From a virus, in IMG/VR virus record IMGVR_UViG_3300032323_002909, positions 64,001 to 128,000 of that record: a stretch of DNA of 64,000 nucleotides; one strand, given 5' to 3'. Each line of letters opens with the position of its first letter. Within the stretch, counting starts at the first letter, position 1. A program made the position numbers and the translations under genes. Positions 1 to 64,000 of this stretch are shown one piece after another. The notes under the pieces are model-generated. The model worked only from the letters and a program-made list of their open reading frames with translations, was not told where the DNA came from and did no database searches.

Positions 1-716
1 AGATCAGCAAACCACACAGATGGGAAATAACATTCTTTTTTACCTATCAAAGATGCCCACCATGAAAATGTGGAGTTGCTGCCTATGATAATATCACACA
101 TGCTCATGCGTGTCAACTCTTCAATATCAGTGTTTAGAGAAATTATTTCGAAATTGTATTCTGGGAATTCTTCTCTGACTGCTTGTTTACTATCAGTAAA
201 CACTTTAATATCACAATCTTTATATTTTTCAAAAAAATATCTAAAATATTCGGTATTACAGACATGTAATCTCTCAGGATATTTCATATAATCGCCTCGT
301 CTAATGTGTATACCAACTTCAACTTTGCTAAAATTTTTATTATTTAATGTGATATTTGGTAGACATAGTTGTTCTATAAAGTCATCTTTATATTCTTCAA
401 AATACTTCATTGTTTGGAAGTATCCATTTAAATTAATATTACCTTTAAATTCTGGAATTTCATCATATCCAAATCTTTTTTCAAGATAAATTGGCGTATC
501 ATAAGATGCTAGACCATATTTAAAATTTTTAAATATCCCATCCATATATGTCAATGGGTGGTTTCCTTGTTCTGCTTTCCATCTAGAAACATTTAAAACT
601 AAATCTTTATTATATTTTTTGGAATATGCGTATCCAACAGCAGATTGAAAGATTTGATTAGCAACACCGCCCATCAAATCAATATAACATTTTTCATTTT
701 TAATCGTATTCATCAT
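1..716 (-). CDS. GT11 alpha-1,2-fucosyltransferase-like protein, 3' end runs off the window
   Basis: Not in the ORF track. Manual translation gives MMNTIKNEKCYIDLMGGVANQIFQ...HIRRGDY...SSTFSWW. ATG overlaps the TAA of 716..1456; paralogue of that gene. Confidence 0.85.
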   Translation of the reverse strand, partial: MMNTIKNEKCYIDLMGGVANQIFQSAVGYAYSKKYNKDLVLNVSRWKAEQGNHPLTYMDGIFKNFKYGLASYDTPIYLEKRFGYDEIPEFKGNINLNGYFQTMKYFEEYKDDFIEQLCLPNITLNNKNFSKVEVGIHIRRGDYMKYPERLHVCNTEYFRYFFEKYKDCDIKVFTDSKQAVREEFPEYNFEIISLNTDIEELTRMSMCDIIIGSNSTFSWWASLIGKKECYFPSVWFAD

Positions 717-1456
717 TATAATGTTGATATAATTGTCATGTCGGGTCTATATATATCCGAACAATCACGTCCAATTAACCACACGTCAGGGACGATAATT
801 TCTTTCTTTTTCGGACCAAGTAAACTTGCCCACCATGAAAATGACGAATTACTACAAATAATTTTATCGTATTGTGATATCAGAGCAAGATCTTCCAATT
901 CTGTATTACCAGTTACAATGTTTAACTCGCGATGCTCAAATTCATTTCGAACATAATCGGGCGAATCTGTAAACACGTCAACATATTTTGATTTAAAACA
1001 CTTAAATTGTTTTTCGAAATATGCTGTATTACAAACATAATGTATATGGTCATTAATCAAATAATCACCTCTTCTAATATGGAAAGCAACTTTATCCATA
1101 ACTGGTGTTATTTTCGGAAGTTCTAATAAATTTATGAATTCTTCCTTACAATCTTCAAAATATTTTAATGATTGAAAATAACCAACCAACACGACATCGC
1201 CATCCACATATGGCAATTCGTCGTAATCATCTCGTTTTTCATGAATAATAGTCGGAGTCGATTCAATTTCGCCAAATTCAAAATTTTTAAAAATCGTGCA
1301 TTTATATGTCGAAGGGTGATTTCCCTGCGCAGCACCCCAATTCGAATCGTTAATAATCAATTTTTTTCCATGCCGTTTAGCATATGCATATCCAGCAGCA
1401 ATCATAAAAATTTGATTACCTAAACCACCTGCAACGTTTACATAACAATTATTCAT
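716..1456 (-). CDS. GT11 alpha-1,2-fucosyltransferase-like protein
   Basis: GGLGNQIF, GYFQS, HIRRGDY and NSSFSWW motifs of GT11. Confidence 0.9.
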   Translation of the reverse strand: MNNCYVNVAGGLGNQIFMIAAGYAYAKRHGKKLIINDSNWGAAQGNHPSTYKCTIFKNFEFGEIESTPTIIHEKRDDYDELPYVDGDVVLVGYFQSLKYFEDCKEEFINLLELPKITPVMDKVAFHIRRGDYLINDHIHYVCNTAYFEKQFKCFKSKYVDVFTDSPDYVRNEFEHRELNIVTGNTELEDLALISQYDKIICSNSSFSWWASLLGPKKKEIIVPDVWLIGRDCSDIYRPDMTIISTL

Positions 1457-2268
1457 AATAATTTATCTACAATATCAGTCATATTATTTTTTATTTTAAA
1501 TCCCATATTTTTTATTTTAGATGTATCCAAATACATAGATTCCACTTGAACTATTTTATGGAAATCTGTAGGCTCCATATTTCCAATCTCACTGGAAGAA
1601 TTAAGTGCTTTATATGCGTAATCTATAATATCTCTGAATAAAATTGGTTTGCCCCCTGACAAATTATAGATTTCACCATTCTCTCCTTTATCCATCAAAA
1701 AATCGATACCTGATACTACATCATCTATATGAATGTAATCCCTATAAAAATTGCCGTTGTTGTAGAGATTAATCGGACGATTTTCTTTCATTTCATTTAT
1801 TAAATATTGTAGAGCATTTTTCTTCTTTGAAATTTTAGAATCAGAGTTTCCAACAACATTACCTAATCTAATTATCTTATAATTGATTCCAAAAGTTTTA
1901 CAATAAGAATGGATCAATAATTCTGCTGCATATTTTGTTATCGAATAGAATCCTCTTGGATTGCAAATCGAATCTTCTTTAGCTGGTAAAGTTGTATCAC
2001 CATACACAAACCAAGAACTTATGAAGGTAAATTCGATGTTTTTTATCTTTTTACATTCATCTAACACATTCATCAAATGGATAAGATTAGTGTTTATATC
2101 TATTTTCGAATCTGTTAATACGTTATAATTATCAACAGTGCTTATCAGATATAGAACTTTTTCACTGAGAGGGGTAAAAGAATTTCTATCTATAATTATG
2201 ACATCGGACTCTTTTTTATTACAAAAAGCCTGACCCACAAAACCTCTACCCCCAAATACTGATATCAT
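1453..2268 (-). CDS. NAD-dependent epimerase/dehydratase (extended SDR)
   Basis: GGRGFVG Rossmann motif, SSWFVYG, YSITK (YxxxK), RDYIHIDD. Confidence 0.9.
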   Translation of the reverse strand: MISVFGGRGFVGQAFCNKKESDVIIIDRNSFTPLSEKVLYLISTVDNYNVLTDSKIDINTNLIHLMNVLDECKKIKNIEFTFISSWFVYGDTTLPAKEDSICNPRGFYSITKYAAELLIHSYCKTFGINYKIIRLGNVVGNSDSKISKKKNALQYLINEMKENRPINLYNNGNFYRDYIHIDDVVSGIDFLMDKGENGEIYNLSGGKPILFRDIIDYAYKALNSSSEIGNMEPTDFHKIVQVESMYLDTSKIKNMGFKIKNNMTDIVDKLL

Positions 2269-3551
2269 TGGAATTTTGAAATTACGTTTTCGATATAATC
2301 AAACACTGGCTGTGTGTAATGCGGTGCAGCCCCGACAAAAAATACAGAATTCAACACTTTGTTAGCTTCGGGATATTTTTTATAATCATCTAAGTGTTTA
2401 TATCCAGGATGTAATAGAATATTTCCAGCAAAATAATTTCTTGTTTGAATTTTGTTATCTTCCAAATATTTCACAAGTCTATGCTTAACCCCAATATCTT
2501 CACAGATAAAAGGTGTGCCAAACCAACAAGGATCTGCTTTTTCTAAAACTTTCGGACTTCTAATATTAGCAATATGTTTGTTGAAAATTTCGGATATTTT
2601 ATTATTCGAGTTTCTCCTATTAGATTCGATTCCATCTAATTTTTCAAGCTGAATCAATCCAATAGCACCTTGCAAATCCAAGGGTTTTAAATTATACCCC
2701 ATCTCAGAGAAAACATATTTATGGTCTATAACACCGTCAAAATTCTCTAGCCAATTATCAAATCTATTACCACATGTTCCACAGGGGAGTAAATTTGCAG
2801 AGCCAACGCAATAACAATCTCTACCCCACCAACTCAAACTAACAAACAATTTTTTAAGTTCGATATCATTCGAACAAACCATACCACCTTCTCCTGTTGA
2901 GATGTGGTGAGCAGGATAAAAAGAATTAGAATACGCTACATAATATTCATTGAGGTATTTACCATCCCACTTACTTCCTAAACTATCACAATTATCTCCC
3001 ACCAAAAGAATACCATATTTTTCACTAATTGCTGTCAACTTATCCATGTCTGGTGGATTTCCCAAAACAGGGGAAACAAAAATAGCTTTCGTTTTATTTG
3101 TTATTTTTGATTCAATTTGATCAATATCAAAGTTTAATGTATCCCATTCGATATCAACAAATACAGGAGTTAATTTATTTTGATAAATAACAGAAACAGT
3201 AGTGGCAAACCCAACAGGCGACACAATTATCTCATCACCATCTTGCCAATCGAATCGTCGTTTCAATGCTGCTATCAAAATGAGATTCGCTGAACTTCCA
3301 GAATTTACCATGTGTCCATATTTGGTATTGAATCTTTTAGAAAATTGACTTTCGAATTTATGAACCTTTTCTCCAGCAGTGATCCATTTACCATTTAAAA
3401 ATGAATCTAATGCTGCTTCAGTTTCTCTATTATCCCAGTATGGTCCAGAATAATATATTGGCGTTTTACCAGCTTTAAATTCATTTGCATTGTAGATATA
3501 CGGCGAAACATGATTACCCACTAATGTTTTAATATCTTCTTTTAAAATCAT
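2265..3551 (-). CDS. rfbH: RfbH/E1-type NDP-4-keto-6-deoxyhexose 3-dehydratase (DegT/DnrJ fold)
   Basis: VNSGSSAN; SFYPAHHISTGEGG with His in place of the PLP Lys; GRDCYC...CGTC Cys cluster typical of E1. Confidence 0.85.
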   Translation of the reverse strand: MILKEDIKTLVGNHVSPYIYNANEFKAGKTPIYYSGPYWDNRETEAALDSFLNGKWITAGEKVHKFESQFSKRFNTKYGHMVNSGSSANLILIAALKRRFDWQDGDEIIVSPVGFATTVSVIYQNKLTPVFVDIEWDTLNFDIDQIESKITNKTKAIFVSPVLGNPPDMDKLTAISEKYGILLVGDNCDSLGSKWDGKYLNEYYVAYSNSFYPAHHISTGEGGMVCSNDIELKKLFVSLSWWGRDCYCVGSANLLPCGTCGNRFDNWLENFDGVIDHKYVFSEMGYNLKPLDLQGAIGLIQLEKLDGIESNRRNSNNKISEIFNKHIANIRSPKVLEKADPCWFGTPFICEDIGVKHRLVKYLEDNKIQTRNYFAGNILLHPGYKHLDDYKKYPEANKVLNSVFFVGAAPHYTQPVFDYIENVISKFQ

Positions 3552-3558
3552 ACTATAT

Positions 3559-3586
3559 AATTTAACATATTTTTCTAATATGTCAA
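3559..3586 (-). promoter_or_regulatory. sigma70-type promoter, 7 nt upstream of the rfbH ATG
   Basis: TTGACA-N16-TAAATT with extended TG. Confidence 0.6.
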
Positions 3587-3590
3587 TTTA

Positions 3591-4268
3591 TTAAACGGTT
3601 AAATATTTGGGATTAAAAATGTAACATTCCAATCTTTCAATAATCCATGGTGTAACTTCTTCTACTAATAAGAATTCTACAATTTTTTTATAAAATTCTT
3701 TACTTCTAATTTTAACATGCTCTTTTGTTATTCCAAAATGTCCACCAGGAATAAATTCGTAACGATCTGGAGGGGTTGATTTGAAGAATAAATTCCAATA
3801 TTTATCAATATCAATTAATGGATTGGTGTCTTGCGGCATACCATCACTATTACAATATAATATATTACCATCATCTCCATGATGAGTGGATGGATACAAT
3901 TTCCACATAATACCACCATTTGAAGAGTGTGTTTGGATAGTATTCCAATGATACCCATAATAACCTCCTATTTTCAATTGTTCATGTTGTGGAGTGGGAA
4001 CATCATTTATGATTTCGATTATATTTTCCCAATGATCAAAAGGATAATCTTGCGCAAAATATGTTATATCAGAAAGGTTATCGTAATTTTGAAAAATATG
4101 ATTAAAGAATGTATGGACGCATCTTCCTTTATTGTTTTCTATATAGATTTCATTTACATCATCACTTTTGTTTCCTTTTCGATATATAGTTTTTTTCACA
4201 TTAGAATTTAATTTATTCAACCAATTCAAATTTTTATCATAAGCAGCTATTACTATTTCTTTTTTCAT
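3591..4268 (-). CDS. DUF3431-like glycosyltransferase-associated protein
   Basis: IVIAAY, NKGRCVHTFFNHI, YDNL, PFDH, PGGHF, ERL pattern of DUF3431. Confidence 0.65.
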   Translation of the reverse strand: MKKEIVIAAYDKNLNWLNKLNSNVKKTIYRKGNKSDDVNEIYIENNKGRCVHTFFNHIFQNYDNLSDITYFAQDYPFDHWENIIEIINDVPTPQHEQLKIGGYYGYHWNTIQTHSSNGGIMWKLYPSTHHGDDGNILYCNSDGMPQDTNPLIDIDKYWNLFFKSTPPDRYEFIPGGHFGITKEHVKIRSKEFYKKIVEFLLVEEVTPWIIERLECYIFNPKYLTV

Positions 4269-4306
4269 TTAAAAATATGTATGTTTTTTATTTAAAACTA
4301 ATAAGA

Positions 4307-5092
4307 TTAATTGGCAAAATATTTTTCTAGGTTTTTTTTATTTTTAATAATGTATTCAGGCAATCCTGTTTCATCTATTCTATAACCATTTTTTCTCATC
4401 TCCATATAATTCTCGTGATAAACGGGGTGTGAAAAATCTGCTATTTTTTTATCTACTCCCCCCAGTGCATTGAAATGCCATCCCCCATTTTCAATAAAAA
4501 TATATTTATGATCCATAAATCTACGAGTTCTTAAATGATTCAAACATTCATTTTTGATATTTTTATACTTGGTTACGATTGGTCCTGTAAAATAAGTCCA
4601 ATTTTCATTTGTTCTCACATTTAAATATTCGATATAACAATTATTGATCATGGGCTTATATACACCATCTTGAATATCGATATTTAAATCATAATTCCAT
4701 ATTTCATCGACATCACAAACATAACAAATATCATTATCATTCAAATCAACTAATGCTTTTTTAATACATTCTTTTTGATAAAATTCTATCAACCAACAAT
4801 AATGTTCTCTTGTAACATTAGGACTGTTCAATGCCATGTCAAAATATTCTTTGTCGCATCCATTGCTATCTTCAAATGTTTTTGGTGATTTATCTATTTT
4901 ATAATGAATAATTTTATCATGAAATTTTTCAAATTGTTTTTTATTTTCTTCGTAATAAAAAGGTTTATCCACGCCACTAAATGTTGTATTCGCTTCCACT
5001 AACACAAATTTATCAACATGTGGATCGAGAATATTCAATCTCAGTTCCAGCATGTCGAGTTCGTTATTAAAGCTAAAAATATCGTAAATCAT
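4307..5092 (-). CDS. GT17-family glycosyltransferase (GnT-III-like)
   Basis: IYDIFSFNNELDMLELRL, VEANTTFSG, DVDEI, GGWHF. Confidence 0.85.
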   Translation of the reverse strand: MIYDIFSFNNELDMLELRLNILDPHVDKFVLVEANTTFSGVDKPFYYEENKKQFEKFHDKIIHYKIDKSPKTFEDSNGCDKEYFDMALNSPNVTREHYCWLIEFYQKECIKKALVDLNDNDICYVCDVDEIWNYDLNIDIQDGVYKPMINNCYIEYLNVRTNENWTYFTGPIVTKYKNIKNECLNHLRTRRFMDHKYIFIENGGWHFNALGGVDKKIADFSHPVYHENYMEMRKNGYRIDETGLPEYIIKNKKNLEKYFAN

Positions 5093-5826
5093 TTTGCGTA
5101 GTTAATATTTCTTCCCCACGTCGATGCGAAGTCTTGATTCAATGTTTCTAGATATGTGTTTAACTTTTCGTAATCTTTTTCTATTTCTTCAGCCCATCCT
5201 TCCTTGGATGCGCCTACTCCTGACCTACCTTCAGTATAGGTAGTATCATGATTATTCCCTGTTAAATCGTGTCTATCATGTTGTATACTAATCTCTCCAA
5301 CATTATGCAATAATCCCAATCTCTTACTCAAGATGTCAATCCATGAATCGGCTGCTTGAACATATGACAATCTACCTGTCAGATCGAACCATTTACGTGG
5401 TATTATAGGAAACAATACCCCCTGCGTGTTCCAGTAACGTTCCATATTACTAACTTTAGGACTTATTACACAAAATTTTTCATGTTCCTTGATTATAATA
5501 TCATCCCACCTACTACTCTCCATGATAGCATCATCATTCCACAAAAATAAAGAATTTCCAATCGATTTTTCCGACAGATCGTTATAATAATTGTTAAGAT
5601 TTAAATAATGATGTCTTTCACATACAAATAACCGTATATTATTTTTAGATTTGATATATTCTTCCGTATCACGAACGGTTTCTATATCATCATTATCCAT
5701 TGCAAGTAATATCTCAAAATTATTTACATCATTAGAAGTATCTAATAGTGATTGCACGGATTTTTTAAATGCCGCAAATCTACCCCTTGTTGGTAACAAC
5801 ACACTGATTTTAATTCCGTTATTCAT
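5089..5826 (-). CDS. GT2-like (GT-A) glycosyltransferase
   Basis: ISVLLPTRGR, DNDD, WNDD (DxD-like). Confidence 0.8.
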   Translation of the reverse strand: MNNGIKISVLLPTRGRFAAFKKSVQSLLDTSNDVNNFEILLAMDNDDIETVRDTEEYIKSKNNIRLFVCERHHYLNLNNYYNDLSEKSIGNSLFLWNDDAIMESSRWDDIIIKEHEKFCVISPKVSNMERYWNTQGVLFPIIPRKWFDLTGRLSYVQAADSWIDILSKRLGLLHNVGEISIQHDRHDLTGNNHDTTYTEGRSGVGASKEGWAEEIEKDYEKLNTYLETLNQDFASTWGRNINYAK

Positions 5827-5827
5827 T

Positions 5828-7042
5828 TTAAATTATTTCAAATTTGGGACACGGCACAATAAATTTGCCACCTTTATTAACAAATTCTTTTTCCCTTTCG
5901 ACAAATTCGTTTATAAAATGCCAAGGTAATACTAATAAGAAATCTGGATTCGCTTTTCTCATTTCGTCTTCGGAATATATGGGAATGTTTGTTCCTACGG
6001 TATATAATCCCCACTTATCACGATTTCTTTCAGCAATTCCATCGATCATTGTATAGTCAAGTCCGAAATATTGTAATAAGGTATTACCTTTAGTGGACGC
6101 ACCATATCCCCATATAGTCTTACCCTTGGCTTTCTGTTCCGTAATAAATGAAACAGTTTTCATTTTTAATTCATTTATACGTTTGAAAAAATTAATCCAG
6201 ATGTCAACTTTATCCAACTCTAAAGATTTTTCATAAGCTAATATAGAATTCACCCTATATTTGGCAACATCTCTATACGGTTGAGTGCCAAAGGCTCTCA
6301 AGTCGGCATCATCTTTCATCGCATAAATTCTGAAAGATCCTCCATTGACATCGTTTAATTGACAATCAACTACTTGAAATCCATTTTTCTCTAAAATATT
6401 CTTGATATTGAACAGTGAGTAGTAATGCATATGTTCGTGACATATATTATCAAAAGCTAATTGTTCAATCATTAATGGGGTGTAACTCATCTGTAACACC
6501 CACAGACCGTTATCTTCTATTATATCATAAACATCTTTGATGAAAGGTGTTGGATTTTCCAAATCGTAAAACATTGCGATAGTGGTCACAACTTTAGCCT
6601 TCAAATGTCCAAATTTACTTTTCTTGAGTAATGATGCGTTGAAGTAATCTTGTATAATCAAATCTGCATGTTTTTCAGATTCTTGTTTATACGAATCATC
6701 TACTGGATCAATACCAATCCTAATTAAATTTTTAGGTAGATAACTGAGCAATGTTCCATCATTACATGCAATATCAACCCACATATCATTTTCTTTAAGT
6801 TTTATGACATCATGTATAGAGTTCACAATTCCCTCCAACTCTTTTTTCATCGTATGATTTATACCCGAACGATACCAATACTTGCCAAACATATCGCCTA
6901 ATGGCGTTTGTTTCTGTAATCTAACCGCGCCAGTCTCTTCATCTAGCATCATTTTTAATTCTACCTTTCCACCTCTAGATTCCTCTCCCTTGATTAAAAA
7001 ATCTGAAACGTATAGTTCACCTAATGTAAATAATTCTTTCAT
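5828..7042 (-). CDS. NDP-hexose C-methyltransferase (SAM-dependent)
   Basis: DIACNDGTLL, FDNICHEH, NGGSFR, GYGASTKGNTLL, PWHF. Confidence 0.85.
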   Translation of the reverse strand: MKELFTLGELYVSDFLIKGEESRGGKVELKMMLDEETGAVRLQKQTPLGDMFGKYWYRSGINHTMKKELEGIVNSIHDVIKLKENDMWVDIACNDGTLLSYLPKNLIRIGIDPVDDSYKQESEKHADLIIQDYFNASLLKKSKFGHLKAKVVTTIAMFYDLENPTPFIKDVYDIIEDNGLWVLQMSYTPLMIEQLAFDNICHEHMHYYSLFNIKNILEKNGFQVVDCQLNDVNGGSFRIYAMKDDADLRAFGTQPYRDVAKYRVNSILAYEKSLELDKVDIWINFFKRINELKMKTVSFITEQKAKGKTIWGYGASTKGNTLLQYFGLDYTMIDGIAERNRDKWGLYTVGTNIPIYSEDEMRKANPDFLLVLPWHFINEFVEREKEFVNKGGKFIVPCPKFEII

Positions 7043-7941
7043 AATCTAATTGTATCGTAATTTTTAATAAAATGCTTTATGGTTTCTTCCAAACCAACTC
7101 GTAATGTCGTGAATTCGTAATCTCCTATTATAGATTTTAAATATGAATTGTCAGATGGTTTCCTGAATTGCCCATCGGGTTTAGATGTGTCGAATATTAC
7201 GTCATTTTTGAAATCCATAATATCGCATATCATATCCACAACCTCTCTGATAGAAACTTCATTGGAAGTTGATAATATAATTGGAGATGTTCCGTCATAT
7301 TTATCCATCAATAATTTTATTATATTTGCAACGTCTTTTGCATAAATAAATTCTCTTAAAGCATTACCACTTCCCCAAACATGTAAATTGGTATTATTTA
7401 GTTTAGCCAAATAAACCTTATGTATTAAAGCAGGTATGACATGAGTATTTTCTAAATTATAATTATCATTAAGCCCATACATATTACATGGTATAACGGC
7501 AAAATATTTCGTGCCATATTGTTGATTATATGCTCGAAGTTGCACATCTACCATTCTCTTAGAGTAACCATATCCATAATTAGTTTCATGCGGTGGACCT
7601 AGATGGATCTTATCTTCTGTTAATGGATATTCAACGTCTGCGGGGAACACGCATGTAGAGAGAAACACTACCAGTTTTTCGACATTATTTATTCTACAAG
7701 ACTCAATAATGTTAGTATTGATCATCAAATTATCGTAGAAATATTCTCCCATAGCTGACATATTCCCACCTATACCGCCAACTTTAGCAGCACAATGTAT
7801 AACATGTGTTGGCTTATAAGTTTCAATCAACCTATTCGATTCTACAGGTATTCTTAAATCAAATTCTCTACCAACTTTAACATCGGCTTCTATCACAGAC
7901 CCTACTAATCCATGTCCTCCAGTAACTAATACTTTATCCAT
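7039..7941 (-). CDS. fcl: GDP-L-fucose synthase (Fcl/WcaG, ColC-like)
   Basis: VTGGHGLVG, AAKVGGI, STCVFP, YGYSK, HVIPAL, WGSG..REF, KPDG; start moved to the MDKVL ATG at 7941. Confidence 0.9.
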   Translation of the reverse strand: MDKVLVTGGHGLVGSVIEADVKVGREFDLRIPVESNRLIETYKPTHVIHCAAKVGGIGGNMSAMGEYFYDNLMINTNIIESCRINNVEKLVVFLSTCVFPADVEYPLTEDKIHLGPPHETNYGYGYSKRMVDVQLRAYNQQYGTKYFAVIPCNMYGLNDNYNLENTHVIPALIHKVYLAKLNNTNLHVWGSGNALREFIYAKDVANIIKLLMDKYDGTSPIILSTSNEVSIREVVDMICDIMDFKNDVIFDTSKPDGQFRKPSDNSYLKSIIGDYEFTTLRVGLEETIKHFIKNYDTIRL

Positions 7942-8824
7942 AAATCCCTGTTCTTTTTTTGTATTCATCGTGTTCGGCGACACACTCTTCCCATGAGAAT
8001 AAGTTACCATCTCGATCTAAATAATTGTGATTTCTGAAAATATTATACCCGCATGACCAATAACCATTAGATATATTGTAACGACCCCAATATTTAGGGG
8101 CTAAAATATACTTCACGGTATCACTTAGTAAAGTGGCGAAATACGGGAAACTAGAATTTGATAAAATCAAATAATGGGCATTTTTAATAATGGTAAAATC
8201 AGTTGCAATGTCGAAATGTTTCACTTCGAAATCGGGAAATTGTCTACTTGCTCTTTCTACATCATCAGTAATAACTACAAATTTAAAATCTGGATTAATT
8301 TTTCGCATTCTAGTAATCGCGTCATCCCAATACTTCCCATTTAAATGAAAATGTATAACACCTGCATATTCACCACCGCGATAATTGATAATACAAATAT
8401 TCGGATCGGAATAATCGTAGCAATCTTTTTCTGGTTTAATTTTTAACCATTGTCTAATTTCATCTTTACGATGAATAATTCGATCTTCTGATTGAAATAA
8501 TCCGTCAAGTTTGGTATTATCTTGAATCAATTCTAAATTTGGATCATCAATTGTTACATTTGAACCATTAGGAAGATACCACCACTTTTCTTTAAAATAA
8601 TTTTCAATTCCATTGGGAAGCGTGTGTGGCGGACCACCTTCTGGACCAGAACCCCCTTCGACAGGTAATCCAAAATCTAAATCCATAAAATCTAAGCATT
8701 TGAATTTATGAGGATTCATAATCCCAAAATCAAATCCTTTATCCTTAGCAACTACTCTCGTTGTCACATAACAAGCTAATTGATTGCCTAATCCCTGTCC
8801 ATTGTAAATTTCAGTTATTATCAT
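7934..8824 (-). CDS. GT11-like glycosyltransferase
   Basis: GQGLGNQL, GLFQSE, YRGGEY, LSNSSF. Confidence 0.8.
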   Translation of the reverse strand: MIITEIYNGQGLGNQLACYVTTRVVAKDKGFDFGIMNPHKFKCLDFMDLDFGLPVEGGSGPEGGPPHTLPNGIENYFKEKWWYLPNGSNVTIDDPNLELIQDNTKLDGLFQSEDRIIHRKDEIRQWLKIKPEKDCYDYSDPNICIINYRGGEYAGVIHFHLNGKYWDDAITRMRKINPDFKFVVITDDVERASRQFPDFEVKHFDIATDFTIIKNAHYLILSNSSFPYFATLLSDTVKYILAPKYWGRYNISNGYWSCGYNIFRNHNYLDRDGNLFSWEECVAEHDEYKKRTGIYG

Positions 8825-8874
8825 ATTTTTCTTTGTGAATTTTATTTATCAATCCAATATTTTTTTTCAAATTT

Positions 8875-9582
8875 TTATAATGATTTATTATATTTTGATT
8901 TGATGTAAAGATGTTCGTTGTCAATCATACTACTGGTGGTTGCTTGAGTTGTTTGACCATCCCAAGTTCTTACCACACCCAAAGGATTATCACATGCTAG
9001 GATAGTCGGTTGCCCATATTTTTCGACCATTCTATGATAGAATTCCGTATCCATCATGTATGAAAGTTTCTCATCGAAAAAATTATCATCATTAATAAAA
9101 TATATAACACTTGGTGGTCCTAAAGAGTTAATTCCATCAATAAAATTATTATTACTATATGGAGTTCTTTGGTTATAGTATGTATTTGAATCACCATTTA
9201 AATGCGTATATTCGTAAGCATACCAAGGATCAACTAAATTATTTAAAATATGTTTCAATGATTTTGAATAATAAAAAAGATCATCTTGAAACAACGGTTT
9301 GATATATTTCCCAGAACTATGTTTAATACAGTTATTTAAATTTGCAGACATTGATCCACGCCCATATGAATTTTTCAAAAATTTAATATTAAGATCTTTA
9401 AAATTATTACAACATTTTTCAATTTCATCATCAAAAGAATGGTCCGACACTATAATTTCAACATTGGATAAATCACATTCCTGTGATCTTATAATCGATA
9501 ATGATTCGCTTAAATATTTCGCTCCGATTCCGCTCATTTCATAGCAAGGAACACATAATGATATTTCTGGTTTAGTCGTCAT
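8875..9582 (-). CDS. GT2 glycosyltransferase
   Basis: ISLCVPCYE, IIVSDHS, LFQDD, GPPS. Confidence 0.85.
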   Translation of the reverse strand: MTTKPEISLCVPCYEMSGIGAKYLSESLSIIRSQECDLSNVEIIVSDHSFDDEIEKCCNNFKDLNIKFLKNSYGRGSMSANLNNCIKHSSGKYIKPLFQDDLFYYSKSLKHILNNLVDPWYAYEYTHLNGDSNTYYNQRTPYSNNNFIDGINSLGPPSVIYFINDDNFFDEKLSYMMDTEFYHRMVEKYGQPTILACDNPLGVVRTWDGQTTQATTSSMIDNEHLYIKSKYNKSL

Positions 9583-9598
9583 ATTTTTTTGTTTTATG

Positions 9599-10216
9599 TT
9601 ACTTTAACCAAGTATAGTCACATTCAGATTCGTCAATATCACTGTAATCTTCTTTTTGCCAAGTGATAGATTTATCACCATTTTTCATCACATAAGATGG
9701 AAAAAGCCTATGCAAATGTGCATAATATATATCAATGGGGGATTTGGGATCTTTGATAAATTCTAATATTGTGGGTATAATTTCTGCTTTTAACCCATAA
9801 GCGTGGGTAGCCAAAGAACTTATCATTCGATAAATGTTATTGTTAATTTTTGATAAACCATTAAGATGATTACCACCCAGATACAAAAATTTCCAATCAT
9901 TTGGAACATCGTCAATGTTATTAGCAAAAAACTTATTCAATCCATTTTCAAAAACTACATCATCTTCAAGAATCAAAATTTTTTCGTATTTATTATTGAT
10001 AGCATCGGTCATCACAGCACGATGGCTTGACATGCAAGCTAGTTGACCGCTGGTAATCGCGCCATTGTCACCGATATCATTTTTATCAATAGCAGCAAAT
10101 CGTTGCACGTCTAATCCTTCTCTAGCAAACAGATTAGCACAATGCTTCCATCTATCAGGTCGTCGATCCAAATTTATACAATAAATTTTATCAAAATATT
10201 CATTCAATTTCCCCAT
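9599..10216 (-). CDS. GT25 (LgtB/Lex1-like) glycosyltransferase
   Basis: YCINLDRRPDR, ACMSSH, ILEDD, LYLG, THAY. Confidence 0.9.
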   Translation of the reverse strand: MGKLNEYFDKIYCINLDRRPDRWKHCANLFAREGLDVQRFAAIDKNDIGDNGAITSGQLACMSSHRAVMTDAINNKYEKILILEDDVVFENGLNKFFANNIDDVPNDWKFLYLGGNHLNGLSKINNNIYRMISSLATHAYGLKAEIIPTILEFIKDPKSPIDIYYAHLHRLFPSYVMKNGDKSITWQKEDYSDIDESECDYTWLK

Positions 10217-10929
10217 AAATCAGTAGTATCCCTATCGTATTGTTCTTTTATTTGTAACCCATATTTATATAATGCATGATTGTTATGTGTCCCTCCAACA
10301 TCAATATTGGTATCGACATCATTTGGATTATACTTCTGCACTCTCCATGACATACCTTCGTAATGTTTGAAATATTTATTTTCCGCATTGAAATTTGCAA
10401 CCAACAAATTTGCATTTAAAACGTCCTCGAACATTGTAGAACCGACATCATAAACTCTACTAGTATTTCGACTATTTACGGTTCTCTCCTCATCAAAGAA
10501 TTTTATATCATTGCCCATAAGGTGTCGCCTATTAATAAAGCAAAACCAAGGATCAACTCTCGGATGCAACGCTTTACCACCTCGATCACCACTCACATTT
10601 CCCAGTAAAGTGAAATTACCTTCTTTAAATTTTTGATATATGGGCGCAATATCTTTATAAAAAATTACGTCAGAATCGATTAACAAGATATGATCGTTTT
10701 CAATCAAATTCAATGCGTGATTGACGGCTTTACCATGTGAATAATTTGGAAGATCTTCTATGATCACACCATCTGGTAAATGATGCCATAGTTGACCACT
10801 CTTGGGTGACGTGTCCATCACGTAATAATAATCAATAAGTAAAGACGAACTTCTATTTAAAGATCTCAACATGTTTGTCGTAATCACGGGAGTATCGTAA
10901 TTACAGGTCAATATTGACAATCCACTCAT
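10204..10929 (-). CDS. GT-A glycosyltransferase-like protein
   Basis: HGKAVN, LIDSDV (DxD), YDVGS. Confidence 0.7.
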   Translation of the reverse strand: MSGLSILTCNYDTPVITTNMLRSLNRSSSLLIDYYYVMDTSPKSGQLWHHLPDGVIIEDLPNYSHGKAVNHALNLIENDHILLIDSDVIFYKDIAPIYQKFKEGNFTLLGNVSGDRGGKALHPRVDPWFCFINRRHLMGNDIKFFDEERTVNSRNTSRVYDVGSTMFEDVLNANLLVANFNAENKYFKHYEGMSWRVQKYNPNDVDTNIDVGGTHNNHALYKYGLQIKEQYDRDTTDLWGN

Positions 10930-11723
10930 ACCACTTCGACGTTGGATTTCAATCTCTTCAGGGATTGTATCACAGTATTATAATCTGATTGCGGTATTTG
11001 TAGTGGTAACATACCGTGCTTCACAATAAATACAGTGTCTGCTCTATTAACAATTTCACTATGTTTCGGTGATGATGAAATAGTGGATTGGCTTATACTC
11101 CAATCTTCATCGCCTAAATATTCCCAAGAATTCGCAATATCTGCAAAATTCCAAAAAGGTGGGTGCATATCGGACTTGATTATACGATACGTATGTTCAA
11201 CATGTTCACATGCATTGTAGAAATCTTCATCCAAAAGACCAACAGTTTCTAAACATTTTTTAGAATAATATGAAAAAGCACCTACGCAATGTTGATATAA
11301 ACTAATTCCAACATCGTCATATTGAATGGTTATTTTTGGATTAGCTTCTCTAGTATGGTAATTTTTATTCATTATACCATGTTGAGAATAGTTGAAGTGT
11401 TGAATACCACTCTTTTTCGATGCCTTGATATAAGCATTAAAAACATTTTTATCTTTAATGAAGATATCATCTTCGATCAAAAAAATATGCTCACAACCTG
11501 AATCTAAAAGATGTTTCAAAGCGATATTTTTCGAAACACCTACACCAACATTACGTTCATTTTTAATAACATATGTGTTCCACCCGTCTACATCGACTTC
11601 ATCACCATCATTAACAACGATTAATTTAGACCAATCACAATCACCAACGCTGTCTAACAATTTTTTTAGTTGCTTTGGTCTATTATAGGTAACAATACCT
11701 ATTCCAATTTTACCCTCTTTCAT
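10926..11723 (-). CDS. GT2 glycosyltransferase
   Basis: IGIVTYNR, VVNDG, NVGVGVSKN, LIEDD, GLLDE. Confidence 0.9.
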   Translation of the reverse strand: MKEGKIGIGIVTYNRPKQLKKLLDSVGDCDWSKLIVVNDGDEVDVDGWNTYVIKNERNVGVGVSKNIALKHLLDSGCEHIFLIEDDIFIKDKNVFNAYIKASKKSGIQHFNYSQHGIMNKNYHTREANPKITIQYDDVGISLYQHCVGAFSYYSKKCLETVGLLDEDFYNACEHVEHTYRIIKSDMHPPFWNFADIANSWEYLGDEDWSISQSTISSSPKHSEIVNRADTVFIVKHGMLPLQIPQSDYNTVIQSLKRLKSNVEVV

Positions 11724-11725
11724 TT

Positions 11726-12463
11726 TCAGTATTTTAAATTTTTAATATCGTTAGTAATTTTTTTAAATTCATTGTCTTTCTCGCTCCATTGTCCTTGTTC
11801 TTTAAGCATTTGCTCCATAAGTTCCAAGTTTTTGGGATCTAGAACACTACTCTCAGTTTCAATTAAATTACCATTTCGGTCAATAAATTCTCCAATCCAA
11901 GCAATTCTATCATCAATAGATGGGATATTTTCAATTGGAACAATCGCAGGACAATTATCAGGAATAAAAAATGGTGTATTTTCCAAATGATTGGAGTATT
12001 GATCATATAATCCAGCAAAAATATCATCAATTTCTCGAATATAATTTAAATTAGCATCACGCAACCCATCATCTACAATTTTAATTGATGGATCATATTT
12101 GATCCAGAATATAATATCCAAATTTTTTAAAGAACGACGAACAACATCCACGGTAACACCCAAAACATCTTCACTAATCAAATCTTTTTCGGCGGCATGT
12201 AATGTATATGCCATATTATCCAATGGACAACGATCATAGATAACATATTTTTCATCTTTATTGGTTTCCATTACTTGGGTCATCCAATCCAAGATTGTAA
12301 GTTGCGTTTCAGCATTTGTTTTGGATGAATGTTGTAGTCCCTTTTCCTTGAGAATATCACGATAAGTGATCTGAGGTGTTTTATACATCGACCACTTACG
12401 CAAAAAAGATTTCAACAATGTTGATTTTCCAGTACAACTCGCCCCACTAAAACTTATTTTCAT
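11726..12463 (-). CDS. P-loop nucleotide kinase-like protein (AAA_28/thymidylate kinase-like)
   Basis: SGASCTGKST Walker A; IYDRCPLD. Confidence 0.75.
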   Translation of the reverse strand: MKISFSGASCTGKSTLLKSFLRKWSMYKTPQITYRDILKEKGLQHSSKTNAETQLTILDWMTQVMETNKDEKYVIYDRCPLDNMAYTLHAAEKDLISEDVLGVTVDVVRRSLKNLDIIFWIKYDPSIKIVDDGLRDANLNYIREIDDIFAGLYDQYSNHLENTPFFIPDNCPAIVPIENIPSIDDRIAWIGEFIDRNGNLIETESSVLDPKNLELMEQMLKEQGQWSEKDNEFKKITNDIKNLKY

Positions 12464-13324
12464 ATTAATATTAACTTACCATCTTTTATCAAATTGTCAA
12501 TATCATCTTGATTTAATTTATCATAATCATATTCTGAAAATACTTTAAACTGATATCCTCTTTTATTACACCAAATTTTAGCAGATTCCCATTTAGCGAT
12601 ATTTTGCAGATTCGAGTGTAGAGATTTTGGTTTAATTTCAAAAAAAAATATTATCGGATACGAAATCGCAGAAATAATTTCTCTGCCTACCTTCATACAT
12701 ATAAGGTATCGCATATTTTCTAATCTCGCCATTTTCAAATTTTATATTATTGGGTTCAAGATATTTTATGATAAATGATACCTCCATCAAGGATCTGAAA
12801 AAAATACCATTATAATAACCTTTGGTTCCTTTACCTGATAATTTGTGCGCTGGTTTACCCCATTGGGGGTTGTCATTTCCGAATTTAGGTTTGAAATGAC
12901 ACTTGTTTCTATGATTTTCACGCATTTTATCAGCTTTTTCTTTTCCGTATCTCTCATCCCATTTTAAATTAATTCGTTCTTGTAATCTTTCATGTGATTT
13001 ATTTTTAATAGCATTTTCTCTGTGTTTATTTTTGATAATGTTAGCTTTTTCTCCACCATACTTTTCATCGAGAGACATCCCTTTACTTTTCTTATTTCTT
13101 GTTGACATTATGTAAGAGCTGGCACATTTATGACATAGGTAATTTGGATGTGGTGATTTAAGCCTGTTTGTTACATGACCGCTATAGTTGGTTTCTTTTA
13201 TATTTTCACATTCAGAACATTTTACTAAAATATTTTGTTTTTGTTTAATTTTACCCTTTCCTTTATATTTTGAATTAACCAACAATTTCGATATTATTTC
13301 TGATCCATTATAGTCATATGCCAT
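12460..13324 (-). pseudogene. TnsA-like PD-(D/E)xK endonuclease with N-terminal Cys pairs, split by a 1-nt frameshift in a T9 run (probable homing endonuclease)
   Basis: FRSLME..YFCDF in one frame continues as EIKP..KWESAKIWC..GYQFKVFSE in the next; removing one T at 12640-12648 fuses the two ORFs. Confidence 0.75.
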
Positions 13325-13370
13325 GTAATTATTTAATTAAGCGGAACTTTATATACAGTATTAAAAATAA

Positions 13371-13406
13371 AAACCCACTTGATTTTTTAAAAAATCAAGT
13401 GGGTTT
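13371..13406. terminator. 36-bp perfect palindrome, probable intrinsic terminator downstream of phoH
   Basis: AAACCCACTTGATTTTTTAAAAAATCAAGTGGGTTT, followed by a T-rich tract on the minus strand. Confidence 0.75.
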
Positions 13407-13428
13407 GTTGTTAAAAATCAAGTAATAA

Positions 13429-14175
13429 TTATTGTAAGTTCTTAAATTTCTTAACAATAAATTTCAAAATTTCAGATCTGACAATATCGCTTTCATCAAA
13501 TTCAAACGTTACTATACCATTATCGATAGATTCTTGATCATTGAAGATATTGTAAACTCCTTCAAATCCACTGAATTTAATATCTGGTTGCATACGGTCT
13601 CCAGCAAGTATCAATTTGCTATTTTCGCCGATTCGACTCATTACCGTCAAAATTTCTTTAGTTTCCATTTGTTGCGTTTCATCAACTAATACAAACATGT
13701 TGTCCCACGTGTGTCCACGTGCGTGGTTGACAGGCATAGTATCGACAATTCCAGCTTTTTTAATTTTTGGTAGGTCAGACTCCTCAACTATTTTATTGAT
13801 CAATTCGTAAGCTACAGCATTAAAAGGTTGACTCTTTTCAGCCTCAGAACCTGGTAAATAACCCATTGATCTAGAAGCACTTTCAACCATTGCTCTAACG
13901 TAGAGTAATTTATCATACAGTTTATCTTTAATCATGCTCAACCCGCAATATACAGATGTCCATGATTTACCAGTTCCTGCTGGTCCTTGTATGATGATTA
14001 CTTTAACATTTGGGTCTTTTATAATAGAGACCAACTTTTGTTGTTTATCGGTTAACTTGAAACCTCTTTTTTTGAATTTAAAATCTAGCTTATTATAATT
14101 ATTGATTATAGCTTCTTCGATTTCAGGGATTCTGGCTTCCTTACGCTTTTCTTTCGAAATTTTTCTAATCGCCAT
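13429..14175 (-). CDS. phoH: PhoH-like ATPase
   Basis: GPAGTGKS, GYLPG, RGHT, DETQ, SRIG, GD..QPD, DIVRS; start set at MAIRK behind a TAAGTA element. Confidence 0.92.
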   Translation of the reverse strand: MAIRKISKEKRKEARIPEIEEAIINNYNKLDFKFKKRGFKLTDKQQKLVSIIKDPNVKVIIIQGPAGTGKSWTSVYCGLSMIKDKLYDKLLYVRAMVESASRSMGYLPGSEAEKSQPFNAVAYELINKIVEESDLPKIKKAGIVDTMPVNHARGHTWDNMFVLVDETQQMETKEILTVMSRIGENSKLILAGDRMQPDIKFSGFEGVYNIFNDQESIDNGIVTFEFDESDIVRSEILKFIVKKFKNLQ

Positions 14176-14244
14176 GTTAATATTACTTAGTCGAAAATTA
14201 ACATTTTGCAATCGTATTCTTAATAATTAAGCGTTCTATGGTGT

Positions 14245-14448
14245 TCAATCAAACCATGGATGACTTTTAAAATTTTCTAAAATTGGTTCGTATTTATCGA
14301 CAACAATTTCTTCGGGAGGTGCAATTAATGCTACGGTTTCACCAATTGATTCTTGGTCTTCGTCTGTAACAAATTTAAAAAATTCGTCTTCTCTTACTAA
14401 AATTTCAATTTCCATATCTCGATTTAATAATAAGTTGTTTAATGTCAA
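14245..14448 (-). CDS. hypothetical protein
   Basis: Abuts the upstream gene on the coding strand. Confidence 0.45.
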   Translation of the reverse strand: MTLNNLLLNRDMEIEILVREDEFFKFVTDEDQESIGETVALIAPPEEIVVDKYEPILENFKSHPWFD

Positions 14449-15036
14449 TCATGGAGTTCGTCTAGCAGTTTTTTTAGCAGTTTTTCTAGCAGTTTTTCTA
14501 GCAGTTTTTTTGGCAGTTTTACTTGCGGCAGGTGTTGCGGTAGTAGCTGATCCATCAGCTGGTAGATAAATACCGCTATCATCATCAACATCATACATTC
14601 TTCTTCTATCTGGTCTTAAAACAAATTTAATTTGTTTTTCCACATCATCATATTGCACAATTGCTCTTGGCTCATTGAATCTTCTAATAATTATAGGTTC
14701 ACCATCATCATTAACCCCTTTTACACCAACATCTAACGCCCAGTGTGTTTTACCGCCGCCGAAATTTCTAATTTTTTTAGGTTTAGAGTTTTTGGTTGGA
14801 ATAAAACCCATTTCATCGATCCAATCAAGAATAATTTCTTCCGTTGTCTTACCCGCTTGTTTTATTGCACCGCTGGCAAGTTTAATATTTTTTCTAATAT
14901 TACTAACGTTTTGGTAGGTTTGAGGTAAAGCTACTTTGGTCAATTCTACAGCACCTTGTAATGCTTGTTTCCCAGTCTTCTTAAATGAATCCCAAAATCC
15001 TTCATCAAGTAATTCTTTTTGTGTGTGTTTATGCAT
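14449..15036 (-). CDS. putative internal head protein with histone H1-like C-terminal tail
   Basis: N-terminal ELLDE-G; C-terminal KTAKKTARKTARKTAKKTARR. Confidence 0.6.
   Translation of the reverse strand: MHKHTQKELLDEGFWDSFKKTGKQALQGAVELTKVALPQTYQNVSNIRKNIKLASGAIKQAGKTTEEIILDWIDEMGFIPTKNSKPKKIRNFGGGKTHWALDVGVKGVNDDGEPIIIRRFNEPRAIVQYDDVEKQIKFVLRPDRRRMYDVDDDSGIYLPADGSATTATPAASKTAKKTARKTARKTAKKTARRTP
14461..14523 (-). repeat. 12-bp tandem repeat, about 5 copies, encoding KTA[K/R]
   Basis: GCAGTTTTTCTA-like units on the plus strand. Confidence 0.85.
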
Positions 15037-15487
15037 TGGCTTGTAAATTTTGGTCTGCTACATTATTCAATGCTACATCGATAAGAGCATTGAGTTCATC
15101 TTTGATGAAACTTTTTCCTATTAAAACCTTATGATCGTTGGTGGCACGATTCCCAATTGAAAACGGAACACTGTTAAATTTTTTACCGCCGATCATACAA
15201 TCAAAAAGACACACAGGTCTTTCTACAGTATTACCTTCGCCGATATTTATGGTAATGGTATCTTCAACATCTTTTTCTAAACGAATAGAATTCACTGTTG
15301 TGAATCTTACTATTTTTTGGTGTGTGTTTTTATCTTCGCCCATTTCTAAATCTTCTCCATGTAAAACGTTATGCGCTCCATTACCTGTATCTAATTTAGC
15401 TGGAATATTACCGACACCATCGATGTTAATATCCTCGACTAATCCTAGAATATTTTTTTCAACGAAAAATTGTTTGAAACTTATCAT
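15029..15487 (-). CDS. retropepsin-like aspartic protease (RimK-associated putative protease family)
   Basis: AKLDTG catalytic motif, ERPV, VLIGKSFI. Confidence 0.8.
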   Translation of the reverse strand: MISFKQFFVEKNILGLVEDINIDGVGNIPAKLDTGNGAHNVLHGEDLEMGEDKNTHQKIVRFTTVNSIRLEKDVEDTITINIGEGNTVERPVCLFDCMIGGKKFNSVPFSIGNRATNDHKVLIGKSFIKDELNALIDVALNNVADQNLQANA

Positions 15488-15490
15488 CCA

Positions 15491-15946
15491 TTAACTAAGA
15501 GGGTTAAAATCGTCCGATTGTTCAAATCCAGTATTGGCAAAATCTGCTTTAGCATCTAAACGATGCCAAACATCCGACATGTATGTAGATGCTACTGTAA
15601 TTGCTGAGACCATCCAATCATCAAATTCGGTGTTGGAACATATGTCATAAAGTCTGTTAGAATATTCTGCTAACTTTTTCAATTCAGATACAAGAACTTC
15701 ATTAACTTCAAAATTATCCACTGACCCCATTGGCTCAACTTCCATTACAATATTTTGCATGGATTTAGATTCTGGTTCTAAATCATCATCGTATTCGGAT
15801 TCAAAATCATCATCGTCTTCAAAATCACCGCCAAGATCATCCATATCATCGTCTTCCAACATGTCATCGAGTCTTTCGTTCAAGACTTTTTTATTGCCAC
15901 GAAATGATTCCCAAATTAATGTGTTTTCTTCTCCTTTGAATTTCAT
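15491..15946 (-). CDS. acidic late protein, putative internal head protein
   Basis: TAAATA 5 nt before the ATG; LIWES..VLNE N-terminus; D/E-rich. Confidence 0.6.
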   Translation of the reverse strand: MKFKGEENTLIWESFRGNKKVLNERLDDMLEDDDMDDLGGDFEDDDDFESEYDDDLEPESKSMQNIVMEVEPMGSVDNFEVNEVLVSELKKLAEYSNRLYDICSNTEFDDWMVSAITVASTYMSDVWHRLDAKADFANTGFEQSDDFNPLS

Positions 15947-15954
15947 ATTATTAT

Positions 15955-16365
15955 TTAGCTCATTTGATCAGAAATATCTCTAACTTCTTGTCCTTGTTGT
16001 TCGCGACGAATAATTGGAAGAATTTTATTTTGATATAAATCTTTAGCCGTTTCACCAGAACCTTGAATTCTATCAATAGCATCAGGCTTTTTAAGCAGGT
16101 CTAAAAGGTTTTCCAAAGCAATCCTATCATTACCCGTAGGTCTTGGTTCCATCAATGCGGCGAGAACCACGTCCTCGATATACCGAATTTCGCCCTGAGA
16201 ACTTAAGGGAATAGTATCTTGTTCTGGTTCTGGTGCATCTGCCGCCATGTCAGCTTCGGGATTGGCTTGCGAAGGATCATCTTGCTCAGGTGGCAACATA
16301 TCTTGCTCATCTTGTTCTACCAATCTCTGGTAATGATTCAATAATTGTAAAGTTTTAAATTTCAT
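15955..16365 (-). CDS. hypothetical late protein
   Basis: ORF in the minus-strand run; N-terminal RLVE-Q. Confidence 0.6.
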   Translation of the reverse strand: MKFKTLQLLNHYQRLVEQDEQDMLPPEQDDPSQANPEADMAADAPEPEQDTIPLSSQGEIRYIEDVVLAALMEPRPTGNDRIALENLLDLLKKPDAIDRIQGSGETAKDLYQNKILPIIRREQQGQEVRDISDQMS

Positions 16366-16369
16366 ATGA

Positions 16370-16783
16370 TTATCGGGAAATCGTAGCTTTCAAATTTTGG
16401 CTTGCTTGGTCAATAGCTTTCGCCGCTTCGACGTTACGTTTTTTCATATATTCAGTGAGTTTAGGTACTATTTTCCTATCACCTTCCTCTTTAGCTTTTT
16501 TAAGAGCTCCTTTAGGTCTATTAGTTTTAGTCAGTTTAGCAATTGGTGACAATTGGTCATAACCATCAATAGTCTCACCCGCCAATTGATCAGGATTTAA
16601 TTTGTAAGGTTTGACTGCTTCTAAAGCAATTGCAGTATCATCGATATTCAATATGATTTTCTTACCATCGCTAGTGAATGGTATTTTTTTCTCATTCAGA
16701 AAAATTTTTACTTTCAACAAAGCATCAATTTTATCTATATTTGCAGGGTCATATTCTTCGAGGACATCTAAAAACTTACTCAT
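16370..16783 (-). CDS. hypothetical late protein
   Basis: TAAATA 5 nt upstream of the MSKFLDVLEE start. Confidence 0.6.
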   Translation of the reverse strand: MSKFLDVLEEYDPANIDKIDALLKVKIFLNEKKIPFTSDGKKIILNIDDTAIALEAVKPYKLNPDQLAGETIDGYDQLSPIAKLTKTNRPKGALKKAKEEGDRKIVPKLTEYMKKRNVEAAKAIDQASQNLKATISR

Positions 16784-16797
16784 ATGATTATTTATCA

Positions 16798-17340
16798 TTA
16801 ATGATTGAAAATTACCATTTTGTTGGTGATGTTTTGAAAATACGATTCATTCAAAAAGGTTAATCCCTCTTTCTCCAAATACTTAGATATTTTCTTAAAG
16901 GATGGTGTTTTATTGGATTGGGATATGAGCTCCAATCCTGATAATATTTTAGCATCCTTGGTGTTTATTCTCTTACAAAACTCAGCGTAATCGTAATTTT
17001 CTGTCCATACATTAACTTTAAAAATACGTTTTACTTTGGATAAAAGTTGATTTCTGAACTTATCCTTCGTTAGATTATTTGAAAAAAATACAATGTTCAA
17101 ATGATTTCTCGATTTCAAGAACTCGCAAAATGTCTTGATAAATTCATGAGTGTAGAGCTTTTTGTTGTTTTTGTTAGAAAAATTAAAATCCACCAATAGC
17201 CCCATTTGTTCTAACAATAATGCAAAATTTCGATTAGTTTCCATAAAAACTGTATCGATATCGATCACTAAATCATCACATTGCTCAATCATTGTTTGTT
17301 TTGTCTGAACCATTGATACCACACGGAACAAATTTGTCAA
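16798..17340 (-). CDS. hypothetical protein (start uncertain)
   Basis: Long ORF in the minus-strand run. Confidence 0.6.
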   Translation of the reverse strand: MTNLFRVVSMVQTKQTMIEQCDDLVIDIDTVFMETNRNFALLLEQMGLLVDFNFSNKNNKKLYTHEFIKTFCEFLKSRNHLNIVFFSNNLTKDKFRNQLLSKVKRIFKVNVWTENYDYAEFCKRINTKDAKILSGLELISQSNKTPSFKKISKYLEKEGLTFLNESYFQNITNKMVIFNH

Positions 17341-17341
17341 C

Positions 17342-17785
17342 TCACATTGAATACTTTGAACTCAAATCAACATTCTTCGGTGGGTTATTCAAGCGAACAT
17401 TGATGATCTCGTTGTAGTAGTCATCCCGAAAAATGACATTCTCTTTCATTTGGTAGTAAAGCTCAGCATAAGCAACTTCCCACTTACTGCCACAGATTGC
17501 CAGTATTTGCCTCGTAAAGCTCTGTTTGCCGTATTTCTCGATATCCTCCTTGAGTTTGTTGGAAGAGCCGTAGTAGGTCTCGTAATCGCTCTTAACGTGG
17601 TCGATACGGTTCCGTTTCTTACCCTTGAGCGGTTTACGTTTGATTCTAGACCAGAACTGCTTCTTGCCGATATACTTCTTCCCTGTAGCGGTGTTGGTTA
17701 TCAGGTAGACGAAAGCGTAATGGCTCTCCTTGTCAAGATTCTCTGGAAGATTTTGCCACGGTGGATCGATACTGGTGTCACTCAT
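17342..17785 (-). CDS. GIY-YIG nuclease (Seg-like)
   Basis: FVYLITN...KYIGKK, YYGSS, F.RQIL, YYN. Confidence 0.85.
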   Translation of the reverse strand: MSDTSIDPPWQNLPENLDKESHYAFVYLITNTATGKKYIGKKQFWSRIKRKPLKGKKRNRIDHVKSDYETYYGSSNKLKEDIEKYGKQSFTRQILAICGSKWEVAYAELYYQMKENVIFRDDYYNEIINVRLNNPPKNVDLSSKYSM

Positions 17786-17819
17786 TTGCGGTTACTTAGC
17801 TGGTGGATGCTAGAAAATC

Positions 17820-18150
17820 CATTTTTTTGCGATTTTTGCTTGCTTTTTCAATTTTTGCATTTATATTTAATTATAATTAACTACAACATAATCTATAAAC
17901 TATAACTTATATCATATAATATTAATAAAATAATAATATAATATTAATGAAAAATGCATTGTTTTTATATATTTGTTCTGTTGTTATATTTTATTATGTT
18001 AACAACTATTAATTATAACAATATCTAATTTATATAAAATAATAAGAAAATTAATTATTGCTATTGACAAATCGAAAATCTATGTTAAATTATGGGTGGG
18101 GGGTGGGAATAGATTATTAATATATAGTTAAATTTAAACGCGAAAAAATG
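17820..18150. other. very AT-rich intergenic region at the main coding-strand switch, candidate replication origin
   Basis: About 12% GC by hand count over 17881-18060; genes are minus-strand to the left and mostly plus-strand to the right. Confidence 0.55.
18064..18091 (+). promoter_or_regulatory. sigma70-type promoter with no adjacent sense ORF, reading into a G-tract
   Basis: TTGACA-N16-TAAATT with extended TG, then GGGTGGGGGGTGGG at 18094-18107. Confidence 0.6.
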
Positions 18151-18156
18151 AAAAAG

Positions 18157-18405
18157 TCAACCAATCGATCCGTCCCAAGTAGACAATTTTCTCCTTTTAC
18201 CAGATTTCTTACCAGTCTTTTTACCAGTTTTCAACCCACCTTTTCGAGTCGTGATACCAAGACCATATGGATTTTGCATATTTCCAGTTGCATATGAATC
18301 TTTATTTTCGATTCCTACTGCCGTGGGGATATCACCGTATACGCCACCCGCAGTCATCTCCTCATAAATTTTCACAATTTCAATTTCGTCACTTGACTTT
18401 CTCAT
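18157..18405 (-). CDS. small late protein with basic KTGK-repeat tail
   Basis: TAAATA 5 nt before MRKSSDEIEIVKIYEE; C-terminal KTGKKTGKKSGKRRK. Confidence 0.6.
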   Translation of the reverse strand: MRKSSDEIEIVKIYEEMTAGGVYGDIPTAVGIENKDSYATGNMQNPYGLGITTRKGGLKTGKKTGKKSGKRRKLSTWDGSIG

Positions 18406-18431
18406 AATAGTATTTATCATAATAAGACAGT

Positions 18432-18827
18432 ATGGAACAGCTTAAAAAGTATCAACAACAGTATCAAGAGTTTTGCAACATTGATGATTTTAATCTCGAA
18501 GATAGAGCCAAGCGTGTTCCAGCTGAAAAACATTTTTGGGTGTGTCGATTGATTGATGCTAAAATTGAGATGGATAATCTTCACAAAATGAAAGCATCAC
18601 ATCGAACAACTCTTAAACAAAAAATCCTTACTGAATCGCCTATAGTATTGAACGAGCAAGTTCTGAATACACAGGTGGATAAATCACCTTCGATGGACAA
18701 TATCAATCAAAAAATTAAAGAACATGCGTTCATGATTGAGTATTTGGAGAAATTGGTAAATCAAATCACCTTTATCGGCAATGATATCAAAAACATAATA
18801 AGCGTCAAAGCTCTACAAGAACAATGA
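18432..18827 (+). CDS. uvsY: recombination mediator UvsY
   Basis: IDDFNL..P..W and GNDIKNII pattern, 131 aa, coupled to uvsW. Confidence 0.7.
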   Translation: MEQLKKYQQQYQEFCNIDDFNLEDRAKRVPAEKHFWVCRLIDAKIEMDNLHKMKASHRTTLKQKILTESPIVLNEQVLNTQVDKSPSMDNINQKIKEHAFMIEYLEKLVNQITFIGNDIKNIISVKALQEQ

Positions 18828-20233
18828 TAACATTGGATTACAAAACTTCTCGACGTATGGGTCAAGTTATTGCTGATAGTGATACTCTTGGTCTGATACG
18901 TAATCATTTTTCGGTTAAAAATGAAGGTGCAGTATTTGCCAAACGTAAGGGTCAGAGATTTGTAAAAGACAGGAAGTATGTAATAACACCAACTGGACTT
19001 TTTGATTTTGGTTTTTATGGTGAAATTATGAAATACCTTAGAGACCATCAGATAAGTGACATTCAAATGACAGATGACTTTAAAAAAAGATTAATCTGTG
19101 GAAAGAAAGTCCAATTTTGGGATGAACTTAAATACAATGCTCGATACTATCAAAAAGATTCTATTTTAGATGGTCTGAAAAGAGGGTATGGTATTTTTTT
19201 ACTCGCTACAGGTGCTGGAAAATCGTTAGCACAAGCACTCTTAATTGAAAATTACTTAAGAAATTTTGATCGTCCCAACTTTAAATGTTTGGTAATTGTG
19301 CCAGGTTTATCATTGGTGGAACAATTGCAAAAAGACTTTAAAGAATATGGTGTAACATTTACGTATTCTGGATGGACAGGCGACAACCCTTTGCAAGATA
19401 CACAAGTTGTTATTTGCAATACACAGAATTTAAATAGTAAATTTTTGGAAAATGATTGGTTGATCAATGTTGATCTTTTACTTACGGATGAAGCACACGG
19501 TGTTAATAGTGATTCCAATCTTTCTAAAATTATTAACAAAATTCATACCCCAAACAAATTTGGATTTACGGGTACTTTATCCGATAAACTGATAGATAAA
19601 TGGAAAACTATAGGTATATTTGGACCTGTTATTTATGAAAAATCCTCCAAGGAGTTAAGAGATGAGAAATTTTTATCAAATGTTGAGGTTAATGTTATTA
19701 AATTGATACACCAAACATCTTATAAATTTAAATATAAGCAAGAATTAGAATATTTGTATGAAAGCGAAAAACGTAATAACCTTATTGCCAAACTGGTTGA
19801 TAAACTGGATAATAACATCCTTATCATGGTTAATCATCTCGACCATGGTGATAACATACTATCTGTTCTATCTGATAGATTTTGTGGACGTGTATTTTTT
19901 GTCAAAGGTGAAATGGCGGTCGAAGAAAGACTAAAAATCATACAGATGATGGAAGATAGAAATGATATAATTTGTATCGCAATGTCTTCTATATTTTCTA
20001 CGGGTATCAACATTAAAAATCTCCCCAATATTTTATTTGTGGGACTTGGCAAAAGTTATATCAGAGTAGTGCAATCAATAGGTAGAGGTCTTCGATTGCA
20101 TGAAAATAAACATAAACTTAGAATTTTTGATGTTTGTGACAATACCAAATACTCAACATCTCATGCTGAATATCGTCAAAATATTTACAATGATGAAGAA
20201 ATCCAATGGAAAGAAAAGACAATTAATTTATGA
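18824..20233 (+). CDS. uvsW: UvsW SF2 DNA helicase
   Basis: ATGAGKS, DEAH, GFTGT, STGINIKNL, QSIGRGLR. Confidence 0.95.
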   Translation: MITLDYKTSRRMGQVIADSDTLGLIRNHFSVKNEGAVFAKRKGQRFVKDRKYVITPTGLFDFGFYGEIMKYLRDHQISDIQMTDDFKKRLICGKKVQFWDELKYNARYYQKDSILDGLKRGYGIFLLATGAGKSLAQALLIENYLRNFDRPNFKCLVIVPGLSLVEQLQKDFKEYGVTFTYSGWTGDNPLQDTQVVICNTQNLNSKFLENDWLINVDLLLTDEAHGVNSDSNLSKIINKIHTPNKFGFTGTLSDKLIDKWKTIGIFGPVIYEKSSKELRDEKFLSNVEVNVIKLIHQTSYKFKYKQELEYLYESEKRNNLIAKLVDKLDNNILIMVNHLDHGDNILSVLSDRFCGRVFFVKGEMAVEERLKIIQMMEDRNDIICIAMSSIFSTGINIKNLPNILFVGLGKSYIRVVQSIGRGLRLHENKHKLRIFDVCDNTKYSTSHAEYRQNIYNDEEIQWKEKTINL

Positions 20234-20676
20234 ATAAAGAATTGAAAGAGCGTTATTATGTGAACTCCAAAGAGTTTCGAAGACTATTAACTGAGTATTA
20301 CGGTAATAATAAAATGACAAACGAATTAGCGATGAATATCGTCAAAATCGCTGAAGGTTTATCGTATAATCATCGTTTTATTAGATATTCTAAAAGTTGG
20401 AAAGAAGAAATGGTTGGTGATGCAATAGTTAAAATGTATCATGCTTTAGAGAAAAAGTTATATAATATCGAATCCGATTTCAACCCATTCTCATATTTTA
20501 ATAGAATAGCATGGAACGCATTCACTAATAGAATCAACAAAGAGAAAGGTCAGCATGAAGGTTTGAATGAATATAGGGACATAGTTTACATGGAAAACAT
20601 GTCTGGTCCCGATTCTATGGGTCATGTTTATGTCAAACCAGTAGTGGAGGGTGATGAATATGACGATGAATTTTGA
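20230..20676 (+). CDS. 55: late-transcription sigma factor gp55
   Basis: YYVNSKEF, IAEGLS..F, NPFSYF..IAWNAF. Confidence 0.9.
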   Translation: MNKELKERYYVNSKEFRRLLTEYYGNNKMTNELAMNIVKIAEGLSYNHRFIRYSKSWKEEMVGDAIVKMYHALEKKLYNIESDFNPFSYFNRIAWNAFTNRINKEKGQHEGLNEYRDIVYMENMSGPDSMGHVYVKPVVEGDEYDDEF

Positions 20677-20821
20677 GCATATAGTAATTTCTATAGCAGC
20701 GGTATTGTATTTTACAGTTGGTGTGGTATACTGCCTCAAACAACAATGGGCATGGGGACTCACATGGTTCTGTTATGCGTTCGCCAATGTTGGTTTAATC
20801 TTAGCATCTAAGCACATTTAA
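20660..20821 (+). CDS. 53-aa membrane protein (below the ORF-track cutoff)
   Basis: MTMNFEHIVISIAAVLYFTVGVVYCLKQQWAWGLTWFCYAFANVGLILASKHI; two hydrophobic segments; fills the gap between 55 and 47. Confidence 0.65.
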   Translation: MTMNFEHIVISIAAVLYFTVGVVYCLKQQWAWGLTWFCYAFANVGLILASKHI

Positions 20822-20864
20822 TTGAATGTGCTAAAACAATAAAATGTAAATCTTCGCATAACAC

Positions 20865-21884
20865 ATGATAAAAAAAACAAATATTGCAATATTCTCAGAC
20901 CTTCATCTAGGACTGTATGGTAACTCCTCTGATTGGCACACGGTTGCACTTGATTGGGCAGACTGGATTGTATCCGATTTGAAAAAAAGAAAAATACAAG
21001 ATATATTTTTTCTTGGTGACTTTTTCCACAATCGAAGCGAAATCTCGGTTCAAACTATTCATGTTGCATCCGAATTAATTTTGAAATTTAAAGATTTCAA
21101 TATGTTTATGATTGTGGGCAATCACGATGCATATTACAAAAATCGTTCTGATGTGCATAGTTTAGGTTTTCTAAAAGGACATGACAACATCACAATCGTT
21201 GATCAAAATCTGACAGTCGATGCATTTGGTAAAAAATTATTGTTTGTTCCTTGGAATCACGAATTACCAGATGGTAAATTTGATTATATTTTTGGGCATT
21301 TTGAAATTCAAACATTTAAAATGAATAATTTCAAAGTATGTGATCACGGTTTGCAAGTTATAGATTTATTAGGTGCTAGAACCAATACTGTATTTTCGGG
21401 ACACTTTCATCTTAAAAGCACTAAGAAATATAATGAGGGTTGTATTCATTATGTAGGTAATACATTTCATCATGATTTCAATGATTCTGGTGATGCCAAA
21501 GGGTATCATGTTTTAAACTTAGAGTCTGGTGATTTAGAATTTGTCGAGAACACTATATCCCCACGGTTTGTCAAAATCTTATTATCTAAAATTAAAAATT
21601 GCAAAGCCGAAGATGTCAAAGGCAACATTGTCAAACTAATCATTGACAAAGATGTTGATGATGATAAAGTAAACAAATTCAAAATTTATCTAAGCAATTT
21701 TGCACCGTTTCGCCTAACTGTCGAATACAACGTGACGACGAAAACAATTGGTGATGTTGAACATATTGATTCTATCGATATTATTGGAATGTTTGATGAA
21801 TTTTACGAACAGCTATCACTCGATGCTGATAAATTAGAGAGAGTTAAAAAAATAAACGACGAACTATACGAAAAGTGTAAATGA
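20865..21884 (+). CDS. 47: recombination endonuclease gp47 (Mre11/SbcD-like)
   Basis: SDLHLG, LGDFFH, GNHD, GHFE, SGHFH. Confidence 0.95.
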   Translation: MIKKTNIAIFSDLHLGLYGNSSDWHTVALDWADWIVSDLKKRKIQDIFFLGDFFHNRSEISVQTIHVASELILKFKDFNMFMIVGNHDAYYKNRSDVHSLGFLKGHDNITIVDQNLTVDAFGKKLLFVPWNHELPDGKFDYIFGHFEIQTFKMNNFKVCDHGLQVIDLLGARTNTVFSGHFHLKSTKKYNEGCIHYVGNTFHHDFNDSGDAKGYHVLNLESGDLEFVENTISPRFVKILLSKIKNCKAEDVKGNIVKLIIDKDVDDDKVNKFKIYLSNFAPFRLTVEYNVTTKTIGDVEHIDSIDIIGMFDEFYEQLSLDADKLERVKKINDELYEKCK

Positions 21885-23668
21885 AAAGTATTAATTTTAA
21901 AACATTAAAAGGTCAGAATTTCCTCAGTATCGGTAACGATCAAATTAATATTGATTTCCAATCAGGATTTAATCTGATTACTGGTAAAAATATCGATAAT
22001 CCTGATAGAGTTAACGGTATTGGAAAATCTAGTATAGCTGAATTGTTTTACTATGCTCTGTTTGGCAAAACAATCCGTGAATTAAAAAAAGAATTTATTA
22101 TTAATAATGTCACTAAAGGTAAAGGTGCTATAGAACTCACGTTTGATGTAAAAACTGAAAACGATGTTCAATCATATACTATAAAACGTCAGGTAAAACC
22201 TAGTTCAGTGACCTTGCTACAAGGTGACGTAGACATTACAAAAGATTCTATCACCAACACTGATAAGTTCATATGTGATTTAATAGACTCTAATGCTATC
22301 ATTTCCCGTAGTTGCGATATATTATCACTATCCGATAACATTCCTTTCATGGCTAAAAAACCAGAGGAGAAGAGAAAATTTATCAATGATATTTTCTCTC
22401 TGGAAATCTTTGGTAAAATGAGTAATGAACTTAAAAATCTTATACGAGACAATAAGAATGATACCAATGTTTCTAGTGCCAAATTGGAGGAAATCAACAA
22501 TACATTGGATACTCTAAATGATCAACAAGCAGATTATGAGAAAAAATTAGCTGAAAGAGAACAACTTCTTGAACAAAAAAGAAATGATATTACTGATAAA
22601 ATTAAAGATATCACGAAATCTATTTCTGCTATAGAAATTTTAGATGTTTCTGAGATATCAATCGAACAAGACAAATATCACGAAGCATGGGTAAAATTAG
22701 ATGGTAAAATTGGACAAGTTAATCACGAGTTATCCACTAAAGAGACGTTACGCCGTTTAAAAATCAATCAAATAAATTCTGTATCATCTGTCGATACTAC
22801 TGTTCAATGTGACAAGTGTTTACAGGATGTGCCTCATACACATATTGATCATTTGGAAAAACTTAAAGCTCAATATATCGAAGAACGAGATGCTATAGAT
22901 AAAGAAATTGAACGGTTGAATAATGAGAAGCAACAATATCATGATAAAAAGAGACGTATTCAAAATAAAGTCGCCGAATTGCAAGAACAAATCAATACTT
23001 CTAAGTTGAATCGTCAAAAATTGGAAGCTTTTCAAAGACAAATAGAACAATATCAAGAGTCATTGGATAATTTAAAATTGGAAGAATTACCTAAGCCAAA
23101 TTTTGAAGAAAGTATTAATAATACTGAAAAACGTAAACTGGTAGAGAGTGAAAATCTTAAATTATTGAAGCAAAAAGCTCAGGATTATGATGTTTGTAAA
23201 TTTGTTCTTAGTGAAGAAGGTGTGAGAAGTTTTGTCGTTAAGCGTTTATTATCGATGATGAACGCTAGTATTCAACAATATATAAATGATTTGGGTATGA
23301 GCATTCGTTGTAAATTCAATGAATACTTCGATGAACAATTGTCAAACGATAAAGGAATCGAGATATCATATTGGAATCTAAGTGGTGGTGAAAGACGAAC
23401 TGTCGATCTGGCATGTGCTTGGGCATTCAAAGATTTGAAGCGTAAAATTTCTGGTGTAACATCAAATGTTGAATTTTTTGATGAATATCTCGACTCAACA
23501 CTCGATTCTACTGGTATAGATAAATTAATCGAGCAAATTAAGTGTCGAATCGACAAATATAACTTGTCAGTATATGTCATATCACACCGTGTGGAGACTA
23601 ACAAACACGTCACAGGAGAAGTGGTCGAATTAATTAAAGAAAATGGTATAACCAAACGAGTATCTTGA
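21881..23668 (+). CDS. 46: recombination ATPase gp46 (Rad50/SbcC-like)
   Basis: NFLSIG, NGIGKS, coiled coil with CDKC zinc hook, LSGGE, FFDE, ISH. Confidence 0.95.
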   Translation: MKSINFKTLKGQNFLSIGNDQINIDFQSGFNLITGKNIDNPDRVNGIGKSSIAELFYYALFGKTIRELKKEFIINNVTKGKGAIELTFDVKTENDVQSYTIKRQVKPSSVTLLQGDVDITKDSITNTDKFICDLIDSNAIISRSCDILSLSDNIPFMAKKPEEKRKFINDIFSLEIFGKMSNELKNLIRDNKNDTNVSSAKLEEINNTLDTLNDQQADYEKKLAEREQLLEQKRNDITDKIKDITKSISAIEILDVSEISIEQDKYHEAWVKLDGKIGQVNHELSTKETLRRLKINQINSVSSVDTTVQCDKCLQDVPHTHIDHLEKLKAQYIEERDAIDKEIERLNNEKQQYHDKKRRIQNKVAELQEQINTSKLNRQKLEAFQRQIEQYQESLDNLKLEELPKPNFEESINNTEKRKLVESENLKLLKQKAQDYDVCKFVLSEEGVRSFVVKRLLSMMNASIQQYINDLGMSIRCKFNEYFDEQLSNDKGIEISYWNLSGGERRTVDLACAWAFKDLKRKISGVTSNVEFFDEYLDSTLDSTGIDKLIEQIKCRIDKYNLSVYVISHRVETNKHVTGEVVELIKENGITKRVS

Positions 23669-23697
23669 CAAAATAGATTGTGGAAATAGATAATATC

Positions 23698-24903
23698 ATG
23701 TTTCCACAATCTCCCTTTGCTGCATCTCCGTTTGTATCGCCCTTTCCTCAAAATATAATGATAGGTAAACCACCTGTTGAAAAAATTGAGAAACGCCATT
23801 CTTATTTAAATTTTTTAGCTGATCGACAAGGATGTGGACAATGGCGAATTGGGTGGGCAGAGAACCATATTAATATGTCAAATATGGGTGAATCAACATC
23901 CGTGACGAAAATGATTTTTGATAAAGGTTGGTATCGTGACATCACAACCGTTAAATTACAACGTCAAGCATCGACAATGCAAAAAGAATTTTTTCAATTT
24001 CTTAAAAGCATCCAAGAAGAAATGGGTTTCAAAATAATCTACGAAGTTGACGATGTTGTTTTTTATGAAGAAATTCCCGATTATAATATCTTCAAAGAAT
24101 CATTTGCTAATGACGAGATAAGACAAAATTGCGTGGATATGGTTAGAATGGCTGATGAGGTCACTGTTACATGCAAATATATGCGAGACCTGTTTATCGA
24201 GAAAACAGGACAGTTTAACATTTCAGCGGTTCCGAATTTCCCACCTGAGTGGTGGATAGGTCATCAATATGATTATAATCAGATTATTCATAATCATACT
24301 AAGCATAAAAATCGTCCAAGAATTTTGTATTCTGGTTCAGGTGCTCATTTTGATGTTAAAAATAATACAAATCAACAAGATGATTTTTCCCATGTGTTGA
24401 AATTTATAATAGATAATCGATACAAATATCAATTTATTTTCATTGGTTCTTACCCACCACCATTACATAAATATATTGAAAATAAAGAAATTGAATTTTA
24501 TCAGTGGCAAACTTTAATGAATTACCCTAAATTTATTTCATCTTTGAATGTTCAAATGTTATTAGCACCTTTAATGGATATACCATTCAACAGATCAAAA
24601 TCTGATATCAAATATATTGAAGGAGCATGTCTCGGTATTCCTTGTATGTGTCAAGACATGGTAACATATCAAGATACTCCAGATTTCCTTAAATTTAAGG
24701 ATTTTGAAGACTTGGCAATAAAGACTGAATATCTTTTAAATTGGAAGAATGATAAAAAATATTATCAACTTGTGAAACAATTAAGAAAATTAGGAGAAAC
24801 TAGATTTTTAGAAAGACCTGAAAATATAGGAGCTTTTATTGAAGCAATGAATACACCATTTGGCGACCCTAGTAGAAAATATTTGAGACCTTGGAATGAT
24901 TAA
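23698..24903 (+). CDS. GT-B fold glycosyltransferase
   Basis: GCGQWR, LQRQ, YEVDD, LAPL..FNRSKSDIKYIE. Confidence 0.8.
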   Translation: MFPQSPFAASPFVSPFPQNIMIGKPPVEKIEKRHSYLNFLADRQGCGQWRIGWAENHINMSNMGESTSVTKMIFDKGWYRDITTVKLQRQASTMQKEFFQFLKSIQEEMGFKIIYEVDDVVFYEEIPDYNIFKESFANDEIRQNCVDMVRMADEVTVTCKYMRDLFIEKTGQFNISAVPNFPPEWWIGHQYDYNQIIHNHTKHKNRPRILYSGSGAHFDVKNNTNQQDDFSHVLKFIIDNRYKYQFIFIGSYPPPLHKYIENKEIEFYQWQTLMNYPKFISSLNVQMLLAPLMDIPFNRSKSDIKYIEGACLGIPCMCQDMVTYQDTPDFLKFKDFEDLAIKTEYLLNWKNDKKYYQLVKQLRKLGETRFLERPENIGAFIEAMNTPFGDPSRKYLRPWND

Positions 24904-25190
24904 TCTTTAGTATCTCTAGTGAACTCGGAATATTGAGCTAGAGTTGGTCGAAGGCGTTCAAACATAGCTTTTAAATTGTCATACGGTGTCTTATTCGAAG
25001 GATTATTGAAAAATCTCTCTCTGTTGTTTTGATAATAAGCTATTGTCCCTTTTAAATATGTTTCAATAGCTGCTGAAATTTTATGCATTTCAGCTATCAT
25101 CCCTTCGGTCAAAGCGTCATAATTATCATATGATGATTGAAAATCTAAACTTTCATAAATCTTGCTCAAGTCTTCAAAATACTTATCCAT
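24900..25190 (-). CDS. late protein, putative internal head protein
   Basis: TAAATA 5 nt upstream; DLSKIYES N-terminus. Confidence 0.6.
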   Translation of the reverse strand: MDKYFEDLSKIYESLDFQSSYDNYDALTEGMIAEMHKISAAIETYLKGTIAYYQNNRERFFNNPSNKTPYDNLKAMFERLRPTLAQYSEFTRDTKD

Positions 25191-25258
25191 GATATTATTT
25201 ATCTTACATGATGACTTTTAAATAAAAATGATTTCTATTAAATACTAAATATATATAA

Positions 25259-25903
25259 ATGAGAAGTAGCGATTATTTTTTAGAAATTTCAAATATTTAT
25301 TCGAGGATCATAAATGAATCCCCTGATAATATTACAATTATTGACGATAATGGTGATCATAAAAATATATCGTATTATAACACACCAGATGCCTACACTG
25401 GTCTTATCGGTAGTGATGGTGAATATGTCTTGTCGAAAGATATTATAGGTCATAGTAATTTAATCGATCATATTTTACATCATGGAGAAGATATTATTCA
25501 AAAGTTAATAACCAATCTTGATGATATATATGATTTGCAAAGATTGGTTAGAGAAAGAATAAAAATAAGAATTTGGAAAAATCAAAAAGTTTTTAGTATG
25601 TGGGATTATTACAAGCCTTCATACGAAACTGCCATCAAAAATTCCTTAAAAGCTATAGGTCAAAATTATAAACAATATAGATATGATAATGAATACAAAG
25701 ATTATAATGACATGCCTTTATACGATACTTTTTTCGTAAATAGTTTAACGGATGAACAAAAAGAAGAGAACACGATGGCAGCAATGAAAAAAATTGAAGC
25801 AGAAAGAGCTTTAATGGATAAAATAGCTGGCGCTAGACAAAGACCATCGAATGGTGAAACGCCTTACAGAAAACCTTCTTGGATGAATAGAGAAGGGGAT
25901 TAA
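25259..25903 (+). CDS. late protein, putative internal head protein
   Basis: TAAATA 7 nt upstream; EISNIYSRIINE-S N-terminus. Confidence 0.65.
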   Translation: MRSSDYFLEISNIYSRIINESPDNITIIDDNGDHKNISYYNTPDAYTGLIGSDGEYVLSKDIIGHSNLIDHILHHGEDIIQKLITNLDDIYDLQRLVRERIKIRIWKNQKVFSMWDYYKPSYETAIKNSLKAIGQNYKQYRYDNEYKDYNDMPLYDTFFVNSLTDEQKEENTMAAMKKIEAERALMDKIAGARQRPSNGETPYRKPSWMNREGD

Positions 25904-25962
25904 TATTAGCAATCTTTGTGTTTATAGCTTGCTATTTGAAATAAGGGTGATAAATAAACAAC

Positions 25963-26244
25963 ATGTCTAATAATATCCAAAACAACGATAAGCACATCCA
26001 CGGTGATGTGCAAGCCACTAATGTAACAGAAGCGACTACGCCGTTGGATGATGCGTCTTGTTGTGCTTCGGATTTTCAAGCTAGAAAGGATGCTGTATGC
26101 CGAGAATTGGTCGAACATCTAAGAAACATTCCGAGACAACAACCAGTAGGTGAAGAAATCCAAACCGTCTGGACACCATTTGTGGAGAAATTCAAAGAAA
26201 TAGGGAAACGATTCGATGAATCATTCAGAGGAATCTCCCAATGA
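25963..26244 (+). CDS. hypothetical protein whose N-terminus is encoded across an attC-like site
   Basis: TAAATA 6 nt upstream; the frame reads through repeat copy 1 (NNDKHIHG...PLDDASC). Confidence 0.5.
   Translation: MSNNIQNNDKHIHGDVQATNVTEATTPLDDASCCASDFQARKDAVCRELVEHLRNIPRQQPVGEEIQTVWTPFVEKFKEIGKRFDESFRGISQ
25980..26066 (-). repeat. attC-like site, copy 1 (87 bp)
   Basis: Minus strand: GCACAAC-AAGAC-GCATCATCCAACGG...CCGTGGATGTGC-TTATC-GTTGTTT. Confidence 0.7.
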
Positions 26245-26444
26245 CATCGACAATTCCAATATAATTTCTTCAATTTTTTGTTTGATCTTCTCCTTAATAT
26301 GATCAGGAACTTCCGCACTATTCAACTTTTCGGTTAAAGTATCGATTTGTTTGATTGTTCTTTCGTAATTTGCCATACGCTTGTTATTTGCGCTCGCGAT
26401 GATAAATCATAACGGAGGAGTGTCTAGGGGATTATTTGGCACAA
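25986..26444 (-). mobile_element. putative 459-bp integron-type gene cassette
   Basis: Bounded by two attC-like sites 459 bp apart; the cassette-start R' GTTGTGC is the exact reverse complement of the cassette-end R'' GCACAAC. Confidence 0.65.
26221..26376 (-). CDS. 51-aa helical protein inside the cassette (not in the ORF track)
   Basis: MANYERTIKQIDTLTEKLNSAEVPDHIKEKIKQKIEEIILELSMSLGDSSE; upstream TAGACA-N16-TATCAT at 26426-26399. Confidence 0.6.
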   Translation of the reverse strand: MANYERTIKQIDTLTEKLNSAEVPDHIKEKIKQKIEEIILELSMSLGDSSE

Positions 26445-26525
26445 CGATAAGCACATCCACGGTGATGTGCAAGACCCAAATGTGACAGAAGCGACTACAC
26501 CGTTGGATGATGCGGCTTGTTGACA
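26439..26525 (-). repeat. attC-like site, copy 2 (87 bp)
   Basis: Minus strand: TGTCAAC-AAGCC-GCATCATCCAACGG...CCGTGGATGTGC-TTATC-GTTGTGC; 6 mismatches to copy 1 over the 79-bp AAC..GTT core. Confidence 0.7.
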
Positions 26526-26547
26526 TTCATGATGTTTGTGTTATACT
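26520..26547 (+). promoter_or_regulatory. sigma70-type promoter of the DNA polymerase gene
   Basis: TTGACA-N16-TATACT, 6 nt before the ATG at 26554. Confidence 0.75.
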
Positions 26548-26553
26548 CGATCC

Positions 26554-29082
26554 ATGTCTTATAGAAATTGTGTGTATAACAACCGTGAACAAAAGATTTT
26601 TTTATGGACTTGGAATGATAATGGTGAGAGGGTTAAAGAGGAATGGGATTTCAAGCCATACATTCTACTAGAAGATAAAAATGGTGATGAAAAATCTATT
26701 TACGGCACCAAATTAAAGAAAAAAGAATTCAATAGTGGGTATGATCGTAATCAATTTATAAAAGATAGTAATATCAAAAGAATTTACGAGAACCTACCAC
26801 CTTACCAACAATTCTTAATTGACAATTATTGGTTTGTGTGCGAAAACGACGAATTTTCACAACATCCATTAAAAGTTGCTTATTTAGACTTGGAAAACCC
26901 GAAGGCAGATGGGTTCCCTGATCCTGTATTGGCAGATTCGGTTATCAACTTGATAACTTGCTACGATTCCTTCAGCAAAATATATCATGTATTCGGTTTG
27001 AAAAATTTCCATACGACGAGAGATGATGTGAAATATTATTGGTGTAAATCCGAACACGATTTGTTGAAATCTTTTATTAAATTCTTTAGAAAAGAAGAGT
27101 TTGATGTCATCACATCATGGAACGGTGCAGCATACGATATACCCACGTTAGTGAATCGTGTTACGTTTGAATTGGGTAAAGAATGGGCTGATAAATTATC
27201 CCCAATTGGAAGGATTTATGAGAAGACTAATCCCACTGGTAAATTTGGTATGCCCACCAAAGAATATGTCATCGAGGGTATTTCATCATTGGACTACTAT
27301 GTGATATATCAAAAATTTAATTTGGAAAAACAAGAGTCATATAAACTCGATCATATCGGAGAGGTAGAACTCGGCATTAACAAAATCCAACACGAAGGTA
27401 ATTTGTGGGAACTTTCCAAAAACGATTGGTATACTTACACCAACTACAACATACGAGATGTTGAAATTTTGGTAAAACTAGAAGAGAAAAAGGGTTATAT
27501 TTCACTATTGCGTTTCCTCGCATACACAGGATTGTGTGATTTGGAAAATGCTATCAAGACTGTCCCTCCTATGAATGGAGCTATCGCCATACGTGCGCGT
27601 ATGCGTGGAGAGTATATTCCCACTTTCATACGTCCAGTCACTGACTACAAAGCACCAGGTGGATACGTAGCAGATCCACGTATTGGATTTGCTGAAGATA
27701 TTGTATCATTCGATGCCAATTCGCTATACCCATCTGTAATGATATCTTTGAATTTATCACCAGAGACTAAAATAGGTAGGGTTGAAAAAATTAATGATAT
27801 CATCAAAATCCATCATGTATCGGGTCGAATTTTTGAGATGTCTTCGGATAATTTTAAGAAATATATCACCGAAGAAAAAGCATCATTGACAAAAGCTGGT
27901 TTCTTATTCTCGCAGAAAAAAGTTGGATTGGTTCCCGAATTCTTGGACAACCTTTACACCAAACGTAAAGAAATGAAGGGTAAAATGTTGGATTGTAGAA
28001 AAAAAGGCGATAAAGAGGGCGAACAAAAATTCGATACTATCCAGTATGCCTATAAAATTCACCTTAATTCTTTATATGGTTACATGTTAAACAAATATGC
28101 CCCCATGGGTGATGAAGACATAGGAACATCTGTTACTCTAACTGGTCAAGCTGTAATCAAAAAGAGTAATGAATTATTTTTGGATTACATGACACAGAGA
28201 CTCAACACTACTGTCGATATTGAAAAATCATTGATATACAACGATACTGACGCATTATATGTCTCGTTGAGCATGTTGAAAGCTAAAGGTTTGGTGTTGA
28301 AAGATGGTGATAAGGTATCGACAGAATTTTACAAAGAGTGTCAGGATATTGAAAATCACATCAATAGCGGTATTAACAAATGGGCTATCAAGAGTTTGAG
28401 AAGTAATGACCCTAGATTTGTATTCAAACGTGAATCCATTTGTGACCGTGGTATCTTCATTGGTAAGAAATATTATGTCCTACACACTCTCGACGAAGAA
28501 GGTGTCGTTACTGATAAATTCAAATATAAAGGCGTTGATGTTGTTAAAACTACTATGCCTAAAAAGGTCAAACCATATGTCAAGAAAGTCATTGAGCATA
28601 TGATCCTATCAAAATCGTTGAAAGAAACCAACGATATTTTCAATGAAGCATACGAAGCATTTAAAAATTTATCAATTGAGGAAATATCCAAAATATCTGG
28701 CATGAATAATTATGCAGAATATTCTGCAAGATGTAATGGTATGACAACCTGTAAAGGTATGCCATCTCATTTAAAAGCCGCATATTATCATGATTTAATT
28801 TTAGACCAAGTTGGATTGGTATCGAAATATGATAAATTTAAAACTGGTGATAAGGTTCGAATCGTATACGTGAAAAAACCCAATCGTTATGATATTGATA
28901 TGATAGGATTCAAAGACCGATGGATACCAGAATATGATAATATTTTCAAGGTGGATTATGAAAAAATGTTTGGTAAAATATTCTATGCTGCCATCGAAAG
29001 ATTTTATAATGCCGTAAGGTGGACATTACGAAAACCAACTGAAAACTTAGTCGTTGAAATTGAGGATATTTTTGGAGAATAA
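26554..29082 (+). CDS. 43: family B DNA polymerase gp43
   Basis: Exonuclease motifs YLDLE, WNG..YD, YNIRD; polymerase motifs DANSLYP, KIHLNSLYG, YNDTD, KKYY. Confidence 0.97.
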   Translation: MSYRNCVYNNREQKIFLWTWNDNGERVKEEWDFKPYILLEDKNGDEKSIYGTKLKKKEFNSGYDRNQFIKDSNIKRIYENLPPYQQFLIDNYWFVCENDEFSQHPLKVAYLDLENPKADGFPDPVLADSVINLITCYDSFSKIYHVFGLKNFHTTRDDVKYYWCKSEHDLLKSFIKFFRKEEFDVITSWNGAAYDIPTLVNRVTFELGKEWADKLSPIGRIYEKTNPTGKFGMPTKEYVIEGISSLDYYVIYQKFNLEKQESYKLDHIGEVELGINKIQHEGNLWELSKNDWYTYTNYNIRDVEILVKLEEKKGYISLLRFLAYTGLCDLENAIKTVPPMNGAIAIRARMRGEYIPTFIRPVTDYKAPGGYVADPRIGFAEDIVSFDANSLYPSVMISLNLSPETKIGRVEKINDIIKIHHVSGRIFEMSSDNFKKYITEEKASLTKAGFLFSQKKVGLVPEFLDNLYTKRKEMKGKMLDCRKKGDKEGEQKFDTIQYAYKIHLNSLYGYMLNKYAPMGDEDIGTSVTLTGQAVIKKSNELFLDYMTQRLNTTVDIEKSLIYNDTDALYVSLSMLKAKGLVLKDGDKVSTEFYKECQDIENHINSGINKWAIKSLRSNDPRFVFKRESICDRGIFIGKKYYVLHTLDEEGVVTDKFKYKGVDVVKTTMPKKVKPYVKKVIEHMILSKSLKETNDIFNEAYEAFKNLSIEEISKISGMNNYAEYSARCNGMTTCKGMPSHLKAAYYHDLILDQVGLVSKYDKFKTGDKVRIVYVKKPNRYDIDMIGFKDRWIPEYDNIFKVDYEKMFGKIFYAAIERFYNAVRWTLRKPTENLVVEIEDIFGE

Positions 29083-29104
29083 TAAAACTGTGATAAATAG
29101 TTGT

Positions 29105-29470
29105 ATGGAATTTACAAATTTATTTGAAAAACTTATGACAAAACTTACGGATACTATGTTCCCTACTTTTGTCAAAAAAAGAGCAGAGGGTGCTAAAAAA
29201 ATAGAAGATACCGCTAGAAGTAAAGGGATGTATGCTATCCTCACAGCATATCATTTTGCAGGTAAAGTCAAACCTTATGCCGATGCTTTGAAGAAAGCTG
29301 CTAATGAAGATAAAGAATCTCACTTTAAAGAAAAGTATAAGGAAGCTTATGACAAACTTAAAGATTTAGATTCTCTTTCGCAAAAAGATTTTCAAATGAT
29401 TACAGGAACTTTGGAAGCATATGGTGAAGTCTACATTCAAGTAAAGAAACCGAAAGATTATTCAAAATAA
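29105..29470 (+). CDS. hypothetical late protein
   Basis: TAAATA 5 nt upstream of the MEFTNLFE start. Confidence 0.65.
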   Translation: MEFTNLFEKLMTKLTDTMFPTFVKKRAEGAKKIEDTARSKGMYAILTAYHFAGKVKPYADALKKAANEDKESHFKEKYKEAYDKLKDLDSLSQKDFQMITGTLEAYGEVYIQVKKPKDYSK

Positions 29471-29505
29471 TTCTTGCTTTGTATTTGAAACATGATAAAT
29501 ACTCT

Positions 29506-29527
29506 TGTCAGGCACAACACCCTGACA
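29506..29527 (+). promoter_or_regulatory. 5' UTR hairpin
   Basis: TGTCAGG-CACAACAC-CCTGACA between a TAAATA element and the ATG at 29541. Confidence 0.55.
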
Positions 29528-29540
29528 TTACACAAACACA

Positions 29541-29777
29541 ATGAACAACAAAAATGCATACGAGATAAGGCTCGATATATTGAGCATAGCACATGGTGAT
29601 CTAATGACAGTTTTTCAAGAAAAGCTGCATAACGCCAAAAAGAGAATGGTCGGTGATCAAGACGATTGTTGGGTAGAGGATAAAATTGATGACAAGGTTA
29701 TCGGTGATTTGCTTCCAACTTCAGCAGAAATTATTAAACGCGCTAAAGAATTATACGCATTTGTGGAAAATGCATAA
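29541..29777 (+). CDS. small hypothetical protein of a type common in T4-like phages
   Basis: NAYEIRLDIL...PTSAEIIKRAKELYAFV pattern. Confidence 0.75.
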   Translation: MNNKNAYEIRLDILSIAHGDLMTVFQEKLHNAKKRMVGDQDDCWVEDKIDDKVIGDLLPTSAEIIKRAKELYAFVENA

Positions 29778-29862
29778 AGATGGCTGATAGGTCGCTCCTA
29801 TCTGATCTGGAATACGCAGGAGGAAGTCCAGTGAGAATGTATATAAACCCTGCACAATTTTT

Positions 29863-30078
29863 ATGATTTTGCAACTAAATCCCGCCATACCTATGGATAC
29901 CCCCAAAGGTAAAGGATATGCTCATTTTCTTATAGATTATTCACAAGAACATGATTTATTTTGGGTTGTTTTCATAAATGACACAAAAGAATGCTGGACT
30001 TTTAAAAATTCTGTGATAAAAATAGAGAACAACGCGACATTGACAAATAATTATGACAATACAAGAGGCATACAATAA
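29863..30078 (+). CDS. hypothetical phage protein
   Basis: QLNP.IP..TPKG.G.A..IDY..EHDL.WVV pattern. Confidence 0.7.
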   Translation: MILQLNPAIPMDTPKGKGYAHFLIDYSQEHDLFWVVFINDTKECWTFKNSVIKIENNATLTNNYDNTRGIQ

Positions 30079-30304
30079 AGGTTTGAACGATGCGGAAAAT
30101 AATGTTATTAATAACTTTATCAATATTTTAAATGATAAAGAATTTGATATTGCTTTTCCTAATCCTAAATTGGAAATCGTTCGAAAAGTAATTAAGGAGA
30201 GATCCGATTATTACTTTAAGATGGCTGAAGGATCTCATGGCATAGCCAGAGGTTTTCAGAAAAAAATAGAAACCCACAAATTAGAGCTTGAAAAAGCCAA
30301 ATAA
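30053..30304 (+). CDS. hypothetical protein
   Basis: ORF overlapping the previous gene in the plus-strand run. Confidence 0.6.
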   Translation: MTIQEAYNKGLNDAENNVINNFINILNDKEFDIAFPNPKLEIVRKVIKERSDYYFKMAEGSHGIARGFQKKIETHKLELEKAK

Positions 30305-30329
30305 TATACTAAATTGAGATATAACAAAT

Positions 30330-30671
30330 ATGAAAAGTACATACGTAGCATTAATTGATCAGGTTGGACGGAATATCATCGGCACACTTGTTTCGCAAAC
30401 GGAAACAAGTATCACCCTATATAATCCAGTAATTCTTTACACCCAACCGACACAGAACAAACAACTTCAAGTTCAGAGTTTTCCAGTATTCTTTTTTGAA
30501 TTCATTTCGAAAGAGCATCGCGATCAAAACAATTGGACTTATCCTAAATCCTCTGTGGTGATTAGTGATGTGGTACTGGATGATAACATTATCAAACAAT
30601 ACCTCACTATTAACACCCCATCAATGCCTGAGCCTGAAAAAGGTAAAATCGTGAGTATCGAAGATCTATAA
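30330..30671 (+). CDS. hypothetical protein, possibly Sm-like beta fold
   Basis: GRNIIG...LYNPV beta-rich pattern, directly upstream of uvsX. Confidence 0.55.
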   Translation: MKSTYVALIDQVGRNIIGTLVSQTETSITLYNPVILYTQPTQNKQLQVQSFPVFFFEFISKEHRDQNNWTYPKSSVVISDVVLDDNIIKQYLTINTPSMPEPEKGKIVSIEDL

Positions 30672-30672
30672 T

Positions 30673-31779
30673 ATGGATAAAGAAATTGCATCAATTTTGG
30701 ACAGCTTAAATGATGTTGTCCCATATTCAGCCTACCTTTCAGAATCAACCCTTTCATCTGTAGATGATTGGATTGATACTGGAAGCATGGTTTTGAATGC
30801 GCTTATTTCTGGTTCATTGTATGGTGGCGTTCCAAAAGGTCGCATCACCCAATTTGCAGGTCCTTCTCAGAGTTTTAAATCTGGTATTGTCCTTAACATC
30901 TTGGCAAATGCTCAGAAAAAAGGCATGATTCCAGTGATTTTTGATACCGAAGGCGCAATTGACCCTGAATCAGCTGCAAAATTCGGTTTAGATATTGCTA
31001 AAGTAAAATATGTAGGTTGTGAATCGGTTGAACAAACTCGAAACGCCATCTACAAATTTCTTAAAAATGTTCGAGATAAGAAACAATTTGGTAAGTTTAT
31101 TATCGCAATTGATTCCTTGGCGAATTTGAATTCTGAAATGGAATTAACACGCATGGACAAAGATTCTATGTCTGCTGATATGGGAACATTTGCCAAGTCT
31201 GTAAAGAGTCTTTTGAAGACATGCACAAACATGTCTACTTTGACTAAAACTCCTATCATTATTACAAATCATGTTTATGATGATCCTAGTGCAATGTATC
31301 CATCTTTAGAGAAGAATATGCCAGGCGGTAAAGCGGCGGTTTATCTTCCTTCTGTGACAGTTCAACTGGCTCGTAAACTTGTTAAAGATGGTGAATTGAA
31401 ACAGGTTAATGATAAGCTTTCGGCATCACAAAAGAATTATTCTGGTGTTGTCATTAGAATGCTTACTGTTAAAAATAGATTCGTTAAACAATACCTTGAA
31501 GGTGAAATGTATTTATCTTTCAGTAAAGGTTTGAATAAATATTATGGATTGGTTGACATTATGAAAGGTATGGGAGTTATTACCAACTCTGGTTCAGCTT
31601 ATTCTGATTGGGAGGGTAATAAACTTGGATATCTTAAGGTTTGGTCGAAAGACATTGACTTATGGGAAAACAAATTGCTCCCAGAACTCGAAAAACGTGT
31701 TAAAATTCACTGGGCATATGGTTCATCTCCCGATGAAGACGATTTGACTTCTCTGGAAGATGATGATGGTGAAGAATAA
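30673..31779 (+). CDS. uvsX: RecA-like recombinase UvsX
   Basis: IDTGS..LN..SGS..GG.P, GPSQSFKS, FDTE, IDSL, NHVY, GG, KNRF. Confidence 0.95.
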   Translation: MDKEIASILDSLNDVVPYSAYLSESTLSSVDDWIDTGSMVLNALISGSLYGGVPKGRITQFAGPSQSFKSGIVLNILANAQKKGMIPVIFDTEGAIDPESAAKFGLDIAKVKYVGCESVEQTRNAIYKFLKNVRDKKQFGKFIIAIDSLANLNSEMELTRMDKDSMSADMGTFAKSVKSLLKTCTNMSTLTKTPIIITNHVYDDPSAMYPSLEKNMPGGKAAVYLPSVTVQLARKLVKDGELKQVNDKLSASQKNYSGVVIRMLTVKNRFVKQYLEGEMYLSFSKGLNKYYGLVDIMKGMGVITNSGSAYSDWEGNKLGYLKVWSKDIDLWENKLLPELEKRVKIHWAYGSSPDEDDLTSLEDDDGEE

Positions 31780-32562
31780 ATGAAAGTCCGCGAAGGAATA
31801 CATTTGTTTAATGGTGATTGCTTGGAAGTTCTAAAAAAGCTTCCAAGCGATTCTATTGATTTGATTTTGGCAGATCCCCCATATGAACAAAATATTCGTC
31901 TTAAATGGGATAAAATGATCGACTTTGAAACTCTTTGGGTCGAGCTTGGTAGAATAGCTAAAGACAAAAGCCCAATAGTTTTAATGGGTAATCAACCATT
32001 CACCACCGATCTTATAAATTCAAAAAGAGATTGGTTTAGATACGAATGGGTATGGGATAAACACATACCTCGTGGTATGCATCAAGCCAAGTCTCAACCA
32101 ATGCGAAAACACGAAAACATTATAGTGTTTTCTAAAAATTATCCTACCAATTATTATCCAATAATGGAGGAGCGTGATAAACCCATCAGAAGAAAAAATT
32201 ATAATAAAAATTCTAAAGGTATCGATGGGCATTACAAAGAAGATCAGACCGATAAATGGTTTGAATATACTCACAAGAACCCGAATACTATCATATCAGG
32301 TTGTTGGGAAAAAAATAAAGGTAAAGTTCATCCTACACAAAAACCCGTGTCATTGATGGAATATCTAATCAAAACTTATACAAAAGAAAATGATTTGGTA
32401 TTAGATTTTTGTTTTGGGTCTAACTCATGTGGGGTAGCTGCTTTGAATACCAATAGAAAATATATTGGTATCGAAAGAGACAAAGATTATTTTGAGCAGG
32501 GTAAAACCCGAATGATCAATCATTTATCATCAACCAATGATGATAATTTTTCGGTTTCTTAA
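31780..32562 (+). CDS. orphan N4-C/N6-A DNA methyltransferase (beta class)
   Basis: GDCL, ADPPY, HPTQKP, VLDFCFGS. Confidence 0.92.
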   Translation: MKVREGIHLFNGDCLEVLKKLPSDSIDLILADPPYEQNIRLKWDKMIDFETLWVELGRIAKDKSPIVLMGNQPFTTDLINSKRDWFRYEWVWDKHIPRGMHQAKSQPMRKHENIIVFSKNYPTNYYPIMEERDKPIRRKNYNKNSKGIDGHYKEDQTDKWFEYTHKNPNTIISGCWEKNKGKVHPTQKPVSLMEYLIKTYTKENDLVLDFCFGSNSCGVAALNTNRKYIGIERDKDYFEQGKTRMINHLSSTNDDNFSVS

Positions 32563-34534
32563 ATCCACGCTCTTTGAATTCTCCGACAGTGTTGGTGAAT
32601 CTATCTTTTTTGACTTGTTCAGTGAAATAATCCATCACTGAACTCTCGTTCAAACCTTTTTGTTTGAGAGCAGAAATTCTTTCGCTGAGTCTGTCCATTT
32701 CATCCAAATCTGGATCATCTGACATCATTATTTCCGATAATCTATCTTCTAATTCGGAAATAGACTCGGATGGTTCATCTTCGTCAGCGATGTCTTCTTC
32801 CGTGTCTACCGCATCATCTTCGACATCTGCAATATCATCTTCAATATCCATTGTGTCATCTTCGACATCTACAATATCATCTTCGGTATCGAAGTCATCA
32901 TCTTCTGTTGGTTCTTCGGCAACTGAAGATGCTTCTTTTTTGAGGTCTTTTATTTCTTTTTCGATTCTTTCTATTTCATCGAAATCTGTATCATCATCCA
33001 ATAACAAATCTTGTAGACGAGATTCTAGCTCATCAATTTTTGCTTGGGTTTCTGCGCTAATACCAGCTTTTGCTACAGGTTTGGTAGTTTTTCGAGTGGA
33101 TGGATCTGACTTATTAGCTTCTTTTGATTTTCTCATTTGTTCTCTAATAGTCTTTTCTTTTTTCCATATTTTATACCAATTATCAAAAGTTTTTATTTTT
33201 TCTGGTGTATCTAATACTTTTTTCACAGTAGCCGTGTCAAATTCTTCATATTCATCAAAATCAGAATCTGCTACGGTGTCGAATTCAGGTTGTTTGGCTA
33301 ATTTCAACATATATTTACCAAGCATTTCTATTTCATTGGAATCATAAGAACTCAACATTTCCATGAAATCTTTTTTAGTAATCGAATCGTCTTCGATAAA
33401 ATTGGAAAAATCGCCCAATAGTTTATCCGAAATCATTTTATGGGTTGCGATTGCCTTATCTGTATCATTATTTGCCTTGCCACTTCTTCTGATTTTTAAA
33501 AAATAATCCACAACATTTCTCAATCCTTCAAGCGGAAAATTATCGGTTGAAGTTGTCGTTTCAGTTGTTTTATTTTTAATATTATCTTTTTGTATTTGTT
33601 TTATTTTACGGATTAATGGTGACGCTGCCGCATAAATTCGATCTTTATCAAATCTGTTTATACCAAAAATTTCTTGAACACGTTTATCAGCAGCTACTGC
33701 AAAAGCAGATGTTTTAGGAACTCTTCTACCATAACTCATTGTTGGGGATTCCGTTTCCGCTTTGTCGTCATTTGCGATATCTTTGTTCACTCGAACACGC
33801 GCTCTCAAATCATTTATATCCAAATAATCTATACCATCCTCACTCAAAAAGCCTCTTGGATTATCTTTAATATATTTCTCATCTTCAGGTGATAGACTTG
33901 TTCTGTTTTTCAAGAACAGTTGTGTGCGTTTCTTAGCCAATTCTCTATCATTTAAATTTTCTTGTTTCTTAGATTTGTCGAGCATGTATTCGATGTCATC
34001 TGGAGAATCGACATCATCTGGTATTGAGTCTAAAATAGTATTACCAGTTTTACGTTTTTTTGCTGCCGATGGAGCATCCAAATATTCAATAATATTGTTG
34101 ACATTAAGTAATTGTTTTTTAATATCTTGTGATAATATTTTTTTGATATTATCTTTAACTACGGTAAAAAGACCATATTCTGCTTGTTTTTGAGAAGATG
34201 GGGAATTAGATCCTGTGCTCGTTAACCAATTTAAAAATTCGTCGGTATAAATTCTAGTTCCAGCCACTTTTTTTACAACAGTGGGTATATAATCCCAAAT
34301 ATATTTCTGATCATAATCTAGTATGTCTAATAAAGTGGTTAGTAGATAATCAATCGTCTTTGCTCGCAAATGTCCTGCTGAAGTGACCTTACCTTCAGTT
34401 TTGATTATTTCTTTTACAGGATTGTAAATTTCATCATTGAAATTTTGTAATTTTAATTTACTCCAGACATTCGCCCTATCTTCATTGATAAGTTGAACTC
34501 TCTCGGTTAAATAATCCAGATCATAAATTCTCAT
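32516..34534 (-). CDS. large late protein with acidic repeat C-terminus, putative internal head or scaffold-like protein
   Basis: TAAATA 5 nt upstream; YLTE/LINE motifs; D/E-rich heptads. Confidence 0.7.
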   Translation of the reverse strand: MRIYDLDYLTERVQLINEDRANVWSKLKLQNFNDEIYNPVKEIIKTEGKVTSAGHLRAKTIDYLLTTLLDILDYDQKYIWDYIPTVVKKVAGTRIYTDEFLNWLTSTGSNSPSSQKQAEYGLFTVVKDNIKKILSQDIKKQLLNVNNIIEYLDAPSAAKKRKTGNTILDSIPDDVDSPDDIEYMLDKSKKQENLNDRELAKKRTQLFLKNRTSLSPEDEKYIKDNPRGFLSEDGIDYLDINDLRARVRVNKDIANDDKAETESPTMSYGRRVPKTSAFAVAADKRVQEIFGINRFDKDRIYAAASPLIRKIKQIQKDNIKNKTTETTTSTDNFPLEGLRNVVDYFLKIRRSGKANNDTDKAIATHKMISDKLLGDFSNFIEDDSITKKDFMEMLSSYDSNEIEMLGKYMLKLAKQPEFDTVADSDFDEYEEFDTATVKKVLDTPEKIKTFDNWYKIWKKEKTIREQMRKSKEANKSDPSTRKTTKPVAKAGISAETQAKIDELESRLQDLLLDDDTDFDEIERIEKEIKDLKKEASSVAEEPTEDDDFDTEDDIVDVEDDTMDIEDDIADVEDDAVDTEEDIADEDEPSESISELEDRLSEIMMSDDPDLDEMDRLSERISALKQKGLNESSVMDYFTEQVKKDRFTNTVGEFKERGFKKPKNYHHWLMIND
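32778..32904 (-). repeat. 21-bp tandem repeat, about 6 copies, encoding DD[I/T/A]xDxE
   Basis: DDDFDTE DDIVDVE DDTMDIE DDIADVE DDAVDTE EDIADED. Confidence 0.8.
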
Positions 34535-34580
34535 ATTCTTATTTAACGCATTTATAATATTTTCAGTTAAATAAATTAGT

Positions 34581-35300
34581 ATGATTTCGTTCGCAAAACA
34601 CTATTTGATCAAAGAAGCTTTTGATACTGTGACAGAATTTTTATTGAATCCTGAACACTCGGATAAAGAGTATGATGAACTAGTCGCGGAGTTTGAAGCT
34701 TCTGGTGGTGAAGTTTTGGGTTCTGGATCATTTGGTATTGTATATTCACACCCAAGTTGGCCCTATGTGCTCAAAGTGTTTAGTTGGGATGACCCATATC
34801 TAAAATTTGCAAGATACGCATACGACAACCCACATCCATCTTTTCCAAAATTTTATGGTAAACCACAACGTGTTGTCCCTAATTATACGAGATATAAAGA
34901 TGAAGCAAAGCAATATCTGGCAAGGATTGAACGTTTGGAACCAACTTCAGAAAATGTTTTGAATAAAATAAATGTGGAACTTATGTTATACTTTCATCTA
35001 AGGGACAATCCAGAATTGATAAAAAATCGAGTAGATTTTATGAAATTGTCTAGCAGAGTCAAAGCATTACCCAAAGAAATTTATAATCTATTAGATGGAT
35101 TATATTTGATACGTAGAGATCTCCCCACATTGAACCCTGATTTACATGAAGATAATGTTATGATGCGAGATGATGGTCAATATGTGTGGATCGATCCTGT
35201 TTGGACTGGCGATGAAGCTAGTGAAAACCCACTGACCGCTGCTATGACATCTAAGGACTACGCTCCCGAAAACATGTTACGTGGTGGAAGAACATCTTGA
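34581..35300 (+). CDS. Ser/Thr protein kinase-like enzyme
   Basis: LGSGSFGIVY Gly loop, VLKV, DLHEDNVM catalytic loop, WIDP. Confidence 0.85.
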   Translation: MISFAKHYLIKEAFDTVTEFLLNPEHSDKEYDELVAEFEASGGEVLGSGSFGIVYSHPSWPYVLKVFSWDDPYLKFARYAYDNPHPSFPKFYGKPQRVVPNYTRYKDEAKQYLARIERLEPTSENVLNKINVELMLYFHLRDNPELIKNRVDFMKLSSRVKALPKEIYNLLDGLYLIRRDLPTLNPDLHEDNVMMRDDGQYVWIDPVWTGDEASENPLTAAMTSKDYAPENMLRGGRTS

Positions 35301-35324
35301 CAAATCAATACAGTGTGTTAAATT
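35297..35324 (+). promoter_or_regulatory. sigma70-type promoter
   Basis: TTGACA-N16-TAAATT, 6 nt before the ATG at 35331. Confidence 0.7.
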
Positions 35325-35330
35325 TAGCAC

Positions 35331-35990
35331 ATGGATGATTCGGATAATATAGCTATTTATACAGCTACCAAAGAAAATAATTTAAGTTTTCCACTTGCTA
35401 ATAGTTTAAAAAGATTGAATTTGCAAAAATTTTTACGTGCGAAATTTGCTAATACGCAGTCTTTAGCTAAGGTTTATAACGAATTTTTAGATGATGCTAT
35501 AAAAAAAGACCTTGATTATATCATTTTTACCCATGATGACGTATGGATCGAGCATGATTTTAGGTTAAATTTACAAGAATCTTTCAATTCATTTGATGTT
35601 GTGGGTGTAGCGGGTTGTTCCAAGGCTGAAATAACGTCTCCAGCGTTATGGCATTTGATGGGTAGAGGACACTTACACGGTGCAGTGGCACACAAATACG
35701 GTAATAGTAAAGCTATGACTAGTTTTGGTATCTACCCTCATAGAGTCGTCATAATTGATGGAGTATTTATAGCTTTAAATAAGAAAGCCATCAAATCAGC
35801 AAGGTTCGATGAACAATGCCCATCAAAATGGCACTTCTATGATCTTTGTTTTAGTGCAAGATGTCTACAAAATAACTTGAAAATAGGCGTGAGTGATATT
35901 ATCATTACACACGAGTCCCATGGTTTACGCGAATTTACAGATGAGTGGAAGATGGGTGAACAATATTACATGGAAACATATAATTCTTAA
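35331..35990 (+). CDS. GT-A glycosyltransferase-like protein
   Basis: SLAKVYN, FTHDDV, VGVAG, IDGVF, FDE, HFYD..F, HESHG. Confidence 0.85.
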   Translation: MDDSDNIAIYTATKENNLSFPLANSLKRLNLQKFLRAKFANTQSLAKVYNEFLDDAIKKDLDYIIFTHDDVWIEHDFRLNLQESFNSFDVVGVAGCSKAEITSPALWHLMGRGHLHGAVAHKYGNSKAMTSFGIYPHRVVIIDGVFIALNKKAIKSARFDEQCPSKWHFYDLCFSARCLQNNLKIGVSDIIITHESHGLREFTDEWKMGEQYYMETYNS

Positions 35991-37306
35991 TGAGTGAAAT
36001 AGACTTAGATTATTTTGAAAAGATTTTGGTGAAAAATGCCATGACTAATGGTAGTTATTTGGCATCTATTGCTGATCATGTTCAACCAAAATACTTCAAT
36101 GATAAGTTTATCGCCAAATATTTCGAAATAGTATCGGATTTTTATGATAAACGGCAAGCATTGCCAACTTTTACAGAGATAAAGACCTATTTGATCTCTG
36201 ATGAATTGAAAAATGGGTTCAAAAAGCTCATAGAATCGTTCAAAGAGCTAGATTCTGCTCAAAATAACGATGAATTGTATACAAATACTGAAAAATTCCT
36301 CAAAGAAAGAGGAATGTATCACTCGATATTGGAATCTGCTGAGAAAATATCAGAGGGTAACGTTGATACATCTGAAATTGTCGAGAAGTTTGAGAAAATT
36401 GCTGGTATAAACCTGAATGTAGACAAGGGTATTGAGATCTATGGTGATGTTGAGAGGGTTATTGACGACATTTTGAATGATGAGACCATGATATCATCCA
36501 AATGGTCTTGGTTAGACGATGCACTTGGAGGTGGTTTTGCTGAAGTAGGCAAAGCATTATACGTATTTGCAGGTCAATCCAATATCGGTAAGAGTATTTT
36601 TCTAGGTAATGTGGCTGCTAACATGGCATCACAGAACAAAAACATACTAGTAATAACATTAGAGATGTCTGAAACACTCTATGCGAAGAGAATAGCATCA
36701 AATATTACCAAAATACCGATGAAAGACTTTAGACATAACGTTCCGACACTGCGTCATGCTCTGGAAGAAGAGCATGACAAAACAGGTGGTAGAATTTACA
36801 TTAAAGAATTCCCTCCATCAACCATCACTCCTAAGCAATTAGGGGCATTCATCAAAAAAATGATTGATTCTGGTATTAAAATCGATGGTGTCGTGGTCGA
36901 TTACCTAACATTGTTGACCGCTGCTGGTTCTAATTCATATGAGAAGGGTAAAAATATCTGTGAACAGATCAGAGCATTGTCATATGTGTTTAAATGTCCC
37001 TTTGTATCTGCTTGTCAGTTGAATCGTAGTTCCATTAATGAAAATAACCCTGATATGTCAGGTATTGCAGAGAGTCTTTCTATTGCGATGACCGCCGATG
37101 TTATTGTATCCATCTTTCAAAATGAAGAAGACCAAGAATTAGGGGTGATTCGTCTTGGTATGATGAAAAATCGATTCGGTCCGAGGGGTATGGTTCAAAC
37201 TATGAGAATTGATTACCCAACACTTACTGTTCATCAATCGGATGAAGATGATGAAGAAATCATGTCTGATGATGAGTTAAGTCTACTAGAAAAATTTAGC
37301 GGTTAA
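35990..37306 (+). CDS. 41: replicative DNA helicase gp41 (DnaB-like)
   Basis: GQSNIGKS, ITLEMSE, IKEFP, VDY, QLNRS, TAD, KNRFG. Confidence 0.95.
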   Translation: MSEIDLDYFEKILVKNAMTNGSYLASIADHVQPKYFNDKFIAKYFEIVSDFYDKRQALPTFTEIKTYLISDELKNGFKKLIESFKELDSAQNNDELYTNTEKFLKERGMYHSILESAEKISEGNVDTSEIVEKFEKIAGINLNVDKGIEIYGDVERVIDDILNDETMISSKWSWLDDALGGGFAEVGKALYVFAGQSNIGKSIFLGNVAANMASQNKNILVITLEMSETLYAKRIASNITKIPMKDFRHNVPTLRHALEEEHDKTGGRIYIKEFPPSTITPKQLGAFIKKMIDSGIKIDGVVVDYLTLLTAAGSNSYEKGKNICEQIRALSYVFKCPFVSACQLNRSSINENNPDMSGIAESLSIAMTADVIVSIFQNEEDQELGVIRLGMMKNRFGPRGMVQTMRIDYPTLTVHQSDEDDEEIMSDDELSLLEKFSG

Positions 37307-37318
37307 TTAAATATTAAT

Positions 37319-37825
37319 ATGAATAAAAAAGATCAGGATAACATTGGGCTGATATATGAAAACATTTTATTAGAAGCTAGTTTATCCAATAAAAATCTTT
37401 TTTATGGCTTAAAAAGCATGTTGGATGATGGCGAAGATTTCACAATGTTGACGGATAGAAACATGGAAAAAGATGATCAACAAACTATGTCCTGTCAGTT
37501 TATATATAAAGGAACTAGACATATTAGAGTTTTCACGAGCGCGTTTTTTTCGACTAAAAACTATGATAATCCTTCTCATCTCACAGTTTCTATATTTGAG
37601 GTGACACCAGAAGGTAAAACCATATCTAAGTTGGATACTAATGCTTTCTATAACAAAGGGGCATATTTCGACATCTCACACGATCCGATAATATCTTCTG
37701 TCGAGAATTTTGTCAAATATGTCAAGTCGGTGTTGGACAGGTCTGATAGAGATCGTGGAAACGATGATGAAACGAAGCTTCCTAAATCACCAACCCCAAC
37801 GAGTAAAAAATTAATATCGATTTGA
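37319..37825 (+). CDS. late protein, putative internal head protein
   Basis: TAAATA 5 nt upstream; KDQDNIGLIYENILLE-A. Confidence 0.65.
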   Translation: MNKKDQDNIGLIYENILLEASLSNKNLFYGLKSMLDDGEDFTMLTDRNMEKDDQQTMSCQFIYKGTRHIRVFTSAFFSTKNYDNPSHLTVSIFEVTPEGKTISKLDTNAFYNKGAYFDISHDPIISSVENFVKYVKSVLDRSDRDRGNDDETKLPKSPTPTSKKLISI

Positions 37826-37877
37826 TACGGTATTAATTTTGTTTACTATATAAAAAACTGATGGGATCTTTAAATAC

Positions 37878-37905
37878 TTGACAACTGATCGATATATGCT
37901 ACGAT
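37878..37905 (+). promoter_or_regulatory. sigma70-type promoter
   Basis: TTGACA-N16-TACGAT with extended TG, 6 nt before the ATG at 37912. Confidence 0.6.
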
Positions 37906-37911
37906 TCCCGC

Positions 37912-38811
37912 ATGGAATCGCCTATTGACAAACTCATAAAAATTAATAATTATGATATGTCTAAAATTTTTGCGTGGGTAAATTCTGATTTGGATGGTAT
38001 AGGTTCTACCATCTTATTGGGTAATCTATTTAAAAATTTTGAATATCGTCACTGTTTCTTTGGTAATTTCGAGGAGCAATATCTGCTATGGGCTAAGGAT
38101 AATGCGGTAGATTACGATAAAATTTTCATCGTCGGTATGGTTTTAGATCAAAATCTTATCAAAAAAATAGATGACCAGCGAGTAGTGTTCGTGTCCGACC
38201 GAAATGAACAATTCAAAACATGGGATTCTACCATTATTCATGATGAATGCTCCTCTTGCACGAAATTATTGTATAAAAAATTTAAAGAAAAAATTGAATT
38301 CACTAAAAATCTGAAAAAATTCTTTCTGTATGTTGATGATTACAATTCTTACGATCTAAAACACGAAGAAACCAAATATATAAACGCATTTTATAGAAAA
38401 TCTGGAGCTAATCGTTTTATTAATTTTGTAAATCGTTTTTGGAACGGTTTTGATGGGTTTAAAGAATCGGAAGTCAAACTTGCCGATGGATTCTTCAAAG
38501 AATTAGAAAAAGAATTATCCGAGATCACCCTTTACAAGGGAGAATGGAGTGGTTACAATATTATCTCCACTATATCAAAATTTTCGGTTAATGAATTAGC
38601 ACACTCTATCATGAGTAATTATGAGGGGGATGCAGTAATCATCATGAATCCAGATACACAGTTTGTTTCGTTTAGAAAATATAAAGGTTCTGACATCGAT
38701 ATTGCTAAAATCGCGAATATGTTATGCGATGGTGGCGGTGGCGAATGGGCAGCAGGTGGTAAAATCACCAAAGAATTTTTAAAATTTAGCGAAACTTTAA
38801 AAGAAATTTAA
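37912..38811 (+). CDS. degenerate DHH/DHHA1 phosphoesterase-like protein (start could be 37957)
   Basis: SDLDG motif I, VSFR and GGGG.WAAG DHHA1 pattern; the DHH motif itself is absent. Confidence 0.7.
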   Translation: MESPIDKLIKINNYDMSKIFAWVNSDLDGIGSTILLGNLFKNFEYRHCFFGNFEEQYLLWAKDNAVDYDKIFIVGMVLDQNLIKKIDDQRVVFVSDRNEQFKTWDSTIIHDECSSCTKLLYKKFKEKIEFTKNLKKFFLYVDDYNSYDLKHEETKYINAFYRKSGANRFINFVNRFWNGFDGFKESEVKLADGFFKELEKELSEITLYKGEWSGYNIISTISKFSVNELAHSIMSNYEGDAVIIMNPDTQFVSFRKYKGSDIDIAKIANMLCDGGGGEWAAGGKITKEFLKFSETLKEI

Positions 38812-38813
38812 TT

Positions 38814-39125
38814 ATGATCAACCCATCAGATTCTATAGTCGAAGAAGAAACAAATCATCTTTTTCTTTGTTTTTGCACCTTTGTTAACAATTTGAAGGGT
38901 AAGAAATTATCAATTCAAAATGTATTTGTGACTACTTTACAGGAGGAAAAATTGAAAACAATACTAAAAACAATTTTATCTCTTGACTCTGATCAAGAAC
39001 TTGTTAAAGTGTTCTTGGAATATGATCCAACTATTGCAAAATCAAAGTATGTAACCAAATTTATCAATAATATTTGTAAGACAAATAAGAGCAGAAATGA
39101 CAAAACTACAACAAAAAATATATAA
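38814..39125 (+). CDS. hypothetical protein (occupies the position of T4 gp33)
   Basis: 103 aa, two genes upstream of 32; positional argument only. Confidence 0.55.
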   Translation: MINPSDSIVEEETNHLFLCFCTFVNNLKGKKLSIQNVFVTTLQEEKLKTILKTILSLDSDQELVKVFLEYDPTIAKSKYVTKFINNICKTNKSRNDKTTTKNI

Positions 39126-39726
39126 TTCACATCTGGCTATTTCTCGTAAACAGAGAAATAAACCATTCAGAATTAGAAAAGATTTTTCGTCATTAGAGTC
39201 TCATATTATTGATAAATTAGCATCATTAGAAAGATTTTTTCTAGCACATCCATCGGTAAACATTGATGAATATTTTACATCACCTTATGAAATCTTTGAA
39301 GATGATGAATATTTTGATTTAGATTTTTACCTTACATCCAAAGCTAAAAAAGCTTACTCACAATACATGAAAAAATTAGAGATTAGCGACCCTGATACGG
39401 AAGCTAGTTTGAAACGTCTTATCGATGGTTTAAAATTCATCAAAACATTTTGCCAAGAAAAAAACTTGACTTTAGAAAAATACCATGTATATATAGAGAA
39501 TAATCTGCCTTGCATTATTGAGCATCTAAAGAATCACGATATTAATATGTATTGTTTACACGCTTTAGGTATTACTAAGATCGATGTGGAGAACAGAGTT
39601 TTAGATTTTATTTTTTCTGATTTCTGGACAACTTTTCAGAAGACAAAAAATAAATTCTTCCTAAGTGGGAAGATGAAAAAACTCGCAAAACAAGCAATAA
39701 CAAAAATACAACAACAACTAAAATAA
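39097..39726 (+). CDS. hypothetical protein, possible gp59-like helicase loader
   Basis: 209 aa, basic, coupled to gene 32 as T4 gene 59 is; position and size only. Confidence 0.45.
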   Translation: MTKLQQKIYNSHLAISRKQRNKPFRIRKDFSSLESHIIDKLASLERFFLAHPSVNIDEYFTSPYEIFEDDEYFDLDFYLTSKAKKAYSQYMKKLEISDPDTEASLKRLIDGLKFIKTFCQEKNLTLEKYHVYIENNLPCIIEHLKNHDINMYCLHALGITKIDVENRVLDFIFSDFWTTFQKTKNKFFLSGKMKKLAKQAITKIQQQLK

Positions 39727-40658
39727 TGACAACAAAAACAAAAGCAAAATTCGGCGGTGCAGCAATGTTCGAATCGATCAAAGCAGCATTGAATAAATCA
39801 AAGGATGGCGCTGGCGCACAATTCGGCAATATTCTGAAATGCCCAGATGGTCATACTTATACATTAAGACTTGTTCCTAATGTGGAAAATCCTGAAAAGA
39901 CATTTTTCCATCACTGGGTGCATGGTTGGAATAGTAAATCATCTGGCTCTTATATGAGTCACATTGGTCTTCAAACCTTCGATGAAAGAGATCCTATCTC
40001 TGAACTTCGTTGGAAACTCTGGAAATCTTGGAGAGAAGCCAATCCCAAAGCTGATTCCAAAGACTACGTTGCTGATATTTCCCAGAAAGAAAACTGGTTC
40101 GTGAATGTTTACGTTATCGATGATCCATCGAACCCGAACAACAACGGAACTGTGAAAATTCTTCGTATGGGTCCGCAGCTTAAGAAAATTGTCGATGAGG
40201 CTACGGAAGGTGATAGATCTGATGAACTTGGGTGGGACATTTTCGATCTTTCTAAAGGTCACGATTTGAAAATCAAGGCTGAGAAGAAAGGTGTTTATAC
40301 CACATTTGAATCGTCATTCTTCACTACGAAATCCAAAACTGTATTGGATGAAGAAGAGATTGATAAGATCCATTCCAATATCAATGATTTGGAATCGGTT
40401 TATCCTGTGAAAACTTATGATGAACTCCAAGAGATTCTGAATGAGCATTTCTTCATCGGTGCTGAGAAGGAAACTCCGAAACCTCTTTCTAAAATCACAT
40501 CGAAAACACCTGTTGTCGATGATGAGGACGAGGATGATGATATCCCTATGGTTCACGAAACAAAGAAAACCAAAACTCAATCTGCAACTAAAGTCCAAAA
40601 AGTTCAGGACGATGACGATGTTGACATCGACGAGCTCCTTGAAGGATTGGACGATTAA
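39726..40658 (+). CDS. 32: ssDNA-binding protein gp32
   Basis: LRLVP, HWVHG, NVYVIDDP..P.NNG.VKI, G.D.KI, acidic C-terminal tail. Confidence 0.9.
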   Translation: MTTKTKAKFGGAAMFESIKAALNKSKDGAGAQFGNILKCPDGHTYTLRLVPNVENPEKTFFHHWVHGWNSKSSGSYMSHIGLQTFDERDPISELRWKLWKSWREANPKADSKDYVADISQKENWFVNVYVIDDPSNPNNNGTVKILRMGPQLKKIVDEATEGDRSDELGWDIFDLSKGHDLKIKAEKKGVYTTFESSFFTTKSKTVLDEEEIDKIHSNINDLESVYPVKTYDELQEILNEHFFIGAEKETPKPLSKITSKTPVVDDEDEDDDIPMVHETKKTKTQSATKVQKVQDDDDVDIDELLEGLDD

Positions 40659-40670
40659 TAAATAAACAAG

Positions 40671-40692
40671 CCCCCCTCTGAAAGGAGGGGGG
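40671..40692. terminator. GC-rich GAAA-tetraloop hairpin after gene 32
   Basis: CCCCCCTCT-GAAA-GGAGGGGGG; T-rich on the minus side, followed by TATAAT on the plus side. Confidence 0.7.
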
Positions 40693-40704
40693 TATAATAT
40701 ACTT

Positions 40705-41163
40705 ATGAGCAATATTCCAGAAGAAATAGAAGCAATGGCTTTTTTTATCGGTCAATCCAATCAGATTGACAATATGATGGTAGAAAAACCATCAACCTTG
40801 ATAACATCTGCCGATACCCTTAAACAGGGTATGCACGAATATTTATTACAGCAGCGCAGATTGCAGTCGCCTCCTCCACCACCACCATCTCCTTATGCAC
40901 ATGCCCCTTCGAATTTGTATGCCCCTATGAATCATCCTGTGCATACTACAACATCTGCTCCTTTACCTACTCAACCATCTAATGATGATCAATTAGAATT
41001 TAATTTTGATCCAAAGCTAGGACAACAGATGATCGACTTATTGAAAGAAATATCACTAAAACTTACAAAGCAACTAAACATTTTAGAAAAGAAATATGAA
41101 AATAAATCTTCAAAAGACACCGCTACAGATCTTTCTGTCGAGTTTGTCGATGATTCAAGATAA
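40705..41163 (+). CDS. hypothetical protein with polyproline linker
   Basis: SPPPPPPSP, DDQLEFNF; TATAAT 6 nt before the ATG. Confidence 0.7.
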   Translation: MSNIPEEIEAMAFFIGQSNQIDNMMVEKPSTLITSADTLKQGMHEYLLQQRRLQSPPPPPPSPYAHAPSNLYAPMNHPVHTTTSAPLPTQPSNDDQLEFNFDPKLGQQMIDLLKEISLKLTKQLNILEKKYENKSSKDTATDLSVEFVDDSR

Positions 41164-41803
41164 ATGTGTCTTGACGTTGAAAGATGACGGTATACATGGT
41201 ATTACATCTAGTAAAGATAATACCATGTATGCGTATGCTAGCCTTGAAGGTGAGTATGAAGAAGGTCGATTGAATTTACCATCACTTGAAAAGTTATCCA
41301 AAGCTTTGTCGATGGTGAAAGAGGAAGACATCACACTTGTGATAAAGGGAAATCATTTGGAATATAAAAATGATGAACTTAAGTTTAAATATCACCTACA
41401 TGAGGACGGTGTTATATCAGTGCCTAATTTGACTTTGAATAAAATTCAAAGTTTCCACTTTAACATTGAATTTAAATTAGACATGGATTTCATGGCTAGT
41501 CTTTTACAGAAATCTTCTATCACGAATACTAAAAAATTGTATATCTACACAGAAGATAATAGCTTGGTGTGGAAGCTAGGCGATGATACAGCACCTAACA
41601 GCGATTCTATTTGTATCATTGGCGAGGAAGTCGATTTCGATCTTAAACCTTTCATTATGAAAGTGGACGATTTGAAATTAATAACCAAAGTATCAAAGTA
41701 TAATAATATTTTTAAAATTAATTCCAAGATGGGTATCGGTGCTATCATCAGCAAAAATGATTATTTTGGAATTCAATACATTTTTTCATCTATTAGAAAT
41801 TAA
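41096..41803 (+). CDS. 45: sliding clamp gp45
   Basis: 235 aa two-domain beta/alpha pattern (YAYA, LEKLSKALS, FKYHL); typical size and location. Confidence 0.75.
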   Translation: MKINLQKTPLQIFLSSLSMIQDKCVLTLKDDGIHGITSSKDNTMYAYASLEGEYEEGRLNLPSLEKLSKALSMVKEEDITLVIKGNHLEYKNDELKFKYHLHEDGVISVPNLTLNKIQSFHFNIEFKLDMDFMASLLQKSSITNTKKLYIYTEDNSLVWKLGDDTAPNSDSICIIGEEVDFDLKPFIMKVDDLKLITKVSKYNNIFKINSKMGIGAIISKNDYFGIQYIFSSIRN

Positions 41804-41805
41804 TC

Positions 41806-42060
41806 ATGGCTGCTATAAACGAAATTACAGGAAAAGTTATCAGAACCAATCCCCAAAACTCCAAATATGCCGAAAATTGGGATAAAATTTTTACTAAAAA
41901 ATCTTCCAATGAATGGCTAAAAGAATGTGCAGATGTTGTATTATTAGATCCTGATGGGTGGCGACAGAATGATGGTGTTGATATGGATACTCCCATCAAA
42001 TGGGCAGATTTTCAATATAGGTTATCTTTATCGACTATAATGTGTAAAAATATTAAATAA
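41806..42060 (+). CDS. hypothetical phage protein
   Basis: NEITG..Y..NWDKIF; LDPDGW. Confidence 0.65.
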   Translation: MAAINEITGKVIRTNPQNSKYAENWDKIFTKKSSNEWLKECADVVLLDPDGWRQNDGVDMDTPIKWADFQYRLSLSTIMCKNIK

Positions 42061-42067
42061 TATTATC

Positions 42068-42712
42068 ATGAAATTAACACAAAAAGATCAGTCCGAGATA
42101 GCAAATTTATATTCCGAAATTTTAGTAGAAGCATTTTCAGATCTTGGGAAATTATCACCTGAGCAATTACGTAAAGGTTATCGTTTAAACCCGAATGATT
42201 CGGATAACTTTAAAGAAGTCAGTGGGCGAGTGTTTCATAACGCTTTGGAAGTTATCAAAAATAACGACGATATGCGCAAAGTTACAAATCCCGACTACTA
42301 TAAAGCTATCAGACAAAATCTTTCAACATATCCCATCGCTGAATATAATTCGATGAGATGTTTTCTAGGTAAGAATAATTCCAGTGGTTTCTGCATCAAA
42401 GACGACGATGAATTGGTTTCTTTGTTTTCTTCTTTAGAATCTTCTGGTAAAGCAGCTGCCCTAGCAGCTATTGAAAATGGTGCAAAACGACTTGATTGTT
42501 TCGCAACTCAAGATCAAAACGGTAACATTAAAAACGAAGGTTTATATAAACTTTACTCGTCTGTCGGGTTTGTTATTGACGAATCGTTGACTACTGGCGA
42601 ACTAGGTGAGCCGTATGCAATACAAAATGGTATATCATATTTTGTCGGTCCAGATGAAGTAGTAGACCCAACCCACCCAACAGTGGTGATTTTCATGAAA
42701 TTATCAAGATGA
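42068..42712 (+). CDS. GNAT-fold-like protein with internal-protein N-terminal tag
   Basis: GF.I..D.ELVSLFS, AIENGAKRLDCF, LY...GF; KDQSEIANLYSEILVE-A; TAAATA 8 nt upstream. Confidence 0.6.
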   Translation: MKLTQKDQSEIANLYSEILVEAFSDLGKLSPEQLRKGYRLNPNDSDNFKEVSGRVFHNALEVIKNNDDMRKVTNPDYYKAIRQNLSTYPIAEYNSMRCFLGKNNSSGFCIKDDDELVSLFSSLESSGKAAALAAIENGAKRLDCFATQDQNGNIKNEGLYKLYSSVGFVIDESLTTGELGEPYAIQNGISYFVGPDEVVDPTHPTVVIFMKLSR

Positions 42713-42996
42713 CATTAATATATCCAAAAGAACATATAGAAAACGCTCCAATCGAGCAAGATGTAGATATCATAACTGATTATGATGAATTAAACGCGAA
42801 AATTTCGGGGTTATACGATACCTTCACGGTAATTGTATCTCACAACGAGTCTGCGAGTGAGTTGAATTATGTGATAAATTTTGATAGAATCAAAAATTTA
42901 CATATTTTAACCACATTCATCGATTGTAGATATAAATCAGACAATCTTAAACTATTAATTGATAAATTTAAAGCATTTGAAAATGCTTGGATGTAA
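42709..42996 (+). CDS. hypothetical protein
   Basis: ATGA overlap with the previous gene. Confidence 0.55.
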   Translation: MTLIYPKEHIENAPIEQDVDIITDYDELNAKISGLYDTFTVIVSHNESASELNYVINFDRIKNLHILTTFIDCRYKSDNLKLLIDKFKAFENAWM

Positions 42997-43040
42997 AATA
43001 GTAGTTGAATATTGTCAATACCGTAATAAGTATATCATAT

Positions 43041-43370
43041 ATGAAAAATAATATCGCCACGCAAGGTTATTTTGTTAAAAGATTAAGAGATTCTGGGTTT
43101 GTAGTTGTTAAATTATTTGATAAATACGCTCAACATGATCCTAGAAAATGGACGATTATGGTCGATCCCAGCAATACATCTGTTCTCATAACATGTTATC
43201 AAAATAAAGAATTTAAAGGTGATGTTTTATTTGAGATCAATGATGGTGGTAATAGATTTTTCAAAAACTACAACCTCAAAACACAAAGTATGGAAATTGT
43301 TATTATTACTTTACTTGAAAAAGGTATTTGTCAGATCAAACAAGATTCTGAATATATAAAAGATAAGTAA
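43041..43370 (+). CDS. hypothetical protein
   Basis: TAAGTA 8 nt upstream of MKNNIAT. Confidence 0.65.
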   Translation: MKNNIATQGYFVKRLRDSGFVVVKLFDKYAQHDPRKWTIMVDPSNTSVLITCYQNKEFKGDVLFEINDGGNRFFKNYNLKTQSMEIVIITLLEKGICQIKQDSEYIKDK

Positions 43371-43374
43371 TAAT

Positions 43375-43686
43375 ATGGAGAAACACGAGGATGACAATGA
43401 TGGTATTTTTGTGGATGATAAAGTTATAGAAATTCTTAGAGAATCTCTAAAACATAAATTAAAAAAAGAAAGAAAATACAACAAAAAAAGTTTTAACGGT
43501 GTTTTAAAATCAACATTGCAAGAATTTTTAACTTGTGCTAAAGTATTAGGATATGATTTAGATGGGAATGTGGTAGAAATTACATTTTTTGGAAATAAAA
43601 TGGAAGACGCTGCATTACAAAATCTTTTTATTCAAAAATTTGGCGAATACTTGCAATCAAAAGCAAATATTATAGATGATTTTTAA
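43375..43686 (+). CDS. hypothetical protein
   Basis: TAAGTA 5 nt upstream. Confidence 0.65.
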   Translation: MEKHEDDNDGIFVDDKVIEILRESLKHKLKKERKYNKKSFNGVLKSTLQEFLTCAKVLGYDLDGNVVEITFFGNKMEDAALQNLFIQKFGEYLQSKANIIDDF

Positions 43687-43960
43687 TTTTTTAGATAAAA
43701 TGAAAAAAGGCAGCGTTTATGCTGTCCAAGTTGGTGATTATGTGGGGCAGTTCTTCAATTATATTAAGAAGGACAGTAATAATTATTTTTTCTTATCTAC
43801 TCCAAATGTGGAGATAATAAAAGTTCCAAAAGAAAAATTTGACTTCGCATTGAATAATGGTATTATCGAATACGTTGAAACTCTCCCAAGAAATATCTTC
43901 AAAGTTATCAAAGCACAGTACCAACAATTATCAGAAAAAAATGGTAAAAATACCTTCTGA
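43676..43960 (+). CDS. hypothetical protein
   Basis: Overlaps both neighbours in the operon. Confidence 0.6.
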   Translation: MIFNFLDKMKKGSVYAVQVGDYVGQFFNYIKKDSNNYFFLSTPNVEIIKVPKEKFDFALNNGIIEYVETLPRNIFKVIKAQYQQLSEKNGKNTF

Positions 43961-44969
43961 TTATGTGGTATCTAAGTTTTATGAGTATGGTTATAAAGTA
44001 ACTCATAACACCTACAGCGGAACTTACCAATGTTGTTGCCCCATTTGCAAAGAGGGTAAAAGTTGGGGATTCAAGAAAAGATGTTTCTACATACCCGAAA
44101 ATGAATTGATTTACTGCCATAATTGTGGTTGGTCATCCAAACCATATAAATGGATAAAGGAAGTTTCTGGATTATCATACGATGATATCGTGTCAGAAAT
44201 AAATAATGGCGACTTTGGCGTTATTGATGTTTTAGAATTACCTGAAACCAACAACATTACACCATCTAGAGTATTACCAACCTTACCCACTGATAGCATC
44301 AATCTTTTTGATAAAGCGCAAACTGATTATTATAAAAATAATAAAATTGTGCAGGATGCTTTAAATTATATCAAGGCTAGACGACTGAATAATGCTGTTA
44401 ATAAACCAGATGCCTTTTATTTATCATTAAAAGATGACGTTCATCGTAAGCGACTCATCATACCTTTTAAAAACACTGATGGTAAGATTATTTTTTACCA
44501 GTCTAGAAAACTAATAGATGATGAGTCGCCGACATACTTATCAAAAGACGGTGGTGACAAGTCATTATTCGGTATCGAGAGGATAAACCCTGATTTAGAT
44601 ACAATATTCATTACTGAAGGACCATTAGATGCGTGTTTTGTCAAAAACGGCATAGGATTGGGTGGTATTAGTAAGAAAAATCATTTATTTACACATGATC
44701 AACAATCTCAAATGGATGGTTTGAAATTCTTCAATCATATTTGGGTATTAGATAGCCAATGGGTGGATGAAACCGCTAGAGAGAAGACACTACAATTGAT
44801 ACAAATGGGTGAAACTGTCTTTATATGGCCCGAATATGATGGTCGTAAATTTAAAGATTTGAATGAGATGTGTGTCGCTTACGATACAGACGAATACCCG
44901 ACAGATCTTATAATAAAAAATAGCCACAAGGGACTTGCGGCTATTGTGAAAATGAAGTTGATTAAATAA
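43941..44969 (+). CDS. 61: DNA primase gp61
   Basis: CPIC...CHNCG zinc finger, RLIIPF, Q.R, TEGPLDA TOPRIM, LD, KDLNE. Confidence 0.93.
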   Translation: MVKIPSDYVVSKFYEYGYKVTHNTYSGTYQCCCPICKEGKSWGFKKRCFYIPENELIYCHNCGWSSKPYKWIKEVSGLSYDDIVSEINNGDFGVIDVLELPETNNITPSRVLPTLPTDSINLFDKAQTDYYKNNKIVQDALNYIKARRLNNAVNKPDAFYLSLKDDVHRKRLIIPFKNTDGKIIFYQSRKLIDDESPTYLSKDGGDKSLFGIERINPDLDTIFITEGPLDACFVKNGIGLGGISKKNHLFTHDQQSQMDGLKFFNHIWVLDSQWVDETAREKTLQLIQMGETVFIWPEYDGRKFKDLNEMCVAYDTDEYPTDLIIKNSHKGLAAIVKMKLIK

Positions 44970-44975
44970 TCAAAT

Positions 44976-45398
44976 TTATTTGGTGTTTTTGCTAGGACTG
45001 AATAACTCGGCTAATCCTGCCAAATCAGCCGCAATCTTTGCGATTTTGTCTTGATGTTTTTTAAGATTTGCAAGATTCGAGTTGGGATTAGCATTTTGTA
45101 GAGTTTTTTGAATACTCGTAGATTGCTCACCATTAATATATTTGGTGAATTTATTGATGTTGGTAATCCACTTGTCTAAAAGATTACTCATTTGTTCATT
45201 CTGACGAGCCATTGGATCATCTGTATTATTAATAGCATTTGGATCGGGTTCCATATCGACATCATAATCATCGATCCCCACATCATCGATACCATCCATA
45301 GAAGATTCGGCAGCATCTCTCTCCATAGTAGGATCGAAATCTAATTCAGGTGCTTCTTTGAGTAATTTAAGAAATTTTGATTTGAATTTGTTCGTCAT
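44976..45398 (-). CDS. late protein, putative internal head protein
   Basis: TAAATA 5 nt upstream; MTNKFKSKFLKLLKE-A. Confidence 0.65.
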   Translation of the reverse strand: MTNKFKSKFLKLLKEAPELDFDPTMERDAAESSMDGIDDVGIDDYDVDMEPDPNAINNTDDPMARQNEQMSNLLDKWITNINKFTKYINGEQSTSIQKTLQNANPNSNLANLKKHQDKIAKIAADLAGLAELFSPSKNTK

Positions 45399-45432
45399 GT
45401 TATTATTTAGCAAAAAATTATTAAATATCTAT

Positions 45433-45798
45433 ATGGCAGCTTCAAATTCCCCTTATTCCACCGCTATAGCATCAGGTGCTATTGATTTCGATTTCGAAAG
45501 TAGCCTGAGTCCCTCACAGCAAATGCAAAAATACAAAACTGAGGAATTGGACGCAATTGCTCCAAATATTCTACCTTTCGAATTCAGAGAAATTCCTCAA
45601 AATTTAGCAGCAATTATCGATAATGCTTTTCAGGCATCTTCAACATTGGAAAATGTTTTAAAAATTAAAAAATACGAGAAAAGTAGTGAGTTATTGAAGC
45701 TTAAAGGGAATCTCGAACAAGTTGTAATGTACTTTTCGAAAAAAAGTGATAATATTTTGTCGAAATACACTCTTGGCTTGCAAGACGATAAAAACTAG
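45433..45798 (+). CDS. hypothetical late protein
   Basis: TAAATA 5 nt upstream of MAASNSP. Confidence 0.6.
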   Translation: MAASNSPYSTAIASGAIDFDFESSLSPSQQMQKYKTEELDAIAPNILPFEFREIPQNLAAIIDNAFQASSTLENVLKIKKYEKSSELLKLKGNLEQVVMYFSKKSDNILSKYTLGLQDDKN

Positions 45799-45813
45799 TG
45801 TATCATGTTCAAC

Positions 45814-46332
45814 ATGATGAGTAAAACACACATAAAACATATAATACTGGGATTGACAGTATCGATAGGAATAGGATACAGTATATCGTCAAGCGACGAA
45901 GATTTTGTTAAAAAATCTATTATATCTGCAATAGGTTATTTCTTTGGATATCGTTATTTTATAAATAAAAAGAACATAGATGCCGAAGTTGAATCTCTGA
46001 AAGAACTCTTAGAAGAAAAAAAGGTTGACCAAAGAGTTGAAATTTTGGAAAACATGCTAGGAGAATCCGATAATATCATATCCAATCAAGAAGAAGTTAT
46101 CAAATACTATGAAGATTTATTAGATGATGCTACAGTGAGATTCCCTTGCAATTGTGGTGTGAACACATTCGAGGGTATATTCAAGCCAACTGGATCATAT
46201 ATTGTAGAATGTGAATTTTGTAAGAACAAATACAATATTGATTTGAAATTAGAAACTGCCCTGATCACCGAACCAATCGAAGATCTTAACATCGATAAAC
46301 TTATTAGAGAAAATACAAATGATAACAATTAA
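45814..46332 (+). CDS. membrane protein with coiled coil and C-terminal Cys cluster
   Basis: Two N-terminal hydrophobic segments, heptad region, CNC...CEFC; TTGCAA-N17-TATCAT upstream. Confidence 0.65.
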   Translation: MMSKTHIKHIILGLTVSIGIGYSISSSDEDFVKKSIISAIGYFFGYRYFINKKNIDAEVESLKELLEEKKVDQRVEILENMLGESDNIISNQEEVIKYYEDLLDDATVRFPCNCGVNTFEGIFKPTGSYIVECEFCKNKYNIDLKLETALITEPIEDLNIDKLIRENTNDNN

Positions 46333-46549
46333 TACAAAAAAAGGTGCAGTGGAAATGTCTTTAAGTGAATTTGCAAGATGGGCATGTTTGGTAGAGGCTT
46401 TGATGTTTATCAGTGATAAAGCCAAAGAACTCAATATATCACCAAAACATCTTGTGAAACCTAATGCATTGGATCAATACATAACCGAGAGATACCATTC
46501 AGTCTTTGCTGATGTCAAATATGAATATAATGCTGGCATGTTGAAATAA
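46319..46549 (+). CDS. hypothetical protein
   Basis: Last ORF of the plus-strand run, abutting a convergent gene. Confidence 0.6.
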   Translation: MITINTKKGAVEMSLSEFARWACLVEALMFISDKAKELNISPKHLVKPNALDQYITERYHSVFADVKYEYNAGMLK

Positions 46550-47179
46550 TTAAAATCCTAGAGTATTACAATCTTCAACAGGACAACCTTCGAAGATTGG
46601 TATCGCCACATTGATAATAGGTGGCGGGGTAACAGCCGATGGCGATGGTGTGGCGATAGTTGTAGGTGCTGAAGCCAATCTGAATTCAAAATTGAACGGT
46701 GACACTCGTGGTGGTCTTGAAAAATTCACCACGAGTGGTTTTATAGGGGTTACTGTTTGATTTATTATGGGTTCACTCCCAAAAGGCGTTATAATGTTGG
46801 ATGAACTAACCGATATAAATAAATTGATAGTAAAACAATCAGATACACCATTACATAACACCACTGTTCCATTATTAAATGAATTCACTGTTAGTAAATC
46901 ACTAACATATAGATTGTTGTCTTCTTCACTGTTAAATTGAATACTTACTTGATAAGATTCATTATTATAATCTTGAATAGAAAAAATTTGTGTTATCGAT
47001 CCTAAATTATCGTAGATATAAGAATCATATTCATCATATAGCAATTCTTGATCACTTTCCACACTGCCGACTAGCATCAAAGGAGGAAAATTATTCACCA
47101 ATGTAGTAACATTTTCGTTGCTACCAGTGTAACTCGTCAATGATAAAGTGACGGGATTATTGGTGAAATACGCAGCCAT
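46550..47179 (-). CDS. putative virion structural protein
   Basis: S/T/P-rich; last gene of the tail operon. Confidence 0.55.
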   Translation of the reverse strand: MAAYFTNNPVTLSLTSYTGSNENVTTLVNNFPPLMLVGSVESDQELLYDEYDSYIYDNLGSITQIFSIQDYNNESYQVSIQFNSEEDNNLYVSDLLTVNSFNNGTVVLCNGVSDCFTINLFISVSSSNIITPFGSEPIINQTVTPIKPLVVNFSRPPRVSPFNFEFRLASAPTTIATPSPSAVTPPPIINVAIPIFEGCPVEDCNTLGF

Positions 47180-47188
47180 ATAAAAATA

Positions 47189-47602
47189 TTATAATAATAT
47201 GGAAGGAATGGTAGATTTAATACCTTTCAAGTTATTTGGTAAAGGAGTCGAAGTGACATCCCTTAAAGCATTTTTTTGTGCTATCACATCCGACTGCAAT
47301 GCTGTATCACCAGATTCAAGAGCTTTCATATAAGACAAATCTAATGCATCTAGTTTGGATTTTCTTAATTTTCTCCAATAATCACGTTGGATATCTTTAG
47401 CTTTTTTAATATCGATGTTTATGGTATCATTTTTTAATACCCATGCTTTTCTGAAATAATTTTCGCTAGGTAAATCGTTTTTGTTTAAAATAACGTATTT
47501 ACTATCGTTTGGAACCATTGATATTAATGCTTCAATAGTCATTTCTACACATGGGTGAATGATGGCTACTCCGTCTTCTTTTTGATATGCAATAATATTC
47601 AT
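47189..47602 (-). CDS. tail fibre assembly/chaperone-like protein
   Basis: LPSENYFRKAW, R..R...L..LD..YMKALE, K.ALRDVT; follows a fibre gene. Confidence 0.75.
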   Translation of the reverse strand: MNIIAYQKEDGVAIIHPCVEMTIEALISMVPNDSKYVILNKNDLPSENYFRKAWVLKNDTINIDIKKAKDIQRDYWRKLRKSKLDALDLSYMKALESGDTALQSDVIAQKNALRDVTSTPLPNNLKGIKSTIPSILL

Positions 47603-47606
47603 GTTT

Positions 47607-48872
47607 TTATATAAAAATAGCTACGCAAATTTCGGTAGAATCATAGGGATCATCGCTTTCTCTGTTCCATATCTCTAATGCACTCGCTGTCTTTGTCCCA
47701 TCTAATGGTGGGGACATAACACTCCCCCAACCAACGTTGTTGATTTGCCTCGATGCCGCCACATAACAATAATTCGCTGATGGTAAAGGTGTGGTAAAAT
47801 TTATAATATACTTTCCTGTGTCTACACTAGTGATAGCAGATACATTGTAACTATTTATAATTGAAAGATTCGTACCGTTAAATACAACCCATGCTTTACT
47901 AGAACCATTTGCAGATGTGTTGATGGTTAATGTTGAATTGTTATTGAAATTAGCCGATCCTGATACATCACCTGTTAAACTAATGGTCTGACCACTTAAA
48001 TTTCCTTGAAGTGTAGTTCCTCTGATTGTTCCATTAACTTGTAATTTTGCAACTGGATCAGTTACTCCGATACCAACATTACCTGTTTCATCGATGCGCA
48101 ATCTTTCAGTTCGTCTATCGGTTCTGGTTCCCGCTCCTTGTGTTTGAAACACCATTTCAGATGCGCCATCTGTTCTTACGATAGTTTGTATATTTGATAC
48201 AGCGTTACCTGATTCATTATTAACGGTAAAGAATACTGAAGCTTCGGCAGTAAGTGCTGCGAAATTGTTTTGAACTGAAATGCCTCTAGCTTGGTCGCCA
48301 CCACCTACAAAACGTGCTAAATTACTACTCAATGCTACAACATCCAATGCCGCAGAAAGGGTGGTTGTTCCTATTCCCACAAGTCCTTGATTGGTTATAA
48401 CAAAACGGGTAGTGGTGCTAAGAGGATCTTCAACCTCTAATGCGTTACCAGCACCTGCTTGTTTTATCAATAGTCCAGCACGTGATGCGTTCAATGTGAT
48501 AGTATCGCCACTTTTGGATACATATTCTCCACTCACGTTACTAACTGTCGTGGAATTGTTGGCGATTTCTTCCCAATCGCTAATTCTGGAACCATCGTTT
48601 TCTTTAAGACGATATAAAAGTTTGTCGCTTGTACTATATGCTAAATCACCCACTTCTGCTGGTGCGAATAGAGTAACACTCGCACCACTACCTTTGAATA
48701 TATTTCCCGCTACTACACCGCCTCTAGTAGCGCCATCACCTACAAACAAACGTCTTGTGTCGGTGGTATATCCTGGCTCACCTGGATTTAAAATCACGTT
48801 TTTTCTTTCATTATCAGTCCCTTGGCGAACTAATAATTTTATCAAACTGTTATCAAATATTTCTATGCTCAT
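47607..48872 (-). CDS. tail fibre protein (Mtd-N/hyaluronidase-N-like N-terminus)
   Basis: VRQGT..L..GEPGYTTDTRRLFVGDG..GG; GNVGIG..P..KLQV.G; AWV.FNG..S.NVS.I...TGKY.INF. Confidence 0.85.
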   Translation of the reverse strand: MSIEIFDNSLIKLLVRQGTDNERKNVILNPGEPGYTTDTRRLFVGDGATRGGVVAGNIFKGSGASVTLFAPAEVGDLAYSTSDKLLYRLKENDGSRISDWEEIANNSTTVSNVSGEYVSKSGDTITLNASRAGLLIKQAGAGNALEVEDPLSTTTRFVITNQGLVGIGTTTLSAALDVVALSSNLARFVGGGDQARGISVQNNFAALTAEASVFFTVNNESGNAVSNIQTIVRTDGASEMVFQTQGAGTRTDRRTERLRIDETGNVGIGVTDPVAKLQVNGTIRGTTLQGNLSGQTISLTGDVSGSANFNNNSTLTINTSANGSSKAWVVFNGTNLSIINSYNVSAITSVDTGKYIINFTTPLPSANYCYVAASRQINNVGWGSVMSPPLDGTKTASALEIWNRESDDPYDSTEICVAIFI

Positions 48873-48873
48873 A

Positions 48874-49965
48874 TTAATATGCAAAAATTGGTATTGCAAA
48901 CCTCCCCACTAATTGATTGTCCCTACTAACATTATTACCTTCAAATGTTAAGAATCCTGCCGATGTTAATATTACAGTCATTGTGCTACCATCGTTTAAA
49001 ATATTATTTAATGCTGTTGCACTAAGTCTTGTGACAGTTAAATTCGGAATCGCCCCTGTAATTGTATGTGCGGGTGTACCATTGAACAAACTACTCAATC
49101 CAACGCCTAAGCTTGATGCGCCTATTCCAGTCAATGTGCTGAAAATAGATTTTTCTACTGAGTTTCTATCGATAATAGGTTTCCAATTGTTGAGATTTGT
49201 CGATGGATTAGCACTCAACTGATAAAATACTCCATCAACGCTAGCCATATCGCCTATTCTTGGATTATTATTGGAACCACCACTTAAAAGAGTTAAATCA
49301 GTCGTGGTAGATTGTGGTAAATAAATTTTGGTAATACCATCATAATTGATATTTAATTCTCTATCAACATAACGAAACTGACTAGGATTAGCTATAATTT
49401 GAATAGGTGCGTTATTTCCACCACTTATACCATTTCCAAAAGATGTGGATTTGATTTCTTTTTGCGTTATAGCATTTGCACTCAATGTTAAAACATTGTT
49501 GGGTACATCGAAAAAATTCGTATCGTAATTGATTCGTAGTAAATTGTTTCGAATAACCAACCCATCAGTTATTGTATTTGGGTTGATTTTAGAAGCTGAT
49601 AAACCACTAAGTTTAACATTTAAAGTAGATGCATCATCATATTCCAATTCATTTGAAATTTTCGTAGCCAACCTACCCCAATTTGCAATGTTTGTATGGG
49701 GGGTTGCTGTTAATTGATACCACACGTTATTGATCGGTACAATATCACCAACTTCTGCATATAAAGATGATAAATTATTGACGATGTTAACTGGTGTGTT
49801 TACTTTACTAACTACCGACACTCCTCCCAGAGTCACACCATTTCCAATATATAAACGATTGGTATCAATAGTGTAAGATAATTCACCTTGATCCAACCGA
49901 GTTAAAATTCTTTGAGCATTAGTACCTCTGCGAATTTTTATTTTAGATATAAAAAATTGTGACAT
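48874..49965 (-). CDS. tail fibre-related protein (Mtd-N-like N-terminus)
   Basis: IRRGT..LDQGELSYTIDTNRLYIGNG..GG. Confidence 0.8.
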   Translation of the reverse strand: MSQFFISKIKIRRGTNAQRILTRLDQGELSYTIDTNRLYIGNGVTLGGVSVVSKVNTPVNIVNNLSSLYAEVGDIVPINNVWYQLTATPHTNIANWGRLATKISNELEYDDASTLNVKLSGLSASKINPNTITDGLVIRNNLLRINYDTNFFDVPNNVLTLSANAITQKEIKSTSFGNGISGGNNAPIQIIANPSQFRYVDRELNINYDGITKIYLPQSTTTDLTLLSGGSNNNPRIGDMASVDGVFYQLSANPSTNLNNWKPIIDRNSVEKSIFSTLTGIGASSLGVGLSSLFNGTPAHTITGAIPNLTVTRLSATALNNILNDGSTMTVILTSAGFLTFEGNNVSRDNQLVGRFAIPIFAY

Positions 49966-49974
49966 ATTGATTAT

Positions 49975-50667
49975 TTAAGAAAGTCTTCTCCAAACGTATA
50001 CACCAAAACTTGGTGGAGTATTATTGTGCGCATTGCCACCACCAGTTCTTGAAGTAAATCCTTGGCGATTGGTTGAACTGAAGCTTCCAACAGCATCTGC
50101 TGAAAAATAAGATGCATCAGGATTAGATGATGTTCTATTTTCATCCATATCTTGCCTACTAGCACCATATATATGTGGATGTTGGGTGCTATTGGTAAGT
50201 GCTTCGGTTCGAACACCATTCAAATGATTATGTTCTGGTATCTGACCAACTGTCAATGCTACAGTGTACTCGCCACTGTTATTACCTTCTGTAAAGGATC
50301 TACTACTTGTGTTATCATCAGTGCCATTGCCAACACCCACCAAAAATCTTCCTTGTGATACTAGAGTCCAAGTAGTTCCACTAAATCTGGTTTGTGGGTT
50401 TACAGAGGTCGCGGTTAGATATAATGAATCGACAGGATATAAAAAATCTATAATATTATTAAAACCTACCACCGATATTGTATCTGCTTCTAATTTTCCG
50501 CTGATTTTGATACCTTTAGTCTCCGCACCAATACTCAATGCGGTTTTATTACCCAATCCATCATACATAACCACGGGATCATTTCCCACAATTGGTGTGT
50601 TTGAGGTGTGGAGAAATCCTGTATAGGCATCTGCAATAAATTCATCCGTAAGATTTGGTAAAGGCAT
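49975..50667 (-). CDS. baseplate/collar-domain protein (T4 gp10/gp12 C-terminal-like)
   Basis: YPVDSLY, NP...G.TW...GRFLVG, GE....LT..QIPEHNH, AHNN.PP..VY.WRR. Confidence 0.85.
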   Translation of the reverse strand: MPLPNLTDEFIADAYTGFLHTSNTPIVGNDPVVMYDGLGNKTALSIGAETKGIKISGKLEADTISVVGFNNIIDFLYPVDSLYLTATSVNPQTRFSGTTWTLVSQGRFLVGVGNGTDDNTSSRSFTEGNNSGEYTVALTVGQIPEHNHLNGVRTEALTNSTQHPHIYGASRQDMDENRTSSNPDASYFSADAVGSFSSTNRQGFTSRTGGGNAHNNTPPSFGVYVWRRLS

Positions 50668-50675
50668 ATTATTAT

Positions 50676-52469
50676 TTAGTTATCGGCGATTAAATTAGCA
50701 ATTAATTTTTGTTGAATTTCTACAATTAACGTGAAAATCCTTTGTAGTGTAATAGTATTGACACTTTCATTACCATTCATTTTCAGATTATTTAAATCAT
50801 ATTCAATTTGTTTTATATTGCCCAATAAAACATCATCATTTCTTATAATATATGAATTGATTGCTTTGGTATGTAGCGTTAAAATGTCAGCTGTTATATT
50901 GAATAACTGCCTATTTAGAAATATACCGAAAGAATCACTGACACAATCAATATCGATGAAGTATTTTTTTAAACTTCTATTGATAGCCGACTGATAGGTA
51001 TCAATTATGGGTTGTTTCAACGTATATAACCTACGAGAATTGTGTAAAAGATGATAATTGGTATCACCTTTACTCAATTCTTTGAAATTTATATTCACTA
51101 TATTAGTGTTTTCTCCCGAATTCAATGTTATTAGTTTATTGTCGAATACATAATAAGCATCTTTAAAGGTTAATCTTGGTAGATATTTTAAATTATAATC
51201 TCTAAATGTCGCTGATGCGTATGATGGATTTGAAATATACCTACACTCTATTCTATTTTTCGTATTGATGAAAAATATATTAGAATCGAATGAAGAAAAT
51301 TTTAAAACATATTTACTAGAAATTGGGAAACTTGATAAAATGTTATCAGTAAAACTGTTTTCAAAATCAAATGGATCGAAGAAACATATTCTATACTCAT
51401 TAACATTTCTATACAATATAGATACCAGATCATCAACACTTCGAATGTCAATTGCTAATGCTGTGGTTATACCCAGATCATTCAATGGTATAGTTGCTAA
51501 TACTTGAGATCCTTTTTTATTATAAATGTATAAAACTTGGTCATCATCAATAAAAGTCCTCATCTTGCTGCCAAATTTCACACTATCAACATTGTTCTCG
51601 TTTAATATGAAATTCTTTTTCTCGAAAAATTGTTTTACTTTAATGAATTTAATTTTGTCTGTAAATTTTAATTCAAAATGTTGCACAGGTTTTAATTGTA
51701 ACTTATCCACCAATATCAAATGATCAAAAATATTTTCACCCTCACCTCCACATGATATAAAATTTAAACCTTCATAAACACAAACTTCATCATTTATCAT
51801 GATATTGATTTTATTATCAACTTCATCATAATAAATACCATAAATTTCTTGTTTTTCTTCTAACTGTAATGATTTATAAGTTAATTCTTTTCTGTCTGTG
51901 AATGAACCTATGATCAAAATTAAATCTTTTCCAGTAGAACATAAATATTTAAAATTCTGATTGGACTGCACGATAAAATCACCATATTTTATCTTTTCCA
52001 GAAAGCTCCATTCTACACTGTCATTAAGATTTGCCGCATATAGCGAATTAATCTTACCAGTCATGTCATCTGGATTATTTACATTAGTCGATGTTAACCC
52101 ATAAAAATGACAATTATTGTTATCGAAATCAACTATTTGAGGATTTTGAGTAAACAATGATTTAAAAACGATCAAATTGTTGGTATTGATAGCATCGAAT
52201 ATTTTATCTAATTCATTTTTATTTAAAATATCAAAAGAATTGCTAAAATATGGTTTAATACTCTCAATAGAATTATACTGGTTATCAAATTCTAATTTTT
52301 TTAGATAAAAATTTGACATGAAATTTTGTTTAGGGGTCAACAGTTCTGAATTACTGTCTTTCAATTTTCCAGTATATGCGTTATCATCTACTATTGTGAA
52401 AAAACCACTGTAATCAACGTTGTTTAACGTAAAAGCATCGCCATTTGTATATTTGAAGTATGAAATCAT
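50676..52469 (-). CDS. putative baseplate/tail structural protein
   Basis: Large N/D-rich ORF in the baseplate operon. Confidence 0.65.
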   Translation of the reverse strand: MISYFKYTNGDAFTLNNVDYSGFFTIVDDNAYTGKLKDSNSELLTPKQNFMSNFYLKKLEFDNQYNSIESIKPYFSNSFDILNKNELDKIFDAINTNNLIVFKSLFTQNPQIVDFDNNNCHFYGLTSTNVNNPDDMTGKINSLYAANLNDSVEWSFLEKIKYGDFIVQSNQNFKYLCSTGKDLILIIGSFTDRKELTYKSLQLEEKQEIYGIYYDEVDNKINIMINDEVCVYEGLNFISCGGEGENIFDHLILVDKLQLKPVQHFELKFTDKIKFIKVKQFFEKKNFILNENNVDSVKFGSKMRTFIDDDQVLYIYNKKGSQVLATIPLNDLGITTALAIDIRSVDDLVSILYRNVNEYRICFFDPFDFENSFTDNILSSFPISSKYVLKFSSFDSNIFFINTKNRIECRYISNPSYASATFRDYNLKYLPRLTFKDAYYVFDNKLITLNSGENTNIVNINFKELSKGDTNYHLLHNSRRLYTLKQPIIDTYQSAINRSLKKYFIDIDCVSDSFGIFLNRQLFNITADILTLHTKAINSYIIRNDDVLLGNIKQIEYDLNNLKMNGNESVNTITLQRIFTLIVEIQQKLIANLIADN

Positions 52470-54661
52470 TTGAAGTATGTGATATTATTTATTTCTGTGG
52501 TGAGAGGAGTGTATCTGTTACACGTATCAGCAACTATTAAATTCAACTCGTTTTTTATATTTTCAGGTAAATCAACATTTCTAATCAAAACATTGATATA
52601 ATTAGATTTAAATGCTTGATTATTACATACGGTTTGGAATAAATCTATATCATCTTCGCTGTTTCTTTGATCACAAGGTAAAGTTACTTTAATATTGTCA
52701 ATAGCGATCAATTTGTTCGTAAATGGTAAAATTAAAGATTCATTGACTGTTAATGATCTAGTATATATGTCAAAAATTAAATCTTTTGCGGTAGTATTGA
52801 AATTCCCAAATAATAATTTTTTATCATAAAATTGAAATGGGTCGAAGGTTATATTCAAGACAATACCACCATTTAAGTTTACATACCCGATTCCTTTTTT
52901 AGAATTTAGAGAAAACACCAAAAAGTTTTTCTTTAATTTTTTTATAGCCTGTGATGTAGTATATTCGGTATATGTATTATCACTAGGATCGAATAATACA
53001 TACTCGAAATTAATAGTATCGTTTGTTTTCACTATAGACAACCCAGCATCTATATTATTTCTACTACTATTAAACACCCAATTGTTACCATCGCCTTCAA
53101 ATACCATAAATATGGTAAATTCGCCATCAGTATTTATATTTTCGAAATAATTAAAACTGTTTATGTCGCATTTATCCACTATATTACTAGATAACAAAGT
53201 ATTCGATAATGTTTCTAGATTACCAATTCTTTCATAAATGAATTCATCGTTTGCTTCTATGATAAAATCACTTTTTTTGTCAAAAATTTGAAAAGCGGAT
53301 AGAGAATTATTGGTTGCTGTATTAGCATTCACATATATTTCAATCAATTCTTGATATGTTGGATTGAAAGTTGATCTAAGTTTTAACGCTTCCTCTTTTT
53401 CGATCATGTCTGGATAGTAATATCTATCCACCCATATTTTATTATCACCTAGAGGAGAACCAGATAACCAAGTGCAGAGGTATACTTGCCCATCATCATA
53501 ACCATTATCATTATCCAGTCTATATACCCTATCTGCATAAATGGGGGTATCGAAAGAAAATGCACCACATTCTACAAATTTGCTATCATTAATGTTTAAT
53601 CTAATATAAGGAAATATACTACTAGGTGCCTTTATGTAATTTATACCTGATTTTATAGTGTATGATTTATTGTACAATACGTAATTCAATGCTAATGTTT
53701 CGTCTTTTTCTTTATCTATATCATTAAAAATTGAAGTATAATCTCTCATACCCTCCATGAAAAACAATGATGTGTTACTAGAAAGCAAATTATTACCCGA
53801 TGTGAATACGTCATCTTGAGTCAATTGATTTTTCAATGTAATGATTTCAGGATTATTATCCTTCACATGTATTAGATAATTATTTTTTAAATTTTTAGTT
53901 ATGAGATTGTTTGGTATATTATTGGCTAAATCGTAACCCACCAGACTAAAATTATCACTACTATTAATATTATTGTATAAAGGTCTATCTATCAATATGG
54001 CATTATTTATTGATAATGTTTTGTTATCTTCTTCAAATGTTTGAAGAGACAAACTATTGCCTAATTTTGTTAAAATTTTACAAATACCACCACTATTTTC
54101 AAATAAACACAGTGAATTGTTTGTTTTTGAGTAGATATAATTAAAAGTTATTGGCTCGATATTAGCACCTTTGGCATAAAAAGATAATATACCCAGATTA
54201 TCAATCCCTAAATAATATTTTTTATAATTGAGTGATGCATATACTCTGCATCTGTTCTCACTCATGAATTCTATAGTAAATTCTGACGATTGATTAGCAC
54301 TTGTTTCAAAATTGTAATCACCGTATTCTAAATATTCGTTGAATACTCCCAAAGTTGCCAATAATCTGCGGTCTTTTAAACTAAATTTTAAATAATTACT
54401 TCCAAAATTTAATTTTGTAAGCATTGCTTCTGATTTAATATCGTCTTTTGTGGATTCTTCGATATTATCTAGCAACATTTCATCGGTAAGATAAAAAGTG
54501 CTGTAATTTTTATGTTTAACGTCTCTAATTTTTGTAAAAGCATTATAAAAATTTAGTGACAATCCACCATCGTAATACCTTTTATATTTTTTTAAGATAT
54601 TGGTGTCACTTACAAATTCTCGGGGCTTGCACGATGATAATTTTTCTACAGATACATCCAC
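52466..54661 (-). CDS. putative baseplate/tail structural protein (GTG start)
   Basis: TAAATA 5 nt before the GTG; beta-rich; YLCTWLSG..WVDRYY. Confidence 0.65.
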   Translation of the reverse strand: MDVSVEKLSSCKPREFVSDTNILKKYKRYYDGGLSLNFYNAFTKIRDVKHKNYSTFYLTDEMLLDNIEESTKDDIKSEAMLTKLNFGSNYLKFSLKDRRLLATLGVFNEYLEYGDYNFETSANQSSEFTIEFMSENRCRVYASLNYKKYYLGIDNLGILSFYAKGANIEPITFNYIYSKTNNSLCLFENSGGICKILTKLGNSLSLQTFEEDNKTLSINNAILIDRPLYNNINSSDNFSLVGYDLANNIPNNLITKNLKNNYLIHVKDNNPEIITLKNQLTQDDVFTSGNNLLSSNTSLFFMEGMRDYTSIFNDIDKEKDETLALNYVLYNKSYTIKSGINYIKAPSSIFPYIRLNINDSKFVECGAFSFDTPIYADRVYRLDNDNGYDDGQVYLCTWLSGSPLGDNKIWVDRYYYPDMIEKEEALKLRSTFNPTYQELIEIYVNANTATNNSLSAFQIFDKKSDFIIEANDEFIYERIGNLETLSNTLLSSNIVDKCDINSFNYFENINTDGEFTIFMVFEGDGNNWVFNSSRNNIDAGLSIVKTNDTINFEYVLFDPSDNTYTEYTTSQAIKKLKKNFLVFSLNSKKGIGYVNLNGGIVLNITFDPFQFYDKKLLFGNFNTTAKDLIFDIYTRSLTVNESLILPFTNKLIAIDNIKVTLPCDQRNSEDDIDLFQTVCNNQAFKSNYINVLIRNVDLPENIKNELNLIVADTCNRYTPLTTEINNITYFK

Positions 54662-54669
54662 AATATTAT

Positions 54670-55155
54670 TTAATTGAATGGTGTCTCGACCTCTACTAGT
54701 AATCCATCTTTTTTGGTTACAAATTGATGTATTTTTTTATCTGTTTTCAGCACAGTATTCAACAAATACATATCTTCGATACTTTCCTCATAATCATAAT
54801 TTGTGATTGTTATGGGTATGGTGAACGTAGAGACATCATTATTACAATATTTTAAAGTGCATACTGCCGTAAGTTGATGTGTTTTATTATCACCATTTGG
54901 ATAATAAATATTCTTAAAAGTTTGATAGAAAAATGATGAGAAAGCATTATTTATCAATAGTTTTGGAGTAAAAATATCATTTTCTATGAATATGGTGACA
55001 CCATTACCCCAATCTACGTGCAAATACAAAGGTAAAAATTTTTCAGATATGCCGAAAACATTTAATTCTAATTCGGTAATGTCAACTATAGACAGAGGGA
55101 CTGTCGTATTGAAATTTGTATTATTCGAGGATAATGAAAGGGTTGCAGTGTTCAT
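54670..55155 (-). CDS. small PKD/Ig-like structural protein
   Basis: VDWGNG motif. Confidence 0.6.
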   Translation of the reverse strand: MNTATLSLSSNNTNFNTTVPLSIVDITELELNVFGISEKFLPLYLHVDWGNGVTIFIENDIFTPKLLINNAFSSFFYQTFKNIYYPNGDNKTHQLTAVCTLKYCNNDVSTFTIPITITNYDYEESIEDMYLLNTVLKTDKKIHQFVTKKDGLLVEVETPFN

Positions 55156-57701
55156 TTTTGATCGTATTGGTTCAATTTCAACATCTTGAAAGGATTTATT
55201 CTACACTCCATTTCAATTATACTGAAATACTTAGCATCATCTTTTAATAAGAATGAAATATTGAATATATTTTTCTTAGAATTGTAAGATATTTTTGGAG
55301 TATCCAAATACGTAAAACTAATATTACCAACAGTTATTTGTGGAATATCCAAATCTTTAAATATTTTTATTTTATGATCTATGGTATCATATTCATAAAT
55401 TGTCGGTATGATTTTGAAATTGCTTCCCCCTTCGATATTAACTCTATTTGAGATAACAAAATACACGAAATCATCTTTTTTGTAAGCATTGCTTATTTTA
55501 TTGAAATTGTCGTTATTGTGTGTGAATCGATAGGTTGATTCTGAAGGTGTCAAAAATTCCCCATTATCGTAATTTATTTTTGTTATGATATAGTTATTTG
55601 TTGTTTCTATGAACAACACATCAGATGTTATATCAAATGCCCTCACACCACTGACACACTCATTATAAGTTGATAGTGGTAAAACATCTGCCAAATACGA
55701 CAATTGAGTTTCTAGTTTTGAAATCGCCATATCATAAGCATTTCTAACATAAATACCACCTTTCAAGTTGTATCTTTCGTATAATGTTTTGTTTTCCCCT
55801 TCTGGTGTATCATCAATTAATGTCGGTAAGAATACCGTACTATCATAGACACTACCTACACTAAAATCTTCACCTTGAGAAGTATTAGAAAACGATCCAC
55901 CATCAATTAAGTATGCAGATAGGTTGTTTGGCACTACTTCCATAGTCATATTAGCAGTTAATGATGGAAACAATGGGTCTACTAATGCTCTCTGTAAAGG
56001 ATTTATACTATGTATACCACCTTCTACCAATATCGAATAATAATACGAACCGCTATTTTCATATGCACTTAAGTCGGACGCGATGGTATCGATATATGGA
56101 ACTTCACCATCGGTAAAAAATACACCATCGAAAGTATTTACGATTGGAAAATATTCAGGGCTATAATAAAAATAATCATTTGTGAATGTTCCAGCTATTA
56201 TCTGTGTAAAGTTACCACTGAGGACAAATCCATTTGTAAATGAGCTTAACCCTGATCTAGTAGTATCCGTAAAGGTAGTGTTGTCAACAACTGAATAATC
56301 AAAACTATACCCTTCACCATAAAGATAATCGAAAAATGTGTGACCATTCAGTATTTGATACGCTGAAAATTGATCATTATCTTTTAGGATGGATTTTTTA
56401 AAACTGCCATCATTTTTCATCAAACCAAATAGATTATTATAAATATCTTTTTTAGAATCTTGTATATATCCTTGTGTGAAAACATCATCAAGATATTTTT
56501 TAGAATTTGGTTCTATTTTTGATATGTATCCATAATATTTGCTATCATCTTTTTTACTAAATGGTTTATTAGTTGCTTTACCAGATGTAAAATTTCGTCT
56601 AACCGAGTCATCACTATTAATAAAGGTTAAAACATCACCATTAACTCCTCTTATGTTTGGATCAGGGAAATAATAAATTGTATTTGGTTCAAGTCTATCT
56701 AAATTATATGTATATCTCGTTGTATTGCCATCAATATTGATAATTGATGTTTTATGTGGTCTGAAAAAGCCAATAGTGTCTGGAGTGACTAATACTTTCT
56801 TGTCACTAGACGCTGTCGTTGGGTTATCGATATTGAAAAAATTTAAAGCTGGTCTATCTGCTTTGAACAATAAACCAGATACAAAATCAGTCACTGTGGA
56901 ACCAGTCGATAAATAGTAGAAATCGTTGCCAATGTATTTTTGGGTTAATTTTCTTTTATTATCTAATAAGTCATTTATTTCTTTTTGTTCCAGTTGTTTT
57001 TCGCTAAAATTTGAAAATACTTCTGTAATTAATTCGTTATTATCTTTTAAAAAAAGATTTAAATCGTAGTCTAAATCTTTATTGTCGTATATTTTATCAT
57101 TTGGTGTTTGATTAAAATATAATGGGTAGATATCATATAATTCTTCGATTTCTATGTTCAACTCTTCTTTTAAAATGTTGATATCGAATAAATATGCGCT
57201 ATCTTGTAGACCTTCCAAGTAACTAATTATATTATTTTTTAATTCTGTCTTTAAAAGATTGGATGTGCCAGTCATCTTTTTCTTGATGACTTGATATTTG
57301 AGTTCCTCTCTTTTTTTATTGTAGAAATTAGATATTTCTATTAATTTTTTACTATAAAAGGGTACCGCTAATTCTAAATCTAGAGGATCATCTAAATTTA
57401 TTTGTGATAGAAATTTTTTCTCATCTTCATTTGTATAATTGAGAGATATATCTTTGATGAAATCTCTATATTTTTTTACAATAGTAGTTTTGGAATCTTC
57501 TTCTTTTAAATTTTTTACACTGTGCCATTCTTTGATATAGCTTACGTAAACCGACTGCATTAACTGTGGTGATATTACACTGTCTATTATTTTTATAAAT
57601 TCCAAAAACGAGAACGGGTTTTCCAAATCTAAAGCATTAGTACTACTAACGTTAGGATTCGTTATCGATTTTGGAACAATATAATTTAATGTATCAGCCA
57701 T
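55152..57701 (-). CDS. putative baseplate wedge structural protein
   Basis: Large ORF downstream of the gp6 module; TAAATA 6 nt upstream. Confidence 0.65.
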   Translation of the reverse strand: MADTLNYIVPKSITNPNVSSTNALDLENPFSFLEFIKIIDSVISPQLMQSVYVSYIKEWHSVKNLKEEDSKTTIVKKYRDFIKDISLNYTNEDEKKFLSQINLDDPLDLELAVPFYSKKLIEISNFYNKKREELKYQVIKKKMTGTSNLLKTELKNNIISYLEGLQDSAYLFDINILKEELNIEIEELYDIYPLYFNQTPNDKIYDNKDLDYDLNLFLKDNNELITEVFSNFSEKQLEQKEINDLLDNKRKLTQKYIGNDFYYLSTGSTVTDFVSGLLFKADRPALNFFNIDNPTTASSDKKVLVTPDTIGFFRPHKTSIINIDGNTTRYTYNLDRLEPNTIYYFPDPNIRGVNGDVLTFINSDDSVRRNFTSGKATNKPFSKKDDSKYYGYISKIEPNSKKYLDDVFTQGYIQDSKKDIYNNLFGLMKNDGSFKKSILKDNDQFSAYQILNGHTFFDYLYGEGYSFDYSVVDNTTFTDTTRSGLSSFTNGFVLSGNFTQIIAGTFTNDYFYYSPEYFPIVNTFDGVFFTDGEVPYIDTIASDLSAYENSGSYYYSILVEGGIHSINPLQRALVDPLFPSLTANMTMEVVPNNLSAYLIDGGSFSNTSQGEDFSVGSVYDSTVFLPTLIDDTPEGENKTLYERYNLKGGIYVRNAYDMAISKLETQLSYLADVLPLSTYNECVSGVRAFDITSDVLFIETTNNYIITKINYDNGEFLTPSESTYRFTHNNDNFNKISNAYKKDDFVYFVISNRVNIEGGSNFKIIPTIYEYDTIDHKIKIFKDLDIPQITVGNISFTYLDTPKISYNSKKNIFNISFLLKDDAKYFSIIEMECRINPFKMLKLNQYDQK

Positions 57702-57706
57702 TTTTA

Positions 57707-59794
57707 TTATTTAACCAGTCCGAGGGATTGATAAAGATTGTCTCTGAATAAAAAATTGATCAGAAATGACCTAAATTCAGGTAATTCGTGTTCCACGAGT
57801 ATAAATTCTCCGTTTTGTGTTAATAATGGTTGATTATCTTCACCTCTAATAACATATTCCGAAAACAACATATCGTAATATATACTACTATTGTCCAATA
57901 TGGTATTATCATATACAGTATTATCGTAGCCATCAACATACTCGAAAAATAAATAATATTTTTCCATGTCTTTATATTGAAATTCTGATGGTAAAACTAA
58001 TCCCCACCCCCAATTCGAATTATACCCCGATAATTTGTAAGAATTCGTCCCTGTTTCTTCAGTTGGTTGTCTAGTGTTTAACAACGTATATTCATTACTA
58101 AATTTTTCGAGTGCTACTATAGGTATACCTGCTGATATTGTGTATGTGTCAGTGTTAATACGATCACCTAAATTCGTTCCATATATTTCTTTTGTCGAGA
58201 ATCCTCTAATATCAAAGTTTTGATTGAATTTATTTTTAATACCCAACAACTTATTATCGGTCATCGAAGATAAATCCATTATTCTTTTAATTTTTTCAGG
58301 ATATGCTATTAACAGAGAGTCATAGATATTGTTGGGCGTTATCCCCATCATTTTCATCTGAGAAATCAATGCTGTAATTTCATTTCTATCAACATCTTGT
58401 GTATTACCTACAAAATTTGATATTTTTTCATATATTTTTTTACCCAAAGTATCATATGATGAGTCTATATTTCCAAATATTGAACCGATGAATTCATCAA
58501 ACAGAATATTTTTCTCTAATAAAATTTCTTGAAATCTCAATCCTTTGAACATCTCAGTAGCATCAAAGTCTTCATTTATTTTAGTCATCGAAATGAAATT
58601 TTGGGGATAAACATCAAATACATTAGATGCACCATTTAATGTGTAAACTGTTCCATTTATAGACGATATACTGCCACTTACTGTAATTTTAACATCGTTT
58701 AGTTTTTCATCGCTATCAAATATGATACTTTTCCGAACAGAACCATCGAAATTTTCAATATTTTTTAATGTATAATACGCACTATCGATCAAATCTTCAC
58801 CTGATAATACTTGAAATGTAAAGGTGGATGCTGATAATGGTTTAAGACTCTTAACAGTAAAATGATCTTCATCTTTTACTTTTATCACAAAAGACATTTC
58901 AACATTATGAAATTTTTCACTATCAATATCAAACACTGTTGATGGATAGAATTCACCATCCATACCATTGGTTGTTATACTAAACTTATTAATTGTATCA
59001 TTTTCAATAATCTTTGCGGATAATGTTATCGAGGAGTTGTTATTGTATATTTCATTAGTTCTTCTATCGAAGAAAAACTCGATATTAACATCATCTATTG
59101 TATCATTTTTAAAAAATACTGTATTCTTACCAGAAAGACCAACATAAAATGAACCGTCATCACTTTTATCAGCGAATACTAATGTATTGTTTGCAATTTT
59201 TGCATATACCTCTGATGTAGGTATGGCTATTTTATCAACTTCGATATATTCGAAAGACTTTTTTTGATAATTGTATTTTTTTTCAAACATTGAATAATTA
59301 TTTTTCAAATGTCTGAATTTATCTGCCGTATTTTGAAAGTAATAAATACTATCAGAATTATAAACTCTGTAATAAATATCACCTTGTTCAGTATTTAAAG
59401 GATAAAACGCTACAAGGTTGATAGGTCCTCCGATTTTACCTGTTTTCCATGTGATATCATTGTTGTATGTTGGATCGTCAAACGTTATATTAAAAGTATG
59501 TGGTAAAAAATCTTTAATTACTACTGGTTTAGAATTAACAGAAATGATGGCATTGGAAAAACAATCATAAATTGTTAAATTAGTCACATATTTTCCAGCT
59601 TTTTCGTAATATTTTGTAGCTGTTAGTGCTGAAGAATAAGTATTGTCTCCAAAATCCCATAATAATTTTATAAATGAAAAATTAGTTACATTTGGTATAA
59701 AAGTCAATGGGGTTTCCTTCAATGCGTAGGAACTCAAAGAATTTTGATTTTTGAAATCAATTATAGAATAATTAATGTTTTCTAAATTACTCAT
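57707..59794 (-). CDS. PKD-domain baseplate protein (gp7-like position)
   Basis: LWDFGD..Y...G.Y...L PKD motif; coupled to gene 6. Confidence 0.7.
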   Translation of the reverse strand: MSNLENINYSIIDFKNQNSLSSYALKETPLTFIPNVTNFSFIKLLWDFGDNTYSSALTATKYYEKAGKYVTNLTIYDCFSNAIISVNSKPVVIKDFLPHTFNITFDDPTYNNDITWKTGKIGGPINLVAFYPLNTEQGDIYYRVYNSDSIYYFQNTADKFRHLKNNYSMFEKKYNYQKKSFEYIEVDKIAIPTSEVYAKIANNTLVFADKSDDGSFYVGLSGKNTVFFKNDTIDDVNIEFFFDRRTNEIYNNNSSITLSAKIIENDTINKFSITTNGMDGEFYPSTVFDIDSEKFHNVEMSFVIKVKDEDHFTVKSLKPLSASTFTFQVLSGEDLIDSAYYTLKNIENFDGSVRKSIIFDSDEKLNDVKITVSGSISSINGTVYTLNGASNVFDVYPQNFISMTKINEDFDATEMFKGLRFQEILLEKNILFDEFIGSIFGNIDSSYDTLGKKIYEKISNFVGNTQDVDRNEITALISQMKMMGITPNNIYDSLLIAYPEKIKRIMDLSSMTDNKLLGIKNKFNQNFDIRGFSTKEIYGTNLGDRINTDTYTISAGIPIVALEKFSNEYTLLNTRQPTEETGTNSYKLSGYNSNWGWGLVLPSEFQYKDMEKYYLFFEYVDGYDNTVYDNTILDNSSIYYDMLFSEYVIRGEDNQPLLTQNGEFILVEHELPEFRSFLINFLFRDNLYQSLGLVK

Positions 59795-61595
59795 TTGTTA
59801 TTACTATTTTTTTGTATATTGATTGTGGATTGTAAAAGTATGGAAATTTGAAAAATTCCAAGGTTGTCGTTTGTGATACAATACTTTCATCAGAATTTTC
59901 ATATATCGGATTCCATGCAAAAAATGATATACCATTGAATACTTCATTGTTATTAACCGTTTTGAGTCCAGATACTCCTTCTAATTTTAAAATGTTGGAC
60001 GTTAATTGTGATAAATCCAATTTCTGACCCAATTTGTTATTAGAATTTTTGAAAAACTCCAATATAATATCTCCGATTTTTCGTTTTAATGTTTCGGGAT
60101 TTGTTCTAAAATTGTTTGTTCTGGATATTTCCAAATAACTACTGTTAATAACATCCAAAGTCGGTGTCGAGTTTGTATAACCAATATCAAATGCTACATA
60201 AACAGGATCTCTTGGTATGATCTCATGACTAATTATTTTTCTAGTCGAGGCTTTATCGATGATAAGATTTTTTAAACTATTTGAAAGAAAAGGTGGATAC
60301 GATCCATCCGTTGTTATTTCAAATTTAGGAACGCAAAATATGTTTACATTATTAAAATCACAAGAATCCGCAAAATTTACTTGATTTATAATTACCCTAT
60401 TCGATTTGTTAGGGTCTACGCAAATTTTGTAGAAGTAATCAATATATTCACTTATGAAAGTTTTATTACTAACTGTTTTAACAGATGCGATGATATTTGA
60501 CAGTTCTTTGCCTAAAAATGCATCATCATAATCTTGTTCTGTTACCAATTTTAGCTGAGAATTTAGATATTTTGGAACATTTTCTTTAATTTGTTCAACC
60601 GTTTCAGCATTTGAAACTGGTGTTGAATTTTCAGTATTGTTGAATGATAAAGTTCCAGTATTTGACAAGTTTATAACCTCATCAGTGCTAATAACCGTTG
60701 TGTCGGCATATATTTCATTAAAACGTGAAGTGTTATAGTTGAATAACTTATTACCATTGATAGCACCTTTGCTAATTATCCCTTTGGTATTATCACTTAA
60801 CAGGTAATATATTGCCACCTCGTCTTCATTTTTCAATTTTCTACCAAAAACATCATTTCCAAATTTTACTTCATATAACCCATTATCGTTTAGTCTTACA
60901 CTATAATATCGGTCGTTATTTCTGGCTAAGAAAATATTTTCAATCTGTTCATAACGATGCCACTTACCGTCAATTTTTTCTTTAACATAAACACTTATAG
61001 TACCATCTGCAATAAAACGTACATCATTTTTATCTACTCTATTCTCTACGACAATTGGTAAAGTTTCAAAATCTACTCCAATAGCGGTATATATTGGATA
61101 TTCATTGATATTACCTTGATATAAAATTAGATTATTTTTAATATTTTCAATGTTTTGCTCACCCGAAACAGTCTTTTCAAATGTGAAATCATCTAAAATA
61201 GTGTATGCGATCTTATCAACTAGAAAAAAACTATATTTTTTGAGTGTATAGCTACCTTCGGGGAGAGCAGAACTTGCAGTGCAATCGACAGGAACTAATG
61301 ATGTCTGTTTACCTGTTGGTTTATAACCTATTAAATTTACAATTTTATTTACATTTTCATACAATGTTGCTTGCGAAAACATACTTTCGGATGCGGTCTG
61401 ATTCAAATAAAACAGCAAAACATGGTAACTATATGCAATTATATCAATAAAAGCTGCTAAATTACTACCTTCATAATTTTGATCAGTAAAAGTAGCATTT
61501 TCATTCAATCTTTGGATGATAAAATCTTTCAGAGAAAGAGCATCGAAATTGATGTAAGCGTTTTGTGGTAAATTGTATTCCAGAGATTCTTTCAT
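59787..61595 (-). CDS. 6: baseplate wedge subunit gp6
   Basis: FTDQNYEGSNL..IDIIAY..L.FY.N..ESM..A, IGYKP, FGNDVFG, ETVEQIK..P..Q..VT..DY. Confidence 0.92.
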   Translation of the reverse strand: MKESLEYNLPQNAYINFDALSLKDFIIQRLNENATFTDQNYEGSNLAAFIDIIAYSYHVLLFYLNQTASESMFSQATLYENVNKIVNLIGYKPTGKQTSLVPVDCTASSALPEGSYTLKKYSFFLVDKIAYTILDDFTFEKTVSGEQNIENIKNNLILYQGNINEYPIYTAIGVDFETLPIVVENRVDKNDVRFIADGTISVYVKEKIDGKWHRYEQIENIFLARNNDRYYSVRLNDNGLYEVKFGNDVFGRKLKNEDEVAIYYLLSDNTKGIISKGAINGNKLFNYNTSRFNEIYADTTVISTDEVINLSNTGTLSFNNTENSTPVSNAETVEQIKENVPKYLNSQLKLVTEQDYDDAFLGKELSNIIASVKTVSNKTFISEYIDYFYKICVDPNKSNRVIINQVNFADSCDFNNVNIFCVPKFEITTDGSYPPFLSNSLKNLIIDKASTRKIISHEIIPRDPVYVAFDIGYTNSTPTLDVINSSYLEISRTNNFRTNPETLKRKIGDIILEFFKNSNNKLGQKLDLSQLTSNILKLEGVSGLKTVNNNEVFNGISFFAWNPIYENSDESIVSQTTTLEFFKFPYFYNPQSIYKKIVITNE

Positions 61596-61604
61596 TATAA
61601 TTAT

Positions 61605-62090
61605 TTAGAGTGTTGTATAGCCTATCGTGTTTAATTTCGATTTAATCGATAATCCTTCTACGTTTAACGAAGGAACATTTATTTGTAAGTAAATTTCATA
61701 TTCATTATCATCTGGTTTAGGAACCACAAGAACTCCAGATACTTCGATTCTTGGTTCACTCAGCGACAATTTTCTAATAATATCATCCTGTATCACATCT
61801 GCGGTGTATTTATTAATAGGTTCGAATAAAAATCTACGTAAATCTACTCCAAAAGTAGGATTTAATATTTTTTGTCCAGGTGATGTTAGAAAACAATTCG
61901 CTACACTATTTTTAATTGCTTCGATATCAAAAATTGCTTGGACATCTTTCAAACTCTCTTTTTTATTGAGTTGACTATTCACATAATATTGTGTATTAAG
62001 GTCAAAATCGATATCTTTATACAAATAACCATTATCTAATGACTTTTGCTTAATATCGTTATTTTTAAGAGATGTTATCTTTATGCTCAT
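61605..62090 (-). CDS. 25: baseplate wedge subunit gp25
   Basis: YKDID, AIKNSV.N..T.PG..NP.FG..L...LFEP, EPRI. Confidence 0.92.
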   Translation of the reverse strand: MSIKITSLKNNDIKQKSLDNGYLYKDIDFDLNTQYYVNSQLNKKESLKDVQAIFDIEAIKNSVANCFLTSPGQKILNPTFGVDLRRFLFEPINKYTADVIQDDIIRKLSLSEPRIEVSGVLVVPKPDDNEYEIYLQINVPSLNVEGLSIKSKLNTIGYTTL

Positions 62091-62124
62091 ACAATTATTT
62101 AGATTCTTATTAAATAATTGTATG
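62088..62124. promoter_or_regulatory. back-to-back late promoters forming a perfect 14-bp inverted repeat
   Basis: CATACAATTATTTA-9 nt-TAAATAATTGTATG; each arm is TAAATA-N5-ATG. Confidence 0.75.
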
Positions 62125-64000
62125 CCAAAGATTTCTCAACTTAATTCAGCATTAACACCATTATCAGGAAAAGAAGTAATCGTTCTTAACCAGAACGGGG
62201 TGACATATAATACTGAATTGGATACGCTCACACAGTTTATCAGTGCTTCTACTAGAATAGGTGATTTGTCTAGCAATCTAACCAATTTGACAACTTTGGT
62301 TAGAGTATCAAGTGGTGATTGGGAGAATACCCATACTACAATGACTTTATTGTCTGGGAATTGGCAGAGCACTTACACCACTTTTTCAAGCAATTCGGCT
62401 AATTTTGCTGTCAAAAACGCCAATAATTTTTTTACTGCTGATCAAACTTTTTCAACAGGTCGAATCAACTTGAGCACATTTCCAATACGAGTATTGGCAG
62501 ATAGTAATATTTCTATTGGTTTAAGCGCAGGTAATCTAACAACAAGTCCTACTAATACCACATTTATAGGTCGTAATGCTGGAAACAATGCGACATCCGT
62601 CACAAATTCTAATTTTATAGGTTTAAATGCTGGTCTCTCTGCTACAAATGCTAGCAATTCGAATTTCTTTGGTAATAATGCTGGAAATCGCGCCACAATT
62701 GCCGAAAATTCTAATTTCTTAGGTCGTAATGCTGGTCTCTCTGCTACAAATGCTAATAATTCTAATTTCTTGGGTCAAAATGCTGGACATGGAGCTACAA
62801 ATGCTGCTTCTTCTAATTTTTTCGGTAATTGTGCTGGAAATCGAGCTATTAATGCTAATAATTCTAATTTCTTAGGTGCTTATGCTGGATTTTGTGCTAC
62901 AAATGCTTATAATTCTAATTTTTTAGGTCCAGATGCTGGATGTAGAGCTACAAATGCTAAACAATCTAATTTTTTAGGTAATAATGCTGGAGAATGCGCT
63001 ACAAATGCTTGTTATTCTAATTTCCTTGGTAAAAATGCTGGAAACCGTGCTACAAGTGCTGTTGTTTCCAATTTTATAGGTAATAACGCTGGCTTTTATG
63101 CTACAAATTCTAGTAATTCTAATTTTTTTGGTGGAGACACTGGACAATGCGCTACAAATGCTAGTTATTCTAATTTCTTGGGTAATCAAGCTGGAAAATA
63201 CGGGACTAATGCTAATAATTCTAATTTCTTTGGTAGAAATGCTGGATATTGCGCTACAAACGCTAACAATTCTAATTTCTTAGGTAGAGAAGCTGGATAT
63301 TGCGCTACAAATGCTTCTTTTTCTAATTTTTTGGGTAATAATGCTGGTCTCTCTGCCAGAAATGCTTTTTTTTCTAATTTCTTAGGTAGAAATTCTGGAA
63401 ATCTCGCTACTTTTTCTTGTTGCTCTAATTTTTTCGGTAGTGCTGCTGGATCTAATGCTACGTGCGCCCACAATTCTAATTTTGTGGGTGGGAGTGCTGG
63501 ATTTGGTGCTACAAATGCTTGTTATTCTAATTTTGTAGGTAAGAATAGTGGAGGATCTGCCACAAATGCTAATAATTCTAATTTCTTCGGTGAATCTGCT
63601 GGATACAACGCGACTGATGCTAATAATTCTAATTTTTTTGGACAGGAAGCTGGAAACAACGCGACTGATGCTAATAATTCTAATTTTTTAGGTGGCAGTG
63701 CTGGATATCAAGCTACAAATGCTAATAATTCCAATTTTTTAGGTAATAATGCTGGATATTGCGCTACAAATGCTAATGATTCTAATTTTTTAGGTAACAG
63801 TGCTGGATATTGCGCTACATATGCTTCTAATTCTAATTTCTTCGGCAATAATGCTGGATTTGGTGCTACTAATGCTAATAATTCCAATTTTTTAGGCTCT
63901 GGCGCTGGAGGTCACGCTTCTTGTGCTTACTTTTCTAATTTTCTGGGTGAATTCGCTGGAAATTCCGCTACAAGTGCTAATAATTCTAATTTTTTTGGTA
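62122..64000 (+). CDS. long tail fibre or adhesin with beta-solenoid repeats, runs off the window end
   Basis: Not in the ORF track because it has no stop. MPKISQLNSALTPLSGKE... then (ATNANNSNFLGxxAGxx)n. Confidence 0.85.
   Translation, partial: MPKISQLNSALTPLSGKEVIVLNQNGVTYNTELDTLTQFISASTRIGDLSSNLTNLTTLVRVSSGDWENTHTTMTLLSGNWQSTYTTFSSNSANFAVKNANNFFTADQTFSTGRINLSTFPIRVLADSNISIGLSAGNLTTSPTNTTFIGRNAGNNATSVTNSNFIGLNAGLSATNASNSNFFGNNAGNRATIAENSNFLGRNAGLSATNANNSNFLGQNAGHGATNAASSNFFGNCAGNRAINANNSNFLGAYAGFCATNAYNSNFLGPDAGCRATNAKQSNFLGNNAGECATNACYSNFLGKNAGNRATSAVVSNFIGNNAGFYATNSSNSNFFGGDTGQCATNASYSNFLGNQAGKYGTNANNSNFFGRNAGYCATNANNSNFLGREAGYCATNASFSNFLGNNAGLSARNAFFSNFLGRNSGNLATFSCCSNFFGSAAGSNATCAHNSNFVGGSAGFGATNACYSNFVGKNSGGSATNANNSNFFGESAGYNATDANNSNFFGQEAGNNATDANNSNFLGGSAGYQATNANNSNFLGNNAGYCATNANDSNFLGNSAGYCATYASNSNFFGNNAGFGATNANNSNFLGSGAGGHASCAYFSNFLGEFAGNSATSANNSNFFG
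62557..64000 (+). repeat. 51-bp (17-aa) coding tandem repeat, at least 28 units
   Basis: TCTAATTT anchor at 62608, 62659, 62710, 62761 ... 63985, consistent with an unbroken 51-bp period. Confidence 0.92.

Follow-up and report, generated by a model that had tools for sequence, protein, structure and literature searches.

An attC cassette cluster without an integron integrase upstream of a DNA polymerase promoter in a lytic T4-like myophage

Introduction

Integron cassettes travel on plasmids and transposons. Lytic phages have been shown to act as cassette carriers only recently, and in a handful of genomes. Phage-borne clusters of attC sites were first reported in 2023, and the locus described here is a well-documented new example of such a cluster rather than a new principle. 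Qi, Rajabal, Ghaly, Tetu and Gillings found 17 such clusters without an integrase (CALINs) in 10,705 phage genomes, some of them in virulent phages (Qi et al., 2023, Front Microbiol, PMC9892861). The sites were called by IntegronFinder and HattCI in isolate and GenBank genomes, and IntI1 was shown experimentally to recombine five of them (PMC9892861).

The features by which an attC site is recognised are well described. On the bottom strand the 5' arm bears the R' box, RYYYAAC, and the 3' arm the R'' box, GTTRRRY (Nivina et al., 2016, PMC5027507). Both arms have an unpaired spacer of 5-6 nt whose sequence is not conserved, and a site, with its variable terminal structure, has a total length of 57-141 nt. 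The arm opposite the AAC carries extrahelical bases at positions 16 and 23/24 with a 6-bp stem between them, and the distal one of these bases is a conserved T (PMC5027507). Integron integrases also insert cassettes at genomic sites that are not att sites (attG; Loot et al., bioRxiv 10.1101/2022.09.11.507474).

Another type of repeat, the PeSL, is found in T4-like phages (Arbiol, 2010, PMC2839356; Comeau, 2014, PMC4122927). In a PeSL a stable terminator hairpin precedes an AT-rich region and an early sigma-70 promoter, and homologous exchange can take place anywhere in the motif.

The DNA analysed in this study, referred to as the window, is a stretch of 64,000 nt that comprises bases 64001-128000 of a 150,461-bp virus record, the record being 73% complete. 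A preliminary description of the window, made from its letters, had proposed that it contains an integron-like gene cassette flanked by two attC sites.

The Phage and Its Polymerase Locus

The record belongs to a lytic T4-like myophage from freshwater and encodes a Gp23 capsid protein as well as a family-B polymerase matching phrog_262. The repeats occupy the gap that separates a glycosyltransferase gene (23680-24903) from that of the DNA polymerase (26554-29082). The content of this gap differs between relatives. It is about 100 bp long in contig L021 and 430 bp in L005, while L003 has 1500 bp of unrelated DNA here even though its polymerase is 98% identical. Contig L004 contains four repeat copies around three different inserts, where the gap in the window holds one cassette. 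Judged from these contigs, the gap upstream of the polymerase promoter is hypervariable and hyperplastic among the relatives. When the locus was compared with 50,697 phage records using blastn, no match was obtained.

Structure of the Two attC Sites

A repeat search of the window identified two direct repeats of 82 nt, 25982-26063 and 26441-26522, which are 93% identical and start 459 bp apart. According to BLAST these are the only two copies in the whole 150,461-bp record. The complete sites are 87 nt long, attC site 1 covering positions 25980-26066 and attC site 2 positions 26439-26525, and for both of them the + strand is the recombinogenic 'bottom' strand. Read on this strand, each site consists of a 7-mer ending in AAC, 5 nt, GCACATCCACGG, a 37-nt loop, CCG-T-TGGATG-A-TGC, 5 nt, and GTT followed by 4 nt. 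In site 1 the R' box is AAACAAC, followed by the spacer GATAA, the arm GCA-CATCCA-CGG, the 37-nt loop, the arm CCG-T-TGGATG-A-TGC, the spacer GTCTT and the R'' box GTTGTGC. Site 2 has the same stems, but the R' box is GCACAAC, the spacers are GATAA and GGCTT, and the R'' box is GTTGACA.

Six positions differ between the sites. Three of these lie in one part of the loop (GCCACT/GACCCA) and one more in another part of it (GTA/GTG); the remaining two change a stem-adjacent T.G pair to T-A (ACG/ACA) and one base of the 3' spacer (GTCTT/GGCTT). The box closing site 1, GTTGTGC, and the one opening site 2, GCACAAC, are exact reverse complements of each other, while the outer boxes, AAACAAC of site 1 and GTTGACA of site 2, are unlike. 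All of this agrees with the preliminary description, which had reported two 87-bp direct repeats 459 bp apart, had given their layout on the minus strand as the reverse complement of the one above, had placed the six differences in the loop, the spacer or a wobble position, and had pointed to complementary inner 7-mers between differing outer boxes.

An integron integrase would define the cassette by crossover at the junction of A and C in each AAC, and the 459-bp cassette then extends from 25986 to 26444. These boundaries are deduced from the published cleavage point (PMC5027507) together with the complementarity of the inner boxes at 7/7 positions. Once circularised, such a cassette would contain an attC with a perfect 7-bp R box, GCACAAC/GTTGTGC. 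In the canonical orientation site 1 is the attC of a cassette whose minus-strand gene is found to the right of it.

With positions numbered inward from the 3' side of the + strand, each window site displays a box at positions 1-7, a spacer at 8-12, three pairs, A16, six pairs, T23 and three more pairs. This is an exact fit to the published attC geometry with the + strand as the bottom strand, so the attC architecture claimed earlier equals the published rule (PMC5027507), and the same geometry is seen in arrays beside IntI genes. The AAC and GTT triplets occur in the two window sites and in all members of the phage family that our scanner recovered. The 7-mers of the window match the RYYYAAC/GTTRRRY consensus at six of seven positions, except for AAACAAC, which matches at five. 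The spacers are 5 + 5 nt in the window sites and 5/5 or 6/5 nt, with varied sequences, in the relatives, whose sites are from 85 to 126 nt long compared to 87 nt in the window. T23 is invariant across all stem types. The extrahelical base 16 is an A in the window sites, and in mobile integrons it is usually a G; this and the departures of the boxes from the consensus count against the attC reading.

When the + strand was folded with DNA parameters, the 6-bp long-range stem between the bulges had a mean pair probability of 0.90 in each of the two sites. The minimum free energy and centroid folds agree with the long-range bulged stem. A competing local hairpin, GCACATC/GATGTGC, had been named in advance as a possible objection to the attC assignment; it is not dominant, its probability being 0.00-0.01 (at most 0.01 against 0.90 for the attC stem).

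A strict geometric scan found exactly two sites in the phage genome. Since 0.55 sites are expected per shuffled genome, the pattern scan alone is only moderately specific, and the strength of the attC assignment lies in repetition, covariation and context rather than in the scan. Regions beside bona fide Verrucomicrobiota integron integrases were used as controls for the scanner (TIGR02249 matched 86 of 301 sampled genomes). In one of them, L127, 16 sites were found on one strand next to the IntI gene and none on the other, while L112 yielded a one-stranded series, comprising eight sites at a looser setting. All sites in both controls have a T at position 23.

Related Sites and Covariation in Other T4-like Phages

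Further copies were gathered from T4-like contigs by searches with the two arms and with the peptide they encode. At least 23 distinct sites with the same geometry but other stem sequences are found in related T4-like contigs, and their contexts include genes for gp25, baseplate, clamp, gp32, primase and tail sheath. The versions of the stem include GCA-CATCCA-CGG, GCA-CACATA-CGC, GTC-CATCCA-GCC or GTC-CATCCA-CCC, GGT-GTGGCA-CAG, and GAG-CATCCA-GCC. Each of them has a matching 3' arm, and the bulge positions, the spacer lengths and the AAC/GTT are unchanged in every case.

The 12-pair stem is 98.2% paired in the alignment of 23 phage sites, and seven of the 12 pairs have been changed on both sides. 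The covariation score is 0.357, compared to 0.136 for shuffled alignments (0 of 500 reached the observed score) and at most 0.086 when the partner was slid. Compensatory change of the stem, combined with fixed bulges, spacers and AAC/GTT, indicates continuing selection on a structure recognised by a protein. In one type of site the 5' arm is read in another codon phase, and still both its nucleotides and its pairing are kept; the constraint is therefore on the nucleic acid and not on a protein.

A covariance model, R1, was built from the phage sites only. It gives site 1 a score of 84.5 bits (E 5.6e-29) and site 2 a score of 81.8 bits, both being training sequences. When R1 was run on 73 IMG/VR loci encoding relatives of integron integrases, 20 matches were obtained with E values from 6e-14 to 0.04. 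All 20 are on the integrase strand, none on the opposite one, and they are found upstream of IntI wherever the coordinates were checked. On the real array L112, with filters off, the four best matches are attC sites on the correct strand, although with weak scores; with default filters the generic attC sites of L112 were missed. A single weak match was found across 18 polymerase-related T4-like contigs. An Rfam scan of the region returned nothing relevant, and since two real integrase-adjacent regions likewise gave nothing, Rfam is unusable as a test for attC.

Cassette Contents and Promoters

The cargo of the window cassette is an ORF of 51 aa on the minus strand (26221-26376), which is the attC top strand, and its stop codon is 155 nt before attC site 1. 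The cassettes of the relatives have their cargo ORF arranged as in the window, and the sites of each phage array are all on one strand. The order is thus the canonical one, with a top-strand cargo ORF, an attC at its 3' end, and co-oriented sites. Almost no relatives were found for the 51-aa ORF and for the 83-aa ORF of other cassettes described below, the former having no detectable homologues. Neither Pfam nor PHROG gave any meaningful match to the cargo ORFs; the 51-aa ORF has only a sub-threshold CD1375-like match. A sigma-70-like promoter for the 51-aa ORF is located at 26399-26426 on the minus strand (TAGACA, 16 nt, TATCAT), within a block of ~70 nt that is conserved at the same cassette end in other phages.

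A second ORF, encoding 93 aa on the + strand (25963-26244), starts 17 nt before site 1, crosses the whole site and ends within the cassette, and the attC encodes residues ~9-36. Its 12 homologues have in common the attC-encoded N-terminus HIHGDV..NVTEATTPLDDA.C.AS, followed by unrelated C-termini. One of the variable C-terminal regions is conserved at the protein level between cassettes with different attC types, and for this reason the ORF through the attC is probably real. Searches with the 93-aa protein gave no informative match, and the atlas structure model is of low confidence. It was considered whether the common N-terminus might serve as a leader for capsid targeting, as a lipoprotein signal or as the leader of a RiPP. 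No support was found for any of these, and they were dropped because constraints at the nucleotide level explain the conservation of the N-terminus. Part of the sequence conservation at the sites could stem from the + strand ORF being translated through them.

The promoter of the DNA polymerase gene is found at 26520-26547 on the + strand (TTGACA, 16 nt, TG-n-TATACT). Its -35 box is formed by the final six bases of the R'' box of site 2, and the ATG of the gene follows 6 nt downstream of the promoter, at 26554. Relatives without an array have the same type of polymerase promoter, and since the arrangement is shared by relatives lacking the repeat, the promoter at site 2 is the native one of the polymerase. 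It is outside the mobile unit and forms the right-hand junction.

Linkage between Neighbouring Boxes and Mobility of the Cassettes

Insertion of circular cassettes at AA|C requires each site's closing box to complement the box that opens the following site. Perfect complements of this kind are found in 11 of the 17 adjacent phage pairs, compared to 4.0 when the boxes were permuted, and the pair in the window matches at 7/7 positions. The linked boxes have five different sequences: GTGC, AGCT, CGTC, CTCC and CGGC. When each distinct combination of boxes is counted once, five of nine match, while 1.1 are expected (P about 8e-4). Perfect complementarity is absent from 6 of the 17 adjacent pairs, and a similar mix of perfect and imperfect links is seen in the real array L112. 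By this analysis, the complementary R boxes of neighbouring sites are the scar that integration of circular cassettes at AA|C would be expected to leave. The R'/R'' complementarity first claimed for the window alone thus recurs in phage arrays with five different 7-mers.

Several observations point to movement of sites and cassettes between phages. One and the same cassette, with 96% identity over 598 nt, adjoins the polymerase gene in L004 and gp25 in L063. Between phages with core proteins of only 36-74% identity, the attC sites reach 92-100%. At least three arrays are found on a single contig of 187,848 bp. In a complete relative of 197,682 bp there is one weak candidate site at most.

The search for bacterial counterparts used a degenerate pattern of the two arms. 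Among 185,579 species genomes it gave one true match, to a Spartobacteria MAG, and one chance match, so attC sequences of the window type are rare in sequenced bacteria. The locus in the MAG (L097) has three co-oriented attC sites, each of them just 3' of a minus-strand ORF, and the products of these ORFs are an HNH-LprI protein, a STAND NTPase and a protein of 83 aa. Of the three sites, the third is a member of the phage attC family, gives 74 bits with R1 and carries the 83-aa cargo, which is homologous to cargo in the phage cassettes of L004, L063 and L089 and of the metagenome contig L116. In L116 cargo of the 83-aa type is again found between linked attC sites. Similar sites in bacterial cassette arrays had been asked for earlier as a check on the attC reading, and the MAG array supplies them together with the same cargo family. 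A tyrosine recombinase 7 kb from the Spartobacteria attC copy is XerC-like and not an integron integrase.

The comparison places the window module in a cassette pool that is common to related phages and one bacterial cassette array. There are weak hints that Verrucomicrobiota might be the host or donor lineage, namely the copy in the MAG, the similar spacers and boxes of verrucomicrobial sites, and a PEP-CTERM protein in the phage.

Mechanism of Exchange and Alternative Explanations

No tyrosine recombinase (PF00589), Y1 transposase (PF01797) or serine recombinase was found in the 150-kb record, which is 73% complete. The earlier observation that the window lacks an integrase thus extends to the whole record, and searches of four other array-bearing phage contigs likewise gave no tyrosine recombinase (PF00589). 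As there is no integrase in the record, the array in the window is a CALIN and not a complete integron. The two sites with their cassette form this CALIN, which is lodged in the hyperplastic gap just upstream of the polymerase promoter. Ends of an IS200/IS605-type single-strand transposon were also considered and rejected, there being no PF01797 in the record and the sites matching the integron geometry.

We consider it likely that this is a genuine integron-type attC cassette which is still being exchanged by an integrase acting in trans. An integron integrase supplied by the host would excise and insert the cassettes, and it would act on the folded + strand when replication or recombination of the phage exposes single-stranded DNA. 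The first cassette may have been seeded at a secondary GTT site, for instance the G|TTGACA of the promoter. The phage's own homologous recombination would in addition swap segments between near-identical sites, and that it has some part in the exchange is certain. Variants within the sites occur in all four combinations, a four-gamete pattern, which means that exchange also takes place inside the sites. Mapping of the crossover point from these variants failed, since they are mosaic. Together, the sites and the conserved ~70-nt promoter block provide ~170 nt of homology that phage recombination could use on its own. Also against the preferred reading, a comparison of L004 with L063 links the cassette body to the right-hand site instead of the one that should accompany it, and no cassette belongs to the rightmost site.

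Homologous exchange might be all there is. The sites would then be attC by descent, now inert for any integrase, and would serve as portable homology for the recombination machinery of the phage, an ancestral phage having acquired part of a cassette array from a host. Such inert sites would fit the lack of an integrase in every phage contig examined, the four-gamete variants, the conserved ~70-nt block adjoining the sites, and the six of 17 adjacent pairs without perfect complementarity; T4-type phages are moreover known to shuffle ORFs between short repeats, with mini-circles and without a dedicated recombinase (PMC2839356). However, perfect complementarity with five 7-mers is hard to create or maintain by homologous exchange, and some of the linked junctions, such as GTTCGTC/GACGAAC and GTTCTCC/GGAGAAC in L062, do not have the conserved block. 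Neither does inertness account well for stems that diversify by compensatory change around fixed bulges, spacers and AAC/GTT, or for arrays at many unrelated genome positions. We therefore regard inert sites as unlikely, and give no more credence to the origin supposed for them.

The hyperplastic locus, the strong sigma-70 promoter directly after site 2 and a short terminator-like hairpin predicted on the minus strand could also suggest a PeSL-like regulatory cassette, a stem-loop terminator with an early promoter, that resembles attC by coincidence. This is already contradicted, and we think it highly improbable: the promoter following site 2 is the polymerase's own and is present in relatives without the repeat, internal sites are not followed by a promoter, and the conserved structure is a long-range bulged stem and not a G+C-rich terminator hairpin. 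In addition, R1, made from phage sites, matches real integron attC sites, and the same attC family is found in a bacterial cassette array. Least probable of all is that the repeat is merely the conserved N-terminal coding region of small paralogous proteins with an incidental hairpin, although 12 proteins do share an invariant N-terminus and several of the differences between copies fall at third codon positions. Copies A and D of L004 and window site 2 have in-frame stops or no start codon, the family type that reads the 5' arm in the other frame retains nucleotides and pairing, and the stems covary. Selection at the protein level also leaves the AAC/GTT boxes, the fixed spacers and the linkage between neighbouring boxes unexplained. 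As the sole explanation the coding reading is already contradicted, but it survives as an added layer in which an attC has been co-opted as coding sequence.

Implications and Comparison with Known Systems

With integrase-mediated exchange in trans as the preferred reading, the locus provides natural-history evidence for the movement of cassettes in phages: one attC family recurs in several T4-like genomes that have diverged, at several places in them, with junction scars of the integrase type and with a counterpart in a bacterial array. Exchange of the integrase type would constitute a mechanism for the plasticity of hyperplastic regions in T4-like phages, beside homologous exchange of the PeSL type. 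Two testable questions are raised: whether integron integrases act on replicating phage DNA during the lytic cycle, and whether phages and bacterial integrons trade in small accessory genes, possibly for defence or counter-defence.

A more far-reaching idea, which we put forward tentatively, is that a freshwater T4-like lineage keeps its own pool of phage-adapted cassettes and has them inserted by borrowed host integrases during lytic infection. The adaptation might, equally speculatively, consist of a homogeneous attC, a built-in promoter and an N-terminus that the attC supplies to a second protein, in cassettes occupying many intergenic positions. If this is true, integron recombination would be a general engine of hyperplastic turnover in large virulent phages, and there would be two-way exchange of cassettes with bacterial integrons, possibly those of Verrucomicrobiota.

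The attG reaction offers an entry route into a genome without attI, and the right junction of the window, G|TTGACA, is a promoter box containing GTT. The attG work was carried out in bacterial chromosomes (bioRxiv 10.1101/2022.09.11.507474), while the window is from a phage, for which this junction route is a proposal. The PeSLs (PMC2839356; PMC4122927) resemble the window in having repeated stem-loops around orphan ORFs in hyperplastic T4-like regions, and in that exchange between repeats alters the gene content without any dedicated recombinase being encoded. The window sites differ from them by their attC geometry, by having no intrinsic promoter, and by junctions that are found at a fixed point.

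The closest phage systems are the CALINs of Qi et al. (PMC9892861). Like the window locus they have at least two co-oriented attC sites around small ORFs in a lytic phage without an integron integrase, and the route proposed for both is a bacterial IntI acting in trans. Five sites of Qi et al. were tested by IntI1 recombination, and those of the window were studied by sequence comparison. The comparative evidence is unusually clear here, and what the present locus adds is a uniform attC family that occurs at several loci and in several T4-like phages that have diverged, the linkage between neighbouring boxes, the same cassette at two loci, and a bacterial array with the same attC and cargo family.

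When it comes to the sedentary chromosomal integrons of Verrucomicrobiota, represented by L127 and L112 with their TIGR02249 integrases, the geometry is the same, with 6/5 or 5/5 spacers, base 16, T23 and the 6-bp stem. The spacers and boxes are similar to those of the phage sites (GTCAAA, GTCCTA, GCCTT, GCCGAAC, GTTCGGC). Both kinds of array have cassettes of ~400-600 bp on the strand opposite the bottom strand, near-identical sites within a lineage, and boxes linked between neighbours. Self-promoted cassettes, a translated attC and the spread over many loci of large lytic phages are unusual traits. Unlike the chromosomal integrons, the phage arrays lack an integrase, attI and Pc and consist of one to three cassettes at several genome positions, and the phage cassettes differ from the chromosomal ones in being equipped with a promoter and with a second ORF, convergent to the first, whose frame runs across the attC.

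Variation around the DNA polymerase gene

Between the glycosyltransferase gene and the polymerase gene lies a gap (24903-26554 in the window) that is hyperplastic when compared with four relatives (L003, L004, L005, and L021). Its content ranges from about 100 bp to 1.65 kb among these five loci, and is unrelated even where the phage polymerases are 98% identical. The gap of the window contains a 214-aa ORF (25259-25903) that is found in the window only, and for which no family match was found.

The polymerase gene follows a TTGACA-type promoter and starts 6-8 nt past the -10 box (window 26520-26556; loci L003-L050), and no Shine-Dalgarno sequence precedes the start. Since both the short distance and the missing Shine-Dalgarno sequence are common to the window and nearly all of the relatives among these loci, they suggest that the early mRNAs of this phage group are leaderless or near-leaderless.

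Sequences associated with the attC sites

Two alternative conserved blocks of about 60-70 nt are found ahead of attC sites (window 26379-26445; 5342-5400 in L004; 521-580 in L063, a locus with a cassette beside gp25; 6160-6238 in the compared locus L065). One type carries ATG-TCT-AAT-AAT and a duplicated AAACAAC, and the other has AGGAGG, 6 nt, and ATG-GCA-CAA-C. Both types include the -10 box of the promoter of the opposite-strand cargo ORF, as well as a GATAAAT motif similar to a T4-type late promoter.

In a family of proteins of about 80-120 aa, represented in the window by the ORF at 25963-26244, the N-terminal approximately 30 residues are encoded by the attC itself. Alignment A2 shows that this part ends in a D-A-x-C-x-A-S motif, beyond which the C-terminal parts are mutually unrelated. 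Each such ORF is convergent with, and overlaps, a small ORF on the opposite strand, and the two may form a two-gene module, for instance toxin/antitoxin or effector/partner.

Related phages and bacteria

The complete 197,682-bp relative (G002) is without the phage attC family except for one weak match to model R1, the covariance model trained only on phage attC sites (G002:C1:145116-145204; 28 bits, E 3.5e-7). The match may represent an attC that stands alone or has decayed. An array-bearing T4-like contig (L080) encodes a 610-aa HNH homing-endonuclease-like protein (6218-8050), with baseplate genes on one side and tail-sheath genes on the other.

Outside the window, a 167-aa ORF of the virus record ends in a PEP-CTERM motif (G000:C1:5556-5624; 21.7 bits, barely over the Pfam cut-off), a hint that the host may have an exosortase system.

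A bacterial attC array is found in the Spartobacteria MAG CANKWU010000001 (L097 4451-7300, corresponding to about 44.4-47.3 kb of G004:C1). No integron integrase was detected in this incomplete 2.0-Mb MAG; the tyrosine recombinase nearest to the array is XerC-like and 7 kb off. The cassettes have defence-like cargo: one encodes an HNH-LprI protein, another a STAND/NB-ARC NTPase of 460 aa. Next to them is the small cassette that the array shares with phages.

What the first reader, a model, noticed from the sequence alone, without database searches (positions are those of the whole stretch)
47607..64000. L-S-[A/G/S] tripeptide enriched in outer virion proteins: candidate sequon for phage O-glycosylation
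Seen (hand counts, approximate): LS[AGS] occurs about 27 times in about 3070 aa of five tail/baseplate proteins. That includes 8 of 9 LS dipeptides in 48874-49965, 7 of 7 in 57707-59794, 5 in 52466-54661, 4 in 55152-57701 and 3 in 47607-48872, and it recurs in the 62122 fibre. It occurs only about 3 times in about 3050 aa of gp43, UvsW, gp46, gp47, gp41 and UvsX, and not at all in gp6 or gp25. Related [LIV][ST][AG] variants follow the same trend. The motif is dispersed in non-homologous contexts, so it is not a repeat artefact. Known: bacterial O-glycosylation can use 3-residue sequons (Bacteroidota D-S/T-hydrophobic), and some phages glycosylate virion proteins with their own GTs. Inference: with the 12-kb GT operon, this suggests a phage-encoded general protein O-glycosylation system with its own sequon, coating exposed tail parts.
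Basis: partly seen in the sequence, partly recalled or inferred. Interest (0 to 1): 0.8.

Follow-up and report, generated by a model that had tools for sequence, protein, structure and literature searches.

The report
Leu-Ser-small tag on phage tail
The exposed tail, baseplate and fibre proteins of this uncultured T4-like phage and its relatives carry the ordered tripeptide Leu-Ser-(Ala/Gly/Ser) about six times more often than chance; it probably marks serines that a conserved phage sugar-transferase decorates, but no chemistry shows this yet.

Summary
The excess survives whole-protein and 15-residue-window shuffles. It is order-specific and lies at the protein level, not the DNA level. Among about 16,800 motif definitions it ranks first (50 vs 9.6, p 3.5e-20); the top motifs in T4 and a cyanophage reach only p about 1e-5.

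The specificity looks like a sequon: Leu (much more than Val), then Ser (more than Thr, nothing else), then Ala/Gly/Ser.

Sites sit in four families with no shared domain. They occupy positions that hold Lys/Asp/Glu/Asn in sister lineages. In 120 sheath homologues every site lies in the outer domains (595 vs 117) and none in the conserved core (0 vs 40). Inner virion and replication proteins are at expectation.

The sugar island is real. One GT2 in it (window 10926-11723) is present in all six motif-positive genomes examined and absent from three motif-negative ones.

O-glycosylation is therefore the leading reading (about 0.45), but it is unproven. The scan has logged analogous tags (DGY, SGS, DS[DE]) in other phage clades.

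The parts
57707..59794 (-). 695-aa peripheral baseplate protein. Residues 1-400 form about four Ig-like domains. It has 7 LS[AGS] sites (codons at 59729-59737, 59129-59137, 59015-59023, 58829-58837, 58799-58807, 58265-58273, 58025-58033).
   Evidence: 7 observed vs 0.74 expected. AF2 gives pLDDT 80-90 for residues 1-400. Foldseek matches Hoc, S-layer and Ig arrays. Orthologues at 35-53% identity keep 6-13 sites. The Ser columns alternate with K/D/E/N/Q in other lineages.
55152..57701 (-). 849-aa baseplate protein with 4 LS[AGS] sites.
   Evidence: 4 vs 0.97. 25 orthologues carry 3-9 sites each; the site at residue 544 keeps the motif in 22/25.
52466..54661 (-). 731-aa baseplate protein with 5 LS[AGS] sites.
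   Evidence: 5 vs 0.89. LSG399 is conserved in 20/20 orthologues and LSS293 in 16/20.
48874..49965 (-). 363-aa fibre protein with an Mtd_N N-terminal domain and 8 LS[AGS] sites, the highest density found.
   Evidence: 8 vs 0.78. Pfam Mtd_N. Orthologues in G001-G004 carry 5-10 sites.
47607..48872 (-). 421-aa tail fibre protein (Mtd_N plus a tail-fibre C-terminus) with 3 sites.
   Evidence: 3 vs 0.9, p about 0.06 on its own. PHROG tail fibre families.
62083..64000 (+). Fibre protein of 888 aa that runs on to window coordinate 64749. It has 8 sites, 5 of them inside the repeat unit SNF[FL]G.NAG-LSA-TNA.
   Evidence: The repeat also dominates the tripeptide scan (SNF, ATN, FLG).
59787..62090 (-). 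gp6 (602 aa) and the gp25-like wedge protein (161 aa). These are inner baseplate proteins without the motif and serve as internal negative controls.
   Evidence: 0 of 7 and 0 of 3 LS dipeptides are followed by A/G/S. PHROG baseplate wedge families. 53 gp6 orthologues carry 0-2 sites against about 0.8 expected.
3..13324 (-). Sugar-nucleotide and glycosyltransferase island: GT11 x3, GT17, GT25, GT2 x4, DUF3431, RfbH-like dehydrase, C-methyltransferase and 2 SDR epimerase/dehydratases. A late-type promoter lies before its first gene (12638-13324).
   Evidence: Pfam and NCBIfam. Promoter-like [CT]TAAATA[AT]T just upstream of the ATG. The island is syntenic in G001 and G004.
10926..11723 (-). Conserved 265-aa GT2, the candidate enzyme that reads the tag.
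   Evidence: Orthologues at 41-54% identity in G001, G002, G003, G004 and G007. None in G005, cyanophage ACG-2014f or T4.
716..1456 (-). Conserved GT11 (fucosyltransferase family). A paralogue lies next to it at 3-716.
   Evidence: Pfam GT11. Orthologues in G001 and G004 and in G007. None in G005.

Best explanation
L-S-[A/G/S] (looser form [L>V]-[S>T]-[A/G/S]) is a short acceptor tag written into the solvent-exposed parts of the tail: the outer sheath domains, the peripheral baseplate proteins, the fibres and some neck proteins. The central serine is O-glycosylated in the cytoplasm during late infection. A clade-conserved phage GT2 (window 10926-11723) would start the glycan, and the conserved GT11 plus a variable set of further GTs and sugar-nucleotide enzymes in the same island would extend it. 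The result would be a phage-specific glycan coat on the tail. Shown here: the motif, its specificity, where it sits, its conservation and its co-occurrence with the GT2. Inferred: that the serine is modified, that the modification is a glycan, which enzyme reads the tag, and what the coat does (for example shielding, stability, or adhesion to host or environmental glycans).
For: (1) The enrichment is far beyond chance and beyond controls. (2) The specificity matrix: at position 2 only Ser (5.2x in this phage, 3.15x in relatives) and Thr (2.1x, 1.7x) are enriched. D, N, K, E, A and G are not. A hydroxyl requirement with Ser above Thr runs against beta-strand propensity and against turn or cap motifs. 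Position 1 is Leu, far above Val. Position 3 is Ala, Gly or Ser, each about 3x in relatives. (3) Placement: the outer set gives 64 vs 10.8, inner virion proteins 4 vs 4.7 and replication proteins 6 vs 5.3. In 120 sheath homologues all 595 sites lie in residues about 100-480, and none lie in the termini that align to T4 gp18. Lineage-specific sheath insertions bring new sites. (4) The Ser columns hold K/D/E/N/Q in sister lineages, which marks them as surface positions. Motif serines are more conserved than other serines (0.72 vs 0.48, p 0.003). (5) No domain is shared among the four carrier families (hhalign probability <=1%). (6) The feature is clade-wide: about 80 IMG/VR relatives give 1239 vs 378, and the same orthologues are enriched in G001, G004 and G007. 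It is absent from T4 and from a cyanophage. (7) The GT island is real and syntenic, with a conserved GT2+GT11 core. The GT2 orthologue is present in 6/6 motif-positive genomes and absent from 3/3 motif-negative ones. (8) Precedents: glycans on mycobacteriophage capsid and tail-tube proteins (Freeman et al. 2023, as cited in PMC12619734) and the three-residue O-glycosylation motif of Bacteroidota (PMC8550257).
Against: No chemistry exists, and the phage is uncultured. About half of the sites in the 695-aa family lie inside beta strands. There, Leu and the small residue would point into the core, so an enzyme acting on folded protein could not read them; recognition would have to occur before or during folding. 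Cytoplasmic proteins show no avoidance of the motif. The excess sits at positions shared by at least two divergent lineages; private sites occur at the neutral rate (17 vs 19.6 expected), so there is no sign of ongoing gain. The GT-motif association covers 9 genomes only, and the positives form one broad clade. The island could instead modify the host envelope or another target. Relatives G001-G003 carry an extra GT2 at the end of the fibre operon that this phage lacks, yet the motif persists here.
Confidence: 0.45

Rival explanations
1. The motif is a clade-specific structural or evolutionary signature with no modification. L-S-small would be a favoured way to build an amphipathic strand or turn in this lineage's beta-rich outer proteins: Leu and the small residue pack inward and Ser faces out. 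It would be inherited at conserved positions from old ancestors.
For: About half of the sites in the 695-aa family lie in predicted beta strands. The excess is in positions shared between divergent lineages, and private sites are at the neutral rate. In the 1032-aa fibre, sites recur every 11-20 residues, as in a fibrous repeat.
Against: A packing rule should accept Thr, Val, Ile or Asn/Asp/Lys at the exposed position and Ile/Val at position 1. Only Leu and Ser (then Thr) are enriched. The four families share no detectable domain. T4 Hoc, T4 baseplate and fibre proteins and a 4225-aa Ig-rich cyanophage protein (0 of 30 LS) show nothing of the kind. Many sites are replaced by Lys/Asp/Glu in sister lineages, so they are not structurally required.
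Confidence: 0.3
2. The tag marks serines for another Ser/Thr-directed event: phosphorylation, acylation, an ester cross-link, or binding of a decoration or assembly factor. The GT island would then serve an unrelated target such as host envelope glycans.
For: Hydroxyl specificity fits any O-linked chemistry. The genome is only 73% complete, so other enzymes may be missing from view. A separate 407-aa GT next to gp46/gp47 shows that the phage has more than one glycosylation target.
Against: No kinase, acyltransferase or cross-linking enzyme came up among the proteins scanned against PHROGs or Pfam, though most small ORFs were not scanned. The only conserved enzymes that track the motif are the GT2 and GT11.
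Confidence: 0.12
3. The enrichment is an artefact of composition, of cryptic repeats, or of picking the motif after the fact.
For: Five of the 8 sites in the 888-aa fibre are repeat copies. In outgroup G005 the whole LS[AGS] excess is LSS inside a 22-aa LRR-type tandem repeat. The motif was chosen by eye.
Against: The excess survives 15-aa-window shuffles and permutation controls. It ranks first of about 16,800 motif definitions at p 3.5e-20 with the repetitive fibre excluded. There is no extended sequence context around sites and no shared domain. It is replicated in independent relatives.
Confidence: 0.03

Closest known systems
Virion glycosylation of mycobacteriophages by phage-encoded glycosyltransferases (Freeman et al. 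2023, Cell Host Microbe; known to me and as cited in PMC12619734; the paper itself could not be read here)
   Same: The phage encodes its own GTs, and structural proteins assembled in the cytoplasm would be O-glycosylated to form a glycan coat on the particle.
   Different: There, glycans sit at the C-termini of the capsid and tail-tube subunits. Here the capsid and tube carry no excess, and the tag is a defined tripeptide dispersed over sheath, baseplate and fibre proteins of a T4-like myovirus. No glycan has been demonstrated here.
General protein O-glycosylation of Bacteroidota with the motif D-(S/T)-(A/I/L/V/M/T) (PMC8550257, PMC8698959)
   Same: A three-residue motif with a central Ser/Thr and a small or aliphatic residue after it. 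A fucosyltransferase belongs to the locus.
   Different: Asp at position 1 is not enriched here (DS[AGS] 0.84x and 0.71x); Leu takes that place. That system works in the periplasm by en-bloc transfer from a lipid carrier. Phage tail proteins never leave the cytoplasm before lysis, and no Wzy_C-type O-oligosaccharyltransferase was found.
Chlorovirus PBCV-1 capsid glycosylation by virus-encoded enzymes at non-canonical sites (my own knowledge, not checked here)
   Same: A virus-encoded set of GTs and sugar enzymes builds a fucose-containing glycan on its own structural protein in the cytoplasm, at sites that do not follow host sequons.
   Different: That case is N-linked, on the major capsid protein of a eukaryotic virus.
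Autotransporter heptosyltransferases (TibC, AAH) acting on serines of beta-helix repeats of AIDA-I/TibA (my own knowledge, not checked here)
   Same: Cytoplasmic O-glycosylation of many serines in short strand-loop-strand contexts of beta-rich surface proteins.
   Different: A different GT family (heptosyltransferase) and different substrates, and no tripeptide rule of this kind.
Analogous tripeptide tags logged by this scan in other phage clades (DGY, S/T-G-S, [AP]SG, DS[DE]; AI notes, unchecked)
   Same: A clade-specific ordered tripeptide enriched 5-20x in outer virion proteins only, often travelling with conserved phage GT genes.
   Different: The motif differs (Leu-Ser-small) and so does the phage clade. 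None of these tags has chemical support.

Membership tests
Phage virion glycosylation (mycobacteriophage type) | The phage encodes glycosyltransferases | tested here: met
   GT11 x3, GT17, GT25, GT2 x4 and sugar-nucleotide enzymes at window 3-13324.
Phage virion glycosylation (mycobacteriophage type) | Glycan demonstrated on virion proteins (glycostain or mass spectrometry) | not testable with these tools
   Uncultured phage, sequence only.
Phage virion glycosylation (mycobacteriophage type) | Acceptor sites at the C-termini of the capsid and tail-tube subunits | tested here: not met
   MCP 1 vs 0.78 and tube 0. Sites are dispersed in sheath, baseplate and fibre proteins.
Bacteroidota general O-glycosylation | Motif D-(S/T)-(A/I/L/V/M/T) | tested here: not met
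   DS[AGS] is 0.84x in this phage and 0.71x in relatives. LS followed by I/L/V/M/T is about 1x.
Bacteroidota general O-glycosylation | Periplasmic en-bloc transfer by an O-oligosaccharyltransferase | tested here: not met
   No Wzy_C (PF04932) match in the genome, which is 73% complete. The substrates are cytoplasmic virion proteins.
Sequon-directed O-glycosylation (generic) | The central residue must carry a hydroxyl (Ser/Thr); other polar residues are not accepted | tested here: met
   L-x-[AGS]: only x=S (5.2x and 3.15x) and x=T (2.1x and 1.7x) are enriched.
Sequon-directed O-glycosylation (generic) | Sites are solvent-exposed | tested here: inconclusive
   The support is indirect. Ser columns alternate with K/D/E/N/Q. 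Sites occur only in the outer sheath domains. Sites occur in Ig-like arrays.
Sequon-directed O-glycosylation (generic) | The motif co-occurs with a specific transferase across genomes | tested here: inconclusive
   The GT2 orthologue is present in 6/6 motif-positive genomes and absent from 3/3 motif-negative ones. The sample is small and confounded by phylogeny.
Fibre or LRR tandem-repeat signature | Sites share an extended repeat context or a common domain | tested here: not met
   This holds only for 5 sites of the 888-aa fibre. There is no extended context elsewhere. hhalign probability is <=1% between families.

The most novel reading that the evidence does not exclude
A large, uncultured clade of aquatic T4-like phages uses Leu-Ser/Thr-(Ala/Gly/Ser) as a true cytoplasmic O-glycosylation sequon. 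A conserved phage GT2 reads it, and a fast-evolving sugar island elaborates the glycan into a lineage-specific coat on the tail. This would be one instance of a wider rule in which different phage clades each have their own tripeptide code for virion glycosylation.
Probability: 0.4. Interest if true: 0.8.

Novelty: new variant of a known kind. Interest (0 to 1): 0.66.

Why it matters
If the tag is a glycosylation sequon, it would be the first defined acceptor motif for phage virion glycosylation and the first case in a T4-like myovirus. It would explain why many aquatic phages carry large, variable sugar and GT islands. It would also let glycosites on uncultured phage particles be predicted from sequence alone. 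A glycan-coated tail bears on host recognition, on resistance to proteases and grazers, on particle stickiness, and on how phage surfaces could be engineered. Even if no sugar is attached, a hydroxyl-specific tripeptide kept on the exposed parts of four non-homologous protein families across a clade whose gp6 proteins share only 43-92% identity needs an explanation.

Tried and rejected
- DNA-level motif: rejected. Codons for L, S and A/G/S inside the motif follow background usage.
- Global and local composition: rejected.
- Order-independent clustering of L, S and small residues: rejected.
- Shared domain or cryptic repeat: rejected for all proteins except the 888-aa fibre.
- N-x-S N-glycosylation sequon hidden in N-L-S: Asn at position -1 is only 1.5x in this phage and not enriched in relatives.
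- Helix N-cap or turn motif: Asp and Asn are not enriched at position 2.
- Avoidance of the motif in cytoplasmic proteins: not seen (6 vs 5.3).
- Ongoing gain of lineage-private sites: not seen.
- T4 late promoter TATAAATA: not used systematically here. A variant, [CT]TAAATA, precedes the late genes.
- AF2 model of the sheath: too poor to use (pLDDT 49). The domain argument rests on the BLASTP alignment to T4 gp18.
- PDB sequence search with the conserved GT2 and with the fibre-operon GT2 of relatives: no hits.
- Searching IMG/VR with a single low-motif sheath (P0210): nothing found. An alignment query worked.
- Looking for a different tag in the sheath lineages with few LS[AGS]: uninformative, because conserved-core motifs dominate the scan.
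- Reading Freeman et al. 2023: the paper is not held.


Full report
**What the window is.** The window lies in a 150-kb record (G000, CheckV completeness 73%) of an uncultured T4-like myovirus with 30-35% GC.
- PHROG and Pfam scans identify DNA polymerase, SbcCD-like gp46/gp47, helicases, UvsX and primase.
- On the minus strand at 47.6-62.1 kb lies a baseplate and fibre operon. It reads gp25-like, gp6, then proteins of 695, 849, 161, 731 and 597 aa, a gp10_C protein, and two Mtd_N fibres of 363 and 421 aa.
- No cultured phage is close: gp6 is at most 26% identical to anything in the phage collection.
- IMG/VR holds at least 98 relatives with gp6 at 52-92% identity.

**The observation.**
Five proteins (3059 aa) hold 27 LS[AGS] against 4.3 expected from their own composition.
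- Outside the window, the 1032-aa fibre has 12 vs 1.5 and the tail sheath 5 vs 1.1.
- The excess survives shuffling within 15-residue windows: 48 observed, 9.0 mean, 19 maximum.
- It is order-specific. LS[AGS] scores 6.6x, while the five other orderings of the same residue classes score 0.9-2.6x.
- It is not a nucleotide signal. Codon usage inside the motif mirrors the background.
- To correct for after-the-fact choice of the motif, I scanned about 16,800 tripeptide definitions. With the repetitive 888-aa fibre left out, LS[AGS] ranks first at p 3.5e-20 (50 vs 9.6).
- The best motif in 15 T4 tail, baseplate and fibre proteins is HSH at 5e-6. The best in four large cyanophage proteins is 4e-5.
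- T4 and cyanophage ACG-2014f show no LS[AGS] excess. One 4225-aa cyanophage baseplate protein has 30 LS dipeptides and not one LS[AGS].
- One caveat: 5 of the 8 sites in the fibre starting at 62083 belong to an internal repeat.

**Specificity.** The first figure is for this phage's tail set, the second for about 450 distinct proteins from relatives.
- Position 2 (L-x-[AGS]): only x = Ser (5.2x; 3.15x) and x = Thr (2.1x; 1.7x) are enriched. Asp, Asn, Lys, Glu, Ala and Gly are at or below 1, apart from Ala at 1.5x in relatives.
- Position 1 (x-S-[AGS]): Leu stands alone. Val is at 2.0x and 1.5x, and Ile at about 1.
- Position 3 (L-S-x): Ala, Gly and Ser are each about 3.1-3.2x in relatives, and Cys is 2.7x. 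All others except His (2.2x on 24 cases) are near 1.
- There is no extended context around the sites.
- A hydroxyl requirement with Ser above Thr is not what beta-strand propensity, a turn or a helix cap would give.

**Where the sites are.**
- Outer proteins give 64 vs 10.8, inner virion proteins 4 vs 4.7 and replication proteins 6 vs 5.3. The inner set comprises gp6, gp25-like, tube, portal, MCP, terminase, gp13-like, gp10_C and the 597- and 161-aa proteins.
- The outer class includes three small proteins of unknown role that I placed there knowing their counts. The annotated members carry the result on their own.
- In the 1032-aa fibre, residues 1-440 hold 1 site and residues 441-1032 hold 11.
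- In 120 sheath homologues (at least 63% identity), all 595 sites fall in residues about 100-480 (117 expected). Residues 1-99 hold none (15 expected) and residues 481-end hold none (25 expected).
- Those two ends are exactly the parts that align to T4 gp18 (residues 2-72 and 400-654). From my own knowledge of the gp18 structure, the unaligned middle corresponds to the outward-facing domains.
- Lineage-specific insertions in that middle part bring additional LS[AGS] sites.
- The first 400 residues of the 695-aa protein are confidently modelled (pLDDT 80-90) as a string of Ig-like domains. They resemble Hoc and S-layer proteins.
- In that family, motif serine columns hold Lys, Asp, Glu, Asn or Gln in sister lineages, as surface positions do.
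- Motif serines are more conserved as Ser/Thr than other serines (0.72 vs 0.48, p 0.003).
- The 695, 849, 731 and sheath families share no domain detectable by profile-profile comparison (probability at most 1%).

**Evolution.**
- The enrichment is clade-wide. It is 1239 vs 378 over 80 loci.
- The same orthologues are enriched in G001 (complete, 198 kb), G004 and the more distant G007, whose gp6 is 43% identical. In G007, one 1368-aa protein has 27 vs 5.2.
- Among divergent representatives of each family, the excess lies in columns shared by at least two lineages. Sites private to one lineage occur at the neutral rate (17 vs 19.6 for the 695 family).
- Sites are therefore kept once present and differ between sub-clades. 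I see no sign of rapid ongoing gain.
- Among 150 sheath representatives at 32-60% identity, the excess is about 3x in the nearer ones and fades further out. At least one coherent lineage is at 1x.

**The enzymes.**
- Window 3-13324 is a genuine minus-strand island. It holds three GT11, one GT17, one GT25, four GT2, a DUF3431 protein, an RfbH-like 3-dehydrase, an NDP-hexose C-methyltransferase and two SDR enzymes.
- Late genes here are preceded by [CT]TAAATA[AT]T a few bases before the start codon. One such element precedes the first gene of the island. This is weak evidence for late expression.
- The island is syntenic in relatives. It has a conserved core (the GT2 at 10926-11723, GT11, an AAA_28 protein) and variable accessory genes.
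- The GT2 orthologue is present in all six motif-positive genomes: G000-G004 and G007, which also has the GT11 beside it.
- It is absent from three motif-negative genomes: G005, cyanophage ACG-2014f and T4.
- G005 is 99% complete and has no GT2 or GT11 at all. Its sheath and its gp6-neighbour proteins are at expectation. Its only LS[AGS] excess is LSS inside a 22-residue LRR-type tandem repeat. Without those proteins it scores 1.55x, against 3.0x in G007.
- The cyanophage has an unrelated GT2.
- This association is suggestive only. It rests on nine genomes, and the positives form one broad clade.
- Relatives G001-G003 also carry an extra GT2 of about 280 aa as the last gene of the fibre operon. 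This phage has two unknown ORFs there instead, yet it keeps the motif.
- No Wzy_C-type O-oligosaccharyltransferase is present.

**Reading.** The best-supported explanation is a tag for cytoplasmic O-glycosylation of exposed tail surfaces by the phage's own enzymes (confidence 0.45).
- The main rival is a lineage-specific structural habit without modification (0.3). About half of the 695-family sites lie in strands, where Leu and the small residue would face the core. That also means an enzyme would have to read the tag before folding. The Leu and Ser specificity, the non-homologous carriers and the absence from T4 and cyanophage equivalents argue against this rival.
- Another Ser-directed chemistry or a binding partner remains possible (0.12).
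- An artefact is essentially excluded for the non-repetitive proteins (0.03).

**Comparison with known systems.**
- It works most like mycobacteriophage virion glycosylation (Freeman et al. 2023, via PMC12619734), but with different acceptor proteins and a defined dispersed motif.
- It formally resembles the three-residue Bacteroidota motif D-(S/T)-(A/I/L/V/M/T) (PMC8550257) but fails that family's defining features: Asp at position 1 and periplasmic en-bloc transfer.
- Literature searches found no description of a sequon for phage virion glycosylation or of glycosylated T4-like tails.
- This scan's own notes list analogous, chemically unverified tags in other phage clades (DGY, S/T-G-S, [AP]SG, DS[DE]). 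These are leads, not independent support.

**Verdict.** It is a new variant of a known kind, virion glycosylation by phage enzymes, pending chemistry.

Noticed in passing
window 23680-24903 (+): A 407-aa protein matches a PHROG glycosyltransferase family (phrog_7162) but no Pfam family. It sits directly after gp47/gp46, about where (from memory) T4 has its DNA alpha-glucosyltransferase. It may be a separate, DNA-directed GT. It contains no LS dipeptide at all.
   Followed up: partly
window 46550-47602 (-); L090:4130-5514: In relatives G001-G003 the fibre operon ends with a protein of about 160-177 aa and a GT2 of about 280 aa on the same strand. In this phage that place holds two unknown ORFs (137 and 209 aa) with no family match.
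   Followed up: partly
whole genome, e.g. upstream of window 48874-49965, 52466-54661, 55152-57701, 59787-61595, 61605-62090: Late genes are preceded by [CT]TAAATA[AT]T 5-8 nt before the start codon, a variant of the T4 late promoter TATAAATA. 43 genes have it within 40 nt upstream, including one at the head of the GT island (12638-13324).
   Followed up: partly
G000:C1:3386-4876 (outside the window, minus strand): A 496-aa protein contains about 35 copies of a T-I/S-P-N-T pentapeptide tandem repeat. It accounts for the genome-wide PNT/NTI/TIP tripeptide excess.
   Followed up: no
window 62083-64000 and on to 64749 (+): The 888-aa fibre is built from a repeat of about 34 residues, SNF[FL]G.NAG-LSA-TNA..SNF. 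It dominates tripeptide statistics (SNF 41 vs 4.3).
   Followed up: partly
G007 (IMGVR_UViG_3300017917_005108), about 26-70 kb: The tail proteins of this distant relative carry very long Thr-Pro linkers (PTP 77 vs 4.2 expected) in addition to LS[AGS].
   Followed up: no
G005 (IMGVR_UViG_3300012979_000027), 67-72 kb and 188-193 kb: Four to five large proteins are built of 22-residue LRR-type repeats (..SLTSFSGD-LSS-LVNGTNMF..). This T4-like genome has no GT2 or GT11.
   Followed up: partly
L089:21924-34601 (Synechococcus phage ACG-2014f): The 4225-aa baseplate protein has 30 LS dipeptides and no LS[AGS] (5.0 expected), a mild depletion.
   Followed up: no
window 13429-14211 (-): A PhoH-like protein lies just upstream of the GT island. 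It is conserved in relatives G001 and G004.
   Followed up: no
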